A DNA stretch of 64,000 bases from Candidatus Latescibacterota bacterium (lineage in GTDB: Bacteria > Latescibacterota > UBA2968 > GCA-2709665): contig CBDCOX010000002.1 of NCBI GenBank assembly GCA_965219995.1, forward strand, positions 1,551,397-1,615,396, in the 5' to 3' direction. The notes under the pieces are model-generated. The model did not search any database, had not been told where the DNA came from, and saw only the letters and a list, made by a program, of their open reading frames with translations. The translations under genes were made by a program, and so were the position numbers. Each line of letters begins with the position of its first letter. Position 1 is the first letter of the stretch. This document shows positions 1 to 64,000 of the stretch, one piece after another.

Positions 1-88
1 GGAAGTGGACGTCGGGACGCAACTTCCCCTTCTCCCCGCTGAGCACGGGGTATTTCGCTATCAATTGATCGAACTGCGCAGGATCCAC
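1..88 (-). CDS. possible 5' end of a gene running off the left edge (partial)
   Basis: GTG at 86-88 (minus) opens frame VDPAQFDQLIAKYPVLSGEKGKLRPDVHF, still open at position 1; no family recognised. Confidence 0.2.
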   Translation of the reverse strand, partial: MDPAQFDQLIAKYPVLSGEKGKLRPDVHF

Positions 89-175
89 GTTCAATCTGGT
101 CCGTTTCCCGAGTCGAGTCCTGCCTCGCAGCGATGACAGTCGTTCAAGCCCGGTGGCGCGCGTCGCGGTTTCGTT

Positions 176-979
176 TCAGTCGAGTGGCTTTCCCCATGTT
201 ACTCTCGTTTGAAGATCGAAGCTGAGAATCCCGCGTTCGTCGGCGTATTCGAAGAGGACGTCCGATAGCCGGGCATCAAAAGCCGCAGCGTTGACCTCCC
301 CCATGTGTTCCACGGACATGCTCTCACGCGAGTGAAAGGAACCGACGTAGTCCCGAATCGACTGCAAAAAAGGAACGGGCGCGGTCAGTACATCCGCCAG
401 CCGCAGAAAGTGTCCGCGGTCCTCGAGCTCTTGAATCAAATCAATGTCTTCGTAATGCGGGTTCGTCGAATATTCGCGAATCAGCGAGAGCTCTGCTTCC
501 CGCCATGGCGGTTGGATGGGTCGATCGCCGTCGATAATGACAACGTGCCCGCCATCCGGCATCGCTTTCCTGAATCTCGGAAAGACGGTCTTCCACTCCA
601 TCCAGTGGATGCTTGCGCCCGCTGTCACGAGGGTGTAGGGCGGGTCCCATTCCACCTCCTCGACGCGTCCGTGAATCCATCTGAGGCGCGTATGTTCTCC
701 GTTGGGCAGCGACTTTCCCACACGAATCATGTCTTCCGAAAAGTCGATTGCATCCACGCCATCCGCGTAATCCACAAGCCTTCGAGCGATCTTGCCCGTA
801 CCGCAGCCGGCGTCCAGGACTCTGCCCGGCGCCCGCCCGAGCAAGTCTCTGAGTATTTTGAACACTTCTTCCGGATATGGAGGACGTAGCTCGTAGGCGT
901 CCGCAAGGCTCTTATGCTTGAACCGCGACGCATAATCATCCCAGTACTGACGCGGCCTCGTGGAGATGTCTGTGGCCAT
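176..979 (-). CDS. class I SAM-dependent methyltransferase
   Basis: 267-aa ORF; SAM motif I VLDAGCGTGKIARRL followed by acidic loop VDAIDFSEDMI. Confidence 0.85.
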   Translation of the reverse strand: MATDISTRPRQYWDDYASRFKHKSLADAYELRPPYPEEVFKILRDLLGRAPGRVLDAGCGTGKIARRLVDYADGVDAIDFSEDMIRVGKSLPNGEHTRLRWIHGRVEEVEWDPPYTLVTAGASIHWMEWKTVFPRFRKAMPDGGHVVIIDGDRPIQPPWREAELSLIREYSTNPHYEDIDLIQELEDRGHFLRLADVLTAPVPFLQSIRDYVGSFHSRESMSVEHMGEVNAAAFDARLSDVLFEYADERGILSFDLQTRVTWGKPLD

Positions 980-1043
980 CCTAATCAGCCCTATAACGTA
1001 GCGTGGCTATTTGGACCGGTCCACCTGTTGACGTCCGTGAAAT

Positions 1044-1757
1044 CTAACGGGTTTCCGTGATCGAATGGATCGCCGAAGGCAGGGAATACAGGTTGGAAAT
1101 TGTCTCGTCCGGGAATTCATCTGGCACGCGAGGTTCCAACGCCGCGTATCTGCCTTGCCGCATCCAAACGGTCCGAAGGCCAACCTGCTTCGAGGGAATG
1201 ATATCGTTGTCGAGGCGATCGCCGATCATAATCGCCTCCGAAGGCGCAAATCCCGCCCGGTCAAGTAATGTGCGGAAGAATCGCTCATCAGGCTTCTTGA
1301 TCCCGAGGCTGCCTGACACGTCCGTATGGCGAAACCATCGCAATACACCAAGATCGTCCAGGACGTCAACAATACTCGCGGGCGCGTTACCGGCCAGCGC
1401 GAGCGTGTATTCTCCGGCCAAGCGTTTGAGAACCACATCGGCCCCGGGATACAGCTGGCAACCGAGTGCCCGGATCTCCGGGTAGTGCGATCGCACTTCC
1501 CCGGTGATCTCGTTGAAGAGGCGCACATCAGACCCGGCGAAGTGCCACGTGATCGCGTGCATGGCGCTCGGAACGAACCGCGAAATCTTGTCGCTGTCCA
1601 ACTGTCTGTACTCTGCAATGGACAACTCAAAGCCGAAGTTGCCAAGCGTGGTTCGATGCACCTCCATCAACGCATCCTGTTGACCGGCAGCGTCGAGAAG
1701 GGTCTCTCCGATATCGAACAGCAGCACCGAAATCATGGGAGTCTCAGCTTGGTTCAT
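1044..1757 (-). CDS. HAD-superfamily hydrolase
   Basis: 237-aa ORF; HAD motif I LLFDIGETLLD near N-terminus, motif IV IGDRLDNDI near C-terminus. Confidence 0.8.
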   Translation of the reverse strand: MNQAETPMISVLLFDIGETLLDAAGQQDALMEVHRTTLGNFGFELSIAEYRQLDSDKISRFVPSAMHAITWHFAGSDVRLFNEITGEVRSHYPEIRALGCQLYPGADVVLKRLAGEYTLALAGNAPASIVDVLDDLGVLRWFRHTDVSGSLGIKKPDERFFRTLLDRAGFAPSEAIMIGDRLDNDIIPSKQVGLRTVWMRQGRYAALEPRVPDEFPDETISNLYSLPSAIHSITETR

Positions 1758-1802
1758 CCAATATACGGCGCGAAGTCATCCAACGTCGTCAGCTCTTGCA
1801 AG

Positions 1803-2777
1803 TCAACTCTCCCCGTATGACGTTAACACGGCGTCCCATGCGAGCTCGGAAGCGATGAATCCGATGTCGAATTCATCCAGGGTTTTCGTCTTGACTTCAT
1901 TTGTGGTGACGGCATACAGGATATCGCCGTCATATTGGGTGTGAAAGGGCTGAATCGCCTGCGACATGGAGCTATGCACCTGTTTCGCCAATTGATGGAA
2001 AGATCCCGAATCCAACTGACGGTTGGTGACGACCAACGTCAGGGTCGTGTTTTCGCGAGAAGGGATGCTCTTTTTCGATCTGCCAGATCTGCGTTCAACC
2101 CGATCGCGTATATGAACGCGGTTTCCTGTCTTGGGATCCCGATTCCCCCTGACGACCCGCCCCTGCCGATCGACAATCGCCCCGAGCGCATTCACAACGG
2201 TAAATACAGCAATTCTCGTACGTCCGATCTGTCGAAAGGCGGCGCCCTGTCCGGATGATTCCCGAACACCCAGCCCGGATCCGCCGCCCACGTTCGCCGA
2301 ACGACCTGCACCGCGCGCGCCGAGCGGAAAGGCGCCGGTTCGGCCTGCTCTCAGAGCGGCACGACCTAGTCTCATATCCGGATAGATGGCGTTGTTCCTC
2401 CCTCTCCAATCCCAGATAATAGCTCCCGACACAAGGGGAATATTCTCCCAGTTAATGGAATAATTCTGCATCGCGAGAAGCTCGGCGCGCACGCCGAGGG
2501 CTGCTTCAAGGCCGTAAAGCGAACCGCCGGCAAAGCAAATGGCGTGGGACCAGCCATAGCCCGTCTCGATTGCGCCAACGCTGCCTCCTCGAATATCCAC
2601 AGCCGTGGAAACCCCTTTCGGGAAGTGGAACACGGTACAACCGGTCGGACCCTCTTCATACTCAGCGATACCGACCTTCATCATCGGAAAGTTGAACTCG
2701 AGGGTTGGACCGTCAAAGTCGGTCTTTGGATTCAACTGCACGGTATCATGTGAGACCGGTTTTCTTCGCTTTGCCAT
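1803..2777 (-). CDS. DmpA/S58 (P1 family) aminopeptidase-like protein
   Basis: 324-aa ORF; EGPTGCTVFHFPKG, VDIRGGSVGAIETG and C-terminal YDGDILYAVTT resemble the DmpA/peptidase S58 family. Confidence 0.65.
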   Translation of the reverse strand: MAKRRKPVSHDTVQLNPKTDFDGPTLEFNFPMMKVGIAEYEEGPTGCTVFHFPKGVSTAVDIRGGSVGAIETGYGWSHAICFAGGSLYGLEAALGVRAELLAMQNYSINWENIPLVSGAIIWDWRGRNNAIYPDMRLGRAALRAGRTGAFPLGARGAGRSANVGGGSGLGVRESSGQGAAFRQIGRTRIAVFTVVNALGAIVDRQGRVVRGNRDPKTGNRVHIRDRVERRSGRSKKSIPSRENTTLTLVVTNRQLDSGSFHQLAKQVHSSMSQAIQPFHTQYDGDILYAVTTNEVKTKTLDEFDIGFIASELAWDAVLTSYGES

Positions 2778-2780
2778 TGC

Positions 2781-4124
2781 TCAATCCTGCTTGGAATCGC
2801 CTTTCGCCAGGCTGGCGCAGACAAGCTCCTCATCGTTGCGGACGAAAACGTGTTTATAAGCGAACGCGGGGTGCGCCCATGTGACGCCGCCTCGACGATT
2901 CAACTGATCGCGCGTCGGTTCGATCAGTTTCGCGCGACTGATGACATTCAGTCCGTCCGGTGAAAGGGTCGTAATCAGGAGTTCGCCGCGCTCATTGAAC
3001 ATCCAGACCCTGTCGCCGTTCCTGATGAAATGGATATTGCTCCAGCGGGCTTTGGGTACCGCTGTCAGGTCTTCCCAGATCCGTTCGCCGTTGCGGGCAT
3101 CCAGGCAGCGGAGTTCTCCGTAACTGTCCACCCCGTAGATGTAATCACCAAGTCGGACCGGAGTCGACATCGTGGAATGCAAGGCATCCGTGTTCCGCTC
3201 GTCCTTGCCCTTACGGTGCCACCCGAATTGCATCTCCGGCTTATCCGGATTCACCTTCAGCAGCAACGATCCATCGAAGAAATCCGTAAAAAACAACTCG
3301 TTGCGATAAAAAACCGGGGATGCGATGCCGATCTCCATGCGTTTCGGCGGAAAAGGATGGCGCCAGTACACGCCGCCGGTCGCCGGGTTGAGTCCGACGA
3401 TACTCTCGGCCGTCCGACAGACCAGGACGCGCTTATTGCCCTGCGTAATCGCAATCGGCGCCGAGTACGATGCCTTGTCGTCCAGTGCCTTCCATTTCTC
3501 GACGCCGGTTTCGCGGTCGAATGCGACGATGCAGGCGCCCGGCGTTCCGCCGGCCTGGACGATGACGTTTGAACCTTCAACGATCGGCGCGCTTGCAATG
3601 CCCCAGGTCGGCATCGCGATATTGTATTCGGAGTTCAGGTCTCTCTTCCACTTCAATGCGCCTGTGGCCGCGTCGAAGCAGTGGAGGTGGCCCATCGCGC
3701 CAAGGGCGTACGCCAGGCCGTTGTGAACGGTTACCGTCGCGCGGGGTCCCGCGACATAGTTGATCCGGTACTCGCAGTCGTACGTGTAGGACCAGATCAG
3801 TTCTCCCGTTTCCCACGCAAAACAGTGGACCCGTTCGACCTGTTTCGGTTTCGGGAGACGGTCCGTCACGTAGACGCGCCCGTTGACGACGCTCGGGCCG
3901 CTATAGCCGCTGCCGATCGGTACTCGCCAGCGGACCGGGATCTCCGGACCGTCGAACACATCGATGATCCCGGCCTCTCGCCAGACACCGTCCCTGGCCG
4001 GTCCCCGCCACTGCGGCCATTCGTCGGCCGCAATCGAAGAGATGGGGATCAATACTGCCAACAACAACACCGCAATTCTCAATTGAACCACTCTCCTGCT
4101 TCGTCCTGTCTTCTGGTCTGACAC
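2781..4124 (-). CDS. secreted PQQ-like (BamB-like) beta-propeller repeat protein
   Basis: 447-aa ORF; hydrophobic N-terminal signal-like segment, WPQWRGPARDG motif, repeated G.VY..dG.L.C.D..TG...W blades; 3-nt gap to the peptidase gene. Confidence 0.8.
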   Translation of the reverse strand: MSDQKTGRSRRVVQLRIAVLLLAVLIPISSIAADEWPQWRGPARDGVWREAGIIDVFDGPEIPVRWRVPIGSGYSGPSVVNGRVYVTDRLPKPKQVERVHCFAWETGELIWSYTYDCEYRINYVAGPRATVTVHNGLAYALGAMGHLHCFDAATGALKWKRDLNSEYNIAMPTWGIASAPIVEGSNVIVQAGGTPGACIVAFDRETGVEKWKALDDKASYSAPIAITQGNKRVLVCRTAESIVGLNPATGGVYWRHPFPPKRMEIGIASPVFYRNELFFTDFFDGSLLLKVNPDKPEMQFGWHRKGKDERNTDALHSTMSTPVRLGDYIYGVDSYGELRCLDARNGERIWEDLTAVPKARWSNIHFIRNGDRVWMFNERGELLITTLSPDGLNVISRAKLIEPTRDQLNRRGGVTWAHPAFAYKHVFVRNDEELVCASLAKGDSKQD

Positions 4125-4283
4125 ATAAATCTCCTTGAGTTATCGACGCTTCCAGCGTTTGCGGCCGCCGCGAGCCTGACGGGCACGAGCGGCACGAGCG
4201 GCGTCGCAGACCTCGTCCTTCGCGCTCGATTACAAGCCGCCGATTCCGCCGTGAAACCGAATCGTCTTTGACGGCGAGATCCG

Positions 4284-4332
4284 GTAACGAGACCCAGCCC
4301 GATCATCACAACCTGCTATCGGGTCTCGTTAC
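4284..4332 (-). terminator. 12-bp perfect hairpin overlapping the stop codon of the VOC gene (terminator-like or minimal attC-like)
   Basis: GTAACGAGACCC (4284-4295) pairs perfectly with GGGTCTCGTTAC (4321-4332), 25-nt loop; TAA of 4329..4763 lies in the stem; no clear U-tract. Confidence 0.35.
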
Positions 4333-4763
4333 AGTCTCTGACCAATGTCGATTCGGTTGCCATCGGGATCTGCGATGACGAAATCCCGAAGACCGTATTC
4401 CTGATCGCGAAGACCCTTGATAATCCGTACTCCCGACTTGCACAGGTGATCATAGAGGGCGCTTGCATCGCTCACGATGAGGTGCGCGACATTGTGCGTC
4501 GTGGGCTTCGGATCGCGCGACAACGACAGGTGCAGTTCAGCCCGGTCCTTTTTCAGGATCACGAAGCCAACCGGATTCCCGTTCTCGAACGTCTTGCGCA
4601 TTCCCAATATGGAAGTGTAGAATGCGACGGATTTCTCAATATCACTGACTCGAATCCCGGGCGCCATGCGCCCGAACTCAACTGAATCGGGGAAATTCGA
4701 TGAATCGCCCATGAACTCTGCCTCCTTCAATGGCCACACGCCCGGAACCAAGGCAATGCTCAA
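4329..4763 (-). CDS. VOC (glyoxalase/bleomycin-resistance/dioxygenase) family protein
   Basis: 144-aa ORF; VOC pattern VSDIEKSVAFYTSILGM ... ADPDGNRIDI. Confidence 0.75.
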   Translation of the reverse strand: MSIALVPGVWPLKEAEFMGDSSNFPDSVEFGRMAPGIRVSDIEKSVAFYTSILGMRKTFENGNPVGFVILKKDRAELHLSLSRDPKPTTHNVAHLIVSDASALYDHLCKSGVRIIKGLRDQEYGLRDFVIADPDGNRIDIGQRL

Positions 4764-4861
4764 TGCAGGACAATGGCCGGCTATAGGAAGCCGAGGCGGT
4801 GCTCGGATCGATGATCGGGCTGAGTGCTACGTCGTCAGACGGCAAATCAATCGCCCCGGTC

Positions 4862-5980
4862 TCAGAGCGCTGCGGTCGTCTCATTCAACGACCGGAGCAG
4901 CCTTCTTACTTCGGATCCATATGAAGGTCCGCCGTTTCCGATGGCCTTTCGCGCGGTCAGAGTCCAAATGAGTTCCTGCAGGCTGTAAAGGAGATGGACC
5001 GATTCCCACGACGGACCGTCAAGTCCCCTCGTGTGCAGGTACTCGCCCCAAAGAGCCTCTCTGAACGCCGAAAAATCGCTTCGGTATCGCCAAAGCTCCC
5101 CTCCCCACTCACCGAAGTTGAACTCGAGGACCGGATTTCCGATCCCGGCGTTTCCCCAATCCAGGATTCCGGTGACTTCCAGGTCCACGTCTGATCGGAC
5201 CAGAATCTGGTCCTCGTGGATATCCCCGTGAAGTACCACGTCCTCCATCGCGGCGAGCGCTCCAAGTGCCCGCTGCCATTTTTCGTAACTCGCTGCGGAA
5301 TTCAACGCTCCGAATTCCTCCGTGCTGTCCTCGGCAGCCAATTCCCGGATCGACGAAGCAACTGAATCCGGTGCGATTCCCAGGGTACCCGATTTGAGCG
5401 CTCCGTACAGCCATCGATACGAGTCGCCATGATCGCCGTCGACGTCGTGAGACTGTGGTTTCAGGAAGGCAGTTTCGGGACCCAATGGCAGGTTGTGCCA
5501 GATTCCGGCGAGCCGTCCGACGGCGCAGATCACATTTCCATAGTCGGTCGTACTGCACGCATGTTCGATACTGCCAAGCAGCACCCCTTGCAGACGCGTG
5601 ACAACGCCGAACCTGTACGAGCTCATCTCGCGGTTTTCGACCCATTCGACAAGCCTGGGAACCGGCAATCCGTTCAGTCTGTTCAACAGGTCATATACTG
5701 CAAGCTCTAGATCCAGCGAACACTGGTACCTGGGATGCCTTGGAAACAGAAACGCATGATCCCGGGACTTGATCACGTGCTTGGACCATCCGGTAAAGTC
5801 GGCTTCAAGCTCACCAGGTTTCAGCCCGAACGCTTCACAGAAACGATCGAGTTGAGGCCTGATCAATATGGCTTCGAGTGCATTAGAGTCTGCCACGATG
5901 CGGTGATCCCCGTACGTACGCCGATTGCTGATTCTGCGGGACGTCCGCGGTCCAGCAGATCCAGTCGGTGAATGCGCCAC
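4862..5980 (-). CDS. APH-like phosphotransferase (aminoglycoside/choline kinase fold)
   Basis: 372-aa ORF; catalytic loop VVLHGDIHEDQILV and metal-binding ILDWGNAGIGNP. Confidence 0.75.
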   Translation of the reverse strand: MAHSPTGSAGPRTSRRISNRRTYGDHRIVADSNALEAILIRPQLDRFCEAFGLKPGELEADFTGWSKHVIKSRDHAFLFPRHPRYQCSLDLELAVYDLLNRLNGLPVPRLVEWVENREMSSYRFGVVTRLQGVLLGSIEHACSTTDYGNVICAVGRLAGIWHNLPLGPETAFLKPQSHDVDGDHGDSYRWLYGALKSGTLGIAPDSVASSIRELAAEDSTEEFGALNSAASYEKWQRALGALAAMEDVVLHGDIHEDQILVRSDVDLEVTGILDWGNAGIGNPVLEFNFGEWGGELWRYRSDFSAFREALWGEYLHTRGLDGPSWESVHLLYSLQELIWTLTARKAIGNGGPSYGSEVRRLLRSLNETTAAL

Positions 5981-6004
5981 GGTTTGACTCGTTTGGAGGG
6001 CATA

Positions 6005-6376
6005 TCAGATCTGAGTATCTGCATAGAAGTTGACGATGTTGCCATCCGGATCGCGGAACCACACGGACCGACGCCCCCAAGGCTGGGTTGTCGGCGGTTT
6101 GACAAACTTGACATTCATGGCCTGCAGACGTACGAACTCCCGGTCGACGTCGTCTACTTCAAATTCGACCGTATAGCTGCCGGTACCAGCACCGTTCAGG
6201 CATCCGGGCGCCATCTTCTCCGTGCGTTCCGAGGAGTAGATGGACAGAACCGCACCCTCCGTCGGGATGATCTCGAAGATATTCGCCTCTTCAGGCTCGA
6301 GTTCCAGGATTTCCCTGTAGAACGCGCAGAGACGAGGCACGTTTTCTGTTACAATACAAATGCCAGTGAACCGCAT
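6005..6376 (-). CDS. VOC family protein
   Basis: 123-aa ORF; FYREILELE ... FRDPDGNIVNF. Confidence 0.75.
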   Translation of the reverse strand: MRFTGICIVTENVPRLCAFYREILELEPEEANIFEIIPTEGAVLSIYSSERTEKMAPGCLNGAGTGSYTVEFEVDDVDREFVRLQAMNVKFVKPPTTQPWGRRSVWFRDPDGNIVNFYADTQI

Positions 6377-6460
6377 GGTGACCCTCAGTGAGTCTTCGTG
6401 GGATTATCACTCGCACGGAGCCGCCGTCGCACATGCCCCCGAATAGAAAGAACTCGATTG

Positions 6461-7273
6461 TTACGCCTCGAGCAACGGTCCCCAATCGGCGGCGAAGTCA
6501 TTGGAAGGACCGTTGGAGAGATTGACCAGGTTCCCACCGTCAACATCGATCCGGTAAATCTGCTGCCGGCCGTCTTCGTGGCCTGTAAAAACGATCTGTC
6601 GGCCGGTCGGAGACCATGAGAGTTCTGCTACGCCCGTTACCTGGTCAGTGAGGCGTTCGGGATCCGATCCGTCGGCTTTCATAACGTAGACCTGCCTGAC
6701 ACCGTCACGGTCAGAGTTGAAGGCAATCCACTTTCCGTCCGGCGACCAGACAGGGTCTCCGTCATCGCCCTCCGAAACGTGCAGGCGTCGCTGCCCGCTT
6801 CCGTCCCCGTTCATCACGTAGATCTGCGAGCGTCCGTCACGGTCGGACGTGAAGGCGATCCGGGAGCCGTCGGGAGAAAAGGTCGATTCCAGTTCGCACG
6901 CCGGATGATTTGTCAGGTTTCTCTGGTTGGAACCATCGCGGTTCATCGCGTAGATTTCGACGTTGTCGTCTCGATCGGTGGTAAAGATGATCGTCTCCCC
7001 GTCCGGCGACCAGTGCGGCCGGAGATCCGGCGCCGTATTCCGGGTCAATCGCACGGGCCGGCTCCCGTCCGCGTCAATCAGGTAGATTTCCCCTTTCCCG
7101 TAACGTCTGTCGCAGTAAGCGATGCGCGTGCCGTCGGGCGACCATCGCGGATGGTCTTCCTCCCAATCCTCGGTACGGGTGATATTCGTCTGATTGCTTC
7201 CGTCCTCGTCCATGACGAAGAGATCGAACGTACCATCCCGATCGCTGACAAACGTGATCTTCGAAGAATTCAT
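6461..7273 (-). CDS. TolB-like PD40 beta-propeller repeat protein
   Basis: Repeated SPDG..IAF.SDRDG..QIYVMN.DGS..RLT units; track ORF runs to 7441 through a repeat element, first plausible ATG is 7273; no signal peptide seen. Confidence 0.75.
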   Translation of the reverse strand: MNSSKITFVSDRDGTFDLFVMDEDGSNQTNITRTEDWEEDHPRWSPDGTRIAYCDRRYGKGEIYLIDADGSRPVRLTRNTAPDLRPHWSPDGETIIFTTDRDDNVEIYAMNRDGSNQRNLTNHPACELESTFSPDGSRIAFTSDRDGRSQIYVMNGDGSGQRRLHVSEGDDGDPVWSPDGKWIAFNSDRDGVRQVYVMKADGSDPERLTDQVTGVAELSWSPTGRQIVFTGHEDGRQQIYRIDVDGGNLVNLSNGPSNDFAADWGPLLEA

Positions 7274-7486
7274 GACGGCGCCCACGTCGACTGGTCGGGT
7301 TTTGGATTCAAGCTGATTGGTGAACGCTGATCGCTGCTCTTGCTCCGCTTCCTCCCCTCTCCCCTTGGGAGATGGGGCTGGGGCGTGAGGGTCACCACTT
7401 CGCAACAGACGCATCCAATGCCGAATCGAGACATGATGCAATAGGAAAGTGATATGAATTTTCGCAACATAAGAATCTATGATGGA

Positions 7487-7716
7487 TTATTCGCGAAAAC
7501 CCTGGTTTTGATGTATAACGGGTTGTTTTTCAATAGATTCTGCGAAATATCACGCGTCAGCATTTCATGAATTACGAAATTGATTGGTCAGGGAGATGTT
7601 TTGTAGCCCACCGAGGTAAAGATCCATCGGTTTGGCCCGGAATAGTGAGCATTTGTCCTGCTCTTGGTCTTTATCCTGTTCATCCTGTCCATCCATGTAA
7701 GTTCATGTTTAGTGAA
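7487..7716. repeat. family C composite intergenic repeat, copy 1
   Basis: Left motif ATTATTCGCGAAAACC..TGTATAACGGGTTGTTTTTCAATAG. Right end TTATCCTGT TCATCCTGT CCATCCATG TAAGTT..GTGAATTAT abuts the stop codon of 7717..8406. Shared with 16553-16765 and 17751-17994. Confidence 0.7.
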
Positions 7717-8406
7717 TTATTCAGGCTCTATGTCATGTTTCCTCAGGACGAGAAGCTCATCTTCCTGGGCCGCCTCCAGGGTAAAATTGAACCGGTCCGC
7801 GTCCAGACACATATCGACGTCTCGTGGATTTATGCCCGGGTAGTCCTCTGCCGCTGCCTGACGAATATCGTCTGCAGCCCCGGACTCGGTGGCTCTCCGG
7901 ATATACGGGGCTGGATCGGTCTGCGGGTCCCGAATGAGCGCATCGATGTACTGGGCGCACGCCAGGTCCTCTTCAGCCGCCCCGTCCTCGCCTGTCACGA
8001 CGTAGGTCAACTCCTTCGGCGCCAGTTCGCGCAATCTGCGAGCGACAGAAGATGCGCAGACGAAACCCGTGCAGATCAGCGGCTTGCAGTGGCGCACGGC
8101 AACGGCGCCGATTGTGCCGGCCGTTGTCCGTTGCACGATGGTTTTCCCGCGAATGTCCGCTTCCCGCAAGTCCGCGGGTGAATTGTACAGATCGAATCCC
8201 TTTGCAGGCGCGCCGTCCTTCAACGCCAGGGATCCAGGAATCCGCGCCTTGATTTCAAGAGCTTCCTTGAGGTCGTCAATCAGAATCATCCTCGACGCGC
8301 CAATGTGCAAGGCCCATGCAGCAACGGTATACGCTCGCATCACGTCGATAACAACTGCTGCGCCGGAGACCGAGTCACACTCACCGATTCCTAAAAACCT
8401 TGCCAT
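7717..8406 (-). CDS. 2-phosphosulfolactate phosphatase (ComB) family protein
   Basis: 229-aa ORF; N-terminal AAVVIDVMRAYTVAAWAL resembles the ComB family signature; family-level call only. Confidence 0.5.
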   Translation of the reverse strand: MARFLGIGECDSVSGAAVVIDVMRAYTVAAWALHIGASRMILIDDLKEALEIKARIPGSLALKDGAPAKGFDLYNSPADLREADIRGKTIVQRTTAGTIGAVAVRHCKPLICTGFVCASSVARRLRELAPKELTYVVTGEDGAAEEDLACAQYIDALIRDPQTDPAPYIRRATESGAADDIRQAAAEDYPGINPRDVDMCLDADRFNFTLEAAQEDELLVLRKHDIEPE

Positions 8407-8418
8407 GAAATAGTCCCT

Positions 8419-9225
8419 TCAATGAACGCGTTCCGGATATGGATTCTCGGGAAGTCTAACTCCCCCTACCCAGGCTACATGGTGTGTGGTCTCGATTTCA
8501 CCGGATGATGTCGTGTTGCGTTCAGCGAACAGCTTCAGGCGAGGGTCATCATAGCGGGGAAGGGATCCCCCGCCCCAGGCCCAGATGGAACACTGGAACT
8601 GAAGCCAATCGTAGATATCCGGATAGATCCTTTTCTCAATGACGTCGGCTGCGAAACGAATCCCTACACCGCTCCTTTCCATTGAGACGCGCATCTGGTC
8701 CTGAACAGTTATCGTCTGGGATAGCCGTGTACTATTCCCGAAGATTTCCTTCACCTCCTGATGGTGCAACTCCCCAATCAGTTCAAAGAAGATCAGACCT
8801 TCCGGCTTCAGGACACGCAGTGCGGCCTGAACACCATAGATGTCGTACCCGATGGGCGCGCGTTCGGAGTAGACGAAGTCGAACGATTCCGGCGCCAGGG
8901 AGTCGCTCTCTGCAAGGAAATCGAGACGCCTGAATTCAACGTTCTGCGCATCACTCTTTCTCAGGGCGTTCTCGGCCAGTTCTAAGTGTCTGGGGTCGTT
9001 TTCGACACCGAGAGCCGAGTCAAAGCGAACGGCATTCTGCAGTAGCATTCCGCCGTTCCCGCACCCGATGTCCAGGACTCGCATCTGAGGGCGGAACTGA
9101 GACGCAATGATCTCCGTTGCCCGAGGCGCGATGTTTCCATCGGTCCGGTATTTCGCCGGTCGCGATCCGTAGTAGGAGTGTTCCTCATTCAGAATCGACT
9201 TCAGGCGATTCTGGTCAAGTTCCAC
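8419..9225 (-). CDS. class I SAM-dependent methyltransferase
   Basis: 268-aa ORF; motif I RVLDIGCGNGGMLL; 12-nt gap to the upstream gene. Confidence 0.8.
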   Translation of the reverse strand: MELDQNRLKSILNEEHSYYGSRPAKYRTDGNIAPRATEIIASQFRPQMRVLDIGCGNGGMLLQNAVRFDSALGVENDPRHLELAENALRKSDAQNVEFRRLDFLAESDSLAPESFDFVYSERAPIGYDIYGVQAALRVLKPEGLIFFELIGELHHQEVKEIFGNSTRLSQTITVQDQMRVSMERSGVGIRFAADVIEKRIYPDIYDWLQFQCSIWAWGGGSLPRYDDPRLKLFAERNTTSSGEIETTHHVAWVGGVRLPENPYPERVH

Positions 9226-9312
9226 AGATTGAATCTCCGTTCGGATAGAGCTGAACTGAAGTGGGGAGACGCGCCAAGGCTTCGAGCCGCAGGCTACATC
9301 AAAAATACCTGA

Positions 9313-9975
9313 TTACGGCCGCGCACCTCTCACGGCAAAGAAAAACGGATGGACCTCTTCCGCAGTATCGGCACCTTTAAGCCCGGCGCCCACGACACCT
9401 TCCTGTTCAATCTCAAACCCGGTTTCAGCGAGAATCTTCCTGTACGTTCCGGGCCCAAAGTTGCTCCAATACATGGTTTCGCCGAAGAAGTCATCCTCCG
9501 TGTATCCGGGCCCGTCATCTTTCGGTGCGACCGTAAACAGAAGGAGTCCACCCGGCCTGATCCACCGCGCGAACCGCCGAAAGAGTTCCCGATGCTCCTG
9601 TCTCGGAATATGGAAGATCGCGTAGTAGCTGACAATTGCGTCAAAGCTGCCTTCGGGGAATTCGGTCTCCGTAACGTCAGCGTGGATGAACCTGGCGGTA
9701 GAGACGTTTTCCCTGGCCATGGCTATCATGCTCGAGGAGATGTCGATCCCCGTAACTGAAAAATTATCAGCAAGTTCCTTCACAAAGGGGATACCTGACC
9801 CACAGCCGACGTCAAGAATCCTTGAACCCGGTTCCAGGCGCCCCGCGATCAGGTTGATCTCCGCCCAGGGCCTGGCACTTCGTTGGCTCGCATATTCCGA
9901 CGCGCATCGGTCGTAGGCCGCTCTGACAAACGCTCGATAATCGGCCTCTGGATCGTTTGCAATCTTGAAAGACAT
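9313..9975 (-). CDS. class I SAM-dependent methyltransferase
   Basis: 220-aa ORF; motif I RILDVGCGSGIPF, motif II VTGIDISSSMI, FDAIVSYYAIFH. Confidence 0.85.
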   Translation of the reverse strand: MSFKIANDPEADYRAFVRAAYDRCASEYASQRSARPWAEINLIAGRLEPGSRILDVGCGSGIPFVKELADNFSVTGIDISSSMIAMARENVSTARFIHADVTETEFPEGSFDAIVSYYAIFHIPRQEHRELFRRFARWIRPGGLLLFTVAPKDDGPGYTEDDFFGETMYWSNFGPGTYRKILAETGFEIEQEGVVGAGLKGADTAEEVHPFFFAVRGARP

Positions 9976-9994
9976 TTCTCTTCACCCGATTCTA

Positions 9995-10201
9995 GTGTTT
10001 CGTCCCAAAAATTCCTCACCATTCGACCGGCAATTCATCCCGTCTATTGACGTTGCTTGCGCTGAGCTTGTCGAAGTGCCCTCGCTCGCCGACTATACGC
10101 ATGTCGCCTGCACTCAGGCGCTGGGTCCTGAGCCTGTCGAAGGATGCGAGACGGGCGACTCGGCGGTCGAATTTAGGCAACTTATTTCCGGGACAGAACA
10201 C
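9995..10201. mobile_element. MITE-1 copy (207 nt) with terminal inverted repeats
   Basis: Ends GTGTTTCGTCCCAAAAATTCC and GGCAACTTATTTCCGGGACAGAACAC; co-linear with the 162-nt insert in higB at 63390-63551; no coding capacity. Confidence 0.75.
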
Positions 10202-10322
10202 CAGGAATTCGCTTCGAAAGCAGTTATTCGGCCTTTCCCGGGAGGAAACTCGCCATCTGGCATATTGATATCCAGGCGATATTGTGACCGTCGCAATCAC
10301 GGTTCCGGGACAGCAGTGATCA

Positions 10323-12692
10323 TTACTCGTCGCGAAGGGCGTCTACGGGATTCAGCCTTGCCGCCCGAAGGGTTTGTCCGGCGACAATGAAGACAACGAT
10401 CGATAACGCGAGCAACGTCGAATAGACAAACACATCGACAGTCATCTGAATCCTGTAGGAGAAATCCTGCAGCCATCGGGACATCACATAGTATGCGACA
10501 GGCCACGCCAGGACGCTGGCCAGGAGTCCTGCAAATATAAACTTCCCTGAGTACATCGCCACAACACGCCATTTCGATGCGCCCAGAACGCGACGAACGC
10601 CAATTTGCTTCGTATCCCGTTCAAGGGTCGATCTGACGAGTCCCGCCAGACCCATTCCGGACAACAACAGCGTGATGCATACGCAGATGCCAACTATCCT
10701 GTTTAAGCCACGTTCTCTTGCGTACCATCGCTCAAACCTCTCGGTCAAGAACCCGCTATTTGACGAGAATGCCGTCTGTGGTGCAACTTTGGACCATGTC
10801 AGACGAATCCAATCCACGGCATCTTCCACACGTTCCGGATGAATTCTTGCCAGAATGACTGGACCGCTTTTGACGAGGAAAATGCCCAGTGGTTCGACCG
10901 GATTTTGCGGTGACATAAAATGGAAATCCTTGACAACACCCACGACCGTTCGGCGTCTGCGCCACCAGGTGATTTCCTCCCCGATCGGCGAGTCCAGTCC
11001 CAGCAGTCTTACGGCTGTTTCATTGAGCAGACAGGCGTGCAGGGTTTCATCCTGGGCGGAAAAACCTCGTCCCTCATTGATTTCAATGCCCAGGGTCTCC
11101 AGGTAGCGACGACTCGCCGCGAGACTTCGGATGGATACATTGCCGGAAACGGAACGACCCCGCGCCGTATAGCTTTGCAGATTACCTCCCGGGATGCCGC
11201 CGGATGCAACATACAGAATGGATGGCGATCGATTCAATTCCCGCTCTATCGTCAGGCGTTGATGCGTCGAAAAGCCCGGCGTGGAAAAATAGAAGACCTG
11301 TTCGGGCGACAGACCCAGGTTCCCTTTGTCGATATGGTCCAACTGCAAGTATACGATTGAAGCAACAATCAGCAGAAGTGTGGAAATCCCTACCTGAAAC
11401 AGGAACGGCACATTCCGCAACCACGCTGCCGTTCTGAATGCCAATCTGCCTTCCACGATATTTGCGGGCTTTCCCCTGACCAGCCAGAGGACGGGCAAAC
11501 TCCCGGCGCCGATACAAACCAGGAAGACTGGCACGCAAAGTGTGGTTAATACTCCGGTAACATGTTCGAACCCGTAAGATCGGACCGTAAGTGTGATACG
11601 ATTCAACCAGGGCAGACACAAGTAGGCGAGTGCGATAGCAAACAATAACGCAATTGCGACAATCAAGAGTGAGTCGGCCACGAAATGCAATGCCAGTTCG
11701 GTTCGATCTCCTCCGAAGACCCTCCTGGCTCCAATTTCCCTCGAGCGGTCCAGAAATCGGGCCGTGTTGAAATTCACAACATTCGTACAGACACCGACCA
11801 AAATGAAAAACGCCAGGACTGCAGGGACGTAGATATAGACGGATCGGCTGAGACTCACGTTTGCCGAGAACTGTTGATTCTGCGATGGGTCAAGATGGAT
11901 ATCCGTCAATGGCTGGAGAGAGAGCTGAAAGCGCCTGGCGTCTCGATTTCCATAGAATTCCCGGATGAATTCGCGCTCCTGAAGATCGAAATCGTCGGAT
12001 GTATAGCCTTCATCAAGCAGCACGTACGTGTAGACGGACATCCAGCGTTTGGAATTAAAATAGGTCGGGAGATGGCTGGTAACGCTGTTTATCGAGAAAA
12101 GATAGTCAAAGGAAATGTGCGAATTCCGGGGAATGTCCTTCAGGACACCGGTTACCGTCAGGAAATACGCTTTGCCCTTGAATTCTCCCGCTTTGATTAC
12201 GCTTCCCATGGGATCCGAATCCCCAAACAGCCTTCTTGCCAGGGATTCTGTAATCACAATCGAAAAGGGTTTTGCGAGCGCAGTCCGGGCGTCTCCCCTG
12301 ACCAGCGGGAAGGTGAATATATCGAATACGTTGGCGTCGACGCTGTAACCTGACGCACGAAATTTACGATCATCGTGCTCAACCACCCGGTTAAAACGGA
12401 AAAAACGGACGTAATCAAGAATATAGGGATATTCTTCAGACAGACGCGTGCCCATAAACCACGCGGATTGATGCCAGATGCGCTCCCCGTTTTCGAATTG
12501 TCGTCGTACGGTAAGGCGATATATCCGGTCGGCATTCTCATGAAAACGATTATAGCCGAATTCATCCAGCACGTTGACGCCGTTCAGCAATACAGCAGCA
12601 ATACCGACGGCCATCCCTGAGATATTTATGGTTGATGCGACTTTGTGCCTTTTCAGGTTTCGCCAGGAAACGATGAGGTGCGATTTCAACAT
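10323..12692 (-). CDS. FtsX/MacB-like ABC transporter permease
   Basis: 789-aa ORF; N-terminal TM (KVASTINISGMAVGIAAVLL), large extracytoplasmic domains and two FtsX-type helix bundles; typical stand-alone MacB-like permease layout. Confidence 0.85.
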   Translation of the reverse strand: MLKSHLIVSWRNLKRHKVASTINISGMAVGIAAVLLNGVNVLDEFGYNRFHENADRIYRLTVRRQFENGERIWHQSAWFMGTRLSEEYPYILDYVRFFRFNRVVEHDDRKFRASGYSVDANVFDIFTFPLVRGDARTALAKPFSIVITESLARRLFGDSDPMGSVIKAGEFKGKAYFLTVTGVLKDIPRNSHISFDYLFSINSVTSHLPTYFNSKRWMSVYTYVLLDEGYTSDDFDLQEREFIREFYGNRDARRFQLSLQPLTDIHLDPSQNQQFSANVSLSRSVYIYVPAVLAFFILVGVCTNVVNFNTARFLDRSREIGARRVFGGDRTELALHFVADSLLIVAIALLFAIALAYLCLPWLNRITLTVRSYGFEHVTGVLTTLCVPVFLVCIGAGSLPVLWLVRGKPANIVEGRLAFRTAAWLRNVPFLFQVGISTLLLIVASIVYLQLDHIDKGNLGLSPEQVFYFSTPGFSTHQRLTIERELNRSPSILYVASGGIPGGNLQSYTARGRSVSGNVSIRSLAASRRYLETLGIEINEGRGFSAQDETLHACLLNETAVRLLGLDSPIGEEITWWRRRRTVVGVVKDFHFMSPQNPVEPLGIFLVKSGPVILARIHPERVEDAVDWIRLTWSKVAPQTAFSSNSGFLTERFERWYARERGLNRIVGICVCITLLLSGMGLAGLVRSTLERDTKQIGVRRVLGASKWRVVAMYSGKFIFAGLLASVLAWPVAYYVMSRWLQDFSYRIQMTVDVFVYSTLLALSIVVFIVAGQTLRAARLNPVDALRDE

Positions 12693-12795
12693 TCAGCTGC
12701 TCATCCTGAAAGACAACTCCAGCGTATCGTACTCGCCGGATATCTTAGTCATATAACGAGTCGGAATTTCGGCGCTGTGTTCCACGGACCGAGTT

Positions 12796-13290
12796 CTACG
12801 CGTTCTTGTCCTGTGCAATACACAGACTGTTACCGTCGGGATCCTCGAAGCTGAACTCGATATTTCCCCAGCTCTGGTCCCAGAGCTTTCCAACAGGAAT
12901 ACCCGCCTGCCTATACTCCTCGTAGACGGCCGCCGCGTCCTCGACGTAGATCTGTACCGTCCGCGTCCCCGGCGGACCGTCGCCGGGAAACGAGGAGACG
13001 ACAATGTGGGCCGAATCCCGGACAACACCCATGTAGCACGGGTCCCGCTTTGTCGAGTGTGGCCGCCAGGCGTACACGCGGCGAAACCCGAGTTTTCCGC
13101 AGTAGAACTCCTCCGCAGCCACTGAACTCGATACACCCAGAATTGGTACCGCCTCTTTGAACACGCTATAACCTCCAATTTTGCTTTGCAATCGGAAGGA
13201 CCGGCACTGAAGAACGGGGCTGCGCAACGGCCGACTCCAGTCTGCCTGTTTCACGCAACCCCAATGCTCCGCCAGTTTGAATGACAACAC
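12796..13290 (-). CDS. VOC/bleomycin-resistance-like protein
   Basis: C-terminal ~120 aa: VPILGVSSSVAAEEFYCGKLGF ... FEDPDGNSLCI; the first ~40 aa of the track ORF are probably not translated. Confidence 0.6.
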   Translation of the reverse strand: MLSFKLAEHWGCVKQADWSRPLRSPVLQCRSFRLQSKIGGYSVFKEAVPILGVSSSVAAEEFYCGKLGFRRVYAWRPHSTKRDPCYMGVVRDSAHIVVSSFPGDGPPGTRTVQIYVEDAAAVYEEYRQAGIPVGKLWDQSWGNIEFSFEDPDGNSLCIAQDKNA

Positions 13291-13308
13291 ACCGAGCGCT
13301 GGGGATGA

Positions 13309-14175
13309 TCACGTCTTCCGGAGTATCACGTAGACGTTTCCATGTTCACCGGACACATGCTCCCTATCCCCGAGTGCTACGAAATCCTCTCCGTAAATCG
13401 CGGCGACTTCGAATTCTTCAGATTTGTGTGCCAGTTTCTCCAGATCAGAAAATAGCCAGAGCCTCAACGTATGGCTCTCCTTGTATCGATCCGTTTTCCC
13501 GTTTTGCTCGACCGCAATCGTGCATTCCTGGTGACATAATCTCGATTCTCGGTCTTCGTCGAGAATTCTCCACCAAGTACTCACTCGGACGCCCTCCCGT
13601 TCACTTGTCCAATGATCGCCATCCGGAAGTACGGCTTCGTGGGCGAAGTTGAGGTGGACAATGTAGATTCCGTTCTGACGAAGTGACGAACCTGTAGCTC
13701 GCAGATGGGAGACGATTTCGTCATCCGAATGGAGATATCCGATGCTGTTGATCGAATTCAGCGCGGCATCGAATACGCCGGGGACCTCAGCGGATACCAT
13801 TTCCCCGGGCACGACGCGGACAATCAGGGCGTATCCTGCCGCTGCAACCGAGTCGATTGCATATTGAACCATATAGCGGTTGGCGTCATACCCTGCAACG
13901 TCGAATCCACCCGCAGCCAGGGCCCTTAGCATGCGCCCCGTTCCACAGGCGGGTTCCAGAATGTGCCTAACTGGGAAGGGAACGTGCGATTCAAAGACGC
14001 GTTTGAAGAAGCGTATCTCCTCGGACAGATCCCATGAGAACGCGATGTCATAGATCCGAGGATGGTTGTAGAGCTCGAACCTGTCAGTCCGTTCGTGCGT
14101 AGTCACATGATTCTCCCTGTCGTTCAAGGTTCCCGGCGCCCCCGACCTCGCGATTGTCAGGCACAGGGCGCCCAC
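13309..14175 (-). CDS. class I SAM-dependent methyltransferase
   Basis: 288-aa ORF; motif I ILEPACGTGRMLRALAAGGFDVAGYD. Confidence 0.8.
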   Translation of the reverse strand: MGALCLTIARSGAPGTLNDRENHVTTHERTDRFELYNHPRIYDIAFSWDLSEEIRFFKRVFESHVPFPVRHILEPACGTGRMLRALAAGGFDVAGYDANRYMVQYAIDSVAAAGYALIVRVVPGEMVSAEVPGVFDAALNSINSIGYLHSDDEIVSHLRATGSSLRQNGIYIVHLNFAHEAVLPDGDHWTSEREGVRVSTWWRILDEDRESRLCHQECTIAVEQNGKTDRYKESHTLRLWLFSDLEKLAHKSEEFEVAAIYGEDFVALGDREHVSGEHGNVYVILRKT

Positions 14176-14266
14176 ATGGGACGCCCCTACAAGACGAGGG
14201 GGTTGTTTCAGACCCGAAGACGCTTGATCACGTAACGCAAACTGTCAGTTTGCGCTGCTGTCGCAG
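14167..14266. repeat. family B intergenic repeat, copy 1
   Basis: GCGCCCACATGGGACGCCCCTACAAGACGAGG ... CTTGATCACGTAACGCAAACTGTCAGTTTGCGCTG, with palindrome CGCAAACTG-T-CAGTTTGCG; second copy at 19043-19146. Confidence 0.7.
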
Positions 14267-14504
14267 AGCCGTTGTCCTGAGTTTACGGTTCCTGAGTGTC
14301 GTACCGGGGACGGATGTCGCGTGGTTGGCCGACCGGCGTGGTTCAGGCTAGCCGTACTGTTCCTCCAGCCACGCGACCACGAAGTCCGCCAGGTCCCTGG
14401 CGTCGATCAAGCAGGAGTCTGCGGCGCCAACCGGACCCTCTGCGCAGCGTCCCAGGGCCATATACGCAGACGTTTTGTTGGATACAGACCTGCGCGAGTA
14501 ATTA

Positions 14505-15185
14505 CTACGAATCCCACCCCCAACTTTTGACCAGACCCCGGTCCGCGCCCCCCTGAACCAGCAATGGTATCAGCTCCGGATGCTTCTGGCGCACGGCCGT
14601 ATTGCACAAGAGCCGGGTATAGGGCTTCACGAGTGCGCCTTCTCCGATCAGCCACCGGGCGAGTTGCTCGTGGCCTCCCGCCACGGCAAAGTGCAGGGGG
14701 GTCACGCGCCAGACGGTGTCGTCCTCCTGTTCCCCGGTCAACAGGTCCGGCTCGGCATTCAGATGGTGTCGTACCCGTTCAGTGTCACCCAAGTAGCACG
14801 CCGAGTAGATATCCAGTACGGTCCCTGCTTTTTCCAACATCCGGGCGAGTTCCAACCGACGATAACGTCGCGCAATACAGTAGGGCTTCAGGAGAACCGT
14901 GATCTCTGCCCGGATCCGCCCCGGGATATTGGGATCGGCTCCCTCGCGCAGCAGGAACCGCACGACGTTGATCCGATTGCCGCGCGTTGCCTCCCAAAGA
15001 AACGTCCTGTTGTGCCCGCCGCTCTTGGCATGCAGGAGCGTCGGATCCTGTCTCAGATACCGCTTCAAGGCCCTCAAATCGCCGCGCCGTACCTCCTTTA
15101 ATATCTTGTCGATACCGAAACGACCGCTGTGGCCCGCGCGCGGCTTCGTCTCATTTCCCCATCCGTTGTCGTCCGAAGACATCAC
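14505..15185 (-). CDS. ankyrin repeat protein
   Basis: 226-aa ORF; ANK units TFLWEATRGNRINVVRFLLREGADPN and TPLHFAVAGGHEQLARWLIGEGA. Confidence 0.8.
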   Translation of the reverse strand: MMSSDDNGWGNETKPRAGHSGRFGIDKILKEVRRGDLRALKRYLRQDPTLLHAKSGGHNRTFLWEATRGNRINVVRFLLREGADPNIPGRIRAEITVLLKPYCIARRYRRLELARMLEKAGTVLDIYSACYLGDTERVRHHLNAEPDLLTGEQEDDTVWRVTPLHFAVAGGHEQLARWLIGEGALVKPYTRLLCNTAVRQKHPELIPLLVQGGADRGLVKSWGWDS

Positions 15186-15405
15186 TCATCTTCCTTTGAC
15201 AGTTTAGGGCGGAGATTGACCTTGATTCGTCATTCTTCCGGGACGTTAATTCGAATATATGCAAGCGAATAAAGACGATTTGACGTCGGATTTCCACGAA
15301 CCTTCAGGTCACTGGACGTGAACAAAAAAAAATGTGCTTCCGGACGACCTTTACGCCCCGTTTCGAAAGTATTCTCCACAGTGTCGGCTTGCTGGATTTT
15401 TCGAT

Positions 15406-15556
15406 GCAAGGCAAATTGCCACAAGAGGCACAAAAACAGCTATTCTGTTACAGAGCGTATCGCCGAAAGACAAGGAAATACGTTCAGGGTCACGGCGTTA
15501 CGACACACGCCGTTTCGCACCGATACCCTTTGTGTCTTTTGTGCTTTTTGTGGCCA
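15406..15556. mobile_element. MITE-2: 151-nt inverted-repeat element flanked by a 10-bp direct repeat
   Basis: Inverted arms AATTGCCACAAGAGGCACAAAAACA (15414-) and TTTGTGTCTTTTGTGCTTTTTGTGGCCAA (-15557); identical ATTTTTCGAT at 15396-15405 and 15557-15566; internal hairpin CGGCGT..ACGCCG. Confidence 0.55.
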
Positions 15557-15704
15557 ATTTTTCGATTTTCTTTTTTTTAAATTGAGATTGATAGCTGTGG
15601 AGATTTCCCGGTGCGCGAAATTCCGGTGGCTGCTGTTTGAAGGCCTGAATGCGCCGCGCCCGTCGCCTTCGAATTGGCGACCTGCACGGAAGTCGTGCGA
15701 ATGT

Positions 15705-16160
15705 TCAGCCGGTCTTTCGCAGTTCAGCGTTCAGCCTGTCCAGGCTGTCTTTAGGCCATGTCTCAATCCTGTCATACCCCTTATCAAACTGAGGAACGTG
15801 GGCCGGCAGTCCGAGCCAGGCGTGCTTTTCCCTGGTCCAGATGTGTGCGTTAATTTCCAGAACCCTCAAATCGTCCAGCGTCTGCGACCGCAATAACGCC
15901 GTGCATGGGTGATGAGTCGCAGTACTGTAGATCACATCCTCGCACGACTGGCAGATGAACGTCGTTCGATTCGCCGCGACAGACTTCGAGACGAACTCTC
16001 CCTTGTCGCACGTTACATCGGTTTCCAACACAATGATGGTAATTCCAAATGCCGAGCCGGAAGCCTTTTGACAGTCCACGCAATGACACGCATGCACAAA
16101 GAGAGGCGCATTCAGAAGTCTGTAACGCACCTCTCCGCACCGGCAGCCACCGGAATACAT
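15705..16160 (-). CDS. GFA (glutathione-dependent formaldehyde-activating)/CENP-V family protein
   Basis: Zinc motifs GGCRCGEVRY, HACHCVDCQKASGSAF, CQSC; start moved to ATG 16160 (MYSGGCRCG). Confidence 0.85.
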   Translation of the reverse strand: MYSGGCRCGEVRYRLLNAPLFVHACHCVDCQKASGSAFGITIIVLETDVTCDKGEFVSKSVAANRTTFICQSCEDVIYSTATHHPCTALLRSQTLDDLRVLEINAHIWTREKHAWLGLPAHVPQFDKGYDRIETWPKDSLDRLNAELRKTG

Positions 16161-16552
16161 ACGGTTCCCGTTCACCGAATCAACCGAAGGATTATGGTGA
16201 GTTAACTGAGAAAATCGATCGTTTATCCGTATAGCAAGTTGCACTTAGACGGGTTTGAGTCTTGCAGTAATGCTTCTCTGAAAAATGCGTTCATGTTTCT
16301 TCATGCTGTGTACAACAATCGATGTGCTGCGATCCCCCCACCGCATCAGCCGTCGCCGGTCCTTCGACAATCCTTCGACATTTCGACAAGCTCAATGCAG
16401 GCATGCTCAGGACAGTGGCTCAGGGGACGGCTCGGCTTCTGCGACTCCCCCTCAAGGGGGGAGTGATTCGACCCTAAGACGGGCTCGCGCTTTTGCAACG
16501 ATCTATTTGGTTGCGGCTGAACACCTCGAAACCGGGCTGGGTAACTTATCGC

Positions 16553-16765
16553 GGAAACCAATGGTTTTGTTATATAACCAGTTGTATTTCAAGAAATTAT
16601 GGGACATGGAACCGGAGCATTTTTCCTGCTCCTGGCTTTTTCCTGGATCGGGTTCTTATCCTGCTCTTGGTTTCTAATCCTGATAATCCTGCAAATCCTG
16701 ATTGGTTTTGGTTCTTATCCTGTCTATCCTGTCCATCCATGTAAGTCTGCGTCTTTGAATTGTAG
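16553..16765. repeat. family C composite intergenic repeat, copy 2
   Basis: GTTATATAACCAGTTGTATTTCAAGAAAT on the left. Nine TCCTG-containing 9-mers follow, including TAATCCTGA TAATCCTGC AAATCCTGA. The right end is TTATCCTGT CTATCCTGT CCATCCATG TAAGT..TTTGAATTGTAG, next to the stop of 16777..17736. Confidence 0.7.
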
Positions 16766-16776
16766 AAACCCAGGTA

Positions 16777-17736
16777 TCACCCCAACCGTTTCACCAGCCC
16801 GTAATCCACCAGCTGCCGCACCCGGTATCCGGCGCCGAAATAAATCTCCTGCGCCGGATTGTTGAGCCCCGTATGGAGCGTATTGCGTACCACACCCCGT
16901 TTCTTGAACTCCGCACACATCAGATTGAACAGAACCGTACCGATCTTGCCGCGCCGATAGTCCGGATGCGTGCCGATCCCCGTAAAACTGCTCCTTCCAT
17001 CCGTTCCAACCCGGACCGGTCCGGCGAATCCCACCACCGCGGGGCCGTCCGTCGCAATGAAAACGGGATACGGGGGAACTCCGTCCAGGCATGACTTTAC
17101 AGAAGCCTCCCAGCCACCGGGGAACAATGCCTCCATAAACGCACACAGCGCCTCGCGGTGTCCGGCGTCGCATTGCCCGAACAGAATTCCTCTGGACCGG
17201 TTATTCTCGATAGCGCCCACGATCTCCTCGCGAAGTTCAAATTCGGCAAACGTCGTTTCCATAAACAGACTTACCGAACCTCGGTTGCGGAATCCCTGAT
17301 TCAGGAAAAACGTATAGGCCGGCGTCTTAATATCGACGCCGGTCGCGAACGTGATCGGGTTTCCCTTGTAACCGATCCGCATTTCCGTACACCCACGTCC
17401 CGCCAGAAATTCTCCCGCGGCATCCAGGAGCCTGCCCCCAAACCCATTTTGCCGAAAGTCCGAATCCACCATCAACACGCTCAGGTAGCCCGTCTCTCCA
17501 GTCCCGGGCGCAACCGCCAAAGCAAACCCGACAACCCTTGTATCCATCCGCGCAACCAACGCCCCCTTCCGGTCATAATCCGAATGGGCCAGGACCCGCT
17601 GTCGAAACCCCGCTTCATCCATCCGGAAATCGTACTTCCGGTCCGCAAACGCCCGCTGCCAGAGATCCATCACCGGCGCCAGGTCTTCATCCTTCCAGGA
17701 TGAAATCGAAAAAGTGCTCATATCAAAACCCACCAA
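16777..17736 (-). CDS. GNAT family N-acetyltransferase (two GNAT-like halves)
   Basis: 319-aa ORF; acetyl-CoA loops FRQNGFGGRLLDAA and YRRGKIGTVLFNLM. Confidence 0.7.
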   Translation of the reverse strand: MVGFDMSTFSISSWKDEDLAPVMDLWQRAFADRKYDFRMDEAGFRQRVLAHSDYDRKGALVARMDTRVVGFALAVAPGTGETGYLSVLMVDSDFRQNGFGGRLLDAAGEFLAGRGCTEMRIGYKGNPITFATGVDIKTPAYTFFLNQGFRNRGSVSLFMETTFAEFELREEIVGAIENNRSRGILFGQCDAGHREALCAFMEALFPGGWEASVKSCLDGVPPYPVFIATDGPAVVGFAGPVRVGTDGRSSFTGIGTHPDYRRGKIGTVLFNLMCAEFKKRGVVRNTLHTGLNNPAQEIYFGAGYRVRQLVDYGLVKRLG

Positions 17737-17750
17737 TCCACTTAATCCGA

Positions 17751-17994
17751 ATTATTCATGAAAACCGGTGTGTATGTTGTATAATCGGTTGATTTTAAAT
17801 AACATTAGCAGAATATATAACGATAACCTGTAAGAGTCTGGAATCGGGTTGGCCGGCGTAATGTTGGGGTTTCAGGGTGGTCGGAATTACGACGCGCGGT
17901 CCATGGTGAGTCGATTCACTGCCGTTGCTCGTTTTGTCGCGCTATTTGGTTTTCATCCTGTCCATCCATGTAAGTTCCGTTTTATGAATTAGAG
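17751..17994. repeat. family C composite intergenic repeat, copy 3
   Basis: ATTATTCATGAAAACC..TGTATAATCGGTTGATTTTAAATA on the left; TTTCATCCTGTCCATCCATGTAAGTTCCGTTTTATGAATTAGAGG on the right, abutting the stop of the RidA gene. Confidence 0.7.
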
Positions 17995-17997
17995 GGT

Positions 17998-18393
17998 TTA
18001 ACTGCCGGGAAGGAAAGCGACGGCTTCGATCTCCACCAGGTAATCCGGATGGGCGAGACCGCTGACGAACAGCAGCGTGTTCGGGGGAAAAGCGTCCGTG
18101 ACGAAGCGGTTTCGGACGCGGCGAAAGGCCTCGAGGTGGCTGCGTTCGGTGAGATATGTGGTCAACTTGACGATGTCGTCCAGACTGCCTCCGAGTTCCT
18201 CCAGGATGGCCTGAAGGTTCGCGTAGACCTGCCGCGTCTGCGCCTCGATGTCGCCTTGCCCTACCAGGTTGCCGTCCGGGTCGAGGGCGATCTGACCGGC
18301 AATGTAACAGGTGTCGCCGGCCTTCGCGACGTGCGAGTACCCCACACCCGCCGTCGAGTGGACACTTCCCGGATGTATGATCTCACGCGCCAT
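17998..18393 (-). CDS. ridA: RidA/YjgF family reactive-intermediate deaminase
   Basis: YIAGQIALDPDGNLVGQGDIEAQTRQVYANLQAILEELG ... VEIEAVAFL; AGGAGG RBS ahead of ATG 18393 (the track ORF extends to 18447 through a tandem repeat). Confidence 0.85.
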   Translation of the reverse strand: MAREIIHPGSVHSTAGVGYSHVAKAGDTCYIAGQIALDPDGNLVGQGDIEAQTRQVYANLQAILEELGGSLDDIVKLTTYLTERSHLEAFRRVRNRFVTDAFPPNTLLFVSGLAHPDYLVEIEAVAFLPGS

Positions 18394-18410
18394 CGATCCC
18401 CACCTCCTGT

Positions 18411-18440
18411 ATAATAGTCTCCAATATAATAGTCTCCAAT
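18411..18440. repeat. 15-bp tandem duplication just upstream of the ridA RBS
   Basis: ATAATAGTCTCCAAT x2 (18411-18425, 18426-18440). On the minus strand this reads ATTGGAGACTATTAT x2, giving TTGGAG-17 nt-TATTAT. Confidence 0.8.
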
Positions 18441-18495
18441 TTCGCACGCTACCCGTCCCTCGAACCGGCGTTTGTACGGGCCCAGGAACCGATCC

Positions 18496-18906
18496 TCACG
18501 ACCTTCCGGATAATCTTGCACCAATCCACGCCATCGGGATGTAAGCGCCAACCAGATCCACGACATTGAACAGGACCGGGCCCCCTATCATGATGACATT
18601 GGCGATTCCTCCGATCAGGAACAGCCCGCCTACAACCATAGCCACTGCCATCCTGCAGCTTGCGGCGATCATGGCGGCCAGATACGCGCCCACGAGGGTC
18701 CCCAGCGCATGCGCCACCCATGGGAATATGAAGTGCCTGAATTCAAACAGGTGCATGGACGCCTTGATGGATTCCACGTTGGTCACGTCGACACCATCGG
18801 GAGGCGGGATGATTACAGGTCCGATCATGACCACAATCATATTGGCGATGCTACCCACCACGACACCGACGACGACGGCCAAGACATTCTTCAGCTTGGA
18901 CTTCAT
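18496..18906 (-). CDS. small integral membrane protein, unknown function
   Basis: 136-aa ORF with about four hydrophobic helices; no family recognised. Confidence 0.5.
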   Translation of the reverse strand: MKSKLKNVLAVVVGVVVGSIANMIVVMIGPVIIPPPDGVDVTNVESIKASMHLFEFRHFIFPWVAHALGTLVGAYLAAMIAASCRMAVAMVVGGLFLIGGIANVIMIGGPVLFNVVDLVGAYIPMAWIGARLSGRS

Positions 18907-19042
18907 AAATCACCTCTCCTGTGTGATGTTAAGTTACACCGGCAAACATGCTCATCAAATGGCTCCATCATAGACTCGCACGAGATCGGACGACACCGCG
19001 CCCCCAAAAGGCTACGGAGGACCATCACCGTAGCCCGTGGCC

Positions 19043-19146
19043 GGGCGTCCACAAGGGACGCCCCTACAAGGCGAGGAAGAGTGAATCGGGGCTGAACGTG
19101 CTTGATTCGGTACCGCAAACTGGCAGTTTGCGGTGTGGTCGCCGGA
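19043..19146. repeat. family B intergenic repeat, copy 2
   Basis: GGGCGTCCACAAGGGACGCCCCTACAAGGCGAGG ... CTTGATTCGGTACCGCAAACTGGCAGTTTGCGGTG; co-linear with 14167-14266. Confidence 0.7.
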
Positions 19147-19238
19147 CCGTCGCCACAAACATACCAGGCGAACCTCAAGCCTTCAAATACTCGAAATCGA
19201 CACCCCAGGAAACCCGACGGGGAACTATCGCGGATGCC

Positions 19239-20501
19239 TCAGGCGCGCATTCGATTGAGGCAATCCTCATAAGCCTCGAAGCGCTCTCCTTCGCGTTCTT
19301 CGGGATCGACCTTCTTGAGGAACAACGCGCTGCCGGGCTTCTTGCCGGTGAATTCGCGGTGGCTTTTGATGTGCGCCGGGTTTTCACCGCTCCACTTAAC
19401 CTCGCCGTCCTGCAGATATACGAAATTTCCTCCGTGTTCCTCGATCATCGCATGCATGCGATCGCGATAGAACAGTCCCTGCTCGCAGGCCGTTTCCCTA
19501 ACCGTGGCCATGATGGCAGGCGGATCTTCCTCTTCCGAGTCGAATTCGTTCAAGGGGCCCTCGACCTCACTCTTGAAGTCAATTTCGTCGAGATCGACCG
19601 TTCCGAATCCGCTCTGGGCGGCCACGAGGAGATGGTTGCGGTCGCGACGGAATGGCGGCGTGGGCCAATCGGAAGTGGGCTCGTGCCCCATCAGGCGGGC
19701 GCCGACGGCATCGGTGGCGATGATCTGGTCGCCCGCAATGAGGGCGTTGCAAACGCGGCCCTCGCCGTCCCACTCACGACCCCATTGACCGGTCGTGGCG
19801 TCCACGATATTGAGACACGGGTTGGTGATGCGCGCCAGGTCGGGGAGCACGTAAGACAGGCGGATTGCATGGTGGAAGTAGGTTCGCACGCGTCCCTCAG
19901 GTGGGATTGTGGGTGTGAGGCCAAACAGATTCTTGGTGCAAAGCGTGACCCCCATGAAGAGGTGATTCTTCATCTTGGCGACGGAAACGACCTCATCTGC
20001 TTCGCTGAAGCAGCGGCTGAGCGTGTAGCGTTGAAACATACAGCCGCCGCCCGGAACGTCGTACTCTGCGAAGGGCGGGAAGTTTGATTCCACGTGCTCG
20101 ACGTCGAATTCGTCGAGCAGCGGACGGTAGTTGAAGTAGTCCGTCGCGGCCCCGGACGCGTCACGGCAAAATGTGTCGGCGGCGACAAGGTCCGCAGAGG
20201 TCCGCTCGCGCAGGAGCCGAAGGACGGCGCGGCAGACGGCATCGTCGACGAGTTCTCGGCGGCGGCCCTCGAAATGAGTCACGTTTGTATGCCCCATGTT
20301 GAACTTCAGGGCGATGCGCCCCGCTTTCTGCAGCTTCTCCCAGGAACGCGCCAGGGGGGCGGTTGCCCGTACAAGGTTCTCGTAGACCTCTTCGTCGGAG
20401 GCCCGGTGATCGCAATGGACTGCACGAACGCTGAATTCATGGTTCATCTCAATGTTCTCCTCTAGTAAACGGCGGTTCCGGTGTAGATCCGTCAGAGTCA
20501 A
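19239..20501 (-). CDS. DUF362 domain protein with C-terminal extension
   Basis: 420-aa ORF; DUF362-like ALKFNMGH, VSVAKMKNHLFMGVTLCTKNLFG, IVDATTG; extra ~100-aa tail. Confidence 0.6.
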   Translation of the reverse strand: MTLTDLHRNRRLLEENIEMNHEFSVRAVHCDHRASDEEVYENLVRATAPLARSWEKLQKAGRIALKFNMGHTNVTHFEGRRRELVDDAVCRAVLRLLRERTSADLVAADTFCRDASGAATDYFNYRPLLDEFDVEHVESNFPPFAEYDVPGGGCMFQRYTLSRCFSEADEVVSVAKMKNHLFMGVTLCTKNLFGLTPTIPPEGRVRTYFHHAIRLSYVLPDLARITNPCLNIVDATTGQWGREWDGEGRVCNALIAGDQIIATDAVGARLMGHEPTSDWPTPPFRRDRNHLLVAAQSGFGTVDLDEIDFKSEVEGPLNEFDSEEEDPPAIMATVRETACEQGLFYRDRMHAMIEEHGGNFVYLQDGEVKWSGENPAHIKSHREFTGKKPGSALFLKKVDPEEREGERFEAYEDCLNRMRA

Positions 20502-20671
20502 TTGTGTCGAGTTTCAGAACGGTGCATCTGTCGATAACGGAAGCGGAGTTGTCTGCTGAACGGAAGCGCTTGATGCGCGCAGTCAGGGGTGTGCTGTTGC
20601 AAGCAGTCGGGTGGGACAATATACCTCAATCCACTCGTGGGACACCATTGCCATCTGTCATCGCCGCCCGA

Positions 20672-21379
20672 TCAGTCCTTGAAATCGTCCCGAACACAAC
20701 GGAATCCCAAATTGCCCGACCCACCCTTCAAGCGCACGCCTCCCCGTCTGGAACACCGCTTATGAAACGGGCTGGTATACCAGTCGCCACCCCGCGCCGA
20801 CCGCGTTTCACCGCCCAGGGGTCCTACGGGACAGTACCTGCGGTCTTCTGTATACAGTCGCCGGTCATCTCTGCACCATTGCCACAGCGATCCAACCATG
20901 TCGTAGAGACCAAACCCGTTTGGTGGGTACGCGCCGACGTCGGGCGGGCCTTCGTCTCTCTCGCGATCTGCCGCCTGCGATCCATCAAATGCACCGTCAC
21001 CCCACGGATAAAGTGCATTGACCAGGCCTCCTCGGGCCGCCTTCTCCCATTCAGCCTCTGTGGGTAGCCTTTTTCCCGCCCAATCACAATATTCGAGCAC
21101 ATCCGGCAATGAAATACTCCTGACAGGCTGCAGAGGGGCATTCAGCCAGCTGTCCTGCCAGGTCTCCGGACGATAGTCTGCTGCCAGCATGAATCTATGA
21201 TACCGATCTACGGAAACCAGGTGTACATCAATAGCGTATGCTTCCAGGTTGACGATATGTTGGGGCTTCTCGGCAAGGAAGGCTCCAGTGTAGCCCATAT
21301 CATCGTCATTCACTGCGCCCATCAGGAATTCACCGGATGGTATCAGCACCATTTCCGAATCATCGTTCCGGGTGTACAT
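20672..21379 (-). CDS. formylglycine-generating enzyme (FGE/SUMF1) family protein
   Basis: 235-aa ORF; MVLIPSGEFLMG, RLPTEAEWEKAARGG, YPWGD, RGGDWYTS. Confidence 0.8.
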   Translation of the reverse strand: MYTRNDDSEMVLIPSGEFLMGAVNDDDMGYTGAFLAEKPQHIVNLEAYAIDVHLVSVDRYHRFMLAADYRPETWQDSWLNAPLQPVRSISLPDVLEYCDWAGKRLPTEAEWEKAARGGLVNALYPWGDGAFDGSQAADRERDEGPPDVGAYPPNGFGLYDMVGSLWQWCRDDRRLYTEDRRYCPVGPLGGETRSARGGDWYTSPFHKRCSRRGGVRLKGGSGNLGFRCVRDDFKD

Positions 21380-21679
21380 ACGTGTTCCGCCGTCTGTATG
21401 CGTACGTCTGCATCGTCAGGAAGAAGGGAGTCCTTTGGCTGTCTCAGTTCAGGCTCCGCCGCCCCCCCCAACGCACCTGAGCCAGTTTGCGTCGATGCGA
21501 CTCTCACGGAGCGAACGAACAGGTCTGCCGACACATCGACGTCTATGAAGCAATACTCACTCGCCGACTCGGGGATCTACCGATGTGGTCTCGTCCTGTC
21601 TTTGCACATAGCCTGCGGATCACCGTCTCTGGCGGCAGAGCTACCGAAATCCAGACAGATGGGAAGTAGATGTATACCG

Positions 21680-22027
21680 TTAACCTCCGTTTTCATCCAT
21701 TTCCTGCGATAGATCCACGAGCAACTGCAATTCTGTCACCGATCCTCGAGCCCACGTGTCTCGCTTGAACCGCTGGTGAAAGGCATCGATTTCATGTCTG
21801 GATCGCCCGGCGACCTCACGGGCGCGCTTCAGATCTTCGGATCGCATGTACGAAAGGAGATAATCTTCGCCACCCAATGTCAGCAGGAACCAGGACTCGA
21901 CCTGCACTCCTTCATCGCGTAGTGTGTCCAACGCTTCGACCTTGCGCGCATTGATGGTGCTTGCCCATTTCGACACCCGGTCGCCGGAGTTTTTTTTAAG
22001 CTTGATCAGGTTCGCTCTTACGTCCAT
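21680..22027 (-). CDS. hypothetical protein
   Basis: 115-aa ORF overlapping the next kinase gene by 10 nt; no secure family. Confidence 0.4.
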   Translation of the reverse strand: MDVRANLIKLKKNSGDRVSKWASTINARKVEALDTLRDEGVQVESWFLLTLGGEDYLLSYMRSEDLKRAREVAGRSRHEIDAFHQRFKRDTWARGSVTELQLLVDLSQEMDENGG

Positions 22028-23118
22028 GGTCGCTCCGGGAATTTATCCGTACGGTATGTTATCTCATTTGATGATTCTGTCAGTCGACTGCCTGCCGCTG
22101 ACGAATCGAGAAGCGTCAGCACGGTTGTCCGGTCCCAGCCTCCCGGCCCCGGACCCTGGTACGCGGCGAGGATGTCCAGCAACCTTGCCAGCGAATGTAG
22201 TTTTAGAACCAACTCTTGCTCCGCACTCAACATTCCATAAGTTCGCCAGAAACATCCGGATATTTCCGGTGTAGTGATGAATACGGTAAGATAAAGATCT
22301 CTGGAGTCGGTAAATGCCGGAGCAATTTTGGCCTTTCCGAAATCGAGAACCGCTACCAGATTCAAGGTTTCCGGATCTACACGAAGATTATGCAACTGAA
22401 AGTCATGATGGACAAGGGCATCAACTTCCGCTGCTTCCATAGAATCGACCTGGTCGGTCCAGAGCGCAATGCAGCGATCGAGCGTGTCTTTCCCCAGCCA
22501 GCCTTGTTTCCGTAGAAGCCCTATTGCGCGATGGAATCTGTTCTCCTCGGACTTCCGCCACTCGCTTCCGCTAACCGGGTCGCCGAGAATGGCGGCGACA
22601 TCCGGCCCGATAGGAATTGCGTGGAGGTCCCTCATTTGCCCGGCGCATTGCGTGAGAATCTTTTCCTTGTCTTCGAAGCCAATCTCACTCCACACCCGGT
22701 CGCCATCGACGCCTGCCGTGTACTCAATCAGCGCGTGAGGATACGGGACAGTGGCGTCACCCGATGAGACGCAGATCCACAGTGGCGTAGGCACCGAGGA
22801 TTCACGTTGGACTAATCTGACAACCCGTTCCTCCCTTCGCATCACCTCATCGTCCGAGCATCTGACCCAAACCTTTAATATGAGCGAATCACCATCAGGC
22901 AAGTCCAGAAGAAAAATCGCATTCGCTTCCCCTCGCTTCAATCGCCGGATCGAAGTCGGTTCCCGGATGCCGGCTTTTAAACAAACGGCCTGCGCGATTG
23001 GGAGCGAAAGATCATAATTGACGAATTCCTGGTATGTCAGCAGTGGCTTTGGTGAAGTCATAAGCAAGTGAAAAATGGTCCGACAATCACCTCGACCAAT
23101 GGCTGTCGTAGGCCGCAC
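22018..23118 (-). CDS. APH-like phosphotransferase
   Basis: 366-aa ORF; catalytic loop ALVHHDFQLHNLRVD, VLDFGKAKI. Confidence 0.75.
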   Translation of the reverse strand: MRPTTAIGRGDCRTIFHLLMTSPKPLLTYQEFVNYDLSLPIAQAVCLKAGIREPTSIRRLKRGEANAIFLLDLPDGDSLILKVWVRCSDDEVMRREERVVRLVQRESSVPTPLWICVSSGDATVPYPHALIEYTAGVDGDRVWSEIGFEDKEKILTQCAGQMRDLHAIPIGPDVAAILGDPVSGSEWRKSEENRFHRAIGLLRKQGWLGKDTLDRCIALWTDQVDSMEAAEVDALVHHDFQLHNLRVDPETLNLVAVLDFGKAKIAPAFTDSRDLYLTVFITTPEISGCFWRTYGMLSAEQELVLKLHSLARLLDILAAYQGPGPGGWDRTTVLTLLDSSAAGSRLTESSNEITYRTDKFPERPWT

Positions 23119-23458
23119 GAAAATTCAACGGTGGTGATGTGACTGACATATAGATAAAGGTCCGGGTACCGGAATTGTAGAACCCATGAAGGTCACCTTC
23201 CTCAAATCGAACAACGTCACCTTCAGCGAACTCTGCGACCGCCCCATTTTCCAGAATCAGATTTCCGGAACCTTGCAAGGCGATCCATATCTGTTCCGAT
23301 GCGTTATGTCGATGCGCAGGATTCGTGCCGCCAGGAGGGACAGAAACCTGTGTAATCGTAACCCTTTGCGACGATGAGTTTTCCGGAAACAGCAGTTGTC
23401 GAGAAACAATTCCAGAATTGCTGAACACCTGGATTTCCGCCGAGCGAATCAGTTCCAT
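23087..23458 (-). CDS. cupin domain protein
   Basis: 123-aa ORF; PGGTNPAHRHNASEQIWIALQGSG and GDVVRFEEGDLHGF cupin motifs. Confidence 0.8.
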   Translation of the reverse strand: MELIRSAEIQVFSNSGIVSRQLLFPENSSSQRVTITQVSVPPGGTNPAHRHNASEQIWIALQGSGNLILENGAVAEFAEGDVVRFEEGDLHGFYNSGTRTFIYMSVTSPPLNFRAAYDSHWSR

Positions 23459-23483
23459 ATCGAATCCTTCCCAACCACTTTTC

Positions 23484-23577
23484 GGATAACGCGGTGACGG
23501 TTAACGAACCGATGCGGATTTCCATAGGCCAAGGTGCCCGACGAATGGTGCAGCGCGGCACCGAACACCTGTTTGAC
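23484..23577 (-). repeat. family A attC-like imperfect palindrome (A10)
   Basis: Minus strand: GTCAAAC-AGGTG-...-CGTTAACC-GTCACCGC-GTTATCC; begins 6 nt after the Nudix stop, ends 25 nt before the cupin ATG. Confidence 0.55.
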
Positions 23578-23583
23578 TAAGCT

Positions 23584-24024
23584 TTACTTACGTGCCTCCA
23601 TCGACTCGATCAGCAAGTCAATCTTGTCGTCGTAACCGGCAACGAGCTTTGGAAGTGCCCTGACATCGGCCCAAAAGAAATCGAACGGATGAATGAAAGA
23701 TCCGTCCTCCGAATGCTCACCGTGACGCCACGTTTCTGCCGTTGGTCCCACCAAAGACAGATGAGAAAACCAGCGGTACTGTAGTTCATCGCTCCCACAG
23801 TCCCGCATATCCCGGGTGTCCTGCGCCAGAAAACGTACAAATCTGATCCGCGATAATCCCGTTTCCTCCTTTGCTTCTCGCAGCACCGCATCCCGGGGAT
23901 TCTCCCCCGGCTCGATCGTACCGGCGGGCACCTGAATGCCAGCATCAGGCGCCCCGGGTTGCGTAAAGAGGAGCAGGCGGAGCTGAAAGGTAATATAGGC
24001 GAAAGCTCTGTGACGGATTTTCAT
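23584..24024 (-). CDS. Nudix hydrolase
   Basis: Nudix box GTIEPGENPRDAVLREAKEETGL; ATG 24024 (MKIRHRAFAYIT) matches the start of the paralogue at 31361. Confidence 0.9.
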   Translation of the reverse strand: MKIRHRAFAYITFQLRLLLFTQPGAPDAGIQVPAGTIEPGENPRDAVLREAKEETGLSRIRFVRFLAQDTRDMRDCGSDELQYRWFSHLSLVGPTAETWRHGEHSEDGSFIHPFDFFWADVRALPKLVAGYDDKIDLLIESMEARK

Positions 24025-24166
24025 CGGCGTTGGGGTTGGGGAGACCCGTGTTTCACAAGTCCTGTAACATCGTCGGCACCCCCGTTGCCGGAAGTGCCGT
24101 GTCAATCGGTGAGGAGATTTGTCAGTTTAGCCAAGGGTCAGGAACCAGACATTGCCCTTGGTTTTC

Positions 24167-24472
24167 TCATTCATTTCCTGCTTGTGCTTCTGACCAACGC
24201 GTGGCCATTCTCCTCAATTCTTCCTCATGGTCCGGCCAATCGTGAAGCGTGGCAGGATCGAAGTCAGCGCCATTAGGCCAGAAGAGAGTATGTACCTCAG
24301 AGTCAATACGCACCTGATTAAAGAGTACTTCATCCGTCAGAGGTCCGAACAACTCGCCCTTAAGAACTGGACGAAAATCAATGACCTGAGTCGTTTTATC
24401 GTTGAATCTGACATGGATCCGATGAGGCCCAACAATCTTAAATTCAACGACTTTATAGATTGGATGACTCAC
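24167..24472 (-). CDS. DUF2442 domain protein
   Basis: 101-aa ORF; VVEFKIVGPHRIHVRFNDKTTQVIDFRPVLKGELFGPL fits the DUF2442 pattern. Confidence 0.65.
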   Translation of the reverse strand: MSHPIYKVVEFKIVGPHRIHVRFNDKTTQVIDFRPVLKGELFGPLTDEVLFNQVRIDSEVHTLFWPNGADFDPATLHDWPDHEEELRRMATRWSEAQAGNE

Positions 24473-24763
24473 TCCATTCTCCCTTACAAAGGGATCTTAT
24501 CGGTAACATCCCGCGCGAAATGTACCGAATTCTGCATTGGCAGGCAAAATCCAAATTCGTAGGGTTGCGAGGTTCTTCTGGTCCTCAGAGCTTCTCGAAT
24601 ACGCCGTTCATACCTCCATGTCGTTAGACTTCCTCGCGGACTGCAAAACCTAGAAGAAGGTCAGAGGACGGGTCCGTTACCTCGAACCCTGGGGCACGTT
24701 GTCACCAGTGTACGCTACTTCGGTTGGGGGACGGTATGTATCGGGTTGGCTGATTCTCGCCTT

Positions 24764-25790
24764 TCAATCTATGCCTTCGATTGCAGCCTCACCCATACGA
24801 ATCGCCGTATCCGGGAGCGCGAGTATCCGGTCTTCCAGGGCCCAGGTCGCCCGATTAGGCGAATTCGGTCCCCACTTCCGGTGGAGTTGGGAGAGACGCC
24901 TGGCATAGTAGGCGGCAAAGATGAACGGGAGTGCGGTACGTTCATCTTCGGAAGGATGTCGTACTGAGAAGTACCCCTCCACGAACCGCTGCATTTCCTC
25001 ATCGGTAAGCTGTCGACCCACGGTCCCCATCAGCCATTGCATCCGTACCATCACGACGTCTTCGAGCGCCGGAGCGAAGTGAGCCGAGTTGAAGTCGGTG
25101 AATCGGATTTCGCCCGAAGGGGAAGCAATCGTGTTCCAGCTTCTCACGTCTCCGCGGCAGAAGAGCCACCGGACATCCATTTTATCCGGCATGCCGTTCA
25201 ACTGTGCTCGAAGCCGGGTAACAGCATCCGCCATGTCCAAGGAAAACGTCGTCCTCTCGCAATACTCGAGCGCCTCGGAGATGTACGTCCGCGCATCTTT
25301 GACTTCTGAACTGCAGGCTGGAAAGTCTTCGCTCGCATCGTGAACCCGTGCGAGAGCCTCCCCCACGTCGGCGAGCGTATCGACGCGGTCTACGACCTCT
25401 CCTTCAAGGAAGCTCTCGACCGATATCACCAGGTCTCGAACGGACTTGCAAGCGCCTCCCATCCGTGGTCAGGCGGATGTCGGGGCACGGCGCGCCGCGA
25501 CAGGCAAGGTGTCGTACGAACGCCACGATGGTTTTGGGATGGGTCGCGCAGTCCCACCCCGGATTTGCGAGAAACACAACGCGTCCGTGCCGCAAGCTGT
25601 CGCAAAAGAAGACACACCGGGAATTCGCCCTGCGGACGCTGGTTACCTCCAGATCCCAGAATCGCTTGCAGAGATCCGTGATTTCCCCCTGATCAGGCAG
25701 CGGCCCCGTTTCGTCTCTGGATCTGGGATAGCGTGCATCCATTGGTTTTCCCGGGCCGGGTCCCGGCCTTAACGGCGCATTGCCGCTCAC
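24764..25790 (-). pseudogene. APH-like phosphotransferase, frameshifted
   Basis: N-lobe ORF 25404..25790 (..VFLANPGWDCATHPKTIVAFVRHL..IRLTTDG) and C-lobe ORF 24764..25462 (..RWLFCRGDVRSWN..RFTDFNSAHF) overlap in different frames around 25440-25460 (GATGGGAGGCGC). Confidence 0.6.
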
Positions 25791-25849
25791 GTTCCCCCGG
25801 GCGACGACCTGCCGAAGCGCAGCTTAGAAATGTCGGTACGACGGCGCCT

Positions 25850-26848
25850 CTAGCCTTCAACGCCGCGTCCGTAGACCGTGCGAATTACGTCCTCGATGTC
25901 GGGCTCCTGGACGGACACGTCGCGCACCCGATAGTGGGCCGAAAGCTCCGCGATGAGTGCCGACGCAGACACCTGGCTCCTCGCAAAGCGGATGCGGGCG
26001 ACATTGTTGCGACGTTCGAGAATCTCTGCGTTGGGATGCGCGAAGCCACTCAGCGGCTCTCCGGCGCCTGGATCGCATTCCACGATCAGATAACGGTGCG
26101 GGGTGATCGAGTCGACGAGCGTGGCCAGTGGTCCGTCTTCGATGATGCGTCCCTGGTTGATGATGATGAGTCGCTCGCAGAGCTCCTCCACGTCGTCCAG
26201 GTCGTGCGTGGTGAGCAGCACGGTGGTGCGCCGGCGCCGGTTGATGTCGCGGATGAATGCCCGGATCGCAGCTTTCACCTCGATGTCCATGCCTATCGTG
26301 GGCTCGTCGAGAAACAGGATATCCGGCGCGTGCAGCATGGAACCGGCCAACTCCCCGCGCATGCGTTGCCCCAGGGACAACTGCCGCACCGGTGTGTCGA
26401 GGAGGTTGCGGATGCCGAGAACCTCGCAGAGCTCTGCCAGGCTACGCTCGAAGTCGTCGTCGGCAATGCGGTAGATCCGCTTGAAAAGCTCGTAGGATTC
26501 GCCCAGGCGAAGGTCCCAGTTCAGTTGGCTGCGCTGACCGAACACGGCGCCAATGCGCTGTACGACCGCCCGCCGTTGCCTCTGGGGCGACAGGCCGACG
26601 ACGGAGACGCGCCCGGACGTGGGATAGAGGATTCCGGAGAGCATCTTGATCGTCGTCGACTTCCCCGCGCCGTTGGGACCGATGAATCCGACCAGTTCGC
26701 CCGGCTGAATCGCGAAGCTCACGTCACGCACCGCGTGCACCTCACGCCGGTTCGGCCGAAACAAGCCCTTCACCGCACCGGCCAGTCCCTTTTCCTTCCC
26801 GGTCACACGGAAGGTCTTGCAAACCTTCTCCAACTCTATATGGGTCAT
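25850..26848 (-). CDS. ABC transporter ATP-binding protein
   Basis: Walker A GFIGPNGAGKSTT, signature LSLGQRMR, Walker B ILFLDEPT. Confidence 0.9.
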   Translation of the reverse strand: MTHIELEKVCKTFRVTGKEKGLAGAVKGLFRPNRREVHAVRDVSFAIQPGELVGFIGPNGAGKSTTIKMLSGILYPTSGRVSVVGLSPQRQRRAVVQRIGAVFGQRSQLNWDLRLGESYELFKRIYRIADDDFERSLAELCEVLGIRNLLDTPVRQLSLGQRMRGELAGSMLHAPDILFLDEPTIGMDIEVKAAIRAFIRDINRRRRTTVLLTTHDLDDVEELCERLIIINQGRIIEDGPLATLVDSITPHRYLIVECDPGAGEPLSGFAHPNAEILERRNNVARIRFARSQVSASALIAELSAHYRVRDVSVQEPDIEDVIRTVYGRGVEG

Positions 26849-26851
26849 AAA

Positions 26852-27667
26852 CTAAGATCCCGCGCTTTCGTAGCGGCGAAGGCCGGCGGCAAAGACGGCC
26901 AGCGCCAGGGCGAGCATGGCGACACCCACTGCGGGGGTCCACAGTGCCACGTCGAGGGGCAGAGAAGTGTTCGCACTCTGGCCGAGGAAGTCGCAGGCGG
27001 GGTAGAACCCGATGAAGCCGAGGGGCAGTACGAAGGTCAATAGCGCCTGCAGGGGCCACGGGTACACGGTCAGTGGGTAGAAGGTGCCGCGCGCCATCAG
27101 TTCCATGCTGGCGTCCACGAGGGGCTGGCTTCGCATGGTCCAGAACGCGATGGAGCTGATGAGAGTGAGGTTGGACCAGTAGATCAGGGTCCCGCCGGCA
27201 ATGACGAGGAGCACCTCGGCGACGTGCAGCGGTGTCCAGACAAACCCGGACAACCGGGCCCCGTAGAGGAAGTAGCCCGCGCCGATGCCCAGATGCACGA
27301 GACCGACCACATTGATTCGATGGCAGGAAAAGTGGAATGTGATCTCCAGGGGTCTGAGAAGCATCAGGTCGAACTCGCCGCGCGTGACAAAGCGATCGAT
27401 CTGCCGCGACTGAAATGACAGGATGGACATGACGCCACGGCTCATCAGGCTCAGCCCATACAGAAAAGCGAGCTGTGGGAAGGTCCATCCCGAAAGCGGC
27501 TGGAACCGGTCGACCAATACCTTGAGGGCAACGCCAATCCAGATGTAGTTGAAGCCCAGTCCAAGGCAGATGCTCAGCAGCGAGAACGGATACTCCAACG
27601 CCCGCTGAATCGACAAACGGCCATACAGAGCTCCAACGGACAAGTGATGACGCACGTTTGCGATCAT
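26852..27667 (-). CDS. ABC-2 type transporter permease
   Basis: 271-aa polytopic membrane ORF, 3-nt gap to the ATPase gene. Confidence 0.7.
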   Translation of the reverse strand: MIANVRHHLSVGALYGRLSIQRALEYPFSLLSICLGLGFNYIWIGVALKVLVDRFQPLSGWTFPQLAFLYGLSLMSRGVMSILSFQSRQIDRFVTRGEFDLMLLRPLEITFHFSCHRINVVGLVHLGIGAGYFLYGARLSGFVWTPLHVAEVLLVIAGGTLIYWSNLTLISSIAFWTMRSQPLVDASMELMARGTFYPLTVYPWPLQALLTFVLPLGFIGFYPACDFLGQSANTSLPLDVALWTPAVGVAMLALALAVFAAGLRRYESAGS

Positions 27668-27675
27668 GGGCTACC

Positions 27676-28467
27676 CTATCCTCCCTGCACGAAGACCCGC
27701 CGCTGAGCGCGCATCCAGACGAGACCCGCGAGCAGGGCGAAGACCAGAACCCAGAGCGCCTGCACGGAGAGGACGTGGACAACCTCTGCGGCAGAGACGC
27801 GACCAATGTAGATCTCCAGCGGCGCCTGGAACGTGTACTGGAAGGGCATCCACCGCGATGCATCGGCGATGAAGTCGGGGAACAGCCACATGGGCACCAA
27901 TCGTCCCGACAGGGCGAAGACGAGGCTGGTCTTTACTGAACTCACGTCCCCAAAGTCGGTGACCCAAAACGCCGTCATGCCAACGAGGACGCTAAGCAGC
28001 CACAGCAGCAGGAAGCTCAGCGCACAGCTCGGCAGAAACAGCAACCACGCTCCCATCCCCGCCGGCAGCGGCGGAGCCACAAAGAGGAGCGAGATGGCCA
28101 GCAGGGGCATGGCGAACTGCGTGACTGCCGCCAGCGAACGCCCCACGTCTTCGGTCAGCCAGTACCAAACGAGATTCACCGGTCGGATCAGATCGAGCGC
28201 GATCTCACCTGCGCGTATCTTACTAAAGAGCACGTTGTCGATGCTGACAATGAAGCATGCGTTCATCAACACGGCGACGACGGCATAGGTGACCATCTGC
28301 GCCTCGGTGACCCCGGCGACCTGGTCGATACCGCGATACGCGGTGCGCCAGAGGAAGACGGAGCCGAGGAGGAAGAACAGGTTCCGTCCAATAGAGGACA
28401 GATACTCGAAGCGGTAGGCCAGCGCGTTCAGCAGCTGGAGCTTCAGCAAGTAGGGGTACAGGTTCAT
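27676..28467 (-). CDS. ABC-2 type transporter permease
   Basis: 263-aa polytopic membrane ORF, 8-nt gap to the second permease. Confidence 0.7.
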   Translation of the reverse strand: MNLYPYLLKLQLLNALAYRFEYLSSIGRNLFFLLGSVFLWRTAYRGIDQVAGVTEAQMVTYAVVAVLMNACFIVSIDNVLFSKIRAGEIALDLIRPVNLVWYWLTEDVGRSLAAVTQFAMPLLAISLLFVAPPLPAGMGAWLLFLPSCALSFLLLWLLSVLVGMTAFWVTDFGDVSSVKTSLVFALSGRLVPMWLFPDFIADASRWMPFQYTFQAPLEIYIGRVSAAEVVHVLSVQALWVLVFALLAGLVWMRAQRRVFVQGG

Positions 28468-28479
28468 GGACGGTTAATT

Positions 28480-28515
28480 TTCTGTCCCGGAAACTGGTTG
28501 CGTGAATTCAGTTGA
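28480..28515. repeat. solo, inverted end fragment of MITE-1
   Basis: TTCTGTCCCGGAAACTGGTTGCGTGAATTCAGTTG matches the reverse complement of the MITE-1 right end (TTCTGTCCCGGAAATAAGTTGCCTAAATTCGACCG). Confidence 0.5.
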
Positions 28516-28573
28516 GCAGTATCCGGTAAGTCCGGAACCACGAACGTGCCCTCGTCGTCTCCCGGGCCAACCC

Positions 28574-29182
28574 TCACAGGATCTCCTTGCCGAAGTCGGC
28601 GTAGGTCCCCGCGGCGGAAAGCCTGATCGGGGCGTTGATTCCGTCCAGTTCGGTGGCCACGGAACCAAGTGCTGCGAAATCAGGGATGGTCCACACAGCC
28701 AGTCCGCCGGGTTCGGGTGCCAGCATCCCGATTCTCTGGACGAGGAGATTGAGAGTGAACTCAGGATGTTGTTCTGCGCGGCTTTCGTAGAAACACCTGA
28801 CGGCATCCGCGGTGCCGCGGGCATCGAAAAACTCGGCGTAGTAGGTGCCGTTGCGGGCCGGGACCGGTTCGAGCAGCGGAGTGTAGCACCCGGCAACGTC
28901 GATCCGCGCGACCTGAAAGAACGGAAGTTCCAGGTCGTCCGCCTCGCCGCTGCGAAAGATCCGGTCCCACGCGTCGATCCTTTCAAGGCCGGCGTTGCGC
29001 GTGTGCCAGACCGTCATGTAGCCCGGATCGGGCCCCAATCGCCAGGTGCGGCCGACGGACAGAACAAGCTCGTCCTCATACCCGCTGTCCCACCCCTCCT
29101 GCCCCTGTGCGGCCTGCGAGCGAAACGTCTCCGGATCGACGCCGGGCAGACGGCTGATGTACTCGATGTATACAAGTCCCAT
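28574..29182 (-). CDS. hypothetical protein, two similar halves
   Basis: 202-aa ORF between the Gfo/Idh/MocA gene and the ABC-2 genes; two ~100-aa halves, possibly ferredoxin-like/dimeric alpha-beta barrel; no family recognised. Confidence 0.55.
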   Translation of the reverse strand: MGLVYIEYISRLPGVDPETFRSQAAQGQEGWDSGYEDELVLSVGRTWRLGPDPGYMTVWHTRNAGLERIDAWDRIFRSGEADDLELPFFQVARIDVAGCYTPLLEPVPARNGTYYAEFFDARGTADAVRCFYESRAEQHPEFTLNLLVQRIGMLAPEPGGLAVWTIPDFAALGSVATELDGINAPIRLSAAGTYADFGKEIL

Positions 29183-29203
29183 CGTGTGTGTTGTCCTGTT
29201 GCC

Positions 29204-30256
29204 TCACGGCCTGGCCACAGCGACCTCTTTCCCGGACGCCGCCGAGGCATAAAGCGCGTCCATGAGTCGCTGAATTCGCACGATCTCCCTGCCCGATACG
29301 GGAGAAGCCTCACCCTGACGGACGGCACGCAGGAATTCGACGATCAGCGGCCTCATATCGTAGTCGCACGGCTTAACGTCGGGGGTCTCCTCACGCCACG
29401 ATCGTCCATCGTCAGTCCAGATTCGAAGTGGTGAAATAGACGCGGCACCGCGGTCGCCGAGAAGGGTCCAGCCTTCGTGTCTGTCAGAAGGCGCCTGAAG
29501 AAAATTCGCTTCCACAGCCAGGATGGTGTTCCCAGACAACCGAACGAAGCCCGCGCCGAAGTCCTCGAAGTCCGGATCGAGCGACGCCGGGTGGATGTGA
29601 TCTTGCATGGGTCCGGCCGCCATCGGGAAATTGGAAACCCGCTGATGGCAGAATGCGCTGGCAGTGAGCGGTTCGGGGTTGCCAAGCAGCCAGAGCACGA
29701 GGTCGAGGTTGTGAATCGTCCAGTGTGCGAGAACGCCTCCGCCGCACGATCCACGCGACCGGTGCGCCATCGCCGGCAGTCCGCGGGCACACCCTCCCCA
29801 CGTTCGAACGGCGTGTACGTGACCGAGTACGCCGTCTGCGATCCGGTCTCTCAGATACCGGGACTCGTCCCAGGTCCGGTATTGGAAACAGATGCTCAGC
29901 AGTCGATTGTTTGTTTCGGCGGCATGGATCATGTCCCGTGCCTCGTCCGCATTCATCGCCACGGGCTTTTCGCACAGGACATGGCATCCCGCCTCCAGGC
30001 ACATCACCGCGAGGTCTCGATGACTCGAGGGCAGCGTCGCAATGCTCACGACGTCGGGCCTGGTCCTTTCGAGCATCTCTTCCGCATCCAGAAATCCGGC
30101 GACTTCAAACTGTTTTCCGGCCCGCGCCACCCGTTCGGGTACCAAATCGCACACGCCTACAAGCGAACAGACTCCGGTCTCTTCCGCCTCCCGGTAGGCT
30201 GGCAGATGTTGTGCGGTCGCGATCTGGCCGCACCCGATCACCGCGACTTTAGTCAT
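29204..30256 (-). CDS. Gfo/Idh/MocA family oxidoreductase
   Basis: N-terminal Rossmann KVAVIGCGQIATAQHLPAY, CEKPVAMN motif. Confidence 0.9.
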   Translation of the reverse strand: MTKVAVIGCGQIATAQHLPAYREAEETGVCSLVGVCDLVPERVARAGKQFEVAGFLDAEEMLERTRPDVVSIATLPSSHRDLAVMCLEAGCHVLCEKPVAMNADEARDMIHAAETNNRLLSICFQYRTWDESRYLRDRIADGVLGHVHAVRTWGGCARGLPAMAHRSRGSCGGGVLAHWTIHNLDLVLWLLGNPEPLTASAFCHQRVSNFPMAAGPMQDHIHPASLDPDFEDFGAGFVRLSGNTILAVEANFLQAPSDRHEGWTLLGDRGAASISPLRIWTDDGRSWREETPDVKPCDYDMRPLIVEFLRAVRQGEASPVSGREIVRIQRLMDALYASAASGKEVAVARP

Positions 30257-30274
30257 GAGCCCCTCGCAGCAGTA

Positions 30275-30315
30275 GGCTAAACTTCACGCCGGATCGCAAC
30301 ACCGATGCGTTGTGC
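30275..30315 (-). repeat. collapsed remnant of a family A element (A9)
   Basis: GGCTAAAC-TTCACGCC-GGATCGCAACACCGATGC-GTTGTGC aligns with both arms of A2 (GTCTAAC-GTCTCGCC-GGTTTGCG ... CGCAACACCGTGCT-GTTAGAC) with the centre missing. Confidence 0.4.
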
Positions 30316-30498
30316 GCCATCGCTCGGGCGTTCGAACCGCCCATCGTCAACGACTCGACGATTCATGGAGCCGCGCCAGTCACGTCGAAGCTCTTAACGG
30401 GACCAACGTTTAGCGCACATCATTGATGATTGTATTGGGTTTTGGCTCATTCACTTCCTGTAAACGACATCTACCGGGCGTGTTGATGAAAACTCTCA

Positions 30499-30675
30499 TT
30501 AGACGGCAAAGGGCGCTTTGGTTGGTTTGCGACGTGGAAATGACACGGGCTTCTGGGACAATCGGGCTTGCCGCTTTTGAATATCTTCATAAATAGCATC
30601 AATATCGTGATGAAACTTAGCTGCGTATTGCTCACGGAGCTTTCGTGTTTCTTCTACAATCGGATCTTTCCACAT
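30499..30675 (-). CDS. small 58-aa ORF, possible orphan antitoxin-like protein
   Basis: MWKDPIVEETRKLREQYAAKFHHDIDAIYEDIQKRQARLSQKPVSFPRRKPTKAPFAV; below the 60-aa track cutoff; 3 nt downstream of the PIN-like fragment. Confidence 0.35.
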   Translation of the reverse strand: MWKDPIVEETRKLREQYAAKFHHDIDAIYEDIQKRQARLSQKPVSFPRRKPTKAPFAV

Positions 30676-30678
30676 GAT

Positions 30679-30921
30679 TCAACCCTCCATCAGTTCCTGA
30701 GGTGTGCAGATGATAGGCGGTTCAAAGCCTTGTTGAAAACAGATCTCTTCTATGCGCGGTCTCAAGGCCGCATTTGCAATGTGCGTGCAAATCCAGGTGA
30801 GCAAATAATCCATGCCGTTTACCGCTGCAACTGCGATATGGTAGGTACCCCGAGACCCGGCGAGGGGCAGCCGCGGGATATGGCGAAACAGACGCGCCAG
30901 CGCGCAACAGGAGGATTGCAC
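30679..30921 (-). pseudogene. C-terminal fragment of a PIN-like toxin
   Basis: ..YHIAVAAVNGMDYLLTWICTHIANAALRPRIEEICFQQGFEPPIICTPQEL resembles C-termini of PIN-like TA toxins as I recall them; the N-terminal half is absent and the Nudix gene abuts. Confidence 0.3.
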
Positions 30922-31361
30922 TACCTGGCCGCCTCCATGGACGCTACCAGCAAGTCAATCTTGTCGTCGTAGTTGGCAACGAGTTCCGGAAGTGAACTGA
31001 CGTCGGCCCAAAAGAACTCGAATGGATGGATGACGGTTCCGTCCTCCGCATGTTCTCCGTGGCGCCATGTTTCTTCCGTCGGCCCTTCCACAGACAGATG
31101 AAAGAACCAGCGAACCTGCAGTTCATCGCTGCCACAGTCCCGCATGTCCCGCGTATCCCGGCCCAGGAACTGTTCAAATTTCAGCCCGGTTAATCCCGTC
31201 TCCTCCCTTGCTTCACGCATCACGGCATCCCGAGGACTCTCTCCTGGCTCAATCGTACCCGCCGGGACCTGAATGCCTGCATCGGGCGCGCCGGGTTGCG
31301 TAAAGAGAAGCAGCCGGCTCCCGCTGGTTATATAGGCGTAAGCTCTGTGGCGCGTCTTCAT
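30921..31361 (-). CDS. Nudix hydrolase (paralogue of 23584..24024)
   Basis: Nudix box GTIEPGESPRDAVMREAREETGL; co-linear with the 23.6-kb copy over the full length. Confidence 0.9.
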   Translation of the reverse strand: MKTRHRAYAYITSGSRLLLFTQPGAPDAGIQVPAGTIEPGESPRDAVMREAREETGLTGLKFEQFLGRDTRDMRDCGSDELQVRWFFHLSVEGPTEETWRHGEHAEDGTVIHPFEFFWADVSSLPELVANYDDKIDLLVASMEAAR

Positions 31362-31747
31362 TGGAGTAGGAGTTGGCTAGCCCCTGGTCCCCCATATGGG
31401 CTATAATATACTCGGCACCCCGAAGCCGGAGGTGCCGCATAAACCGATGTGGAGTTCTGCCGGACCATCGTAAAATTCAAGACGCAATGAACACGCGAAG
31501 CGCGGTCTGAGCAGTTACAGGACGCGTGCACTACTTGCGGGCATCCGTCCTCCATCCATTCTCTCTGCGTTGCTTGTGCTCAGCTTGTCGCAGTGCACTC
31601 ACTGCGGGCGTACTCGTCCTGCCTCTTCACGGAGCTGACGTCAACCGACTGGGTTTTTGATTCAAGCTGAGTGCTGATAGCTGACGGCTGATAGCTGTTT
31701 CTGCTGCTTCCGGTCGGTCGAATCCCGACAGTCAATCACGGGGGCAT

Positions 31748-32389
31748 CTAGGGCCATTTGTAGTGACGTATCTTCGGATCGCGGTATTTCGCTCGAGTGT
31801 CCCACCACATTGCAATGCCGATCCCTCCCCCGTCGTAGCTGGCATCGGTCACCTGGTTGACGAGTCTACCGTCAATATAGGTCGTCAGCGAGCGGTGCCG
31901 GGCCGAGATGATGAGGTGGTATTCGCGTCCTTTCTCAAGCGGATAGTTGACGACACTGAGCTTGGTGACACCGTGTCGGTCCGGCTCACGCAACGTGACG
32001 TTTATCGACTGCCAGGCATAATCGAACTCCACGAAATAGAAGCCTTTCCTGTCGTCAGTCACGCGGAACGGGAACTGCATGCACGAGCCCTTTTTCAGCG
32101 TAACAAAGAGCGAATATTCGTAGTTCTTCCAGTTGGAATCACCCTGAAACAGATGGGACTTGCGTTTGCCATCCAGGTTCCCGATAACGGCGTCGCCATC
32201 GCGAGCCCATGCGCCGGATGACGCGGTCGGCCCCCAGCCTTCGAGGCCGTTACCCTGAAGAAGCGATTGCCAGGGGATGATCAGGCCGTCGGGCCGGCTC
32301 CGGCCATAGTCGTCGCGGGCGCCGGACTCCGCGTCGATGGTCGAAACCGGGAAAAGAAGCACAAGCAGGCAAACAAAGAGAGCATTCAT
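31748..32389 (-). CDS. secreted DUF1080 (3-keto-disaccharide hydrolase-like) domain protein
   Basis: Signal peptide MNALFVCLLVLLFPVSTIDA at ATG 32389; LQGNGLEGWG..WARDGDAVIG..WKNYEYSLFV fits the DUF1080 lectin-like fold. Confidence 0.55.
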   Translation of the reverse strand: MNALFVCLLVLLFPVSTIDAESGARDDYGRSRPDGLIIPWQSLLQGNGLEGWGPTASSGAWARDGDAVIGNLDGKRKSHLFQGDSNWKNYEYSLFVTLKKGSCMQFPFRVTDDRKGFYFVEFDYAWQSINVTLREPDRHGVTKLSVVNYPLEKGREYHLIISARHRSLTTYIDGRLVNQVTDASYDGGGIGIAMWWDTRAKYRDPKIRHYKWP

Positions 32390-32491
32390 GTCTTCGTCCC
32401 ATTTCGTTGCAATCGCGTGTCGGCGGCCGGCGGCGATGGAAACGCCACCGTGACGGTAGTCACCTTCAACATTCGCGCGTGGACACATCTG

Positions 32492-33553
32492 TCACAGTCG
32501 CACCCAATCCTTAAGGTTTGCATGCTCGAATATCATCTCGTTCTGTAATTGCAGATCCTGTCCCAGGCCGGCGTCGAGGGATCTCTCATACATGGCGATG
32601 GCGATCCCGATGTCAACGTAGGCCAGGCCAACCGCATTAAAGTAAATTCTCTCGTCGTCATCTTCCCTTCCCGGCTTCGAGCCGCACACCAACTCCCCAA
32701 GATTCGCATACAGGTCGCTATCCGTCAGCAGACCCTCCTTGTACATGCGACTCAGCGTCTGTGTTCTGTGTTTCACGGTCTCCCAGTCATCGCAGACGAT
32801 CTTATCGCACTGTTTCGCCACGTTGTATTCATCTTCCCAGCCGCCAATATGACTGTAGAAAGCTCCGGGTTTCATCCATTCTGCCTTGAGCAGCGGCGCC
32901 TGTGCGCTTGTTGCCGTGACGATGATATCCGCTCCGTCAACCGCACGTTCGAGGTCTGAATTCGCGATCGAAAACTCCATATCGGGAAGGATCGCAGACA
33001 TTTCCCGTGTGAACTGTTCTTCCTCAGCACCCAGTTTCGCGGCCACACGACATGTCGTAAGGGACGGTATGGCGGCCTTCATTGCGATCAGGTGCATCTT
33101 TGCCTGTTCACCGGCGCCGATAAATCCAATCGATGTTGCGTCCTGCCGCGCCAGATGCCTGGCAGCCAGCGCGCCGATGCTTCCAACTCGAATGTTGGAA
33201 CAAAGCGTTCCTTCCATAAACGCAATCGGAAATCCATGGACAATCTCGGACAAAATGATCACCGCCGAGAGATTCTGAATCCCATGGATGACCGGATTCG
33301 GCGGAAAGACCGACACCCACTTCATCCCGCATATTCTCTTATCCTTGAACGTCGCCGGCAGGCAGTTGATCCTCTCCTGGGTTTCATCGTTGAAGATTTG
33401 CACGATCTTGTCAGGAAACAGAATGTCTCCTTTATCGAAGGCACGAATTGCCGATTCGGCAGCGTCCATCGCCATCCGGATATCCAGGCATCCGGCGGCG
33501 AGGAGATCTTCCTGTGAAAGGAAACGGCAATGAATGTCATGACGTGGCATCAA
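32492..33553 (-). CDS. ornithine cyclodeaminase/mu-crystallin family protein
   Basis: 353-aa ORF; NAD motif IGFIGAGEQAKMHLIAMKAAIP; family-typical length. Confidence 0.8.
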   Translation of the reverse strand: MMPRHDIHCRFLSQEDLLAAGCLDIRMAMDAAESAIRAFDKGDILFPDKIVQIFNDETQERINCLPATFKDKRICGMKWVSVFPPNPVIHGIQNLSAVIILSEIVHGFPIAFMEGTLCSNIRVGSIGALAARHLARQDATSIGFIGAGEQAKMHLIAMKAAIPSLTTCRVAAKLGAEEEQFTREMSAILPDMEFSIANSDLERAVDGADIIVTATSAQAPLLKAEWMKPGAFYSHIGGWEDEYNVAKQCDKIVCDDWETVKHRTQTLSRMYKEGLLTDSDLYANLGELVCGSKPGREDDDERIYFNAVGLAYVDIGIAIAMYERSLDAGLGQDLQLQNEMIFEHANLKDWVRL

Positions 33554-33577
33554 TGATCCTTCCGTTTGTAGTTGGTA

Positions 33578-34156
33578 TCAGACTCCCCAGTTCGACACAT
33601 AGGATCGACTCTTGAGTCGCTCCGCAAGCTCAATCAATACCGAAACTGACTTTCTTAACCTCGCCGTAGTTGCGTCGTCAAGTTCGCCTTCCTCACCCCA
33701 ATTATCGCCGTGCGCATAGACATTATACGGGCTGACAATGCACTTGAAATCCAGCATAAGGGACGTTGCCAGCGACGCAAACGCCATATAGCTGTGCGGC
33801 AAGCTGGCCGAATTGACAAACATCACGACCTTGTCATAGAAAGCGCCTCTGAGTGATCCGCCTGGAGGCGTAGAGCCTATATACTCGACGAATTTCTTGA
33901 GCTCTGAACAACATGCCCAGTTGTAGACCGGACTGGCCAATATGACCGCATCAGCTGCCGCAATGATCCCATGGCACGATTGGTAAACCTCGGATGAATA
34001 GATCTCGTCGTCGTCGAAATTTGGCGGATCGAGTTGTCGAAGATCGATGAAGTCAACAGAATGCCCCCGGTTCTCCAGGGCGGTCCGACACATGGCAGCA
34101 AGCACCCTGCTGCGACTACGGGCATCGAGACTGCTGCTGACGACTGAAATCCTCAT
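33578..34156 (-). CDS. NADPH-dependent FMN reductase family protein
   Basis: MRISVVSSSLDARSRSR.., ILASPVYNWACCSELKKFVEY. Confidence 0.7.
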   Translation of the reverse strand: MRISVVSSSLDARSRSRVLAAMCRTALENRGHSVDFIDLRQLDPPNFDDDEIYSSEVYQSCHGIIAAADAVILASPVYNWACCSELKKFVEYIGSTPPGGSLRGAFYDKVVMFVNSASLPHSYMAFASLATSLMLDFKCIVSPYNVYAHGDNWGEEGELDDATTARLRKSVSVLIELAERLKSRSYVSNWGV

Positions 34157-34330
34157 CTGAGACTTCCTTTAGATCGGCCCACTTCGCAGGGCCTCGAACG
34201 TTATCACCACCTGCGACCCCGTGCATGCGGGGTGCGCGCAAGCGCCAGGCACAGAATGTCGTGCAACGCAAATGGACGTGATATATTACGTGGGAATTCT
34301 CACTCAGTCAATTCTTTGCCGGTGTATTGC

Positions 34331-35227
34331 TCAGTTCGGGGCTTGCGCAAAAGACGCGACAGATGACGTGTACGCGTGGCCTCCCGCCTGCCTTCGCTTC
34401 TCAAGACTGCTATGAAGTTCGTTAGACTCCCAGTTCCCGCTCTCTGCCTCCTCACGCCACTTCATGTTGTATGTCTCTCGCTTGCAAACGTCCAGGTGCT
34501 TCGGGGCAAGCGTGAGCCACGTCTTCCCTGAAGTAACACATCCGAAACCGTTAACGCATGGCGAGTGCATGTAGAGCAGGTTCTTCGCCAGGTACGTCAG
34601 ATAGTCTTCCGAACAGTACCTGGCTCCGTTATGACTCAGTTCGTCGTTGCAGTTGATGGTCTTGTGCCGGCAAAGTCGGTCCCTTGTCTCCCATGGATTC
34701 AGGATCAGTCCGTCGGAGTCACACAGATACGCATTGTAAGAAGGGTCAACCATCACCCAATTCGAGAGAGTCGAACACCAAACCACCGTAACAACATGAT
34801 TATCATAGTCATACGGATTCAGAGGATTCAGAGATACCAATCTGCTCGGCAATCCCAGAGACAGGCAGGCTTCTGTCAGCACGATAGAAAGCATGTAACA
34901 GTTGATGCCGTAGTCCTCGCCTTTGCCGAACGAATACCTCAGAAGTCCCGAAGCGTTCATGGGCAGGGATTTGCAGACTTCGGGCAGCGATTTGGTGATG
35001 TCGCCTCTGTGGCATACGCCCTCAGACATCCACTGCATCAAGTTCAGGACCCTGGACCATTCGTCTCCACCTCCGGCAATCCGATCAAGTCCATATACTT
35101 TGCGCAGGCGCTCGAGCTCTGGATGTGAGAGTTCATACTGGAAGCCAGGTGCCAACTCGTCCGGAAACGAATCAAACTCGTCAAATAGGCGTAAGAGCCC
35201 GCAGTATAGCCTGAACTGGTTATTCAT
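34331..35227 (-). CDS. transglutaminase-like cysteine peptidase superfamily protein
   Basis: 298-aa ORF; candidate Cys-His-Asp triad GINCYMLSIVL / DNHVVTVVW / VMVDPS. Confidence 0.55.
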   Translation of the reverse strand: MNNQFRLYCGLLRLFDEFDSFPDELAPGFQYELSHPELERLRKVYGLDRIAGGGDEWSRVLNLMQWMSEGVCHRGDITKSLPEVCKSLPMNASGLLRYSFGKGEDYGINCYMLSIVLTEACLSLGLPSRLVSLNPLNPYDYDNHVVTVVWCSTLSNWVMVDPSYNAYLCDSDGLILNPWETRDRLCRHKTINCNDELSHNGARYCSEDYLTYLAKNLLYMHSPCVNGFGCVTSGKTWLTLAPKHLDVCKRETYNMKWREEAESGNWESNELHSSLEKRRQAGGHAYTSSVASFAQAPN

Positions 35228-35268
35228 CGTTGCTTCCTCAAGTTATGTTGATTCTATCTTCCCATTTT

Positions 35269-35354
35269 ATATATCGTCCTCGCAGGCTGCGAACCTGCGA
35301 AGCGGGTTGAGCGAAGGCGCGAATACGCAGGAGCCACAGCCCGTCGTGTTATAC
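35269..35354 (-). repeat. family A attC-like imperfect palindrome (A5)
   Basis: Minus strand: GTATAAC-ACGAC-...-CGCAGCC-TGCGAGGAC-GATATAT; centre GCGAAGCGGGTTGAGCGAAGGCG matches the other copies; lies upstream of the transglutaminase-like gene. Confidence 0.5.
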
Positions 35355-35834
35355 GATGGCGGCCTGATCACGCGAAGCCCAGGAGGGCAATAGTCTTCAT
35401 AACCTGGGTCGCCAGTACCAGCATGTGGTACACTTTTCCGCCTCCGCTTTCCTCAACGTCTACACAGGAGAACCCAATCTCACGAGCCGTCAGCAAGAAA
35501 GCTTCCGTGTTCCTGGTTAGACGGCGCGACGCGTGCATACGGTTACCCAGGACGGCGGGCATGGGAAGGTGCTGAAGAGCTTTTCAGTGACGTCTCCAGT
35601 CTGAGCAGGGCAAGGAGGTGTTATAGGAAGTGCCAAACCTGTTCCCTTACCACAGCAATCTCAATTCCGCACACATTCCCGCCAGACGGCTTTGAAAGGC
35701 TTTCCTGTGTAATTCCATCAGGTACGAATAGGTGCTCGATCTCGAGATGCGTCCACTCTTGAAAGTGACCTTCAAGCTCGGATTGGGAGCGGCAACAGGT
35801 TGTTATGAGAAAGTTTCATCTCGGTCGGCTGCCG

Positions 35835-36752
35835 CTACTCGGGAGCCCCAAGTTCACGGAGTCTATCAATTTCCCGGTAGACCGCACGTTGTTCACGGTC
35901 CAGAGTGCCGTCCGGCCCGGTGCGCCATCTCTGACGCGCCAATGCATAACCCAAGGGCGTGACTTCCTTGATTTCGCTGCCTACATAACATCTCGCCCGC
36001 ATGGATAGATCCGGTCCGTGTCGCAGGAGACAATCGAAGGCTTCGTAGCAAGAGCCAAAGGCGCGCCCAATTGTGTGAAAGATGGGCGTCTGTTCACCGG
36101 TTCCATCAAAGATGATCTGGGTACGTCGCCCATCATTCGTCTCATGGATCGGACCGATCGCATCAATGTCAGCTCCATAATTGAGCAACAGCTCCACGAA
36201 CTCCGCATCGTTGTGGGCCGCAGCCACGTGAAGCAACGTGCCGCTGGTTGGTATGGCGTGCGAAGTGTCTTCGTGGATCTGGTGAATCAATAACGGGTCC
36301 CGTTGAATTCGCCGCTCAAGGGAACTCAAATCGCCGCGATGAATATCCATGTAGGGTCCATCTTCATAATCAGCTCCGGCGTCGATGAGAACATTCACGA
36401 ATTCGTAACGCCACTGACCGGCAGAACCCAACCCGGCCATGAGTCCCGGATTGGGTCGCACGCCACGAGCGAGTAGACGCTTGACCTGCGCCATGTCCCG
36501 ATTCCCAACGCAATGGGCAAGCGAGTGGTTCAGGAAATCAAGGTTTGCGCCCGCGGCTAATAGCGCATCAATGCTTCCCTGTTGATCGCGCGCATTTGCG
36601 TAACGGATCGGCGTGATCAATCGCCGGCGTCCCTTGCTATCGGTCCATAGGAACTCCTGGCCGATCTGAGTTGGATCCCGATCCAGAAGTTCATTGATGC
36701 GCGAGATATCGCCTTTCTCAATGGCTCTCTTCAACGGATTATCGGTGCCCAT
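35835..36752 (-). CDS. ankyrin repeat protein
   Basis: 305-aa ORF; TLLHVAAAHNDAEFVELLLNYGADIDA and further ANK units. Confidence 0.85.
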   Translation of the reverse strand: MGTDNPLKRAIEKGDISRINELLDRDPTQIGQEFLWTDSKGRRRLITPIRYANARDQQGSIDALLAAGANLDFLNHSLAHCVGNRDMAQVKRLLARGVRPNPGLMAGLGSAGQWRYEFVNVLIDAGADYEDGPYMDIHRGDLSSLERRIQRDPLLIHQIHEDTSHAIPTSGTLLHVAAAHNDAEFVELLLNYGADIDAIGPIHETNDGRRTQIIFDGTGEQTPIFHTIGRAFGSCYEAFDCLLRHGPDLSMRARCYVGSEIKEVTPLGYALARQRWRTGPDGTLDREQRAVYREIDRLRELGAPE

Positions 36753-37129
36753 GCCTATTCGATGTTGTGATTTGGAATTTCACATAACTACGGTATTACC
36801 AAACAGTTACGGTAATTTGTATCTGGTCGGAGGATCTGCGAACGTTCGATTACGTTGGCACTTATAGCCGAAGATGTTGCGGATCCCGGATCTTCTGTCA
36901 ACTGACTCGACCACGTGATTGTGGGCCACTGTCCAGGTCGCTTAAGCGGTCGTAGCGTCCCGGCTGCGCGAGGGTTTCCCACGTTATTCCCCTGCCCTGA
37001 GACGACCCAATTCGATCACGGTCGGCATCGTCACCTCCCCCTTGGGACCCAATCCCGCAACCGTCCGGAAATTTCTCAACGCCTGACGTGTGGCCTCGCT
37101 TAGTTCACTGTCCACCAGCCCGGTACGAT

Positions 37130-37630
37130 TCACGCCTCATCAGCGCAGTCGTCCTTCTTCTCGTGGCGTAATGTGCGTTCAAGTTCTGCCAGGAATCCGC
37201 TCTCACTAATAAATCCTGAAAATCCTCCGTAGTCGCTCAAGTCTGAACAGGCTGTCAGAATCGAATTTGCCGCCATATCACTGGATATCTTCGCTTTAAT
37301 CCCATTCAAATAAGATTCAAGATCCGGACGGTCCTGCAAAGCGCCTAACGCTCTGGGCCTGATTCCGGCGATTTCACGTTCCACGTCAATTCGCCATCCC
37401 TTATGCTTGAGAAATGACCGAAACGCGATTTCCTCGGCTTTTTCCAGATGACCATCGATATAGAGCGTCATCACCGCAGCTTCAAGAAAGGCCAATTGTT
37501 CATCTGTCGTAAGCTTTCGCGGATCGATAATTGAGCGCATTCTGGAACTGAAGAGCTTAAAGAGAGTGCCTACGAGGATTGGTGCAAGAATGAAAATAGC
37601 TATCACTGCAATTGAGTCATCTGAGAACAT
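37130..37630 (-). CDS. membrane-anchored hypothetical protein (weakly TerB-like)
   Basis: Start moved to MFSDDSIAVIAIFILAPILVG (one TM); FLEAAVMTLYIDGHLEKAEEIAF weakly resembles TerB-type helices. Confidence 0.35.
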   Translation of the reverse strand: MFSDDSIAVIAIFILAPILVGTLFKLFSSRMRSIIDPRKLTTDEQLAFLEAAVMTLYIDGHLEKAEEIAFRSFLKHKGWRIDVEREIAGIRPRALGALQDRPDLESYLNGIKAKISSDMAANSILTACSDLSDYGGFSGFISESGFLAELERTLRHEKKDDCADEA

Positions 37631-37834
37631 CGATCCCCCTGCAACAGGTGTTTGTCCTATTTGTCTGACGTTCGGCGAACATACCGACGGCAAGTCGGGT
37701 GAGGGATGGGACGGACCGAGCCGCAAGTGCTGCCGTCACCCGACGCCGGGACGATCGTGCTGCACTCCATGACGCCGAGGCCGCGAACCAGCGACATCCG
37801 CTAATCGATTCAGCCCCGCGCGTTTCACATTGTT

Positions 37835-38479
37835 TCACATCATCAGGAAGTTCCTGCCATACTGATACGCGGTCTCGAGATTTCTTGCCCTGTTGCTCGA
37901 TGTTGCAAAGTGATCCGCCATACCAGGGAGGAGCGCGAACTCACAATGCTTCACACCCGCGTCAGGGCGGAGGCGATCATGGGTGTATAACCGCCTCATG
38001 GCTTCAGCAATTCCAGTCTCTTCCAAACCTTCCAGAGTATTCCCCACCGGACAGAGAACGAGAGCCCTTTCGACTGAGAGTCGAGGAAACGGATAGGTCT
38101 CCCCGGCAAACTGGTACTCGTAGGCGTATCCGCAGACCCAAACCCGGTCGAACCATCCCTTCAGCTTTGCCGGACAATCGCTCCACCAGACGGGAAAGAC
38201 AAAGGCCAGGCCGTCTGCCCTGCCGATCTTGCTGTGTTCGGCCTGCACGTCCAATGGTATGGGGAGAGTGGCGCGATTGCCCTGGACGTTCATCTCGCGA
38301 ACGTACTCATCCGGACTCATCTCGCATTTGAAGTCCATTTCATACAGGTCGCCGATCTCGTATGAATGCCCTCCGTCGTCGAGTCCTCGACACAACTCGC
38401 CCAAGACCTTCCCGGTAAAGGACCCTCTCGTCGGGTGCGCAAAGACGACGTATGCATGCATAAAAAGGTTCTCCGTCAA
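37835..38479 (-). CDS. flavodoxin-like fold NAD(P)H dehydrogenase (quinone) family protein
   Basis: MHAYVVFAHPTRGSFTGKVLGEL.. and FVFPVWWSDCPAKLKGWFDRV. Confidence 0.75.
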   Translation of the reverse strand: MTENLFMHAYVVFAHPTRGSFTGKVLGELCRGLDDGGHSYEIGDLYEMDFKCEMSPDEYVREMNVQGNRATLPIPLDVQAEHSKIGRADGLAFVFPVWWSDCPAKLKGWFDRVWVCGYAYEYQFAGETYPFPRLSVERALVLCPVGNTLEGLEETGIAEAMRRLYTHDRLRPDAGVKHCEFALLPGMADHFATSSNRARNLETAYQYGRNFLMM

Positions 38480-38590
38480 AAGCGGTGTGGGACACGCCGC
38501 CCATGATTTTGATATCTATCCCCGGTTGGGCGTATCGACAATCCGTTAACTGACCCCTGATGCTCGGTTAAGGGTTCGCGCCGGCGACAT

Positions 38591-39550
38591 TCATCCTCCC
38601 ATCATGTCCGGTTGAGGAAGTCCAAGTTCCTGAATCGTCCACTCAAGACCTGTAATTAGATGCGCCCTCTGCAGTTTGCGAACCAACGTTGTATGAGGCA
38701 GGTCCGGCAACCCTGCACGCGAAGCGAAATAACCCGTAACGTACGACGCCAGGTGACCCGCGCCCGCAAGGATATCCCGTGGTGGCGGTCCACCCTCGTG
38801 GCGAAGGCCGGGCAGCCAAAAGGCAATGTCGAGGTCGGGATTGCCGGAGCAGGCGTTGTTCCAGTCGATCAATACAGCCCGGTCGGCGCGAAAGCAGATA
38901 TTGTCACTTCTCACGTCAAGATGGACAAGCGCCTTGCCTTCCGGTTCAACGCGATCGTGCGCCTCCAGAAGGGTGGGTAGACACTCTGTCAACCACGATT
39001 CGCTTGCAACGCGTATCGACAGGAAGGCCTCGGGGTGCTCCGCAACGTCGTGCCAACCTCTATGGGCAAAGGCCTCGCGATATTCAGGCACACTCGCCTG
39101 GCTCCCATGTATCATTGCCAGGCTGTCAAGAACCATATCGATACCTGAGGTCGTCCAGGGCGGAGGCCATAGGTTCCCGGACAGATCCTCCAATATCAGC
39201 AACGGAGGTTCCTCCTCGTCCCACGCAAGAGCGGCCGCCATGAAATCGCCGGAAAGTTGGCGATAGATCGAAATCTCGGAATGTAGCCACCTACTGGTGC
39301 GCCGGTCCGTCGCACACTTCGCAAATGCCGTGTTTCCGTCCCGGAAATTTACGATTCTTCGGCAGGCGTTTGTGTAACCTCCCTGAACCGGTAGCAGCCG
39401 GTCCACTTCTCGTCCGGTCAGATCCGCTATTCGCGATTCAAGTACTTCGCAGCTATAATCCATGGCCCGCCTGAAGGAGATAACAGACAACGTGGCGCCG
39501 TATTGCGTACCTCGAAGGTGATTGAACAAGACCAGCGCGTCATCCGTCAA
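38591..39550 (-). CDS. APH-like phosphotransferase
   Basis: Catalytic loop ALVHLDVRSDNICF, LIDWNNACSGNPDLDIAFW. Confidence 0.75.
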   Translation of the reverse strand: MTDDALVLFNHLRGTQYGATLSVISFRRAMDYSCEVLESRIADLTGREVDRLLPVQGGYTNACRRIVNFRDGNTAFAKCATDRRTSRWLHSEISIYRQLSGDFMAAALAWDEEEPPLLILEDLSGNLWPPPWTTSGIDMVLDSLAMIHGSQASVPEYREAFAHRGWHDVAEHPEAFLSIRVASESWLTECLPTLLEAHDRVEPEGKALVHLDVRSDNICFRADRAVLIDWNNACSGNPDLDIAFWLPGLRHEGGPPPRDILAGAGHLASYVTGYFASRAGLPDLPHTTLVRKLQRAHLITGLEWTIQELGLPQPDMMGG

Positions 39551-39616
39551 GCTAAGGACAGGCTTTGCCGCAAAGCGGAAGCCGGTTGTCAGTCGGTATA
39601 CGGGGTTTTGCGGAGC

Positions 39617-40237
39617 CTACCGGCAGGCCTTCGACAGCGGCTGGTCCTCAGACACCGTGATATACCTCCTCGGAATTGTGATCCCCTTGTCCTTTCTGAT
39701 CGCCTGCACTCCCGGAGCGACGTGCCCTCCACGGTAATCCAAAACAGGAACCAGGGAGTGGACAGTCGCACGCACGACTTCGTGCCCCGTTCGACAGTCG
39801 TATCCGAGATCCATAGCCGGGCGCCCTCGCCTGGTTACATGCTTGCACTCGAAACCGTGCGCGTGATCGACGACATACAGACCGGGAAAATTAGACCGCA
39901 CCTCTATCCGAAGCAGGTAGTCGCCCACGGCATGTCGTACCATTTCAAGTGGCAGATCGCCGAAATATGACCCGCTGAGCCATTTCGGGTCCGGCGACAG
40001 CAAGCCCTCAACAAAGAAACATCCCTCGAATTCCGGCGTCAGATCGGTCGCGAGAACCGGAAGCCTTGCCCGCAGGCCTCCCGAGTCCATAATCTCGTCG
40101 AGTTTGTTCCGGTGCGTGTAGTGGTAGAATACGACGTTGCCCGCGTCGGATTTCTCGATCCTGGCAGGATCGCCTTTGTACCCGAGGTCGGCCAGGAACG
40201 TCCCCCTGCACGTAAGAAAAGTCTCGCAGACTCTCAT
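39617..40237 (-). CDS. hypothetical protein
   Basis: 206-aa ORF, no motif recognised. Confidence 0.45.
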   Translation of the reverse strand: MRVCETFLTCRGTFLADLGYKGDPARIEKSDAGNVVFYHYTHRNKLDEIMDSGGLRARLPVLATDLTPEFEGCFFVEGLLSPDPKWLSGSYFGDLPLEMVRHAVGDYLLRIEVRSNFPGLYVVDHAHGFECKHVTRRGRPAMDLGYDCRTGHEVVRATVHSLVPVLDYRGGHVAPGVQAIRKDKGITIPRRYITVSEDQPLSKACR

Positions 40238-40290
40238 TATGCCAAACCAGAATTCAAGATTGAAAAGGGATGGAAACTCCGGTGTATTGC

Positions 40291-40548
40291 TCAGTTCGGC
40301 GCTTGCGCAAAGGACTCGACGGATGACGTGTACGCGAGGCTTCCGGTCTGCATCGCATTCAAAACCTTCGACAAGTCGTCACCGCCTCCTGCGACCTGAT
40401 CAAGTCGATATGCTTCGCGCAGCCGCTCGAGCTCAGGATGTGAGACCTCGTATTGGAAGCCTGGCGCCGACTCGTCCGGTAACGAATCAAACTCGTCAAA
40501 CAAGCGTAAGAGCCCGCAGTTTAGCCTGAACTGGTAATTCATCGTCAC
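40291..40548 (-). pseudogene. internal-deletion remnant of a transglutaminase-like paralogue
   Basis: The N-terminal 60 aa (MNYQFRLNCGLLRLFDEFDSLPDE..) and the last 14 aa (AYTSSVESFAQAPN) match 34331..35227. About 645 bp is missing, with CTGC microhomology at the junction near 40349. Confidence 0.75.
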
Positions 40549-40597
40549 TGCCTCAAGTTATGTTGATTCTCTCTTCCCACTTTATAAATCGTTCATC

Positions 40598-40684
40598 CGT
40601 TACCGAACCCCGGGAGCACAGCGAAGTGGGTTGCCGGAGGCCAAGCCGCCACCGGCCCCGCAGCGCAACACCGTGCTGTTAGAC
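40598..40684 (-). repeat. family A attC-like imperfect palindrome (A1)
   Basis: Minus strand starts GTCTAAC-AGCAC-GGTGTTGCGCTGCG; the TAA stop of 40679..42127 is inside GTCTAAC; the distal arm is degenerate (..GTTCGGT). Confidence 0.6.
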
Positions 40685-42127
40685 GGTGTCGCCCCCTGCA
40701 TTCAGATGCTGATCAGCAAATCTTTGGTAGACATCAGAGTCCGGTTTGCTCGCGCTGTGGAGCCAATTCACTGATGTCGCCATCATATAGGGACGCCACA
40801 TTGGACTTACGATTCCGTAATTTTGGAATATCGCGACTGGGAACTTGTAGTCGTGTGCGTCAGGGTTGGCCTTTCTCTGGACAAGCTGACGCGATCTGCG
40901 CAAAAACGTGTCCAGGCCAAACGCCTTCTTGCCATATGTGAACGCCAACTTCTCCGCTTCTTCAATTCCAGACCTGTCCTCTATCTGTTGCCTCATCTCT
41001 CGACTTGGGAGCAGCGAGAACACTTCCTCCGTCGCGTCCTCACTCGATTCAATGCCTTCCTTCGGGGCAAGGTCCGTAATCTTCCTGTCCCGCAAATTCC
41101 CGTGTTCGTGCTCAATGCCAATAAAGTTCGCGACCCATCCCACCGCTTGCAACAGAACGAAGAGCCGAGTCGTCTGACTCACAGTATCCTCGAACGCATA
41201 GTGCATCGCGTTGGCTACGGTATTCGAATGCAATGGACGCGTGTTAATGCCTCCGGATCCTGCGTATCCCCCCTGTTTATGTCGGTGCATGAACTCACCA
41301 GCCGAAAGGAAAACTGCGTCCCAGACTGCTCCGGCAGGCACCCCAGAATCGACTATCTGACTGTACGCCATATCAGTGGCGCGATCCATCTCGCCAGCGC
41401 GAATCTCCGAAAGCAACTCCAAAGTGGAGGTCTCATCGAAGCCTGCTCTCACCCAATCTGGCGCCAAACTCGAAGCCCTCGTGGCTCGTTCCATGTTCTC
41501 TCGGTATGGTTGCGAATCCAAGTCCCCAACGCGAGACATCAGATCCGATACGATGAATCGAAGGATTGGCTCAGAGTAGTGCCATCCCACGGTTTGGAGA
41601 CTTCGCCAACAATTAGCGACAGCTATGATCTTGTGGCCGATGAAGCCCCATTCCTTCGCCCCATAGTGCCAGAGTTCCTCGATAATGTCACGCGGGCTCC
41701 ACGACCTACTCAGCCCAATCAGGGATCGCTCGGCTCGCCCTTGATCCCAGGAGTCCATCGCTTCTCTGAATTCCAGCAATGCTTTATCGCCCGTTGGGTA
41801 TACGCCTTCCAGAGCGTCACGTGGCGGCTTTGCGTAATTCTCTTGAGCCCTCTTCAGGCTGTCGAGACCCCAAAAGACAGGGATGAGTCGATCTGCCCCA
41901 ACTGAATCCAGGCTCATCTGATGAGCGGAATAAACCAGATACACTTCGTGATGCGTGCCTTCACAGGAACTGGCGGCAACCAGTAGGGCTGCAAGTGCCT
42001 GCCTGTACGTGAGCCCCTTTCTGAACTCGTCGGCAAGCATCTCAACCGCTCCTTCACGCGGCACATCTATCATTCGCTTGACAATGGGCTGAAGAGCCTC
42101 GCTCAGCTCTGTATGTCGTAGCGTCAT
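40679..42127 (-). CDS. hypothetical protein (482 aa)
   Basis: Long ORF with GAGGTGA RBS 6 nt before the ATG; no family recognised. Confidence 0.6.
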   Translation of the reverse strand: MTLRHTELSEALQPIVKRMIDVPREGAVEMLADEFRKGLTYRQALAALLVAASSCEGTHHEVYLVYSAHQMSLDSVGADRLIPVFWGLDSLKRAQENYAKPPRDALEGVYPTGDKALLEFREAMDSWDQGRAERSLIGLSRSWSPRDIIEELWHYGAKEWGFIGHKIIAVANCWRSLQTVGWHYSEPILRFIVSDLMSRVGDLDSQPYRENMERATRASSLAPDWVRAGFDETSTLELLSEIRAGEMDRATDMAYSQIVDSGVPAGAVWDAVFLSAGEFMHRHKQGGYAGSGGINTRPLHSNTVANAMHYAFEDTVSQTTRLFVLLQAVGWVANFIGIEHEHGNLRDRKITDLAPKEGIESSEDATEEVFSLLPSREMRQQIEDRSGIEEAEKLAFTYGKKAFGLDTFLRRSRQLVQRKANPDAHDYKFPVAIFQNYGIVSPMWRPYMMATSVNWLHSASKPDSDVYQRFADQHLNAGGDTV

Positions 42128-42157
42128 GGGTTCACCTCATACCTATTGGGCGATACC

Positions 42158-42249
42158 GTCTAACGTCTCGCCGGTTTGCGAACAGCGAAGGTGGTTGCCC
42201 AAGGCAAAGGCGATAGTAGCCGTCGCAGCGCAACACCGTGCTGTCAGCG
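42158..42249 (-). repeat. family A attC-like imperfect palindrome (A2, best copy)
   Basis: Minus strand: CGCTGAC-AGCAC-GGTGTTGCG-...-CGCAAACC-GGCGAGAC-GTTAGAC; the GTTAGAC box is 30 nt upstream of ATG 42127. Confidence 0.65.
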
Positions 42250-42286
42250 GACGTGGCATCCTGGTCGGGCCTTACAATGCAGACCG

Positions 42287-42895
42287 CTATTCAGACAGAA
42301 ACCGTTGCCAGCGATGACCCTCGGGATACAAGACTTCCAACCCGGCTCCCAACCATCTCTTTGCCTCGGCGGACATCAGCGGCAGGCAGGTCTGAAAGTC
42401 CAGGTCATCTTTCGAACGAGGATTCTTGGCTTTGTGCAGAAGCTGGACCTCAATCCGTATACAGGGAACACTCCCGTATGCAACGATCAAGTCGCCTCGC
42501 TGCCCGCCAATCAGTCTGCTGCGCTTGCTGAACCACCTGTCGCCTTCGCTTTCGGTCAACATGATCTGAAGCTGCCATACCTGTATGCCGGCATGGCCCC
42601 ATATGTCATGTATCCCGTAAGGCAAGTATTCTGATTCGGCCCATGGTCGCAATGAACCGGGCGGATCGGCCGCGTACAGATGCCAATCCGAGAGCCAGCG
42701 CTTTACCTCGAGTTGTTGATCCCGGTACACGATGACGTCAATATCACCGTGGTCCCGTACACGGGTTCCCACGAACTGCTCTACCGCATGGCCGCCGGCG
42801 AGTCCCCACATGAAAGGAGCGTTGGCGAACAATTTCGTCAACTCCTTGACGGACAAGGGTTTCCATTGGCTGAAGGGAATCTCAGGAGTGGTCAT
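42287..42895 (-). CDS. nucleotidyltransferase-fold protein (aminoglycoside/lincosamide NTase-like)
   Basis: 202-aa ORF; GLAGGHAVEQFVGTRVRDHGDIDVIV (G-G..x..D-x-D minimal NTase motif). Confidence 0.6.
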   Translation of the reverse strand: MTTPEIPFSQWKPLSVKELTKLFANAPFMWGLAGGHAVEQFVGTRVRDHGDIDVIVYRDQQLEVKRWLSDWHLYAADPPGSLRPWAESEYLPYGIHDIWGHAGIQVWQLQIMLTESEGDRWFSKRSRLIGGQRGDLIVAYGSVPCIRIEVQLLHKAKNPRSKDDLDFQTCLPLMSAEAKRWLGAGLEVLYPEGHRWQRFLSE

Positions 42896-42922
42896 ACAGT
42901 TCGCATTCTGCGCACAAACGAC

Positions 42923-42949
42923 GTCCGCTAATGCGCGAGCATTGCGGAC
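42923..42949. other. stable hairpin between the sigma-fusion gene and the NTase gene
   Basis: GTCCGC-T-AATGC GCGA GCATT-GCGGAC: 11-bp stem, one bulge, 4-nt loop. It starts where homology between the two NTase 5' flanks ends. Confidence 0.5.
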
Positions 42950-43043
42950 GCAGCACCTTGTCGATCAGTGTATGAGATTCCTGGTACTCAGTCAACGACT
43001 CTCGCAGGTCCGTTTGGGCGAAGTGACGAAGGAGCGGAGAATC

Positions 43044-44858
43044 TTATAGATCTTCATTCGGCATCTGCGGATGTTGGGCAGGAAAGAGCGCATCCAGGAG
43101 CTCTGCCGCATCTCCTGTAAACAACATGCCCAACCGTTCGGCAATTTCACCAGGTGGTTCTTTTCCAATGATGATTTGTGCAAACTCATGACCACATTCA
43201 ATGGTGTTTTCTGCTTTGCCGCCGGGCTGCACAGAGATTTCACTGTTGTCGATGGATAGCACTGCAGACTGGTCCGGGATAGAAATCTTCAATGTGCCCA
43301 TGAAATCTCCGAGACCCGATTTTCGTATACGTCGAGACAGTTCAGGTGCGATCTTACTCAGCGTCGTCTCCAGGTTGATGATGCGAATCTGGTTCCCCGT
43401 CCGACCATTGTGGTTTCTGGCTGAATAAAGATGAGGCAACTGTCGCACGCGTCGTGCCAGCGCGCTGCGCCAGGGGAGTCGGACGAATTGCACCCTGGGT
43501 CCCTGGTATTGCCGGGCAAGTTGCCCTAAAACGCGCAGGATCTGTTCCGGATCACCGGCTGAATCCGTATGACGCAGGTCGCGTCCCTCGTGATCTTTCT
43601 CTGTATTCGGGCCATCGTAGAGATAACCCACCGCACGTCCGGTTTTATCGTTGAAAATGTACGCTGTCCACGGATCGTCGTCTTCCGGCGGGCATTTGCC
43701 TCTTCGGTATGTTGGACGGACGGTCGTGCCGGTCAATCCGTCGTGCCATCGATTGTGAAGTTCGGCCAGGTCTCTGCGCCCGTGAATCACGTTGACATGT
43801 ACTTCCTCCAGCTCTATTTCCGGCGCTGCTTCAGGCAGGTGCTCGGTGTCTATAAAATACGTCTCCTGATCCGGCCAGGCAAGCACGTAGCCGAAATTCG
43901 CAAAGCGATCGAGCGGTTCGGTACGTGTACACGACATATCATAGCCATGGGCATACATGGCGTCCAGCGCCGCCTGAATTGTTGCCGCGTAGATCCCCTC
44001 ATCCCGATAGTCGGGATGCACGGTCGGCAGATTGATGCCCCCGGTCCGGACTGTTGCGCTGCCGATGCGCATCGACAGATCGTAAATGCCCGCGTGCGTG
44101 ACCACATCACCATCCATCGTTCCGATCCGCGACGTCAGCCAGTCGTAGTGACTGTGCGCGATGCGTCCTGCGCGACACTGACGGCTGATGGCGTTCCAGC
44201 GCCTATCCAGCAACTCATAGATATCTTCGCTATGATCCGCTTTATCCGGCGCCAGGATTTCTCGCACACGGTCAATGAACCGCTCGTCCCGCGAAGGCCG
44301 GTTCTCATGTATATTGTCCTTCACCATATCGAATAGCCTTTCCTTGAGCCGTTTCCGCGCCGACCGCAAACGGTTCTTCACGACGGCGACTGACACACCC
44401 AGAAAAGCGGCCACTTCCCGCTGTGAATAATCCGAAATGTAGAACAAAGACACGGCCTGACGTTCGGTTTCGGGCAATGTGTCGATCGCTTCTCGCACAA
44501 GGCACCGCATCTCGTTTTCTTCTGTTGTCCGATCCGGATGCCGGTCTTCCGATGCGATCTCGACAAGCTGTTCCATGGATACGATCTCGACCTTCTTTCC
44601 CCGGCGCGTGATCCGATCGCAATATTTGAACACGATCCTGCGCAACAGGGCAGGAAAAGCAAAGACATCGTACACGCGCTCCAGATTCACCCAGGCCTCT
44701 GTAAACGCCTCCTGCGCCGCGTCCTGCGCCAGGTGAAAATCCCTCAACAACGCGAATCCGTATCCCACGGCGAGATCCTGGAAGTGTGTCACAATCTGCT
44801 CGTAGGCCTTCAGATCTCCTTGCTTCGCGCGTTCGAATATCGGTTTCAGTGTCTCCAT
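43044..44858 (-). CDS. ECF-type sigma-70 factor fused to an Eis-like GNAT acetyltransferase with SCP2-like C-terminus
   Basis: aa 1-190: region 2 (DAAQEAFTEAWVNLERV) and region 4 (LPETERQAVSLFYISDYSQREVAAFLGVSVAVVKNRLRSARKRL). aa ~230-604: GNAT core (GINLPTVHPDYRDEGIYAATIQAALDAMYAHGYDMS..FANFGY) and SCP2-like tail (IRIINLETTLSKI..LKISIPD..LFTGDAAELLDALFP). Confidence 0.7.
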   Translation of the reverse strand: METLKPIFERAKQGDLKAYEQIVTHFQDLAVGYGFALLRDFHLAQDAAQEAFTEAWVNLERVYDVFAFPALLRRIVFKYCDRITRRGKKVEIVSMEQLVEIASEDRHPDRTTEENEMRCLVREAIDTLPETERQAVSLFYISDYSQREVAAFLGVSVAVVKNRLRSARKRLKERLFDMVKDNIHENRPSRDERFIDRVREILAPDKADHSEDIYELLDRRWNAISRQCRAGRIAHSHYDWLTSRIGTMDGDVVTHAGIYDLSMRIGSATVRTGGINLPTVHPDYRDEGIYAATIQAALDAMYAHGYDMSCTRTEPLDRFANFGYVLAWPDQETYFIDTEHLPEAAPEIELEEVHVNVIHGRRDLAELHNRWHDGLTGTTVRPTYRRGKCPPEDDDPWTAYIFNDKTGRAVGYLYDGPNTEKDHEGRDLRHTDSAGDPEQILRVLGQLARQYQGPRVQFVRLPWRSALARRVRQLPHLYSARNHNGRTGNQIRIINLETTLSKIAPELSRRIRKSGLGDFMGTLKISIPDQSAVLSIDNSEISVQPGGKAENTIECGHEFAQIIIGKEPPGEIAERLGMLFTGDAAELLDALFPAQHPQMPNEDL

Positions 44859-45183
44859 CTCGCTCCTCTGATTATGAAGGCCTTCACCGGTAATATCCCA
44901 ATTGGGGTGGATTGGGTGTACTTATCCTATGTATTTTGGTCTCCTGAGAGGAACAGGAAGATCGCAAAATATTAATAAACAATGGTTTAAAAGATTCCAA
45001 AAGACGAACGCCACATTGTGCTATTCGATGATATTGGGCCTGCCCGGAGAGTGTTCGGGGCTGGCAGTCGGAAGGAAATGAAGGGAGGGCCTAAAAAGGC
45101 TGGGTTGTTGGGGATTATTGTCAATGCCTGTTATATGTCGTCTTTTTCAGGGCGGTCAAATGTCGGCCTGCATTCCCGCCACT

Positions 45184-45265
45184 TGCTAACCCGCCCGGCT
45201 CTATTGGCCGGGCTGCCCGCGGGACCAGGGCGAGAATGGGCCGCAGCGGCAACAAGCTGTTACAC
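45184..45265 (-). repeat. family A-related attC-like element (A6)
   Basis: Minus strand starts GTGTAAC-AGCTT-GTTGCCGCTGCGG; internal hairpin GCCCGGC..GCCGGGC; distal TGCTAAC (plus strand); 35 nt downstream of the MTase stop. Confidence 0.45.
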
Positions 45266-45300
45266 GATTATGATTCACAACCGACACCGGATGGTGCCAT

Positions 45301-46068
45301 TCAAGTCGGCCTTTCCTTTTGCGCTTCGATCAGGAATTTCCTTGCCGTAAACGTCAACTCATCGCCGCCATCAAGTCGATGTTGCAGGCTTAACAGGTGC
45401 TGCATGTGGGTTTCGACTGAAAACCCGGGTACCAGCCAGGGAACAGCCTTCAAGTAATAGACCACGGCGCCCACGTCGGCGAAAGCCAGCCGGCCAGACC
45501 ATTCTTCGGCAGTGAAAATGGTCAGGCCCGTCGTTCTCAATTGAGTCACAACCCTTTCAAGTGTGGATCCGGGCCATTGCGGTTTAACGTCAAACGCTGC
45601 CAGTAAGTCACAGGCCCATAACCCGTGAACCTGCTGTGTCAGGAACGTGCCGCCAGTCGTGAGAATACGGGCAACTTCATTAGGGTTGAATGCAGAGTGG
45701 CGATTTAGAACAAGATCAAACTCGCTATCGGGAAAAGGCATCGGATCGCAATCAGTCAATCGAACATCTGCAACTTTCGCTCCCAACGGAACGAGACGAT
45801 TTGTTGCCAACTTGAGGTGAGGTGCATATTCCTCCTTCGCCACAACCTCTTCAGGCCAGAATTCCTGTAAGTTCAGGAACCGCTCACCACCACCTGTACC
45901 CAGGTCAATGACAGATGAACAACGACGCAAGAGCTCGGCAGCCCGTAAAGAATAAGACCATGGCGTCTTCTCTTCGAACATCCTGCCATCCAGCCAGGAA
46001 AAGTCCCATCCCGAGAAAGGCTGTTCTTCTTCACCCTTCCACGTATCAACAAGCTTGTCCAAGCCCAT
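45301..46068 (-). CDS. class I SAM-dependent methyltransferase
   Basis: 255-aa ORF; motif I VIDLGTGGGERFL. Confidence 0.75.
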   Translation of the reverse strand: MGLDKLVDTWKGEEEQPFSGWDFSWLDGRMFEEKTPWSYSLRAAELLRRCSSVIDLGTGGGERFLNLQEFWPEEVVAKEEYAPHLKLATNRLVPLGAKVADVRLTDCDPMPFPDSEFDLVLNRHSAFNPNEVARILTTGGTFLTQQVHGLWACDLLAAFDVKPQWPGSTLERVVTQLRTTGLTIFTAEEWSGRLAFADVGAVVYYLKAVPWLVPGFSVETHMQHLLSLQHRLDGGDELTFTARKFLIEAQKERPT

Positions 46069-46081
46069 ATTGCACGCTATC

Positions 46082-46199
46082 CGTGAACATCGAAGGCCAA
46101 ATTATCGTTCAGGCACTCGTTTTACGTGTTGTGCATTCCCGCAGCCGCGAATCGATTAGGCGAGGGGAATGCCCGAAGTAGAAAACGCTGCTGTTACGC
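46082..46199 (-). repeat. family A-related attC-like element (A7, weak)
   Basis: Minus strand starts GCGTAAC-AGCAG; stem GCATTCCC..GGGAATGC; left boundary uncertain. Confidence 0.3.
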
Positions 46200-46282
46200 C
46201 ACGTGGAAAAATCGAAAACATAGCCCACTCCGGTGATTCGCTTTCTTGAGGTGGCGACTTTGTTGGCAGTGTTTCACATCAC

Positions 46283-47037
46283 TCATCCAGGTCTGGTTGG
46301 TAACTTATCTGCCATGTCCGATATCACGCTGATGCAGAGCCCCATAAGATCCTGAGCGCTTTCCACATCATACCGAGCCTCCGGATGTTGAGTTGGGTTC
46401 CGGTATTCCACCCTCACTAGGTCGAGCGTGTCCAAAAGGTTCGCTGGAGGCTTGTTCCGTGACTTAGACCTTAGCGCGTAAACCATTGCCCCCACGTTGG
46501 ATTCTCAAGGCGATTCCGTCGGATGTGGAGCCGGTAGTAGGTTCGCAATACATCCTCGGTCGCCCGGAGCCAGTGAAACGCAGCAGCAGTGCCTTCACCA
46601 AAGAGGACGCATCGACCAGCACTCCCGATATCGAATTGGGCTAGGTCAGGCAGCTTCTGAAAGACGCTGTCGCGAAAGAACTTGGCCGGCTCGTTGAGTA
46701 GCCAGGTGGTGTTATATCTTCGTTCTGGCAATATGTAGATGGACTTCGTTCTGGACTCAGCGAAGATGATCTGTTCAAGGATCGCGATGTTCGCAACAAT
46801 GTCCTTGGCTCTGGGCCCGAGCAACTCAGTTGGTTCGCACTCGGAAAGCTCTGTCTTGATAGCAATTAGCTTGGCCATTCCACTGATTGACACGGTGAGG
46901 CCAGCGCCCACGATCTGTCGCTCAAGAGCTGTGATGTTCCGAACCGCATAGTCGATGTCGTTGGACGCACTGGTATGGCGAAGGTGCCTAATCAATAGAC
47001 CCACATGAATCAGTGAGTAACTGTTTCTTGATTCCAT
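46283..47037 (-). pseudogene. HEPN-like protein, frameshifted in a C5/G5 run
   Basis: ORFs 46471..47109 and 46283..46495 overlap at the homopolymer 46489-46493; one extra G would join ..NPTWG to AMVYALRSK... The C-terminal part carries R-x4-H (YRNPTQHPE) after helix AAFHWLRATEDVLRTYY. GAGGA RBS before ATG 47037. Confidence 0.45.
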
Positions 47038-47101
47038 GTAATCCTCACGCTTTACGCTGGATCGGTTAAGAACGAAAACGGTGTTAAAAGAAGATCGATC
47101 G

Positions 47102-48043
47102 CTATTCAAGACTCTCGATGTGAGGCTTTAGCGAAGAGACGAAGTTGCCCATTGCTGTAATCATGACATCCTGTATGTGAGGCCAATTGTCTTCTTCAGA
47201 TTTCAGCCCGCCTTCTTCAATGACATGTCTTACCCTCGAAGCTCTTCGCTGATCCAGCCGCTCCCATTGAAGCTCCCGTCCAAACCGCTTTTCAATTTGC
47301 TCGCGCTTTGCCGCCAGCGAATCGAAGTGTCGCTTGTTCTTCTCGCCGTCGCCGGTGTCGATATAGAGTTCAACAGCTGTCCTGTGCTTTAGCCAGACCA
47401 CATAATTGAAGGAAAGACCTGACTTGCCTGCCCCGGCGCCGATCCAATGTTCTTTAGTGGGCGATCTAGAACTGTGGATGGCAACGCCATGGCTCTTGGC
47501 ACGTTCCAGCAACTGTTGCCAGAATCTGATTCTAAGATGATGTCGCTCTGCAAGATCCTTCTTGGATTGACCGATGGACGTTGGCTCCTCACTAGGTCCA
47601 ACAATCACGGTGAAGAGCGGCGCGGGGTCTGAATTCCCAATCTGAAAGGCTGTCAGCTTCACCAAATAGAATGCTGTATCGGGTGGAGTCGACTCGTTCA
47701 ACCAGGCGATTGCTCTTGCATGTTCTGGTCGAGCGTGACTGGTGATCCAGACCGCGGTTTTCGCATTTATATTTGAAAGATAAGTAAGAACTTGCCCAAG
47801 GTGCTTGTGATCCGTCTGTTCAATTTGGTTTTCGATCACAACCACCTCACCGCTACCATCCTCGGCAACCAGATCGATCTCGAAATCCCCCGCAGATTTC
47901 TCTTTCTGGACTTCGGCAAGTCTGATGTCGAGCTTATCAGCCAGTACTTCGATGTTTTGCTCTAGCCACTGGGAGAAACCTCGTTCTTCATTCTCCCACA
48001 CTTTCCGTAGCGGCACCTCATCCAAATTTCCAATACGTGTCAT
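47102..48043 (-). CDS. PD-(D/E)xK nuclease-like protein with DUF4268-type C-terminal domain
   Basis: FEIDLVAEDGSGEVVVIENQIEQTDHKHLGQVLTYL (D..E-x-Q core plus HLGQ..TY) and C-terminal FWQQLLERAK..WIGAGAG..LYIDTGD..NKRHFD..WERLD. Confidence 0.6.
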   Translation of the reverse strand: MTRIGNLDEVPLRKVWENEERGFSQWLEQNIEVLADKLDIRLAEVQKEKSAGDFEIDLVAEDGSGEVVVIENQIEQTDHKHLGQVLTYLSNINAKTAVWITSHARPEHARAIAWLNESTPPDTAFYLVKLTAFQIGNSDPAPLFTVIVGPSEEPTSIGQSKKDLAERHHLRIRFWQQLLERAKSHGVAIHSSRSPTKEHWIGAGAGKSGLSFNYVVWLKHRTAVELYIDTGDGEKNKRHFDSLAAKREQIEKRFGRELQWERLDQRRASRVRHVIEEGGLKSEEDNWPHIQDVMITAMGNFVSSLKPHIESLE

Positions 48044-48297
48044 CTGTTGAAGCTCCCCCCTTGTAGTTTGGATTACGTAACCTCAGACTTTGTCGTGATT
48101 CTTCGGTCACTTCGATATGGCCAACTAGAACACGGCAAGAATGCGGAAGTTCTCTAACAATTCAGGCCTACCCTATATATACCCATCGTATCGCGTAAAA
48201 GGACGGTACGCCGTCCGCGTTCAATGAAAGCTTCCACAAGTTCACCGCCATTCGGTGTAGAAATGCCGGGGAAGGCGTCCAAAACACGGCGACAACA

Positions 48298-48537
48298 TTA
48301 ATCATTTCCGCCGATCGTTACATCGTTCGTGCCCTGCACCCAGCCCTGTACCAACGGCAGTTTCATACGAGCCATCGGGGCGGCGTCGGTAGTGTCACGG
48401 ATCGCCCCAGTCAGGCCACCCATGATCGGCATAATGGAGCCACCTGGCCTACTGTTCGTCCAGCAGTGCGTACAGGGTTGAATTCCATCCGCCAATCGTA
48501 CCGAGCCGACCATTGTCTCAATTGGAGTTCGACTCAA
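48298..48537 (-). CDS. hypothetical small protein (79 aa)
   Basis: ORF overlapping the upstream small ORF by 4 nt; no family recognised. Confidence 0.35.
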   Translation of the reverse strand: MSRTPIETMVGSVRLADGIQPCTHCWTNSRPGGSIMPIMGGLTGAIRDTTDAAPMARMKLPLVQGWVQGTNDVTIGGND

Positions 48538-48776
48538 TCAATGTCCCGGATCGTTGCGGAAGCAGTGGACACTTTCTTGAGTACCTCAGTTAGCTCCAAC
48601 GCGTCGGACTCATAGGCGACCCATAGGCAGTGTTCGCCCAGTCTCGGGATGGCGAACCACCGCTGCGTCTCTGGGCAATCGATTTCGTCTATCTTCTCAG
48701 CACTCTCGAGTATTGTGACATCGGGCCTTGTCAGAGGAAACGGATGATTTGCTATCATACCGTTTTCGAGAATCAT
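48534..48776 (-). CDS. hypothetical small acidic protein (80 aa)
   Basis: ORF translationally coupled (4-nt overlap) to 48298..48537. Confidence 0.4.
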   Translation of the reverse strand: MILENGMIANHPFPLTRPDVTILESAEKIDEIDCPETQRWFAIPRLGEHCLWVAYESDALELTEVLKKVSTASATIRDID

Positions 48777-48962
48777 GGCTTTCTCTCGGATGACTTGGCG
48801 AAACTTCAGGCCACTTCACACGTTGCGAAATTTGTACTCGTGACAAGGCACAAGACATTTGTGCGGCCGCGACGCCCGCGCTCGCCGGTTTGAGGGGTCG
48901 GGATGGTGTTGGTAACGCGGTCGTGGTGTTACATCTGAAGTTGGCGATTGCACTGAAACTTG

Positions 48963-49907
48963 CTATCTGGGTACCTCACCCAAGTTGTCGGAAACATCAA
49001 GACGATCGCTTACGCGTTGGGCCGCCATCGAAATCGCTTCGGCAACCGCTTGGGTGCCCTGCCCCGAGAGATTGGGGAATGCAGAGACGGCGAGGTAGCG
49101 ATCTAGGTGTCCCCACAAGTGTCGTAAGACTTCTTGGCCGTAGGTCGTTAGTGAGACTATGATGTCTGGAACCATGCAGAGTTCGTACCACATCAGTTCG
49201 AATTCGCTGAAAAATGGATCAGTTATCCTGCTACCCCAGCATTTGACAACACATCGATGGATGAATTCATAGGCTTCTGAGCCTATCGTTATGCCGCCAT
49301 TGTCCCCAGCCATTCTAACCACTTCCGCGACTCGACACAGACGCAACTCAAGATAAGTCGCAGAACGGTTGGTGCAGGCTAACAGAAATTCTATTCCGGA
49401 TATATGCCCTTGCCTAACTGGAAGGATCGCCTTCTGAAAGCCAAGGAGTGTGTCATCGACGGATGGGAGAACTGTATCGTCACGCGCCAGCTCTAAGAGA
49501 TCCTCTCGAGCACTTTTTTCGAAGTAGGAATCCCTACGCAGTAAAATTGGCCCTTCGTTCGCCAGCTGATGCTTGACCCTAGCATAGATCGTTAGATCCT
49601 CGGATGGATCGTGAAGAATGAGGACGACTGGAAGATTTAGGCGTTGCCAGTATCGCCTATGCCTCTTGCTTGGGTAGTACTTGACGTGCATTGAGTTACT
49701 TTGACGGAAGTAGCTTTCACCTGACTTGACCTGAACTGCGATAATGGATCCCGTACTGACTGCAGACTCGGGCGCAAGGAATTCGACCTGTCCGTCGATT
49801 CCCAGATCGGAGCTTGGCGTAGCGCGCCATATCGCGTCCATCTCCGCACAGACAGAGTGGACTTTCGCAAGCCCTCTATGTTCTTGAGTAACATTGCTGG
49901 GCCGCAA
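48963..49907 (-). CDS. DUF4365 (restriction-endonuclease-like) domain protein
   Basis: N-terminus SDLGIDGQVEFL..GSIIAVQVKSGESYF matches the DUF4365 pattern; ~200-aa uncharacterised C-terminal domain. Confidence 0.55.
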   Translation of the reverse strand: MRPSNVTQEHRGLAKVHSVCAEMDAIWRATPSSDLGIDGQVEFLAPESAVSTGSIIAVQVKSGESYFRQSNSMHVKYYPSKRHRRYWQRLNLPVVLILHDPSEDLTIYARVKHQLANEGPILLRRDSYFEKSAREDLLELARDDTVLPSVDDTLLGFQKAILPVRQGHISGIEFLLACTNRSATYLELRLCRVAEVVRMAGDNGGITIGSEAYEFIHRCVVKCWGSRITDPFFSEFELMWYELCMVPDIIVSLTTYGQEVLRHLWGHLDRYLAVSAFPNLSGQGTQAVAEAISMAAQRVSDRLDVSDNLGEVPR

Positions 49908-50044
49908 AGGGTGAAGATCCTTGTTTTAATGGTGGGCGCTGCTTAGCAGAATCGGACAACCCTCCAAGCTCCAGCCACATACCGTTCTCGCCAATTTTAG
50001 GTGACGTCCCGCGCACTTGCGAACTCAGGTCTTTCAGCGCTTTG

Positions 50045-50449
50045 TCATGTTTTTTTTAACTCTGCTATTACTTCGTTGATATAGCGCAGTCTAAATCTTT
50101 CAAATCTATCAAGAACATAACAATCAATTGGTCTTACCTCATATGAAGGCATCCTTAGGAGTTCATCGAGCAACTGATCTCTGCTTGCAAGGAATAGCTT
50201 CCCATACAGATAGCCATATACACACGATTTCGCTAGGTGTTCATCGTAAAGGAATTCATAATTGGGATTGAATTTGATTTTTTCCTTGATTTCTTTGCAG
50301 TAGTTTTCTGCGTCTTGGGCACGAAAACGGTATATGCTGCTGATTTGATCTTTGTCCCATTGTTCCATCGTGAAGTTCCTTTCTTCTTCAATGGAATTGT
50401 TCCGCTGCGAGAAGGGATAGAAGCTGCGAACCTTCCCCTCCACGGACAT
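50045..50449 (-). CDS. hypothetical protein, AT-rich orphan
   Basis: 134-aa ORF in the most AT-rich stretch of the window; Lys/Glu/Tyr-rich; no family recognised. Confidence 0.45.
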   Translation of the reverse strand: MSVEGKVRSFYPFSQRNNSIEEERNFTMEQWDKDQISSIYRFRAQDAENYCKEIKEKIKFNPNYEFLYDEHLAKSCVYGYLYGKLFLASRDQLLDELLRMPSYEVRPIDCYVLDRFERFRLRYINEVIAELKKT

Positions 50450-50473
50450 TCCGACTGTTTCGGGACGCTCCCC

Positions 50474-50556
50474 GATGATAGCGACTACAGCGAAGATCGG
50501 CGGTTTGTGTCAGGACGAAATTACGATGGGTTGCAGCAGCAACAGGCTGTTACATT
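50474..50556 (-). repeat. family A-related attC-like element (A8; homologous to A6)
   Basis: Minus strand starts ATGTAAC-AGCCT-GTTGCTGCTGCAACCC; contains ACAGCGAAG..GGCGGTTTG; left boundary uncertain. Confidence 0.4.
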
Positions 50557-50589
50557 ACGATGATTTCCAATCGATACAAACGGAGTCTT

Positions 50590-51201
50590 TCAAGTTTGCC
50601 CCACCTTCTGCGCTTCGATCAGGAATCTCCTTGCTGTGAACGCCAACTCATCGTCGCTATCAAGTCGGTGTTCTAGCCCCATCAGCGGCAGGCACGTCTG
50701 AAAGTCCAGGTCATCTTTCGAACGAGGATTCTTGGATTTGTACAGAAGTCGAACCTCAATCCGTATACAGGGAACACTCCTGTATGCAACGATCAAGTCT
50801 CCTCGTTGCCCGTCATTCAGCCTGCTGCGCTTGCTGAAACACCCGGCGCCTTCGCCTTCAGTCAACATGATCTGAAGCTGCCACGCCTGTATGCCGGTAT
50901 GGCCCCAGATGTCATGTATCCCGTACGGCGAGTATTCTGACTCCGCCCACGGCCGCAATGAGCCGGATGGATCGGCCGCGTACAGATGCCAATCCGAGAG
51001 CCAGCGCTGTACGTCGATTTGCTGATCGCGAAACACGATGACGTCGATATCACCGTGGTCCCGAAAACGCTTTCCCACGAACTGCTCAACCGCATAGCCA
51101 CCGGCGAGTCCCCACAGGAAAGGAGCGCCAACGAACAATTGCGTCATTTCCCGGACGGATAGAGGCTGCCAATTGCTGTAGGGAATCTCAGGAGTGGTCA
51201 T
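50590..51201 (-). CDS. chimeric nucleotidyltransferase: NTase body plus tail of the methyltransferase gene
   Basis: aa 1-170 are co-linear with 42287..42895. The last ~30 aa (LEHRLDSDDELAFTARRFLIEAQKVGQT) match the C-terminus of 45301..46068 (LQHRLDGGDELTFTARKFLIEAQKERPT), and so does the 3' flank. Confidence 0.6.
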   Translation of the reverse strand: MTTPEIPYSNWQPLSVREMTQLFVGAPFLWGLAGGYAVEQFVGKRFRDHGDIDVIVFRDQQIDVQRWLSDWHLYAADPSGSLRPWAESEYSPYGIHDIWGHTGIQAWQLQIMLTEGEGAGCFSKRSRLNDGQRGDLIVAYRSVPCIRIEVRLLYKSKNPRSKDDLDFQTCLPLMGLEHRLDSDDELAFTARRFLIEAQKVGQT

Positions 51202-51231
51202 AAAGTTCGCATTCTGCGCGTGAAAGATGTC

Positions 51232-51323
51232 CGCTAACGTGACTCACGATATGCGATCCTGTGAAGCAGGTTGCCGAGGGCCAAGCCGCCGAAGGCGGCG
51301 AAGCGCAAACCAACGCGTTAGAA
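51232..51323 (-). repeat. family A attC-like imperfect palindrome (A4)
   Basis: Minus strand: TTCTAAC-GCGTT-GGTTTGCG-..GCCGCC TTC GGCGGC..-CGCATATC-GTGAGTCAC-GTTAGCG. Confidence 0.6.
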
Positions 51324-51339
51324 GACGTGCGTAAAGCAT

Positions 51340-52111
51340 CTATACGGCAAGCGAGTCGTAATTCTCATTAAGCCACGTGTTTTCTTCTTCCAGTTCCGCA
51401 AGATCCCCACGCTGGTAGAAGATGGACCAGGGGAGGAGTCCTTGCCTGCCCAGAGTCTCGGTCCTTCGGTACTCTTCCAGTTGCAGCTCGTTCAAGGTGT
51501 CTAAAATCGCGTTGGCGTCCGTGCCGAACGTGTCAGAAACGACTGCTAACCTGGACCTGAAATCCGGCTCTTCGGAAAATCCAGCCTCTCTCCAGTGGTC
51601 TTCGCCTCGGAGAGGCACCGCGTACCAGGCAAAACTGGCTGACATCGCAGAGAGGATCACCTGGTTCAGCGAAATCCCAGTCGATTACTCCTTTGAAGGT
51701 TCGCCCTTCCCAGACAGTATTCCAGGGTCCAAGATCCCCGTGTCGGATGGTCATCCCCGGTTGCCAGTTCACATTGGGAACAACCCATTCAGCATCCTCG
51801 GGAGGCTCGAAATCCCTCACTGCATCGTGATATCCGGACAGGAATCGCGCGACCTCAGCCAGGCCCTCTTCCTCAAGCATCACGTCCGGCCAAGGTCGCC
51901 GGGCAACCTCGCCAGGTATAAACGAAAGCACCTCGCGCCCGAGTTCGTCGAATCCGAGGGCACGAGGAACACCTGAAAAGCCAACCGCCTCCAGGTAGCG
52001 CAGCAAGGAATGGACGGCCGGAGTCCACCGATGGACAGGTCTGCGCACGGTGTCTCCAATCCGCACAACGGGATTGACACAACCCCGGGCGGATTCGCCC
52101 TCTTGCATCAT
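51340..52111 (-). pseudogene. APH-like phosphotransferase, frameshifted
   Basis: 51533..52111 carries the N-lobe and catalytic loop (TIRHGDLGPWNTVW, VIDWDFAEPGDPLCDV). The family-typical continuation SASFAWYAVPLRGEDHW is in another frame (51340..51660); the shift is near 51640-51650. Confidence 0.6.
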
Positions 52112-52150
52112 CGTCAGATCCTCCCGAGCCTGATAAGTGATTACCGCCCT

Positions 52151-52864
52151 TCAGGCCGGTGTTCCGCGCCAGAAATCGTTGTACGCCGCCAGGGGCCCGT
52201 CCCCGTGCGGCCCGGTAGCCAGATCCAGCCCCCCAAAGAGATAGACGGACTCGCCCCCCACTGCCATAACGGGGATTCGCCTGACACCGGGACGTTCGGC
52301 GCCGGCAGAGTAGTCCTTCGCACCGTTGTGTGGATACAGACAGTCCCACCGGCCGGCACGAAGATCGTACTGCCACAGATCGTTCAGCTGGGGGTGCTCC
52401 CCTTTCCCTCCTGCAAATCCTCCGAACAGATACAGGTGATCTCCGATTACAGCGTGTCCCAGCCCGTACCGAGGGGAAGGCCGCGTTACATCATCCGCCC
52501 GGTTCTCCTGAATGCAGGTCCAGGCGCCTTTGTCGGGATCGAATTCCCACAGATCGTTGAAGAACTCCGGCGTTCGCCCCTGACTGTCCCGACCGCCCCA
52601 CAGGTAGAGCCTGCCGTTCCAGCCGGCAAGCACGGGACAGTATCGTTTCGGCGGCCAACCGTCGCGCCCATTCGATGCAGGCCCCAGGTACTCCCATCTC
52701 CCGGCCGGTGCCCCGTAGGTCCACAGCTGTGCGTGCGTCATCGCGCCATGCCCCCCCATCAGATACAGGGAGTCGCCCAGAGCAACCGCCCCCATCCCGC
52801 CGTACCCGGCGGGGCGATGCCCCTCCGCCGCAATTCCTGATGCGCGCCCGTCGTCGGGCTCTAA
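52151..52864 (-). pseudogene. Kelch-repeat protein, C-terminal part (split by IS)
   Basis: Kelch blades (LYLMGG, RLYLWGGRD..FNDLWEFD, HLYLFGG..LNDLWQYD, VYLFGG). The frame continues from 54418..54835 once the IS and one CTAA copy are removed (..WELL|EPDDGRASG..). Confidence 0.8.
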
Positions 52865-54417
52865 CCTCAATGTGAAATAAATCAGGCTGCATTCTGTAGT
52901 GCGTTGCAGATTTTGCGGTATTGTTTTTCGGTGTGCTTGTTGCGTTGGAGACGCAGGGTAAGCCGCCCTTCGGGTCGGATAAGGTGTCCGGCGCGGTTGA
53001 TGATCTCGAACCGGAGGGTGCGTATGGATTTGAGGGGCCATCGGTTGGTATTTTTCAAGGTGCGATTGCGTTGTGTCAGTCCGGTTTCGATCTGGAAGTT
53101 GACCAGGAGGTTGTGCGCGAGAATGACGAACTGTTGCCAGGCACTATTGGCGTTGTAATCGTGTGTGGGGATGGTATCGAAGCTGAGACCGGTCTTGAGT
53201 TCCCCGATGGCTTTTTCGTGCATGCCGCGCCCTGCCATGAAGCGCCAGAGCGCGCGCAACTTGAAGGGTAGATTGCTGGCCACGGCAGAGTATTCGAAGG
53301 TGCCGTCATCGGGATCGAACAGGTCCAACTGGTAATTCTTGCGGGTTTTATGGAAGACGCGTTTTCGAAAGATGGCAATGTTGAGGGTGCGTTCCCATTT
53401 TTTGACCGTCAGCGTTGACGGAAAGCCGTCGACGCCTTTCTCGATGCGCTGCCAGTTGCTGCATTGACGGATTTTGTGCTGTAAGTCCAGGCCATTCCAA
53501 AAGGGAACCTTGATGGCATACGAGGCCTTGTTCTTGATAAGCGTGTTCACCACATCCTCTTTGAAAAAGTCGCCATCCATGCGGAATCGCAGGGAGTAGG
53601 CGTGTCCCAGGCTTTCTTTGATCTGAGAGAACACATCCTTTAGAAACTCGATGGAGGCGCTGCCATCGTTGATGTTGCCGGGCCGGTTGTGCGCGCGGAG
53701 AAAATGACCACTGTCGGCCAGATAAGCGGTAATCGGATAGTAACTGGGGACTTTGCGATGATGCGGATTATACCCACGGCGGGCGCCGTCGACGCGTTTG
53801 CCCGTGCACAAGACGGTGCCGTCCACGTCGATCGTCAATTTTCGTGCGCGCAACAACTTGATCTTATGAGCAACCACGGCGGCGTTGAGGGCTTTCAGGG
53901 CGTCGAGACCCTTGTCGGTAAACCGTCTCAGAAACAGGCTCATGCTGCGGGGCGTCGGTAGATCCTTCAGACCGCAGAACCGCTGCAGCAGGGGATCTCC
54001 TTTCAAGAAATCCAGATGCCGCAACCGACGGCCGCCTACCACCAGCAAACCCAACAGAACACGGGAAAGGCTCACCACACCGAAGTCGCCGCCAAAGCAC
54101 GCACTGCCCAGGTGACGGCGCAATTGTCTGTTCCAATCGATGGTTCGCAAATACCGCATCAACAGCTCCAAACCCGCATACGAGGTGAGGCCTTCACCCG
54201 TGAATTCGATCTTCAAATCGTCGTTGACACGCGCGTGCAAATCCGCTTTCTTTCGTCTCACTGTACGTGGCCTTTCGTTTTGGGTGAATTGGGGGTTTCG
54301 TCGCTTCCCAATATACCAAAATGGAAGGCCTTTTCCTATTGATAAATATAGACTTATTCGTGTTTTCGCCTGGTCTTCAATGCTCCGAATTTCATCAACA
54401 TTATTTTCGCATTGAGG
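52865..54417 (-). mobile_element. IS1380-family insertion sequence (1553 bp)
   Basis: Inverted ends CCTCAATGTGAAATAAATC and (reverse complement) CCTCAATGCGAAAATAATG; 4-bp direct repeat CTAA at 52861-52864 and 54418-54421; single transposase ORF. Confidence 0.85.
52882..54261 (-). CDS. IS1380-family DDE transposase
   Basis: 459-aa ORF; N-terminal LTSYAGLELL, TIDVDGTVL..GARRGYNPHH, LRFRMDGDFF, RGMHEKAIGELK: same layout as IS1380/ISEcp1-type transposases. Confidence 0.85.
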   Translation of the reverse strand: MRRKKADLHARVNDDLKIEFTGEGLTSYAGLELLMRYLRTIDWNRQLRRHLGSACFGGDFGVVSLSRVLLGLLVVGGRRLRHLDFLKGDPLLQRFCGLKDLPTPRSMSLFLRRFTDKGLDALKALNAAVVAHKIKLLRARKLTIDVDGTVLCTGKRVDGARRGYNPHHRKVPSYYPITAYLADSGHFLRAHNRPGNINDGSASIEFLKDVFSQIKESLGHAYSLRFRMDGDFFKEDVVNTLIKNKASYAIKVPFWNGLDLQHKIRQCSNWQRIEKGVDGFPSTLTVKKWERTLNIAIFRKRVFHKTRKNYQLDLFDPDDGTFEYSAVASNLPFKLRALWRFMAGRGMHEKAIGELKTGLSFDTIPTHDYNANSAWQQFVILAHNLLVNFQIETGLTQRNRTLKNTNRWPLKSIRTLRFEIINRAGHLIRPEGRLTLRLQRNKHTEKQYRKICNALQNAA

Positions 54418-54835
54418 CTAACAGCTCCCACGAGGCTGTCTTCGGATCATAGGCCCAGAGATCGTTCAGCTTGATCTCCCCCTTTCCGGGCCCACGCACC
54501 GAGGACCCGCCGAAAAGGTAAAGCCTGCCGTTCATTGGCAGCCAGGTCGTGAGCTTCCGGGTGCACGGTCTGGTATCGGACGGTCTGAACCCGATGCGCC
54601 CATTGTGGTCTTCCAACCGCGTCCACCGGCCTCGACCCGGGTCGTAGCGCCACAGGTCGTTCAATGAGCCCTGGACGGAAAGATCTCCAGGCCCTTTCGG
54701 CCGGCCGTACATCACTTTTATCCCGCCGAACAGGTAGACGCATCCATTGTAGCTCAACATCCCGCCGAAGGCCGCCCGCCTGCAGGGTACATCCTCGGCC
54801 TGCTCCTGGTCCGGATACAGCAGTTCCCACTTCAT
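54418..54835 (-). pseudogene. Kelch-repeat protein, N-terminal part (split by IS)
   Basis: MKWELLYPDQ.. with blades VYLFGG..LNDLWRYD, RLYLFGG..LNDLWAYD; the reading frame runs into the IS end. Confidence 0.8.
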
Positions 54836-54959
54836 AGTGGACCTCCGCACCGCCTGACTTGTGATTCTGCGGAGAAAGTTCGGCATATTCCATTCGTAGC
54901 CGATCCCCGAGTCGGCGAAGCGACGAGTCCCGCAGATAAGTCCCGCAACGGGCGCATGC

Positions 54960-56336
54960 CTACCTGCTGAACGCGTCGGGCCTGCTGGATTCCGAGGGCC
55001 AGTACCCGTCGCGGCTCGGGTGCCAGCGCTTGCCGCACAGGTCGGAGATCACGCTCCATTCGGGGGCGCTCAGATCAGGGTCCGGCTGGAACAGGAAGCG
55101 CTGCAGGCCGGCCCGCTCGGAGGCGGTCAGGATGCCGTGCAGGTCGCGGGCGGTCATGGGCTCGCCCCCGTGCGGACGGCGCCCCGTCGATACCCAGGCG
55201 ATCACCTTGTTCACATCCCCGATGGCCTCCAGCGCTCGGCGCGTCTCGTTGTACACCAGCTCCGAGAAGAACTCCTCGGGGAACCCCAGTTCCATGTCCG
55301 CCAGGGTCTGCACCCCGGGAAGCTCCAGCCCCAGGAAGGCCTTGACCACGGCGAAGCCGTCTGCCTCCAACAGGGTCGGGTTCCAGTCCAGGACCTGCTG
55401 CACCCAGCGGGCCATGGTGCCGTAGAGGCCGTCATTCCCGCGGTGCCAGAAGTAGTGCTTGGGGAAGACGTAGTCGAAGTACTCCGCCATCTCGCCAAAT
55501 TCGTGCCCGGTCAGTGACGAGAAAGCGGCGGTGCGCGGAATGCCCCCCAGCTCCACCTTCCCTCCCACTCTCTGCATCTGCGCGTGCACGGCGTGCATGA
55601 ACCCCCGCGCCGCTTCGCGGCGGGCGCGCAGCCAGTACAGGGCATCCTCGTTCAGGTCGAACAGGTTCAGTGCCCCCAGCATGCCGCCGGACGCGTGGTA
55701 GCGCACCAGATCCGGAGTCAGGTTGTGGAAACGCTCGTTCAGGTGCGCCATGCCGCGGGCGACGCGCTCCACATCGGCGCCGATGGCTTCCAGGCGGTGC
55801 CGCATGCGACCGTCCAGTTCCAGTAGGGCCTGACCCCGATGGAAGGCAAGTTCGTAGAAGGTCTCACCGGGCTGGTCCAGGATGACGCCGTGGGCCTGGG
55901 GATAGGCACTGGCCAGGTCGTGCACCCCGGCGGCCACCTCGATGGCCCCGAAAGGGTCCTCCTCCTCGGCCAGGCCGCTGGTGGTACCCTGGCCCCGCTG
56001 GTAGAGCAGCCGGAGCCCGTCTCTGGAGTCGAAGATCATGATGTGCCAGCCCCGGGAGGCGGCGTTGTCGAGGAGCGCGTGGAGCTGCTTCTCCCTCTCG
56101 GGGGTGCGGGCCGTTTCCGGGGGCGGCTTGATGCCGAACGCGGCGTACACCTTTGGGTCCGCCGCAAACGAGGGGGTGAGGGTGTCCCCCCACAACGGCA
56201 TGCCGGCCTCGTTCCTGAGCCACATCCGTCCCACCACGATGCCGCCCACCCCTCCCGCCTCCCACGCGTCGAAGATGCGCGGATAGTCGTCCAGCCAGCG
56301 CTCCAGGGGATTGTGCACGAAGATCCAGGGTACCAT
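54960..56336 (-). CDS. conserved hypothetical protein (458 aa), paralogue of 61622..62935
   Basis: Co-linear with the 437-aa ORF (..FDAWE.GGV.G..VGRM.., FPKHY.WHRG.DG.YGTM.RWV, VIAWVSTGRRPHGG.PM.ARDL); possibly TIM-barrel-like, no family recognised. Confidence 0.65.
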   Translation of the reverse strand: MVPWIFVHNPLERWLDDYPRIFDAWEAGGVGGIVVGRMWLRNEAGMPLWGDTLTPSFAADPKVYAAFGIKPPPETARTPEREKQLHALLDNAASRGWHIMIFDSRDGLRLLYQRGQGTTSGLAEEEDPFGAIEVAAGVHDLASAYPQAHGVILDQPGETFYELAFHRGQALLELDGRMRHRLEAIGADVERVARGMAHLNERFHNLTPDLVRYHASGGMLGALNLFDLNEDALYWLRARREAARGFMHAVHAQMQRVGGKVELGGIPRTAAFSSLTGHEFGEMAEYFDYVFPKHYFWHRGNDGLYGTMARWVQQVLDWNPTLLEADGFAVVKAFLGLELPGVQTLADMELGFPEEFFSELVYNETRRALEAIGDVNKVIAWVSTGRRPHGGEPMTARDLHGILTASERAGLQRFLFQPDPDLSAPEWSVISDLCGKRWHPSRDGYWPSESSRPDAFSR

Positions 56337-56456
56337 CGCGTCACCTCTCTCTGGGGTTACCCCAGTTTAGTGGACGGTTCCTTAACTGCACATTCAATGA
56401 GCATCCACAGCCACTTCGGTCTTCGCATGCAACTACGGAATCTCCTTTAAGAAATG

Positions 56457-56752
56457 CCCTGTCAGGCCGGTGCTCCGCGCCAGAAATCGTTGTACGCCGC
56501 CAGCGGCCCGTCCCCGCGCGGCCCGGTAGCCAGGTCGTGAGCTTCCGGGTACACGGTCTGGTATCGGACGGTCTGAACCCGATGCGCCCATCGTGGTCTT
56601 CCAACCGCGTCCACCGGCCTCGACGCGGGTCGTAGCGCCACAGGTCGTTCAATGAGCCCTGGCCGGATGCAGAAGTTCCCACTTCATCGTTGACCTCCGA
56701 ACGGTGTGACTTGTGATTCTGGGGTGAAAGTCCGGCGAATTCCATTGGTTGC
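56457..56752 (-). pseudogene. remnant of a second Kelch gene copy with two internal deletions
   Basis: 56457-56532 matches 52146-52222, 56529-56667 matches 54541-54680, and 56668-56752 matches 54815-54900 including the ATG. The junctions sit at AGCCAG and CTGG.CGGA microhomologies. Confidence 0.75.
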
Positions 56753-56807
56753 CAAAAACCCGATACAGTTTATTCGCGGCGGATGATTGTTGAACCCACA
56801 ATTGGCT

Positions 56808-58313
56808 TCAGGACGCATAAAGAGCAAACAGCCTGGCGCGGTCCAGGTACACTTTGACCTTGACCCCTCCTCGTGCCTGCGAGACCATCTTCTCTTCGAG
56901 CCCACCCACATTAACTCCGACTGCGCCCGGCGGATCGCTTTTCCATTGTACCCGGTACTCCGTATCATTCGCCGAGAAGGGTATGCAGTCTTCTTTGCCA
57001 AAACCCGGCACGACCCGGTCAAACGGATCGACGATCTCCACTCTCAGCGACCCGCCTGTCGCATCGGCGTTGATCCACAATGCATTGGCCTCGATACTCA
57101 GCGGGACCGTGGTCACGACCCCCTGCGCCTCCGTCTTCAGACAGACCAGCCGGTCCTTTTCGATCTTTGCCAGATTGATTCCCCGCCGGGATTCTTCGCC
57201 GTAGCGCGTCCCCTCGCCGTGCAATTCGTTTGAGCAGCTGTGATAGACCCAGATTTCATCGCCGCGCACAAACGGGGCATGGGACGGATAGACACTTCCA
57301 CTGTCGTGGCTGCCGCGGGGGCCGCATTCCAGAATCGGTTCGCGGTTGCCGGCCCGATGCCAGGTCCGGCCGTTCTTCGAGTAGGTCAATTGGACGTCCA
57401 TCCGGTTCATCCATTCGGGCATCCAATCTTCGATCCGGTTCCGGGCGATCCACCCCTCGTGGAGCGTATGAAACACGGACAGGAAGCCGATCCGAAAGCC
57501 GCGATACGCCAGCGAACTCATGCCGTAAAACTCCTGGTCCTGCGGCGGATCGTACTCATCGGGCGCGACGATGATCTTGCGCGGGGTCCAGTTTTCGAAA
57601 TCATCACTCTCGGCCATGCAAATGATGCGCACGTTAGGCCGTCCCCGAAGATAAACGACGTAGCGGTGAATTTTCGCGTCCCAATAAGCGACCAGGTGGG
57701 TATCCGAGCCCTGTGGAATGACCGGGTTGAGCCAGCGCTGGGGCACGTCCCAATGAATCCCGTCGGCAGAATACGCCACACATACCGGCTGCACAATGCC
57801 GGCGAATATCATGTCTCCGCTCTGGAACATAAAGAGCATCTTGTAGCGCCTGGCCGGGTCTGTTTCGATAGGGTCTTTCATGACTCCTGTCCCGGCCCCC
57901 CACCTCAGAAAGGGGAAGACCAGGTTATTCTCTTTGCTGCCGCCATCCTCGACGAGGTTGAGGATGGGTTTTTCCCAGTGGATGCCGTCCCTGGACACGG
58001 CGTAGGCCAGCCCGTCCGCCGCTTCGCCGCGCGCTTCGCTCAATCTTCGGCTCACGCCGTACCACATCTTGAAGATGTCTTCGTCGTCGTCGTACAGGAC
58101 GTTGACGTAGCCCCCGATCAGCCACTCCTCTTCCCAGGCCCGATCCTTCTCAATCAACGGTTGTTGCGAGACCTTCTTTGCGGGTACGACCCATTGCACG
58201 ACGCTGTCGAGACTTTCGACAAACGTATTGTCAATGAATAGGTAGGCCGCTTTCTCGTCCGTCATTGGTCTCTCCGTGTATTGAATAACTCCCTGATCTG
58301 CGCGAACGAGCAA
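56808..58313 (-). CDS. putative beta-propeller glycoside-hydrolase-like protein
   Basis: 501-aa ORF; repeated aromatic/Asp-rich blades (MWYGV.., AYSADGIHW, MAESDDFENW, YSKNGRTWH, IWVYHS) like GH32/43/130-type five-bladed propellers; family not secure. Confidence 0.45.
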   Translation of the reverse strand: MLVRADQGVIQYTERPMTDEKAAYLFIDNTFVESLDSVVQWVVPAKKVSQQPLIEKDRAWEEEWLIGGYVNVLYDDDEDIFKMWYGVSRRLSEARGEAADGLAYAVSRDGIHWEKPILNLVEDGGSKENNLVFPFLRWGAGTGVMKDPIETDPARRYKMLFMFQSGDMIFAGIVQPVCVAYSADGIHWDVPQRWLNPVIPQGSDTHLVAYWDAKIHRYVVYLRGRPNVRIICMAESDDFENWTPRKIIVAPDEYDPPQDQEFYGMSSLAYRGFRIGFLSVFHTLHEGWIARNRIEDWMPEWMNRMDVQLTYSKNGRTWHRAGNREPILECGPRGSHDSGSVYPSHAPFVRGDEIWVYHSCSNELHGEGTRYGEESRRGINLAKIEKDRLVCLKTEAQGVVTTVPLSIEANALWINADATGGSLRVEIVDPFDRVVPGFGKEDCIPFSANDTEYRVQWKSDPPGAVGVNVGGLEEKMVSQARGGVKVKVYLDRARLFALYAS

Positions 58314-58443
58314 AGCTTACAATGAGACCGAGAGGTGAATCCACTCGCCGTGATGCGATCAGGATGGAGTGGCTATTGTCTCTTGTGCGCAATTTTCCGG
58401 GTTGGAGTGTTGGGTTGCGGCCGATTCCTCGCTCTTACACAAC

Positions 58444-59319
58444 CTATATCTCAACAGTCGTAAGCTCGTCAGGACGCACGATACAACCGCTATATCCATT
58501 CCCATGGTAGCCCCGGCGGAGCCTGCCGACGATGTCCTCACTGCGCGGCGAACCGCAGTGGATGACCACGACCCTCGATATTCCAGCTTCATTAGCGATG
58601 TCAACGACCTCTGATATGTCCGCGCTGACGCCCCGGATCGGGTGCGAAGCATCTTCGTCATTCTCTTTGAAATTGCGCATGGAGAGCCCCGTAACGAATG
58701 TATCAACCCCCCTGGCCAATGGCCTCAGTTCGGGACAGTCCGCTGCATCGCACAGGAAGAGCACGCTGCCGCTATCCGTATCGATCCGGTACGCCAGCTC
58801 GGTCAGGTAAGGCTCGACGTGAGGAACCTGTACAGCCGTCGCCTTCCAACCTTTGCCCTCGACAACCGCTCCTGAACTGATATCGGATACATCGACCTTC
58901 ATGCCCGGACGGGGAAGCGTTCCGCCTCTCCCCACGTGCCCGTGGTGGCTGATGTGGTGTTTTCGACGCGCAACGATGTCGGGAAGGAAGGCGCCGTCCT
59001 TGCCAAAAAGGCGATCGACGAATTTGAAAGTCGGAGGCGGACCAAAGACTCTGAGGCGAGGAAGATCGCCGGGGTCGAGATCGAACCGTAGCAAGGCAAA
59101 GCACGGGAAATCAACGATATGATCCGAATGATGGTGAGTCAGGAAAATCGAATTCACCTGTGTAGGGCTCATTCCCATGCGTGCCATCTTGTAGGTTGTG
59201 CCGGGGCCGCAGTCAACCATGATACGATCGTCACCGATCTCGAGAATGCAGGAACACCCGTAGCGTTCACCCATACGGCTGGGACGAGGACCACCATTTC
59301 CGAGAATGTGTAGCTTCAT
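58444..59319 (-). CDS. MBL-fold metallo-hydrolase
   Basis: MKLHILGNGGPRPS.., metal motif FLTHHHSDH; start moved to ATG 59319. Confidence 0.8.
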   Translation of the reverse strand: MKLHILGNGGPRPSRMGERYGCSCILEIGDDRIMVDCGPGTTYKMARMGMSPTQVNSIFLTHHHSDHIVDFPCFALLRFDLDPGDLPRLRVFGPPPTFKFVDRLFGKDGAFLPDIVARRKHHISHHGHVGRGGTLPRPGMKVDVSDISSGAVVEGKGWKATAVQVPHVEPYLTELAYRIDTDSGSVLFLCDAADCPELRPLARGVDTFVTGLSMRNFKENDEDASHPIRGVSADISEVVDIANEAGISRVVVIHCGSPRSEDIVGRLRRGYHGNGYSGCIVRPDELTTVEI

Positions 59320-59420
59320 TTGGCCGTCACCGGGTAACCATTCACTTATTGTGCACTCATATTGGTCTTCTCGCCGCCAACTCTTGCTTATGACGATCAA
59401 GTCTCCCCGTTTCCCGCCTC

Positions 59421-60761
59421 TCAGCCTGCTTCGCGACGTTGACCCAGACGTAGAGCCCAGGGATCACCCAGTCGGTCAATAACCGCTTTTTCGCTCAATC
59501 CTGAATGCTTCACCACCCAATTCAATTCCTCCTCGAGTGTGATCTCGAATCCGCCAGGATCGTCCGTGCAGATTGCAAGATCCACCTCTGATTCAAGGAA
59601 TCTGTGAATCGGGTGGGCGCCGGGGTGCGGGATGCCGCCGATACGAAGATTTGAGGTCGGGCAACACTCGATCGCTGTTCCCAACCGTGCCAATTCGTCA
59701 AGCACGTACTCCTGGCGTGGGTGAATATTGGAGATTCTCGTGCTGTCATAGTGTGAGCGTACGACATCACCGGGATCCATCGTTTCCAGACGGCGGCTCT
59801 CGGATTTCAGTTCGTTTTCTTTCACGACCACACCGTACTCGGACAGTTCCTCGGCTCGATCCAGGTCATAGGCAATCTGATCGAGACGTTCCTCTACCGA
59901 TTCCCGTTCATGCGCTCCGGCGCGCCTTGCAAGTGCTGTACGAGCGTCCAGGCCCAACGCGATCGCGTGACCCAATCTTCTGACGCCCAATTCGGCGACT
60001 TCGTGACACCACCGGATTGCGCTTTCAAGCGACTTGTCAAAGTATTGTTCGCCAACGTGATATACGACATCAAGAGCCTGATCCGGTCGGGCTTCATTGT
60101 CAGTCTCCAACTGAGTCAACAATGGGGCCACATGCTTTGGTGGATTCCCTTCCTCAACGCTCGCGAAATCAACACCCACGAGTGTTTCCACCAGCTCCGG
60201 ATGTTTCTGGAGTAAATCACGGGTGAGTTTATAAGCATCCTCAGCAGCATGACGCGGTATACTCACAATGTACCTGGCCGTAAACGTTGCGTCGCTGGCC
60301 CATTGAAGAGCCCTGGCACAGAAGGAATGCCAGAACATAAACCCATCCATTCCGCTGCCGCAGCGATATTCGACGTAGCGACAGCCCTCCGCCTTGTGGC
60401 GAGCGAGCATGTGCCGAAGGAGGTCACCCTCACGATCGTTTTCACGGAGATGACTCCACACTCGCAAAAAGAACCCGTTCTTCGCCTCCCACTTCCCAAA
60501 ATCCCCTCCGTCCTCGACGGTGTACACGTAGGCTCGCCGGAGTTCTTCAAGTCCTGCAGCATCCCTTACCGCTCGATCGAATATTCCAATCGGATCCAAT
60601 GAGGTCTCGTACAGCTCATTATAGCGGTCGACAAAGCCTTCCTCGTTCCAATTAACATCGGTGTAAACGTCCTTCCCGAGATCAAAGAAGTCCTGCGTCG
60701 TATACGCACCCAGTATGTGAAGATGTAGATCTGTTGTGCTCAGATCCTTCAACGAAGGCAT
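59421..60761 (-). CDS. adenosine/AMP deaminase family amidohydrolase
   Basis: DLHLHILGAY, HVGEQY, CPTSNLRIG, ICTDDPGGF: the four metal/catalytic motifs of the A_deaminase fold. Confidence 0.7.
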   Translation of the reverse strand: MPSLKDLSTTDLHLHILGAYTTQDFFDLGKDVYTDVNWNEEGFVDRYNELYETSLDPIGIFDRAVRDAAGLEELRRAYVYTVEDGGDFGKWEAKNGFFLRVWSHLRENDREGDLLRHMLARHKAEGCRYVEYRCGSGMDGFMFWHSFCARALQWASDATFTARYIVSIPRHAAEDAYKLTRDLLQKHPELVETLVGVDFASVEEGNPPKHVAPLLTQLETDNEARPDQALDVVYHVGEQYFDKSLESAIRWCHEVAELGVRRLGHAIALGLDARTALARRAGAHERESVEERLDQIAYDLDRAEELSEYGVVVKENELKSESRRLETMDPGDVVRSHYDSTRISNIHPRQEYVLDELARLGTAIECCPTSNLRIGGIPHPGAHPIHRFLESEVDLAICTDDPGGFEITLEEELNWVVKHSGLSEKAVIDRLGDPWALRLGQRREAG

Positions 60762-60878
60762 CAGGTGCCTTTCCGAAAGCCAAAGGAATCGCGTGGGTCG
60801 TCGCGAATCGTGATTCCCTCCCAAGCTTTTCGTCCGCAACGGGAGGAATCGCGCGACAGAAACTCAATTGAAACAGCA

Positions 60879-61529
60879 CTAAGTCTGCATCAGCTCATGG
60901 ATCAGCGGAGGGACCTGGCGGATATCGGTCAGTTGCCGGAATGCGCCGGTGAAGTCCAGGCCGTGCGTGAGGCCCTGCGGTATGACGATGCAGCGCAGCC
61001 CGGCCGCCAGTGCGGCGCGCAGCCCGCGGTCCGAGTCTTCGATTACGACGCACTCTGCGGCGCGAAGGCCGTTCTTCCGCATGGCCGTGAGGTAGGGCTC
61101 GGGATCGGGCTTGGAATTCCGGTATTCTTCGCGCAGGAGCGTGAAATCGATGCAGTCCAGCAGGCCGGTGCCGGCGTGGATGATCTCAAAGTGCTCCCGC
61201 CGCGAACTGGTGACGATGCCCATGCGCACCGTGCCGTGGAGTTCGCGCAGCACCTGGCGGGCGCCGTCGATGACGGGTACGCCGGCGCGCAAGAGTTCGG
61301 TGTAGCGGGCGTTTCGCCTGATGCGGGCAGGTTCCAGCGCCTGTTCGTCTATGCCGTGTTCGGCGCCGACCCTGTTAAAGCCGCCGCTGGCCTTGAGGAA
61401 GAACTCGATGAAACGGGCTTCGCTCAGGTGCACGCCGAGGGGTTCCAGGGTTTCGCGGCAGGCCTGGTAGTACAGGCCTTCGGTGTCGACCAGAACGCCG
61501 TCGTTGTCCCAGAGAATGGCTTTCAGCAT
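60879..61529 (-). CDS. HAD-superfamily hydrolase (beta-phosphoglucomutase-like subfamily)
   Basis: Motif I ILWDNDGVLVDTE, motif IV IEDSDRGLRAALAAG. Confidence 0.85.
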   Translation of the reverse strand: MLKAILWDNDGVLVDTEGLYYQACRETLEPLGVHLSEARFIEFFLKASGGFNRVGAEHGIDEQALEPARIRRNARYTELLRAGVPVIDGARQVLRELHGTVRMGIVTSSRREHFEIIHAGTGLLDCIDFTLLREEYRNSKPDPEPYLTAMRKNGLRAAECVVIEDSDRGLRAALAAGLRCIVIPQGLTHGLDFTGAFRQLTDIRQVPPLIHELMQT

Positions 61530-61621
61530 AGCGCCTTATATCCTTTCCACTGCGCGGAAGTCGAAGCAGGCCTTCGTTCGCGCCCGCGGCAAACCCTCCC
61601 GCAACGAGTCGAAGATCCTGC

Positions 61622-62935
61622 TCATATCCGGCCCTCTTCGGGTACCTCGCGCCCGCCGTCCCAGAAGCCTGGCTTGTCGGTCGCCGACGGCCAGTACCCG
61701 TCGGCGTCTTCATCCCATTGGTTTCCGCACATCGACGAGATGATGGTCCATTCCGCGGCCCCGAAATCCGGCTCGGGATGGTACAGGAAGCGCTTCAACC
61801 CCGCCTCGCGAGAAGCATTCAGGATGCCGTAGAGGTCGCGCGCCTGCATCGGGTCGCCCCCGTGGGGGCGGCGCCCGGTGGACACCCAGGCGATCACCTT
61901 GTCGGGATCACCTACGGCCGCCAGGGCCCGCCGGGTCTCGTTGTAGACCACCCTGGAGAAGAATTCGTCGGGGAAACCCATCTCCATGTCCATCAGCGAG
62001 TTGACGCCGGGCAGTTCGATGCCCAACAGCGCCTTCACGACGGCGAAACACTCCGCCTCGCTCAGGGACGGATTCCACTTTCGCAACCGTCGTACCCAGC
62101 GGGACATGGTTCCGTACATGCCGTCCATGCCGCGGTGCCAATAATAGTGCTTCGGAAAGATATAGTCGAAATACTCCGCCATCTGACTGTAATTCTGTCC
62201 GGTGAGCGATGACCATGCCGGGGCCCGCGGGATGCCGCCCAGCTCCACCTTGCGATCGACGGCGTCGACCTGTTGCCGCATGTACTGCCAGTCGAAGCGC
62301 GAGCGCTCCTGCCGCTTGCGCAGCCAGTAGAGCACGTCCTCGTTGACGTCGAACAGGAGCATTGCCCCCAGCATCCCCCCGTCGGCGTGGTACCGAACCA
62401 TTTCCGGCGTCAGATTGTGCAGACGCTCCCGAAAGTGGGTGATGCCGCGCTGGATTCGATCCATCTCGGCGCCGACCTGGGCGAAGCGGGCCTCCTCGCC
62501 CGGACGGATCTCCAGGAGCTCGCCCCCATGGTGGAACGCCAACTCGTAGTGATTTTCGCCCGGACCGTCGACAATGACGCCGTGCACCTGCGGAAAGGCG
62601 TTCATCTGGTCCTGCACGTGTGCGGTCGGGCCGCCTCCGGCGAAGATCAGGATTCGCCAGCCCCGTTCCGCGGCGTTGTCCAGCATTGCGCGCAGCTTTT
62701 TCTCTTTTGAGACGTCGCGCGGACGCTGCTCCGGGACTTCCGCCCCCAGGGCCTCGTACACCTTCGGGTCGGGCGCCCAAGCGGGAATGGTCGTGCCATC
62801 CTCCTGGAGGAACGTCATGCGGCCGACGGCCAGACCGCGCACGCCGCCATCCTCCCAGGCGTCGAACCGCTCCTCGAACCCGTCGAGCCAGTGTTCGAAC
62901 GGGCTGTCACTGCAGGTGAATACCCAGAGTTTCAT
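61622..62935 (-). CDS. conserved hypothetical protein (437 aa), paralogue of 54960..56336
   Basis: See 54960..56336; shared blocks along the whole length. Confidence 0.65.
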   Translation of the reverse strand: MKLWVFTCSDSPFEHWLDGFEERFDAWEDGGVRGLAVGRMTFLQEDGTTIPAWAPDPKVYEALGAEVPEQRPRDVSKEKKLRAMLDNAAERGWRILIFAGGGPTAHVQDQMNAFPQVHGVIVDGPGENHYELAFHHGGELLEIRPGEEARFAQVGAEMDRIQRGITHFRERLHNLTPEMVRYHADGGMLGAMLLFDVNEDVLYWLRKRQERSRFDWQYMRQQVDAVDRKVELGGIPRAPAWSSLTGQNYSQMAEYFDYIFPKHYYWHRGMDGMYGTMSRWVRRLRKWNPSLSEAECFAVVKALLGIELPGVNSLMDMEMGFPDEFFSRVVYNETRRALAAVGDPDKVIAWVSTGRRPHGGDPMQARDLYGILNASREAGLKRFLYHPEPDFGAAEWTIISSMCGNQWDEDADGYWPSATDKPGFWDGGREVPEEGRI

Positions 62936-63089
62936 TATTCCCTCCTTTGGGGTGGCAGGGACGATTCACGTTCACGTTCCCGCCGTGCGCAAAGAGAACA
63001 GTTCGTGTGGGAGGGCTTTCCATCTGAATCTCTGTCCACGATGGGAATCAATAGACCAATCACACTCCAAATACTCAGGCTGCGATTTC

Positions 63090-63183
63090 ATACGACGTTT
63101 CGCCGGTTTGCGAACACCAGACGAGGGATGCCCGAAGGGTCAAGGCGCGAACAGCTCCGCAGCGCAACACCGCACCGTTACAA
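63090..63183 (-). repeat. family A attC-like imperfect palindrome (A3)
   Basis: Minus strand: TTGTAAC-GGTGC-GGTGTTGCG-...-CGCAAACC-GGCGAAAC-GTCGTAT. Confidence 0.6.
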
Positions 63184-63203
63184 GATGACGAGAGAATTCC
63201 ACC

Positions 63204-63232
63204 TTGACAAGCGTCACGTTACACCTTACACT
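63204..63232 (+). promoter_or_regulatory. candidate sigma-70 promoter of higBA
   Basis: TTGACA (63204-63209), 17-nt spacer, TACACT (63227-63232); only 6 nt before the GTG at 63239, so the transcript would be nearly leaderless. Confidence 0.3.
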
Positions 63233-63238
63233 TTGTCG

Positions 63239-63683
63239 GTGATAAAAACATTCGCAGACAAGGAAACCCAACGCATTTACCGTACCGGCGAATCCAGGAG
63301 GTTGCCCGTTGACCTGGTGCGAAGAGCAATCCGCCGCCTAGATTACATCGACCTCGCCAACACGTTGAATGATCTGAGAGTTCCATCTGGTGTCCTGTCC
63401 CAAAAATACCTCACCATTCTTCCTCAGATTCATCCCGTCTCGCAGCGTTGCCATCGCTCGCCGACCGTGCCAGGTCGCCTGCGCTCCGGCGCCTTGCGAG
63501 CCGGGCGACTCTGCGGCCGAATTTTGGCAACTTATTTCCGGGACAGAACACTGCAACCGCCTGCACCAGTTGAAGAAGGACCGTAAGGGACAACACGCCA
63601 TCGCCATCAACGAACAATGGCGCATCTGTTTTCGGTTTGTCGACGGGGACGCTTACGACGTAGAAATCACGGACTATCAATGA
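63239..63683 (+). pseudogene. higB: HigB-type (RelE/ParE superfamily) toxin interrupted by MITE-1
   Basis: VIKTFADKETQRIYRTGESRRLPVDLVRRAIRRLDYIDLANTLNDLRVPSG | ~162-nt insert | NRLHQLKKDRKGQHAIAINEQWRICFRFVDGDAYDVEITDYQ; the two halves are in different frames. Confidence 0.8.
63390..63551. mobile_element. MITE-1 copy (162 nt) inserted in higB
   Basis: Ends GTGTCCTGTCCCAAAAATACC and GGCAACTTATTTCCGGGACAGAACAC; flanked by TG on both sides; boundaries +/-3 nt. Confidence 0.75.
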
Positions 63684-63695
63684 AAGGAACATCCC

Positions 63696-64000
63696 ATGGC
63701 CATCACAAATACACAGAAACGCGCCATCCCGCCAACTCATCCTGGTGAGATGCTGCGTGAGGATTTCTTGCCGGACTACGCGCAAACAGTGACTTCCCTG
63801 GCGGAGGCATTGGGTGTATCCCGTCAAACGATAAATGAGCTTCTGCGGGAGCGGCGCGCCATCTCGCCCCTCATGGCATTGAGACTTGCCCGCTTGTTTG
63901 GAAACGCTCCAGAATTTTGGATGAAGGCCCAACACAAACGAGATCTTTGGGAATCAGAACAGCGACATCAAGGCGAGCTGGCTGACATCGAACCGCTCGC
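63696..64000 (+). CDS. higA: HigA-type XRE-family antitoxin (partial, runs off the right edge)
   Basis: ATG 63696, 12 nt after the higB stop; THPGEMLREDFL.. and HTH SLAEALGVSRQTINELLRERRAISPLMALRLARLFGNAPEFWM. Confidence 0.8.
   Translation, partial: MAITNTQKRAIPPTHPGEMLREDFLPDYAQTVTSLAEALGVSRQTINELLRERRAISPLMALRLARLFGNAPEFWMKAQHKRDLWESEQRHQGELADIEPL

Follow-up and report, generated by a model that had tools for sequence, protein, structure and literature searches.

A run of functionally unrelated genes, co-oriented and separated by similar imperfect palindromes, raises the question of whether this part of a Latescibacterota chromosome is built of integron-type gene cassettes, as an earlier note on the same DNA had proposed. 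The stretch that we analyzed, referred to as the window, is 64,000 nucleotides long. Our analyses make this likely: the region would form one section of a chromosomal array of such cassettes, which in this genome has been eroding.

The ORF map, Pfam assignments and paralogy comparisons identified about 47 co-oriented accessory genes at 23087..62935 on the minus strand. The earlier note had counted about 70 minus-strand ORFs in the array; nearly all plausible genes were on that strand, but those between 23.4 and 63.2 kb number about 47. The minus-strand bias holds for the whole 64-kb window, and the figure of about 70 suits the whole window. The GC skew of the window is uniformly negative, from which we infer that the plus strand, equivalent to the attC bottom strand, serves as the leading-strand template. 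Pfam confirmed the heterogeneous gene content that had been described (methyltransferase, APH, NUDIX, cupin, nucleotidyltransferase and GNAT families). The families assigned were cupin, NUDIX (two), APH-like (four), ABC transporter, GFO/IDH/MocA, OCD, flavodoxin-like (two), ankyrin, ANT(2'')-like nucleotidyltransferase (two), an ECF sigma-GNAT fusion, methyltransferase, DUF4268, DUF4365, MBL-fold, adenosine deaminase-like and HAD, together with two paralogues of 437 and 458 aa. Related arrays hold the same gene families (APH, methyltransferase, ANT(2''), cupin, ankyrin, NUDIX, GNAT and toxin-antitoxin pairs).

Paralogy comparisons also bore out that genes are duplicated and decayed. There is one full transglutaminase-like gene and one with an internal deletion, and the Kelch genes comprise one that is split and one deleted copy. 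An insertion sequence at 52866..54417 (minus strand), identified by Pfam from its 459-aa DDE_Tnp_1_4 transposase and flanked by the target duplication CTAAC, sits in a Kelch-repeat gene that is intact in the related sequence L019 (6729-7930). At 63185..64000, on the plus strand, synteny with L079 genes carrying PF05015 and PF01381 revealed an inverted higB-higA toxin-antitoxin cassette, whose higB is split by a MITE-like insertion (63391-63552, with the empty site shown) and whose higA runs past the end of the window. Of the toxin-antitoxin modules previously suggested, this inverted pair was the only one confirmed; no toxin-antitoxin family was found among ten small ORFs.

To define the repeat, here called family A, a covariance model (R1) was built from 49 copies in the window and in related genomes, and a separate sequence profile was run with nhmmer. 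Between 23.4 and 63.2 kb, R1 detected nine copies (E <= 0.003) and a half copy; every one is intergenic and on the gene strand. For seven minus-strand copies (63074, 51216, 42142, 35253, 40568, 45149 and 23468) the profile and R1 gave E-values of 1.6e-17 to 1.9e-5. No R1 match with E < 1 was obtained on the plus strand of the window or in positions 1-23000, so family A occurs far beyond chance expectation and is strictly co-oriented with the genes, in agreement with the earlier description. Eight of the ten palindromes listed in the note were recovered by the profile or R1; the one at 50474 is a 5' half, the one at 30275 was not supported, with no R1 detection there at E <= 10, and two others, at 34177 and 39469, had been missed. 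A search of Rfam, which is not known to include an attC family, returned no matches. The DNA fold energies of single family-A sites were not unusual (z-scores of -2.2 to +1.0).

The layout of family A is R''-5 nt-GGT(G)TTGCG ... CGCAAACC-8 nt-GTTnnnn. In the inner R boxes, conservation of TAAC and of GTTA exceeds 90% across the 49 copies, and the four inner R-box pairs are standard pairs in 44-47 copies. The R and L stems of these copies were 79.7% paired, compared with about 36% in slid controls, and there were 129 compensatory cells versus 61 in shuffles, with none of 500 shuffles reaching as high a count. Two-sided changes were found in seven of the nine L-stem pairs (e.g., GGTTTGCG/CGCAAACC, CACTTGCG/CGCAAGTG and CCGTGCCCG/CGGGCACGG), and the L stem is set apart from the R stem by unpaired spacers of 5 nt and 7-8 nt. 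These results upheld the R and L stems predicted for the palindromes. A bulged base at L'' position 4, its position in class 1 attC sites, occurs in about 8-10 of 45 copies (approximately 20%, GGTGTTGCG-type), including window sites 42142 and 63074; the longer 3' spacer may be the source of other unpaired bases. The box layout of the note was thus sound, but several window boxes are degenerate: among the core copies AAC is kept in five of six fully read R'' boxes (lost at 42158 in the numbering of the note) and GTT in four of seven fully read R' boxes (lost at 63090, 35269 and 40598).

Read along the genes, on the minus strand throughout, the series begins with the site at 63074..63197 (R1 74.8 bits, E 4.7e-15), which has R'' TTGTAAC, L'' GGTGTTGCG with a bulged G, L' CGCAAACC and a degenerate R' (GTCGTAT) that is intact (GTTATCT) in its L079 orthologue (5149-5272). 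Just upstream of the gene for the 437-aa protein, at approximately 62955..62992, is an attC remnant, a 3' half (TGCGCACGGCGGGAAC-GTGAACG) homologous to the L'-R' half of the L079 attC at 9871-9983; near it L079 has 4.6 kb (SAICAR synthase, LamG and sulfotransferase genes) that is lost from the window. The site at 51216..51337 (81.2 bits, E 1.6e-16) has R'' TTCTAAC and R' GTTAGCG, and the downstream cassette starts exactly at G|TTAGCGGAC. The 5' half at 50500..50560 (ATGTAAC-AGCCT-GTTGCTGCTGC) matches the 45184 copy, together with the ORF end that precedes it, at 79% identity; its 3' half was unrecognizable and R1 gave no detection at E <= 10. A weak site with R'' GCGTAAC lies at 46103..46213 (22.9 bits, E 0.003), and one with a divergent center, R'' GTGTAAC and R' GTTAGCA at 45149..45279 (36.3 bits, E 2.6e-6).

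At 42896..42931 there is a cassette junction with no family-A site, where a nucleotidyltransferase cassette starts at A|TTAGCGGAC (G|TTAGCGGAC in L026). The site at 42142..42263 (85.7 bits, E 1.6e-17), with orthologues in L026 and L033, has a degenerate R'' (CGCTGAC) and R' GTTAGAC. At 40568..40698 (54.6 bits, E 1.9e-10) R'' GTCTAAC includes, as had been noted, the TAA stop codon of 40679-42127; this site has an 11-nt insertion and a degenerate L' and R' (GATTTAT). Only L'-spacer-R' (GGTACGCAATACGGCGCCAC-GTTGTCT) remains of the 3' half site at 39469..39605 (nhmmer E 0.0017, R1 E 0.06), where L033 has a complete site and no equivalent of window 39493-40618. The site at 35253..35368 (71.9 bits, E 2.1e-14) combines R'' GTATAAC with a degenerate R' (GATATAT). 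The site absent from the earlier list at 34177..34300 (37.7 bits, E 1.3e-6) had a DNA fold z-score of -2.1, and the most downstream one, at 23468..23588 (32.6 bits, E 1.9e-5), has R'' GTCAAAC and R' GTTATCC.

For comparison, 11-12 bona fide class 1 attC sites were extracted from plasmids (aadA1, aadA2, aadB, blaVIM-2, aacA4, arr-3, dfrA5 and others), and 11 of these were used for a surrogate model, R3. Family A has the class 1 geometry: a 7-nt R'' (nnnTAAC), 5 nt, 3 bp, an optional bulge and 5-6 bp, followed on the other side by L', spacer and R' GTTAnnn, with the crossover at G|TT and a central CGCTTCGCG motif common to both. It differs in its 3' spacer (7-8 nt versus 5-6 nt), in its conserved three-way-junction center and in having the L'' bulge in so small a share of copies. 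Searches of eight related loci with R3 gave nine matches at E < 10, all of them on family-A sites with strand and register correct, at weak scores (10-16 bits, E 0.3-9.5); in the window R3 gave no match.

In integrons, crossover takes place between G and TT. The sequence shared by homologous cassettes from different genomes and contexts was found to run precisely from the G|TT of the upstream site to the G|TT of their own site. L008 4467-5325 and L020 4249-3387, for example, are one cassette at 94% identity in two species with unrelated flanks, with the homology bounded by these same two positions. The nucleotidyltransferase cassette has its start at CG|TTAGCGGAC, preceded by a different, unrelated sequence in each of the window, L019 and L026, and further junctions of the G|TT type were seen in L050/L077, L067/L006 and L049. 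Close relatives (87-97% identity in shared segments) differed from the window by the presence or absence of whole cassettes adjoining family-A sites. Cassette-level polymorphism at G|TT, which the note had proposed as a check, was found both within the window and between genomes. At least one junction is contrary: L033 and the window diverge at the methyltransferase gene on the R''/spacer side, a position not expected from IntI chemistry. The support for a G|TT crossover in family-A sites is comparative.

The arrays of related genomes, found in Latescibacterota chromosomes and in one member of the Poribacteria, are dense and of the textbook ORF-site-ORF-site form, with several arrays per genome, family-A sites after successive ORFs 0.7-1.5 kb apart and up to 10 sites per 8 kb. 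The window has about 10 sites for about 47 genes, with a recognizable site at only about one-fifth of junctions.

A search for an integron integrase found none in the window, as the note had stated, nor in the 4.5 kb of L079 equivalent to DNA past position 64000; the L079 array continues for at least that distance. Nor did one appear in 41 family-bearing sequences, which contain 133 copies in about 315 kb and cover only a small portion of each chromosome. The IntI1 query sequence was 100% correct, and the search covered the window and approximately 315 kb of related DNA, compared with a source chromosome of about 5.4 Mb. The sole tyrosine recombinase found, in L052, was rejected as an IntI, as it had no additional domain and scored 208 bits against the TIGR02249 cutoff of 265 bits; it belongs to an IS91-type element. 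In L099 an array starts after a TonB-receptor gene, and the 10 kb upstream of it contain no integrase.

The co-oriented repeats, conserved R boxes, compensatory L stem, class 1 geometry and G|TT-bounded homology together support the attC and cassette-array reading. Under it, each cassette would consist of a (now or once) promoter-less accessory gene and a roughly 100-nt attC-type site. When single-stranded, the site would fold so that TAAC and GTTA pair as the R stem, which an unpaired spacer separates from the L stem, with a three-way junction at the center. We infer that an integron-type tyrosine recombinase, the enzyme itself not having been found, would make its cut in the distal R' box, between G and TT, and that cassettes would thereby be excised and inserted as units from TT... 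to ...G; the recombinase acting on family-A sites would probably be IntI. In the source genome this arrangement appears to have eroded, with many junctions having no site or only half of one, R boxes mutated, and genes duplicated, internally deleted or broken by IS and MITE insertions, and some junctions seem to resemble ordinary homologous or illegitimate recombination between similar repeats.

Family A resembles REP/BIME elements in consisting of short, GC-rich, imperfect palindromes between genes at many genomic places. Its copies are structured, lie just past stop codons and occupy several chromosomal places per genome, as would suit such elements or terminator-like palindromes that act on transcripts or nucleoid structure instead of serving as recombination sites, the gene cluster then being a flexible genomic island. 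The covariation would equally suit a transcribed RNA structure, and no integrase was found in the window and about 315 kb. We nevertheless regard this explanation as very improbable because no T-run follows the stem, wherever a locus has at least two family-A copies they follow successive ORFs on a single strand, with no REP/BIME-like dispersal, and in the arrays of relatives there is one site per gene. Family A travels with its upstream gene, and a passive palindrome does not explain interspecies homology of cassette units bounded at G|TT between unrelated flanks, nor why a model trained on class 1 attC sites selects exactly the family-A sites in related loci. Spread of a non-autonomous MITE-like element into intergenic regions is scarcely credible: copies are numerous and alike, and the window does contain a true MITE, but the only terminal inverted repeats of family A are its R boxes, it has no target duplications, its position and orientation are fixed relative to the ORFs, and the homology blocks comprise a gene and its own site as a single unit.

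It is unlikely, though less so than either of these, that the sites are attC-like and are moved by an enzyme other than a canonical IntI (a Xer-like tyrosine recombinase with no additional domain, or one acting in trans), or are orphans reshuffled by homologous or illegitimate recombination. This would fit the absence of IntI from about 315 kb, the L099 array start, the several arrays per chromosome, the presence of family-A sites in two phyla (L021), a Xer-like recombinase adjoining one array, and the half sites, internal deletions and R''-side junction of the window. Against it, the Xer-like gene accompanies an IS91 Y2 transposase and was seen only once, and exact G|TT junctions behind unrelated sequences indicate the known IntI crossover. 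Moreover, only small portions of each chromosome were covered, and CALINs with no nearby intI are common in bacteria with ordinary integron biology (Cury et al. 2016, PMC4889954).

The cassette array shares with sedentary chromosomal integrons such as the Vibrio cholerae superintegron long co-oriented arrays of mostly single-gene cassettes with unrelated accessory functions, an inverted toxin-antitoxin cassette, duplicated and decayed cassettes, and cassette-level differences among close relatives. Like the VCR attC family, family A is a lineage- or species-specific, fairly homogeneous family of about 100-120 nt with a structured variable center. Unlike those integrons, intI, attI and Pc were not found in the DNA covered here, relatives have several separate arrays per chromosome, sites are sparse in the window, and the host belongs to the Latescibacterota (FCB group), with the same site family also in a Poribacteria MAG.

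In its published definition, a CALIN contains two or more attC sites, on the same strand and spaced by less than 4 kb, and lacks an integron integrase (PMC4889954). By our own family model, rather than the IntegronFinder attC model by which CALINs are defined, 34177 and 35253 form one such cluster and 39469, 40568, 42142, 45149 and 46103 another; sites 23468, 51216 and 63074 are isolated at the 4-kb threshold. As in CALINs, there is no intI pseudogene nearby and the cassettes are mostly of unknown or accessory function; typical CALINs are small with heterogeneous sites, whereas the relatives have large arrays of homogeneous sites. With no integrase in view, the window array is operationally a set of CALIN-type clusters, and the most suitable label for the window is that of a CALIN-like part of a chromosomal cassette array. 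Because no integrase was found in the window or related DNA, we keep to the wording of the earlier note, a CALIN or part of a large chromosomal integron, a level of claim that structure, co-orientation and G|TT polymorphism support; integron status in the strict sense is unproven. The clusters would belong either to the distal part of a large sedentary integron, with intI more than 4.5 kb past position 64000, or to an orphan array, on which any recombinase would have to act in trans. Elements of this kind are already known, and such an array appears to have been undescribed so far in the Latescibacterota.

A search of the window with R1, a covariance model built from 49 family-A copies, identified eight sites with E values between 1.6e-17 and 1.9e-5, all on the minus strand (63074-63197, 51216-51337, 42142-42263, 35253-35368, 40568-40698, 34177-34300, 45149-45279, and 23468-23588). 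A ninth minus-strand site was identified at 46103-46213 (E 0.003) and a half site on the same strand at 39469-39605 (E 0.06). There was no R1 match with E < 1 on the plus strand of the window, and no family-A site was found with R1 in positions 1-23000. The first family-A profile, built on six clear copies, retrieved the same six from the window and one half copy, all intergenic and on the minus strand. Plausible genes in the window also lie nearly all on the minus strand, from 176 to 62935, and so extend beyond the range of 23484-63183 in which an earlier note had proposed an integron-like cassette array from the sequence alone. Eight of the ten repeat copies listed in that note were recovered by R1; the copy at 50474 proved to be a 5' half only, that at 30275 was unsupported, and two copies had been overlooked. 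The R''-L''...L'-R' layout of boxes it described was correct.

The R boxes were mutated in several window copies (e.g., CGCTGAC, GTCGTAT, GATATAT, and GATTTAT). Because of such degenerate boxes, a strict regular-expression attC scanner (AAC...GTT, at least 5/7 R pairs and at least 7/8 L pairs) overlooked the family, and its chance matches were equal on the plus and minus strands. A covariance model restricted to the R and L boxes, with the centre replaced by GAAA (R2), was also set aside, as it did not bridge the 50-70-nt centres and true sites failed as well. Rfam at gathering thresholds gave zero matches in the window, which was uninformative because Rfam is not known to have an attC family.

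The structural alignment comprised 49 full-length family-A copies, whose layout was nnnTAAC, a 5-nt spacer, GGT(G)TTGCG or covarying alternatives, a two-hairpin centre, the complementary L', a 7-8-nt spacer, and GTTAnnn. Over the R stem, the L stem and the two central hairpins, 79.7% of cells were paired, compared to 30-39% when the 3' partners were slid. Cells changed on both sides numbered 129, versus 61 in shuffles, with none of 500 shuffles as high, and compensatory changes were present in seven of the nine L pairs. The inner R pairs were near-invariant and the outer three were formed in only about half of the copies, as expected if the TTRRRY of R' belongs to the next cassette. Single-copy fold energies were unexceptional and not separable from those of shuffles, and the structural case therefore rests on covariation.

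For comparison, a reference set of 12 class 1 attC sites was taken from plasmid integrons. These have a 7-nt R'', a 5-nt spacer, an L'' of 3 bp, a bulged base and 5-6 bp, then L', a 5-6-nt spacer, and an R' of GTTAnnn. Family A shared this geometry on the 5' side, with the bulge at the same position; however, only about a fifth of family-A copies had the bulge, and their 3' spacer was two bases longer. When only class 1 sites (11 of them) were used to train a covariance model (R3), its search of eight related loci gave nine matches with E < 10. Each coincided exactly with a family-A site in strand and register, although the scores were weak (10-16 bits); in the window R3 had no match. This result lends independent but modest support to the attC reading.

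Scanning a genome collection with the family-A pattern returned 31 loci, 16 of them in MAG chromosomes of 'Candidatus Latescibacterota', a member of the FCB group, and one in a Poribacteria MAG; the remaining loci look like chance. Family A was found at several far-apart places per chromosome (e.g., at 1.04, 2.01-2.03, and 2.75 Mb in OZ242318.1), and homologues of one window protein carried the source names Latescibacteria or Latescibacterota. A metagenome scan identified 27 further family-A contigs, and a scan of viral contigs identified nothing beyond one chance match. In total, 133 copies were seen in 41 sequences of about 315 kb. By profile, related 8-kb loci had up to ten copies each, always on a single strand and spaced 0.7-1.5 kb apart, and their ORF maps had an ORF-site-ORF-site pattern with two-gene units now and then. 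The Poribacteria locus (L021; OZ244587.1, 544001-552000), in a genome labelled as another phylum, had seven family-A sites within 8 kb, and its methyltransferase cassette was 67% identical in DNA to window 183-922. These sites and this gene suggest cassette exchange between phyla or, alternatively, an error of binning or labelling.

The strongest evidence for reading the window as an array is the behaviour of cassettes in comparisons between loci. A cassette of ~860 nt was shared at 94% identity by related loci L008 (OZ244619.1) and L020 (CBDCNM...). Its homology started between G and TTATGTGCC, right behind two differing upstream sites, and stopped between ACG and TTA of the cassette's own site, with unrelated sequence beyond. 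Similarly, the ANT(2'')-like cassette, of which the window has two copies, started between CG and TTAGCGGAC, whereas the three kinds of sequence that precede it are unrelated to one another: window 51232 is a family-A site, L019 has a different site of hairpin type, and window 42931 and L026 have sequence from outside the family. The same junction behaviour was observed in L050/L077, in L067/L006, and in two copies inside L049. The hairpin-type site at this nucleotidyltransferase junction in L019 is of another sequence family, and some window junctions (e.g., 42896-43043, 4282-4334, 12748-12788, and 14425-14483) may contain attC sites of other families.

Close relatives differed from the window by the presence or absence of whole units beside family-A sites. 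Locus L033 had neither window 39493-40618 nor 42244-45240. Locus L079, whose best-conserved segments in common with the window are 95-97% identical to it, had 4.6 kb with three genes and a site between the 63090 site and a gene for a 437-aa protein, where the window has a 95-nt remnant and a half site; a Metallophos gene was extra in L079. A methyltransferase gene in L033 was joined to another site body at the R''/spacer side, a misfit to IntI chemistry, and illegitimate or homologous recombination plainly accounts for the half sites and internal deletions.

Pfam confirmed the mixed accessory gene content described in the earlier note, and self-comparison bore out its duplicated and decayed genes; of the toxin-antitoxin modules it reported, the sole one verified was an inverted higBA at the window's right end. 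The window array has ~10 recognisable sites for ~47 genes, whereas the densest related loci have a site every 0.8-1 kb; in L085 and L086, both close relatives, site coverage was similarly patchy. Signs of erosion in the window included the degenerate R boxes, half sites near 39.5 and 62.97 kb, a transglutaminase-like gene with an internal deletion, and damage to Kelch and higB genes. An insertion sequence of 1552 bp with a DDE_Tnp_1_4 transposase (52866-54417; 5-bp target duplication CTAAC) splits a Kelch-repeat gene that is intact in L019, and a second Kelch copy, at 56341-56745, is internally deleted. A non-coding element resembling a MITE, bounded by the inverted repeats GTGTyyyGTCCC ... 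GGGACAGAACAC, is present at 63391-63552 and 9991-10201; the copy at 63.4 kb splits the inverted higB toxin gene and is missing from L079, which is 97% identical.

In the 1-23 kb region, the gene families and strand are as in the array, yet there is no site. This region may be either a former stretch of the array that is older and has eroded completely, or ordinary flexible DNA; the Poribacteria locus has a homologue of its methyltransferase gene (176-979) as a genuine cassette. The region also has an intergenic module of ~280 nt in three copies (7453-7728, 16482-16788, and 17726-18009) with conserved ends ACTTACATGGATGGACAGGAT ... TTGAAAAACAACCnGTTATAnAnCAAAACCAnnGGTTTTC, each copy upstream of a minus-strand gene, which was present in none of roughly 100 related loci. 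This module was rejected as a second attC class, as it is window-only and has no R/L layout; a promoter or regulatory role is possible.

The genes at 54960-56336 and 61622-62935 encode paralogues of 458 and 437 aa, with ~72% DNA identity, a GC3 of 0.83-0.90, and no Pfam family. Their homologues are widespread in Latescibacterota, mostly in ordinary non-array contexts, and the 437-aa gene was discarded as an array marker as its more distant homologues sit in ordinary mixed-orientation DNA. These paralogues are probably resident genes caught in or beside the array, not cassettes. A three-gene ABC-2 transporter operon inside the array (25850-28467), conserved in L085 and with a higher G+C of about 62%, differs from the typical single-gene cassettes in being multi-gene. 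GC skew was negative in 30 of the 32 2-kb bins of window 1-64000. If this skew reflects replication, the attC bottom strands would be on the leading-strand template; coding-strand bias could mimic the signal. In large Vibrio arrays, the attC bottom strands are reported to be on the leading-strand template.

An IntI1 query, 100% identical to plasmid IntI1, was screened against all open frames of the window and of every fetched locus and had one match only, at 6546-7499 of L052. This frame did not have the 24-residue integron-specific insertion, scored 208 bits against the TIGR02249 cutoff of 265 bits, level with a Xer model, and overlapped the gene of an IS91-type Y2 transposase. The frame therefore belongs to an insertion sequence, and this Xer-like, IS91-associated recombinase was ruled out as the integrase of the array. 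The Y2 transposase and the preceding Xer-like tyrosine recombinase together occupy L052 5366-7499, at the end of a family-A array, and automated annotation could easily misname the recombinase as an integron integrase. In L079, the array runs on for at least 4.5 kb beyond the equivalent of the window's right end; this stretch has three further sites, and no integrase was found in it. The dense eleven-site array of L099 lies behind TonB-receptor and MmeI-type restriction genes with no integrase within 10 kb upstream, and the three-site cluster in L020 is flanked by housekeeping-type genes. By the definition of Cury et al. 2016 (PMC4889954), these three are CALIN-type situations, i.e., clusters of attC sites with no integron integrase nearby, and most CALINs have no intI remnant in their vicinity (Cury et al. 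2016, PMC4889954).

Together, these data support the interpretation of the window as an integron-type cassette array with no integrase in view, and the observation in the earlier note was largely right. Large chromosomal cassette arrays are best known in Vibrio, Xanthomonas, and a few other Proteobacteria, and our literature search found no published description linking integrons with Latescibacterota or Poribacteria. We speculate, as a rather unlikely proposal, that one attC family is common to many Latescibacterota species and at least one Poribacteria genome, as several large arrays, small clusters and single cassettes dispersed over each chromosome, and that the array heads have no canonical integron integrase. 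If this speculation is correct, these uncultured lineages would keep a common cross-phylum cassette pool, handled either by a single IntI acting in trans in each genome or by a recombinase of a type not yet classed as an integron integrase. A covarying attC family across many species of an uncultured phylum, with cassette gain and loss between close relatives, is a clean data set for the evolution of attC families, the decay of arrays once recombination ceases, and the origin of CALINs. The cassettes hold many APH-like kinases, ANT(2'')- and AadA-like nucleotidyltransferases, GNATs and methyltransferases, which makes the arrays a reservoir, in the environment, of cassette-borne enzyme families that modify antibiotics.

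Follow-up and report, generated by a model that had tools for sequence, protein, structure and literature searches.

Two nucleotidyltransferase genes, here NT1 and NT2, occur in a 64-kb stretch of DNA (the window) from a sponge-associated Candidatus Latescibacterota genome, and the second of them ends like a methyltransferase (MT) gene. How did a nucleotidyltransferase come to carry the end of another gene, and which kind of event joined the two? An earlier note on this DNA had proposed that the two units were duplicated with a boundary at the attC crossover point and that one copy was then rebuilt by recombination between two different cassettes. The features on which the answer depends are the following:

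42154-42255, minus strand: native attC of the NT1 cassette (covariance model 99.8 bits, E=6e-27)
42287-42895, minus strand: NT1, 202 aa, intact PF10706 nucleotidyltransferase with the native C-terminal tail of the family
42896-42932, minus strand: 5' end of the NT1 cassette, a 36-nt leader from TTAGCGGAC (first T at 42931), with an A at 42932
45172-45271, minus strand: attC-like element after the MT gene (A6), weak (10.5 bits, E=1.3) but in the expected place and on the expected strand
45301-46068, minus strand: resident MT cassette gene, class I SAM methyltransferase (Pfam), a relative of the donor and not the donor
50481-50589, minus strand: MT-derived 3'UTR and degenerate attC remnant (A8), with homology to MT-type attCs in its R''/L'' half ATGTAACAGCCTGTTGCTGCTGC
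50590-50679, minus strand: MT-derived tail and stop codon, 29 codons, GLEHRLDSDDELAFTARRFLIEAQKVGQT
50590-51201, minus strand: NT2, PF10706 nucleotidyltransferase paralog, chimeric ORF
50678-50682, minus strand: recombination junction, ...CTGATG|GGGCTA..., from an alignment of eight NT and four MT alleles
50680-51237, minus strand: NT-derived part of the fused unit, leader and NT2 codons 1-174 (blastn 87.6% to NT1)
51228-51329, minus strand: attC-like element upstream of NT2 (A4; covariance model 78.7 bits, E=1e-20)

The nucleotidyltransferase cassettes and their 5' boundary

The two genes had been described as co-linear nucleotidyltransferases, and this is confirmed: both are recognised by the Pfam model PF10706 (Aminoglyc_resit), with 29.6 and 27.5 bits against a gathering cut-off of 21 bits, and blastn aligns them in a single ungapped match (42374-42931 to 50680-51237) with 87.6% identity over 558 nt. 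The proteins are 81% identical over residues 1-179. The AF2 model of NT1 has a pLDDT of 95.5, and its tail consists of two helices (176-189 and 197-200). No PDB chain matched NT1 significantly by sequence, but a fold search with Foldseek matched ANT(2'')-Ia, LnuA and MenT1 with probability 1.00 (TM 0.54-0.67 against 4wqk/5cfu, 4fo1 and 8an5). These proteins belong to the same Pfam family and share the fold of NT1, and aadB, the gene of ANT(2'')-Ia, is likewise carried on an integron-type cassette; the NT protein differs from the three structures in its low identity to them (14-18%), in being 25 residues longer and in its family-specific C-terminal helical tail. No substrate can be inferred for NT, because its identity to ANT(2'')-Ia in the Foldseek alignment is just 14-16%.

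The sequence common to NT1 and NT2 begins precisely at (G)TTAGCGGAC; this is the crossover box (R') of an attC-like element, at the G|TT of the upstream attC, and presumably reflects that both are copies of one mobile cassette family. The homology does stop sharply at this box, as had been claimed, and does not decay gradually: when NT2 is compared with NT1 and with eight of nine related cassettes, 33-35 of 40 nt are identical downstream of the boundary (83-88%) and 5-13 of 40 upstream (13-33%), the one exception among the nine being L035 (17/40, owing to an indel). The NT cassette was found in at least six distinct upstream contexts, always with the same boundary, in related Candidatus Latescibacterota genomes and sponge metagenomes, and in other metagenomes the homology to the NT2 region stops at 51239.

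A crossover G had been expected before both copies. It is present before NT2, where the R' box of A4 reads GTTAGCG (51232-51238, with the crossover G at 51238 and TTCTAAC on the R'' side). Before NT1, instead, an A occupies position 42932 (ATTAGCGGAC), where relatives have the crossover G, and ATTAGCG is a degraded box; the A was confirmed by independent contigs of the source sample, and the G is kept in the syntenic copies of L004, L007 and L035. The proposed duplication is not shown: the G|TT boundary is canonical and recurs across contexts, but NT1 and NT2 have diverged by 12% (dS about 0.31) and their closest alleles sit in other genomes (NT1-L008 93.7%, NT2-L004 92.0%). NT alleles are moreover mosaics. 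On these allele comparisons, NT1 and NT2 seem to belong to a cassette family in circulation rather than to have arisen by local duplication.

The junction and the direction of transfer

NT2 departs from NT1 after ..CLPLM, at codon 174, just where the earlier note had placed the divergence. NT-specific bases end at 50680-50682 and MT-specific ones begin at 50679-50678, which sets the junction at 50680|50679 with a microhomology of 0-2 nt; the L035 MT allele reads CTGTTAGGGCTG at this point, and in other metagenomes NT-type contigs match up to 50680 and MT-type contigs up to 50672. The junction is inside both ORFs, NT codon 174 being joined in frame to MT codon 227, and no attC separates NT sequence (50680-51237) from MT sequence (50526-50679 and beyond). 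A junction within both ORFs, with so little microhomology, therefore speaks for an illegitimate or deletion-type event and not for site-specific recombination of attC with attC.

Beyond the junction, 50526-50672 matches the MT end (45236-45383) with 78% identity over 148 nt (blastn, E=3e-29), and the match runs from the tail through the stop codon and the 3'UTR to the middle of the downstream element. Low complexity or chance, which had been named as a possible refutation, is ruled out by this E-value and by the matching non-coding sequence. The homology of tail and 3' flank with the MT end thus stands as proposed, except that only the 5' half of A8 takes part in it; that same half is homologous to the 5' half of A6 in the alignment. 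The idea that NT2 picked up an attC-like element did not survive. Half of the element is recognisable, A8 as a whole reaches 2 bits on the attC model, its centre is shortened, and at the expected R' the GTT box is absent, the sequence there being CTTCGCT, so that NT2 would not form a unit mobilisable through the attC of the second cassette.

The direction of the transfer is clear: the nucleotidyltransferase gene acquired the MT tail. In all 119 matches listed for NT homologs the match to NT2 breaks off at about 86-88% of its length, and the homologs inspected among them carry the native type of C-terminal tail. MT homologs gave 2200 matches, the best 120 of which align over nearly the whole query, and all 11 that were inspected carry the "HRLDSGDELAFTARKFLIEAQK" tail; the reverse transfer, in which the MT gene borrowed its tail from NT2, is ruled out by its presence in every one of them. 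Compared with both families, NT2 is thus a derived chimera. As for the donor, the tail region of NT2 is 78% identical to the resident MT gene and 81-83% to MT alleles of other genomes, and Gly175 is common to the NT2 tail and the L035 allele. With alleles of other genomes closer, the resident gene is ruled out as donor, and the alignments indicate an MT allele other than the resident one. A recombinant of two cassettes with an MT 3' end was rightly recognised in the earlier note, but the resident MT gene was not its source.

The origin and the fate of the fused gene

NT2 is, in our judgement, likely to be a fused cassette: in a decaying attC array, two cassettes would have been joined illegitimately by an event of the deletion type. 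Illegitimate recombination at 0-2 nt of microhomology would have joined the two codons in frame. In its likeliest form the event would have been a deletion inside a single array that had the MT cassette downstream of the NT one, and everything from the NT tail and the NT attC through any intervening cassettes to MT codon 226 would have been lost. The order NT-X-MT is present in L029 and L035. Because the unrearranged parent array (NT, then this MT allele, then the 134-aa gene) was not found, a deletion in cis that did not depend on integrase, as we infer it, is no more than the most parsimonious reading of this step; relatives of the downstream 134-aa gene were not found in the JGI metagenomes either. 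On this explanation NT2 would be one of several deletion remnants in the array.

Fused cassettes are known from class 1 integrons, for example blaGES-1/aacA4, blaOXA-10/aadA1 and ant(3'')-Ii/aac(6')-IId (PMC4670013, PMC8876359). They resemble NT2 in that segments of two cassettes are joined and the attC of the first has been lost, in that their bounds are the G|TT of the first cassette (5') and the attC region of the second (3'), and, in some cases, in the fusion of the two ORFs in frame. They differ in that NT2 has lost 226 of 255 codons of the second ORF as well as the end of the first, and keeps a foreign tail of 29 residues, not a bifunctional protein or a pair of complete genes as in class 1 fusions; the attC downstream of NT2 is degenerate, and NT2 lies in a chromosomal array of an uncultured Latescibacterota symbiont and not in a clinical mobile integron.

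Other origins were weighed against this deletion-type fusion. That the assembly mis-joined the two NT copies, or NT and MT repeats, is extremely unlikely: exact 40-nt words common to the NT copies do break short-word assemblies, but a 2312-nt independently built contig of the source sample spans the junction with 0 differences at about 79x, the same single-copy depth as the NT1-tail contig (about 76x). The shared sequence at the junction (at most 2 nt) would also be too short an overlap for an assembler mis-join. Independent contig sequence reaches 46 nt into NT and 380 nt into the MT-type and downstream side of the junction, with 0 mismatches and with single-copy depth in four runs, although the short-word contigs alone cannot prove the linkage of the 293-nt NT body to either tail, because both copies share the 40-nt words that flank it. 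A cut by IntI at a secondary GTT-like site in the MT ORF (CTG|TTAAGC or CTG|TTAGGG), joined to NT, we hold to be very unlikely. The literature does list illegitimate action of the integrase among the ways in which fused cassettes arise (PMC8876359), and the MT alleles do have GTTAAGC (window) or GTTAGGG (L035) at the junction, near the R' consensus GTTRRRY; but a GTT is absent from the NT partner at this point, the search of the window showed no integrase, and the crossover is at ATG|GGG and not at G|TT, because the NT-specific A and G of ATG persist 3 nt past the expected cut. Gene conversion or patch repair, in which an MT tract replaced the NT 3' end with no need to lose intervening cassettes, is unlikely; it would have homologous pairing in the attC 5' half (YTAACAGC..GTTGC.CTGCG) at one end and an illegitimate end inside the ORF at the other. 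It would agree with the stop of clear NT2-MT homology in mid-attC (50526), with an attC 5' half common to NT-type and MT-type elements, and with the mosaic NT alleles, which imply that homologous exchange between cassette copies does happen here. Against it, the MT-specific motif CCATCG..CGTCCTG runs on as far as the middle of A8, the remaining 3' half is not much like either parent and has no GTT box, and deletion with a single junction is more parsimonious.

It may also be asked whether the fusion was selected as a domain swap, in which the in-frame MT tail gave NT2 a new or retained function and the array acted as a platform for exon shuffling. The MT tail follows in frame, the ORF is unbroken, the GG...DxD nucleotidyltransferase core is retained, and pairwise dN/dS of NT2 is below 1 (0.16-0.33); residual or new function may therefore be present. 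We nevertheless rate the swap as quite unlikely, given that one third of random fusions fall in frame and that the lost tail held the invariant W181/L182 and the nearly invariant H194/W196. Substitutions in NT2 hit core sites that are 99-100% conserved (L91S, W121C, Q151R) and the Gly of the tail motif (DSGDEL to DSDDEL), which is present in every MT homolog inspected. The AF2 model of NT2 drops to a pLDDT of 66 over residues 121-130 and of 60-69 in its tail, where NT1 has 94-98, and genes next to NT2 are pseudogenes. The chimera was not found in any other sample or database searched: a degenerate pattern across its junction had no match in JGI metagenomes, and among SRA runs it is in the source sample only, the other samples holding just the unrearranged forms that the earlier note had suggested looking for. 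Private changes of NT2 number 14 nonsynonymous and 9 synonymous, an excess that is not significant alone (pooled 44.5:51.5). From the substitutions at invariant sites, the low-confidence modelled tail and the degenerate 3' attC, NT2 has probably lost its function, and we infer that it is now also immobile; as a gene it is probably a remnant in decay.

The cassette array around the genes

The structure of the attC elements was set by hand and then tested by family alignment, pair counts and a covariance model. In the NT1 attC, R'' (GTCCGCTGAC) is complementary to the 5' end of its own cassette (GTTAGCGGAC) and R' is GTTAGAC; core sites of the form RYYYAAC (R'') and GTTRRRY (R') are present both in A4 (TTCTAAC...GTTAGCG) and in the NT1 attC (CGCTGAC...GTTAGAC). 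The R''/R' helix has compensatory A-T to G-C changes among relatives, and in the L''/L' stem CGGT(G)TTGCG pairs with CGCAAACCG with the G bulged. Over both stems 85.8% of cells are paired, against 28-41% in a control with the partner slid; seven pairs have changed on both sides, which in a family of related sequences is supportive and not proof. The covariance model finds eight elements with E<=0.013 in the window, all on the minus strand with the genes, and in the loci of relatives 22 of 22 matches are on the gene strand. A naive finder (AAC...GTT pairs and folding energy) gave mostly intragenic false positives and missed true elements, DNA folds computed for the elements one by one did not stand out (z -0.2 to -2.5), and RNAalifold alone gave a weak consensus.

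The window appears to be part of a long co-oriented array of integron-type cassettes, and the array extends past both window ends. CALINs are clusters of attC sites without an integrase, and the Vibrio superintegron is a sedentary chromosomal integron with paralogous cassettes. Like such systems, the window has small and for the most part unrelated genes, lined up in one orientation in a long array with attCs of one homogeneous family between them, and it too contains paralogous cassettes, pseudogenes and an IS insertion. It differs in that no intI, attI or Pc was seen in the 64 kb (tblastn with an approximate IntI1 query found no intI in the window or the fetched loci, best E=0.8), and in its sparse attC sites (eight confident matches), mutated crossover boxes and syntenic blocks. 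Several boxes have changed from GTT to ATT or CTT, and blocks are syntenic in the species-level relatives L003, L004, L007 and L035; the comparison points to an array that is largely fixed and decaying.

A literature search found no description of integrons for Candidatus Latescibacterota sponge symbionts, in which an attC array is placed here. We think it improbable that the locus is an undescribed, very large attC array with a backbone inherited vertically across species, cassettes duplicated, exchanged, fused and eroded by microhomology deletions, and a chimeric protein that is expressed and functional; if true, the fusion would be a snapshot of integron arrays making new ORFs from shuffled cassette pieces. 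NT2 is a real but fairly ordinary case of cassette decay and reveals no new mechanism. It is a base-resolved natural example of two textbook properties of cassettes, the G|TT boundary across contexts and cassette fusion, with both parental forms at hand for comparison. It should above all be flagged in annotation as a fusion or pseudogene, and is also useful for studies of cassette turnover. The region shows how redundant cassettes disappear from a sedentary array: crossover boxes mutate, reading frames shift, an IS inserts and short-homology deletions remove internal segments. The window has further traces of the same process, paralog remnants with internal deletions at 40279-40592 and 56456-56753, and L003 carries an NT remnant; the neighbours of NT2 are pseudogenes, and an IS has inserted within the array.

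The attC-like elements of the array

The window's genes are almost all on the minus strand, and elements of about 100 nt sit between many of them. Their layout consists of a 5' YTAAC box, a 3' GTTAG box, an imperfect internal stem in which CGGT(G)TTGCG pairs with CGCAAACCG, and a pair of small GC hairpins. When a structure was set by hand on an alignment of 13 elements from the window and related loci, 85.8% of cells were paired, versus 28-41% with the 3' partner slid; in seven pairs both partners vary, A-T to G-C swaps of the terminal R''/R' helix among them. A covariance model made from this alignment yields eight window matches with E<=0.013, each on the strand of the genes:

63086-63189, minus strand, attC-like element
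51228-51329, minus strand, attC-like element
42154-42255, minus strand, attC-like element
40582-40690, minus strand, attC-like element
39481-39597, minus strand, attC-like element
35265-35360, minus strand, attC-like element
34189-34292, minus strand, attC-like element
23480-23580, minus strand, attC-like element

The model also matches 45172-45271 and 46115-46205 weakly, on either side of a methyltransferase gene (MT, 45301-46068), and it finds 22 further members in ten related loci, all co-oriented with the genes. In sequence and predicted pairing, the elements have what characterises attC sites of integrons, the genes being putative cassettes. An integron integrase was not detected in the window by tblastn with an approximate IntI1 query, which is a weak negative; the array could belong to a sedentary chromosomal integron or be an attC cluster without integrase. 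The closest cassette relatives are in metagenome-assembled genomes labelled Candidatus Latescibacterota, two being labelled Gemmatimonadota, and the runs that hold the sequence are those of one host organism and of sponge metagenomes. No integron report for the host phylum was found in a literature search.

A repeat of another kind, 44 nt long (..TTATCCTGT.CATCCTGTCCATCCATGTAAGT), has three copies, at 7659-7702, 16703-16746 and 17932-17975, towards the left of the window in a part without matches to the attC family model. One related locus (L003, 16987-18312, minus relative to its cassettes) holds a group II intron reverse transcriptase (RVT_1 and GIIM) antisense within the array, which is the reported orientation of attC-targeting group IIC introns.

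Two nucleotidyltransferase cassettes and their 5' boundary

Two paralogous nucleotidyltransferase genes match PF10706, the Aminoglycoside-2''-adenylyltransferase family:

42287-42895, minus strand, NT1, 202 aa, Pfam PF10706 match above the curated threshold
50590-51201, minus strand, NT2, 203 aa, Pfam PF10706 match above the curated threshold

Pairwise alignment and blastn join them in a single ungapped block (42374-42931 / 50680-51237, 87.6% over 558 nt) made up of a 36-nt leader and codons 1-174. All descriptive statements of the earlier note were reproduced. Its interpretation was partly supported: the boundary at the attC crossover and the recombinant of two cassettes hold, a duplication is not shown, and the resident methyltransferase is not the donor. 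AF2 models NT1 with confidence (pLDDT 95.5); the native tail forms helices 176-189 and 197-200, and in its fold the model resembles ANT(2'')-Ia, LnuA and the toxin MenT1.

Eleven NT cassettes could be anchored on TTAGCGGAC, namely NT1, NT2 and those of nine related loci (L001, L002, L004-L008, L029 and L035). Downstream of the anchor, 33-35 of 40 nt are identical to NT2, versus 5-13 of 40 upstream, except in L035, where an indel breaks the ungapped count. The upstream sequences represent at least six unrelated contexts, G precedes TT in nine of the 11 cassettes, and in other sponge metagenomes NT2-homologous contigs diverge at 51239 into further contexts. Moreover, the cassette's own 3' attC starts GTCCGCTGAC in NT1 and GTCCGCTAAC in L002 and L005, the reverse complement of the cassette 5' end GTTAGCGGAC, as expected for a cassette that once circularised. 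Because the homology edge is sharp, the contexts are varied and the attC start is complementary to the 5' end, the boundary is the canonical G|TT crossover, as had been proposed. That homology between cassettes starts at G|TT is the textbook hallmark by which integron cassettes are defined.

The base preceding NT1 is A (ATTAGCGGAC, 42932), as independent contigs confirm, and the syntenic copies of L004, L007 and L035 have G at this position. The spacer at 42896-43043 (minus strand), which leads from a 604-aa sigma70/GNAT fusion gene to NT1, contains a 30-nt hairpin (GTCCGCAATGC-TCG-CGCATTAGCGGAC) and no full attC; the gene pair and its hairpin spacer are conserved in L003, L004, L007 and L035. 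Given the mutated G and the spacer conserved across genomes, NT1 appears fixed in place, with sigma70/GNAT and NT1 behaving as one fixed unit.

The earlier note had regarded NT1 and NT2 as duplicated units. They differ by 12% (dS about 0.31), and each is closer to an allele of another genome, NT1 to that of L008 (93.7%) and NT2 to that of L004 (92.0%). The resemblance is mosaic: over 42374-42895, NT1 is 99.4% identical to L008 in nt 1-174 and 89-92% beyond, and over 50680-51201, NT2 is nearly identical to L004 at about nt 70-200. Such mosaics indicate homologous exchange between cassette copies or genomes and, together with the divergence and the nearer alleles elsewhere, argue against a recent local duplication.

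Origin of the NT2 tail and its junction

By blastn, 50526-50672 matches the end of MT (45236-45383) at 78% over 148 nt (E=3e-29), a block running from the last 29 codons through the stop codon and 3' untranslated sequence into the following element, of which it takes in the first half. Low-complexity coincidence is ruled out by this E value and because the match extends through the stop codon into noncoding sequence. In a protein search, alignments of the 119 listed NT2 homologs end at about 86-88% of NT2, save for extended or frameshifted calls, and the NT homologs inspected carry the NT1-type tail S.EAKRWL..GLEVLYPEGH.W, with W181 and L182 invariant and H194 and W196 nearly so. The MT family gave 2200 matches, the best 120 of which align over 96-100% of the query except for three gene calls that are shorter at the N terminus (82-91%) and in which the C-terminal tail is present; the members inspected all end ..LQHRLDSGDELAFTARKFLIEAQKE... 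Since NT homologs have their own tail and the inspected MT homologs this one, the tail belongs to the MT family and is foreign to NT2, the derived form.

The junction was mapped by aligning eight NT and four MT alleles to NT2, which is of NT type through ...TGCCTGCCGCTGATG and of MT type from GGGCTAGAACACCGACTTGAT..., where the L035 MT allele reads CTGTTAGGGCTGCAACACCGACTTGAC. The crossover falls at 50680|50679 with no shared base, or at most TG (2 nt) if the donor had TTG, the L007 reading. The hexamers on either side, CTGATG and CTGTTG/CTGTTA, are similar and no more. The proposal that one copy was rebuilt from two different cassettes is thus upheld as an NT/MT chimera with a mapped junction. 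The resident MT is ruled out as donor, being 78% identical to the NT2 tail region versus 81-83% for the L003, L029 and L035 alleles; Gly175 is common to NT2 and the L035 allele.

In A8, the element 3' of NT2, MT-type sequence can be traced to the centre, through R'' ATGTAAC, AGC, an L''-like CTGTTGCTGCTGC and then CCATCG..CGTCCTG; the remainder is shortened, with CTTCGCT in place of the expected GTT box, and the attC model gives the entire element 2 bits. The homology claimed for A8 with the element of the methyltransferase unit hence applies to its first half.

In four source-sample runs, an independently assembled contig of 2312 nt covers 50300-50725 with zero differences at a word depth of about 79; the contig of the NT1 tail has a depth of about 76, and 40-nt words common to both copies have approximately the sum. 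A mis-join is implausible with at most 2 nt shared at the junction, the linkage of body to tail resting on the original assembly inasmuch as the 293-nt NT bodies are both flanked by shared 40-nt words. The public-metagenome search suggested in the earlier note yielded unrearranged versions: other sponge metagenomes contain only such forms, NT-type contigs leaving NT2 at 50680 for the native tail and MT-type contigs leaving it at 50672 for MT coding sequence. The chimeric architecture was represented by the window's own protein and no other in a collection of 5.8 billion proteins, and a degenerate junction pattern had no match in JGI metagenomes.

Mechanism, similar remnants and condition of NT2

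The junction lies inside both ORFs, with 0-2 nt of microhomology and 3 nt from the nearest GTT of the MT parent, which argues for an illegitimate join and against an attC x attC exchange; action of an integrase at a secondary site is unlikely. The simplest route would be a deletion within one array having the MT cassette downstream of the NT cassette, an event that would remove the NT tail, the NT attC, anything in between and MT codons 1-226; L029 and L035 have this order, with a single gene separating NT from MT. Patch-type conversion anchored in the common 5' half of the attCs is a less likely alternative, somewhat favoured by the mosaic NT alleles. Fused cassettes are documented in class 1 integrons, though rare, and replication slippage or illegitimate integrase events have been proposed as causes (PMC4670013, PMC8876359). 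The NT2 fusion is a further example of this known type; unlike those cases, it retains just a 29-residue piece of the second gene, its downstream attC is degenerate, and it is set in a chromosomal array, in an uncultured symbiont of sponges.

Events of the same kind as the illegitimate join have occurred repeatedly in the array region, where the following remnants were found:

40279-40592, minus strand, copy of the 298-aa gene at 34331-35227 with an internal deletion, keeping 245 nt at the 5' end (84% identity) and 73 nt at the 3' end (89%)
56456-56753, minus strand, Kelch-gene patchwork remnant of three pieces, from 54805-54901, 54537-54679 (96.5%) and 52146-52225 (94%)
59393-59434, minus strand, NT-like relic of 42 nt, 86% identical to NT2 codons 124-138

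The remnant at 40279-40592, just downstream of the attC at 40582-40690, lacks about 640 nt and has a junction overlap of GCAG, and L003 (8834-9200) keeps only NT codons 1-29, joined to a 3'UTR and attC. The 42-nt piece, which reads RLRGGKRGDLIVISKS where NT has RLIGGQRGDLIVAYGS, lies between adenosine-deaminase-like and metallo-beta-lactamase-fold genes, is found with the same flanks in other sponge metagenomes, and may be the relic of a third NT cassette.

In the AF2 model of NT2, confidence is 60-69 in the foreign tail and 66 at residues 121-130, and at the latter the NT1 beta-strands 120-123 and 126-132 are not predicted. Among the changes private to NT2 are L91S, W121C and Q151R, which fall at positions 99-100% conserved in the 119 homologs; the private changes number 14 nonsynonymous to 9 synonymous versus a pooled 44.5:51.5 in eight relatives, an excess that is suggestive and not significant. 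The neighbouring genes are damaged as well:

51340-52111, minus strand, APH-family phosphotransferase gene directly upstream of NT2, frameshifted, with ORFs of 192 aa and 106 aa overlapping at 51533-51660
52151-54886, minus strand, Kelch-repeat gene interrupted by an insertion sequence, its two parts being 54401-54886 and 52151-53041

The APH frameshift is real, as independent contigs of the source sample have no indel relative to the window, and the insertion sequence encodes a DDE_Tnp_1_4 transposase (ORF 52882-54261). The unbroken ORF of NT2 and its preserved GG...DxD motif leave room for a retained or new function; the low-confidence model regions, the changes at conserved sites and the damaged neighbours suggest that NT2 is probably a non-functional and probably immobile remnant. 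Damage to NT cassettes varies among relatives: L007 (3001-3522) has the in-frame stop R83*, the attC of L004 (3631-3731) is without an R'' box, and in L001 and L008 the attC 3' of NT is replaced by another sequence.

Follow-up and report, generated by a model that had tools for sequence, protein, structure and literature searches.

Defence-type nuclease genes in a Latescibacterota genome probably occupy separate cassettes of an integron-type array

Positions 46069-50589 of the 64,000-nucleotide stretch of Candidatus Latescibacterota DNA analysed here (the window) hold a run of genes with defence-linked domains, set between two elements of an array, A7 and A8. An earlier note had read this segment as a small, AT-rich defence island, possibly holding uncharacterised systems. 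The question it raises is whether these genes were acquired as a block or are units of the array itself. The analysis favours the second answer: with a probability of about 0.7, the region between 46.1 and 50.6 kb is part of an integron-type array and consists of some five independent, separately acquired cassettes rather than one island. In order of transcription, all on the minus strand, these encode a 107-aa protein, a DREN (DUF4365) nuclease with a C-terminal domain (DREN-CTD), an 80-aa protein, the PADLOC candidate PDC-S11 and a HEPN-like protein, and each unit is closed by an attC-like site (Table 1). The minus strand carries nearly all of the window's ORFs, whose accessory functions are varied.

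Table 1. Cassette genes, attC-like sites and junctions in the segment (positions in the window)
Feature	Positions	Strand	Remarks
A7, attC-type site closing the HEPN-like cassette	46119-46200	-	R''-like GCGTAAC 46193-46199; R'-like GTAAAAC 46119-46125
HEPN-like gene, family of ~248-250 aa, disrupted	46283-47037	-	deletion of 1 nt at 46488/46489, directly following a G5 run
PDC-S11/HEPN-like cassette junction	47043-47089	-	R''-like TTTTAAC 47083-47089; R'-like GTAAAGC 47049-47055
PD-(D/E)xK + DUF4268 protein, 313 aa, PADLOC phage-defence candidate PDC-S11	47102-48043	-	PDLC04914 match
Spacer 3' of the tiny ORFs, 5' leader of PDC-S11	48044-48297	-	read from sequence; expected end of the tiny-ORF cassette
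tiny2, 79-aa ORF, TTG start (doubtful gene)	48298-48537	-	only a 44-aa internal version called in L010
tiny1, 80-aa ORF (probable gene)	48534-48776	-	called as a gene in L010 (97% identical DNA)
attC-type site of the DUF4365 cassette	48850-48935	-	R'' GATGTAAC 48928-48935; L-box GACCGCG/CGCGGCC; R'-like GTCTTGT 48850-48856
DREN-CTD, 314 aa: DREN/DUF4365 PD-(D/E)xK nuclease (~1-145) + conserved 170-aa C-terminal domain	48963-49907	-	Pfam DUF4365 9.5e-24
107-aa/DUF4365 cassette junction	49997-50049	-	R''-like ATGACAA 50042-50048, overlapping the stop codon; R'-like GTCACCT 49999-50005
107-aa helical protein, conserved small family	50045-50368	-	ORF open to 50449; homologue starts align to M28
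A8, attC-like site closing a chimeric nucleotidyltransferase cassette	50481-50556	-	R'' AATGTAAC; possible R' GTAGTCG 50483-50489

The sliding-window GC profile bore out the AT-richness that had been noted. GC content is 0.507 over the segment against 0.563 for the 64-kb window, the lowest value among all 4521-bp windows (mean 0.561, sd 0.025), and outside the segment such windows never fall below 0.530. As had also been seen, the effect is strongest near 50040-50450, with a GC of 0.37 over 50050-50349, the sole strongly AT-rich part. The drop is modest, however, amounting to about 5 points only, and is spread over all cassettes (0.50-0.53) plus one strongly deviant gene, the ORF of the 107-aa family (0.40). 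Since the methyltransferase gene on the left (45301-46068) has a GC of 0.523, like the cassettes of the segment, the edges at A7 and A8 are not sharp. The modestly low GC would reflect foreign origin, as is typical of cassettes generally.

Between A7 and A8, where the earlier note implied no further array element, we found an attC-type site and two junctions, the latter shorter than usual attC sites. A covariance model, R1, trained on attC sites from related arrays but not on A7, detected five sites of one attC subfamily in the window, all on the minus strand; three of the five had not been used in building the model. The folding of the window's attC-like sites was no better than that of shuffled sequence. 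A7 gave a full-length match (36 bits, E 2.8e-8) and is 79-85% identical to the attC site following the homologous gene in two other loci, L005 and L006, where the site ends canonically (GTTAAAT/GTTACAA). The end of A7, previously placed at 46082, more likely lies at 46119. R1 did not match A8, the least well supported element; its 5' arm and the 3' end of the upstream ORF, together spanning 50526-50672, show 78% identity to 45236-45383. Close to the segment lie an IS element and a chimeric cassette. In the PDC-S11/HEPN-like and 107-aa/DUF4365 junctions, stretches of 41 and 50 nt, respectively, were assigned as attC by eye. The spacer beyond the tiny ORFs, somewhere within which the tiny-ORF cassette would end, contains a terminator-like hairpin with a T-run (48197-48216) and two GTT cores, GTTAGAG (48152-48158) and GTTCTAG (48125-48131); in another locus, L012, homology does not begin before 48048. 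At the window's cassette junctions the R' cores are GTA or GTC versus the canonical GTT, which may mean that the array no longer recombines or that some cores were placed wrongly. Neither an integron integrase nor attI was found in the 64-kb window, and Rfam gave no match there.

Comparison with loci carrying homologous cassettes, from metagenomic arrays elsewhere, delimited the units. L001 and L011, which have the same upstream context and count as one independent comparison, share with the window only positions 48855-49997, the DUF4365 gene (90% nucleotide identity); in those loci the cassette has SLFN_AlbA_2 upstream and PRA-PH downstream. The homology of both loci to the window starts at 49997, and that of L001 (90% over 1143 bp) stops at 48855, the G|T of the core, where L001 reads AAACG|TTATAC, a canonical breakpoint. 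L005 and L006 share only 46198-47046, the HEPN-like gene, and the attC site. Their homology begins at 47046, where they carry a canonical GTTAGGG core, with an unrelated HicAB pair upstream. The cassettes for DREN-CTD and the HEPN-like protein, second and fifth in the run, are modular, with breakpoints at attC cores, and the DREN-CTD family also occurs in canonical attC arrays of L002 and L023. For PDC-S11, the closest homologue (84%), in L012, has the ORF alone in common with the window. The tiny1 ORF was found only in L010, 97% identical in DNA, and not beside homologues of its neighbours in the window. Since homologues occur singly, with other neighbours and with breaks at G|TT attC cores, these comparisons argue for about five independent cassettes and no block. 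The cassettes would have entered singly, through integrase-mediated attC x attI recombination, and their expression would be weak or confined to times when shuffling brings them close to a promoter.

A single transfer of the whole block from an AT-richer donor, which would have placed between two array elements one small island whose genes cooperate in one or more multi-gene systems, appears very unlikely. In its favour, no other 4.5-kb stretch of the window has a lower GC, three nuclease-type genes stand in a row, and the order DUF4365, tiny ORFs, DUF4268 recurs in L010, as it would for a block. But L010, with DNA 97% identical, represents this very array in a closely related genome and is not an independent case. 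More distant homologues of the DUF4365 and HEPN-like genes (82-87% at the protein level) are single, in unrelated neighbourhoods, with homology ending at attC cores, and the 84% PDC-S11 homologue likewise brings no neighbour along. GC is uneven as well, 0.40 in one gene versus 0.50-0.53 in the others, with the left cassette alike; and the overlap of the DUF4268 and HEPN ORFs is lost with the correct start (see below). The proposal of a single acquired island with multi-gene systems has thus given way to a series of ordinary cassettes, each with a single gene, that belong to the surrounding array. It is barely credible, in turn, that the repeats are some other intergenic repeat (REP- or MITE-like) among co-oriented accessory genes, so that the cassette frame itself would be wrong. 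The lack of intI in the window, the poor folding, several non-canonical cores and an uninformative generic hairpin scan would fit such repeats. They are outweighed by the homologous units (L001, L002, L005, L006, L014, L015, L022 and L023), which end in textbook RYYYAAC...GTTRRRY sites, by homology that breaks at G|TT, the position expected for integrase crossover, and by the strand-specificity of the R1 matches.

Within the cassette reading, three genes carry defence-linked domains, as had been claimed, although one of them, the HEPN-like gene, is frameshifted. The DUF4365 protein was correctly recognised, with a C-terminal part of about 170 aa, not 200. By sequence and model, its DUF4365 domain is the DREN effector nuclease of SPARDA (PDB 9jsb, 9qbq, 9qcc; a short prokaryotic Argonaute with a DREN-APAZ effector): the first 145 residues share the DREN PD-(D/E)xK fold, with PDB profile matches to DREN-APAZ chains 9qbq/9qbp/9jsb and a Foldseek match to the XauSPARDA filament 9qcc (E 1.7e-10, rmsd 2.7 A), and the invariant D38, Q59 and K61 align to the catalytic D41/Q60/K62 triad of NbaSPARDA. 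Unlike the SPARDA effector, DREN-CTD measures 314 rather than ~440 aa, lacks APAZ (the PADLOC Aga_REase match ends at residue 144) and has no Argonaute gene nearby; its activation therefore cannot be guide-directed, and only the effector half is shared. The CTD was predicted with confidence (AF2 pLDDT 91.2, pTM 0.88, versus 88.7 for the whole protein), and searches of PDB and BFVD with its structure gave nothing significant (best E 0.22 and 0.53). The DREN of NbaSPARDA is by itself an inactive monomer, which tetramerisation activates (PMC12205087). DREN-CTD would similarly stay inactive as a monomer until its CTD sensed an infection cue and drove DREN oligomerisation, as the Argonaute filament does in SPARDA; the oligomer would then degrade nucleic acid non-specifically, leading to abortive infection. 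One homologue adjoins genes for an ORC/CDC6-like ATPase, a metallophosphatase, a Dam methylase and a ParB_N protein.

The PD-(D/E)xK/DUF4268 protein was also present as claimed (Pfam DUF4268 3e-31), and the PADLOC run matched it end to end to PDC-S11, a candidate single-gene defence family with a PD-(D/E)xK N-terminus, a DUF4268 C-terminus and very wide phyletic spread (PDLC04914, residues 1-312, 314 profile positions, E 4.5e-123). It has 838 homologues at E<=1e-30; among the matches listed, nearly all cover 98-100% of the query and most measure 309-318 aa. TIR-domain genes adjoin the homologues in L012 and L013. The protein would be a stand-alone restriction nuclease, probably modification-dependent (type IV-like), whose DUF4268 part recognises the DNA. 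The support for PDC-S11 that we found in the literature is computational or correlational only. MdgA and MdgB are experimentally validated modification-dependent nucleases containing DUF4268 (Cell Host Microbe 2025, PMC12366544). Because MdgA is described as having no homology to known defences (PMC12366544), it is unlikely to be identical to PDC-S11.

A gene for the HEPN-like protein of the earlier note is present, but it is split into two ORFs (46471-47109 and 46283-46495) by the deletion. Alignment of the DNA with L005/L006 shows the missing base, intact homologues have 248 aa, and the 274 homologues (those listed mostly 247-257 aa) span both ORFs, which match consecutive parts of phrog_32483. 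The product is here 188 aa long and lacks the Rx4H motif, encoded at 46283-46495 in another frame; this copy is inactivated. An apparent 8-nt overlap between the DUF4268 and HEPN ORFs disappears with the true ATG at 47037. The family resembles HEPN-superfamily abortive-infection RNases (PF05168 / DUF4145 PF13643) in an invariant RNxxxH near the C-terminus (RNPTQH, with R213, N214 and H218 invariant in 24 homologues) and in a second conserved helix pair (GExTAAAFHxLRATE). Unlike those RNases, it gives only sub-threshold Pfam matches (HEPN in 7 of 24 homologues, DUF4145 in 2; best E 0.0077), with no significant match in Pfam, PADLOC or PDB, and the window copy is frameshifted upstream of the motif.

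We infer a defence role for the cassette nucleases. The alternative, that the cassettes carry toxins, addiction modules, selfish restriction-like genes or decaying cargo, is unlikely, even though the HEPN-like gene is frameshifted, the R' cores look degenerate, the IS element and chimeric cassette lie close by, and toxin-antitoxin cassettes are common in such arrays (HicAB, HigB-like and DUF4258/MqsA beside homologues); a defence role of the five families would, moreover, be argued from relatives and inference. Against it, PDC-S11 and DREN-CTD have no antitoxin-like partner, their domain relatives are validated defence effectors, and both have stayed intact and are strongly conserved between phyla (55-64% identity for PDC-S11, invariant catalytic residues for DREN-CTD), which points to selection on their function. 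The nuclease cassettes fit a view already in the literature, in which cassette arrays serve as stores of defence genes. Divona, a defence cassette of the sedentary chromosomal integron of Vibrio cholerae N16961 (Darracq et al., bioRxiv 10.1101/2024.07.02.601686), is a DUF4365 fusion that protects V. cholerae once moved to the first array position (10.1101/2024.07.02.601686), and defence cassettes in mobile integrons have also been published (10.1101/2024.07.02.601719). Like those of sedentary integrons, the cassettes of the window are co-oriented, attC-bounded, with single small genes and stand-alone nuclease fusions. DREN-CTD, like Divona, is a fusion in which a DUF4365 nuclease at the N-terminus is followed by an unrelated domain, and the HEPN-like gene recalls Esos, a cassette-encoded protein whose sole domain is HEPN-like (10.1101/2024.07.02.601686). 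Compared by Divona's description, the CTD differs in having neither a structural match nor a match to Crr6 (PF08847; 0 of 35 DREN-CTD family members at E<=1); in addition, the host, with a GC of 56%, lies outside Vibrio. The suggestion of uncharacterised content survives for at least one protein, the DREN fusion, but not as a multi-gene system.

The small ORFs were of unequal standing. Both of the coupled ORFs reported exist, with a 4-nt overlap, but only 48534-48776 looks coding. By codon-position composition (GC1/2/3 of 0.56/0.41/0.59, like neighbouring genes) and substitutions (3/1/5 by codon position), tiny1 is probably a real small gene; for tiny2, with an atypical GC2 of 0.55 and substitutions of 2/4/1, this is doubtful. 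Neither matched Pfam, PADLOC, NCBIfam or PHROG. The AT-rich gene, previously taken for an orphan, belongs to a conserved family of ~107 aa with 97 homologous clusters (exhaustive HMMER, E<=1e-3), all matching residues 28-131 of the open frame and with no consistent Pfam, NCBIfam, PADLOC or PDB match. Since all homologues measure ~105-115 aa, the real start is M28, at 50368. Members of this family in L014, L015 and L022 adjoin canonical attC sites.

In integron cassette arrays, ORFs of one orientation alternate with attC sites, one after each ORF; a site is made of an R'' box (RYYYAAC), an R' box (GTTRRRY) and an imperfect palindrome between the two. The cassettes are independent mobile units that recur in other arrays with different neighbours, their junctions lying at G|TT, and the integron platform is formed by intI with attI and Pc adjoining the array. 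Nearly all ORFs of the 64-kb window lie on the minus strand and encode assorted accessory functions, and the array elements present TAAC boxes of the R'' type together with L-box pairing. A home-built covariance model (R1), trained on five canonical attC sites from the metagenomic loci L005 and L006 plus two window sites, recovered three further window sites (E<=4e-6). All three lie on the minus strand; one of them is A7, the element bounding the studied region (46069-50589) on one side. The model recognises one attC subfamily only and misses three of the sites listed in the table, among them A8, the element at the other boundary. Another of the three, associated with the DUF4365 gene, lies between A7 and A8, an interval that the earlier note had implied to be free of such elements.

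Features of the studied region and of the surrounding array
Feature	Coordinates	Strand	Remarks
HEPN-like gene (two ORFs)	46471-47109, 46283-46495	minus	true start ATG 47037
PDC-S11 (PD-(D/E)xK/DUF4268)	47102-48043	minus	Pfam 3e-31
tiny2	48298-48537	minus
tiny1	48534-48776	minus	80 aa
DREN-CTD (DUF4365 plus C-terminal domain)	48963-49907	minus	314 aa; Pfam match at residues 11-139 (9.5e-24)
107-aa protein	50045-50368	minus
attC subfamily sites (R1)	35269-35354, 40582-40684, 42158-42249, 46119-46199 (A7), 63090-63183	minus	covariance match
Weaker R1 attC candidates	37663-37741, 51237-51323
attC-type site of the DUF4365 cassette	48850-48935		missed by R1; R'' box GATGTAAC, unpaired spacer, 7-bp L-box
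Site missed by R1	45152-45267
A8	50481-50556		missed by R1
R' cores reading GTA/GTC, not GTT	46119-46125, 47049-47055, 48850-48856, 49999-50005, 50483-50489, 63090-63096
Junctions	47043-47089, 49997-50049		very short, placed by eye

The R' cores of several window elements depart from the canonical GTT, which is present in the homologous cassettes of L001, L005 and L006. Such cores could mean either that the array is decaying and dead to recombination or that its integrase has a relaxed specificity. Folding energy gives the elements no support, since the DNA of the candidates scored close to zero relative to shuffled sequences (z-scores -0.8 to +0.3). Within the 64-kb window, no integrase-sized ORF was found on the plus strand and no recombinase Pfam match among the ORFs scanned; the array could be a CALIN, or its integrase could lie beyond the window edges. 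An Rfam scan of the entire window returned zero matches and sigma-70 and terminator scans gave results not above chance, while two home-made hairpin/attC scans were either empty or full of false positives and were excluded from the evidence.

The region had been described as an AT-richer island of defence-type genes. It is the GC minimum among all 4521-bp windows (0.507; mean 0.561, sd 0.025; minimum elsewhere 0.530); the shift is genuine but small (0.563 for the window as a whole). The strong deviation is confined to 50050-50349 (0.37), which corresponds to a single gene with a GC of 0.40. The region's remaining genes have values of 0.50-0.53, and so has the methyltransferase gene bordering the region on the left, so that the edges proposed at A7 and A8 are not sharp. 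All six ORFs described earlier are present, including those for the DUF4268 protein and for the DUF4365 protein with its additional C-terminal part. The HEPN-like gene exists as well, but as two ORFs rather than one. Both members of a supposedly coupled pair of tiny ORFs were found, but only tiny1 behaves like a gene, having a gene-like codon-position GC and being annotated in a 97%-identical contig; tiny2 shows neither property. No match to tiny1 emerged from the viral scan.

Comparison with homologous loci argued against a single island, as the DUF4365 and HEPN-like genes recur as separate units with other neighbours and with homology ending at attC. The DUF4365 gene has its nearest non-identical relatives (83-86% at the amino acid level) in L001 and L011. 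There its neighbours are genes for SLFN_AlbA_2 and PRA-PH, and the DNA in common with the window is limited to 48855-49997 (90% identity). The 3' end of this homology falls within the attC-type site: at the breakpoint, L001 has a canonical GTTRRRY core (...CACAAACG|TTATAC), against ...CACAAATG|TCTTGT in the window. Likewise, the HEPN-like gene has relatives in L005 (87%) and L006 (83%) that share with the window only 46198-47046 and the attC site at 46133-46206; upstream of the gene, these loci carry a HicAB pair on the opposite strand and a canonical GTTAGGG core. For PDC-S11, the closest relative (84%, in L012) shares the ORF alone and is followed by a TIR-domain gene. None of these DUF4365, HEPN-like and PDC-S11 homologues has tiny1 beside it. 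L010 does keep the gene order of the window, but with 97% identical DNA it is the window's own array as carried by a close relative. Under the mechanism that we propose, every cassette would be one self-contained gene. MITE-like insertions with terminal inverted repeats (GTTAGAAGCC ... GGCTTCTTAG), one in L005 (8841-9111) and two in L006 (2312-2734), separate the 3' UTR of the HEPN-like gene from attC; the window lacks them.

The two ORFs of the HEPN-like gene match consecutive parts of one PHROG profile and are both spanned by its 274 homologues, which among those listed are mostly 247-257 aa long. Alignment with two homologous loci revealed a one-base deletion at 46488/46489, immediately past a G5 run. 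The family has an Rx4-6H motif as in the HEPN superfamily, in the form of an RNPTQH sequence (R213 to H218) that is invariant in 24/24 homologues and out of frame in the window copy. Pfam matches stayed below the curated cut-offs (PF05168 in 7/24 members, best E 0.0077; DUF4145 in 2/24), and the family had no PADLOC match and no PDB profile match. The HEPN-like RNase would be inactive in the window, barring a sequencing error behind the frameshift. With the true start of the gene in place, its apparent overlap with the DUF4268 gene disappears, having come from a TTG start. A two-gene operon of PDC-S11 and HEPN was rejected, and the 252-aa gene that follows the PDC-S11 homologue of L013 does not encode the HEPN-like protein.

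PDC-S11 is a single-gene, full-length member of its family, residues 1-312 aligning with positions 1-311 of the 314 in PADLOC profile PDLC04914 (E 4.5e-123). It has 838 homologues at E<=1e-30; those listed come from various phyla and nearly all are full length, mostly 309-318 aa. TIR-domain genes adjoin homologues in two loci, and a scan of genome contigs gave three distant loci only. As to anti-phage activity of PDC-S11, the literature consulted gave it candidate status and a haloarchaeal correlation. MdgA and MdgB, two validated modification-dependent nucleases, also contain DUF4268 (PMC12366544). PDC-S11 most likely restricts phage DNA, probably modified DNA.

The 107-aa protein had been considered an orphan. 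An exhaustive search yielded 97 homologous clusters, all of about 105-115 aa and aligning from residue 28 of the ORF; the protein is therefore a member of a conserved small family, for which profile searches found no annotation. Genes of this family are cassette-borne in L014, L015 and L022. Searching plasmids by tblastn gave nothing for this protein and only distant matches for DUF4365. Identification as the type VI-B accessory protein Csx28 was rejected, as the NF040556 profile was matched by the window protein alone (E 0.005-0.012; 16-17 bits, where the cut-off is 50) and by 0/31 homologues. In three metagenomic loci (L019:1297-1800, L020:1168-1605 and L021:597-1061), a conserved gene for a protein of about 145-167 aa beginning MEGFEI follows the family gene; it is a possible partner, absent from the window.

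In the window, the DREN-CTD gene is flanked by those for tiny1 and the 107-aa protein. A profile built from 35 family members matched SPARDA DREN-APAZ chains deposited in the PDB, and Foldseek superposed the AF2 model of the window protein (pLDDT 88.7) on the DREN domain found in SPARDA filaments (E 1.7e-10). Invariant D38, Q59 and K61 align with catalytic D41, Q60 and K62 of NbaSPARDA. DREN-CTD thus shares with SPARDA the DREN (DUF4365) nuclease domain and its catalytic D, Q and K, but it has neither the APAZ domain that SPARDA fuses to the nuclease nor the adjacent short Argonaute gene. The PADLOC Aga_REase-PNTD profiles cover residues 10-144 only. The remaining 170-residue domain (CTD) is as conserved as the nuclease part, its invariant residues including E42, R44, R47, W95 and D103 (numbered in a fragment, alignment A5, whose first position is residue 146 of the complete protein). 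Modelled alone, it folds with a pLDDT of 91.2 and a pTM of 0.88. It had no Pfam match; structural searches of PDB, SPARDA chains included, and BFVD gave nothing significant, the best hits being weak MarR-type winged-helix similarities (E 0.22). The 46 homologues at E<=0.001 come from named bacterial lineages (Zixibacteria, Polyangiaceae) and from one archaeal MAG. In four independent contexts the gene lies in an attC array; the arrays of L002 and L023 are canonical.

The most likely role of DREN-CTD is that of an abortive-infection nuclease. SPARDA DREN alone is monomeric and inactive (PMC12205087), and the DREN domain of DREN-CTD would similarly be inactive as long as the protein is monomeric; sensing of infection by the CTD would drive oligomerisation and switch the nuclease on. 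A more far-reaching reading is tentative, and we give it a probability of 0.3: the family would comprise uncharacterised stand-alone, cassette-borne abortive-infection nucleases in which a new CTD, lacking structural relatives in PDB and BFVD, replaces all of the APAZ-Argonaute sensing and activates the DREN nuclease by oligomerisation induced by a ligand or a phage protein.

Integron cassettes with defence genes are already established (10.1101/2024.07.02.601686, 10.1101/2024.07.02.601719). Published examples include Esos, which is HEPN-like only, and Divona, a cassette of the V. cholerae SCI that fuses an N-terminal DUF4365 to a Crr6-like (PF08847) C-terminal domain (10.1101/2024.07.02.601686). 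DREN-CTD resembles Divona in its DUF4365 domain and cassette context but differs in that Crr6 was detected in 0/35 family members at E<=1, a distinction made at the level of domain profiles. One element alone has some novelty, namely the DREN-CTD family, whose C-terminal fold is unmatched; PDC-S11, the broken HEPN-like gene and two small proteins without known function are ordinary cassette cargo. The array adds a non-Vibrio example of integrons storing compact single-gene defence candidates and singles out one testable family, in which a SPARDA effector nuclease is joined to an unknown domain with a confidently predicted fold. If the CTD is an autonomous sensor, an effector of an Argonaute system would prove re-usable without Argonaute.

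In L025, a DREN-CTD homologue adjoins a minus-strand operon of three genes (8063-12025), whose products are an unknown protein of 313 aa, an ORC/CDC6-like AAA protein of 612 aa and a metallophosphatase of 397 aa; genes for Dam methylase and ParB_N come next. The locus looks like an uncharacterised defence system. Elsewhere in the window array, a nucleotidyltransferase gene (50590-51201) has a chimeric make-up. The greater part matches a second copy (42287-42895) at 88% identity, whereas its last ~30 codons together with the 5' arm of A8 match, at 78% identity, the SAM-methyltransferase cassette in its 3' end and attC arm (50526-51237 compared with 42374-42931 and 45236-45383). The chimera is evidence for recombination between cassettes. 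Among the few plus-strand ORFs, 62891-63586 gave a sub-threshold match to a HigB-like toxin (23.9 bits against a cut-off of 27) and may belong to a toxin-antitoxin cassette of the array-stabilising kind. An IS element with a 459-aa DDE_Tnp_1_4 transposase (52882-54261) adjoins Kelch-like ORFs within the array. Near-identical repeats of 75 nt (52151-52225 and 56462-56536) and 143 nt (54537-54679 and 56525-56667) suggest that cassettes around the IS element were duplicated.
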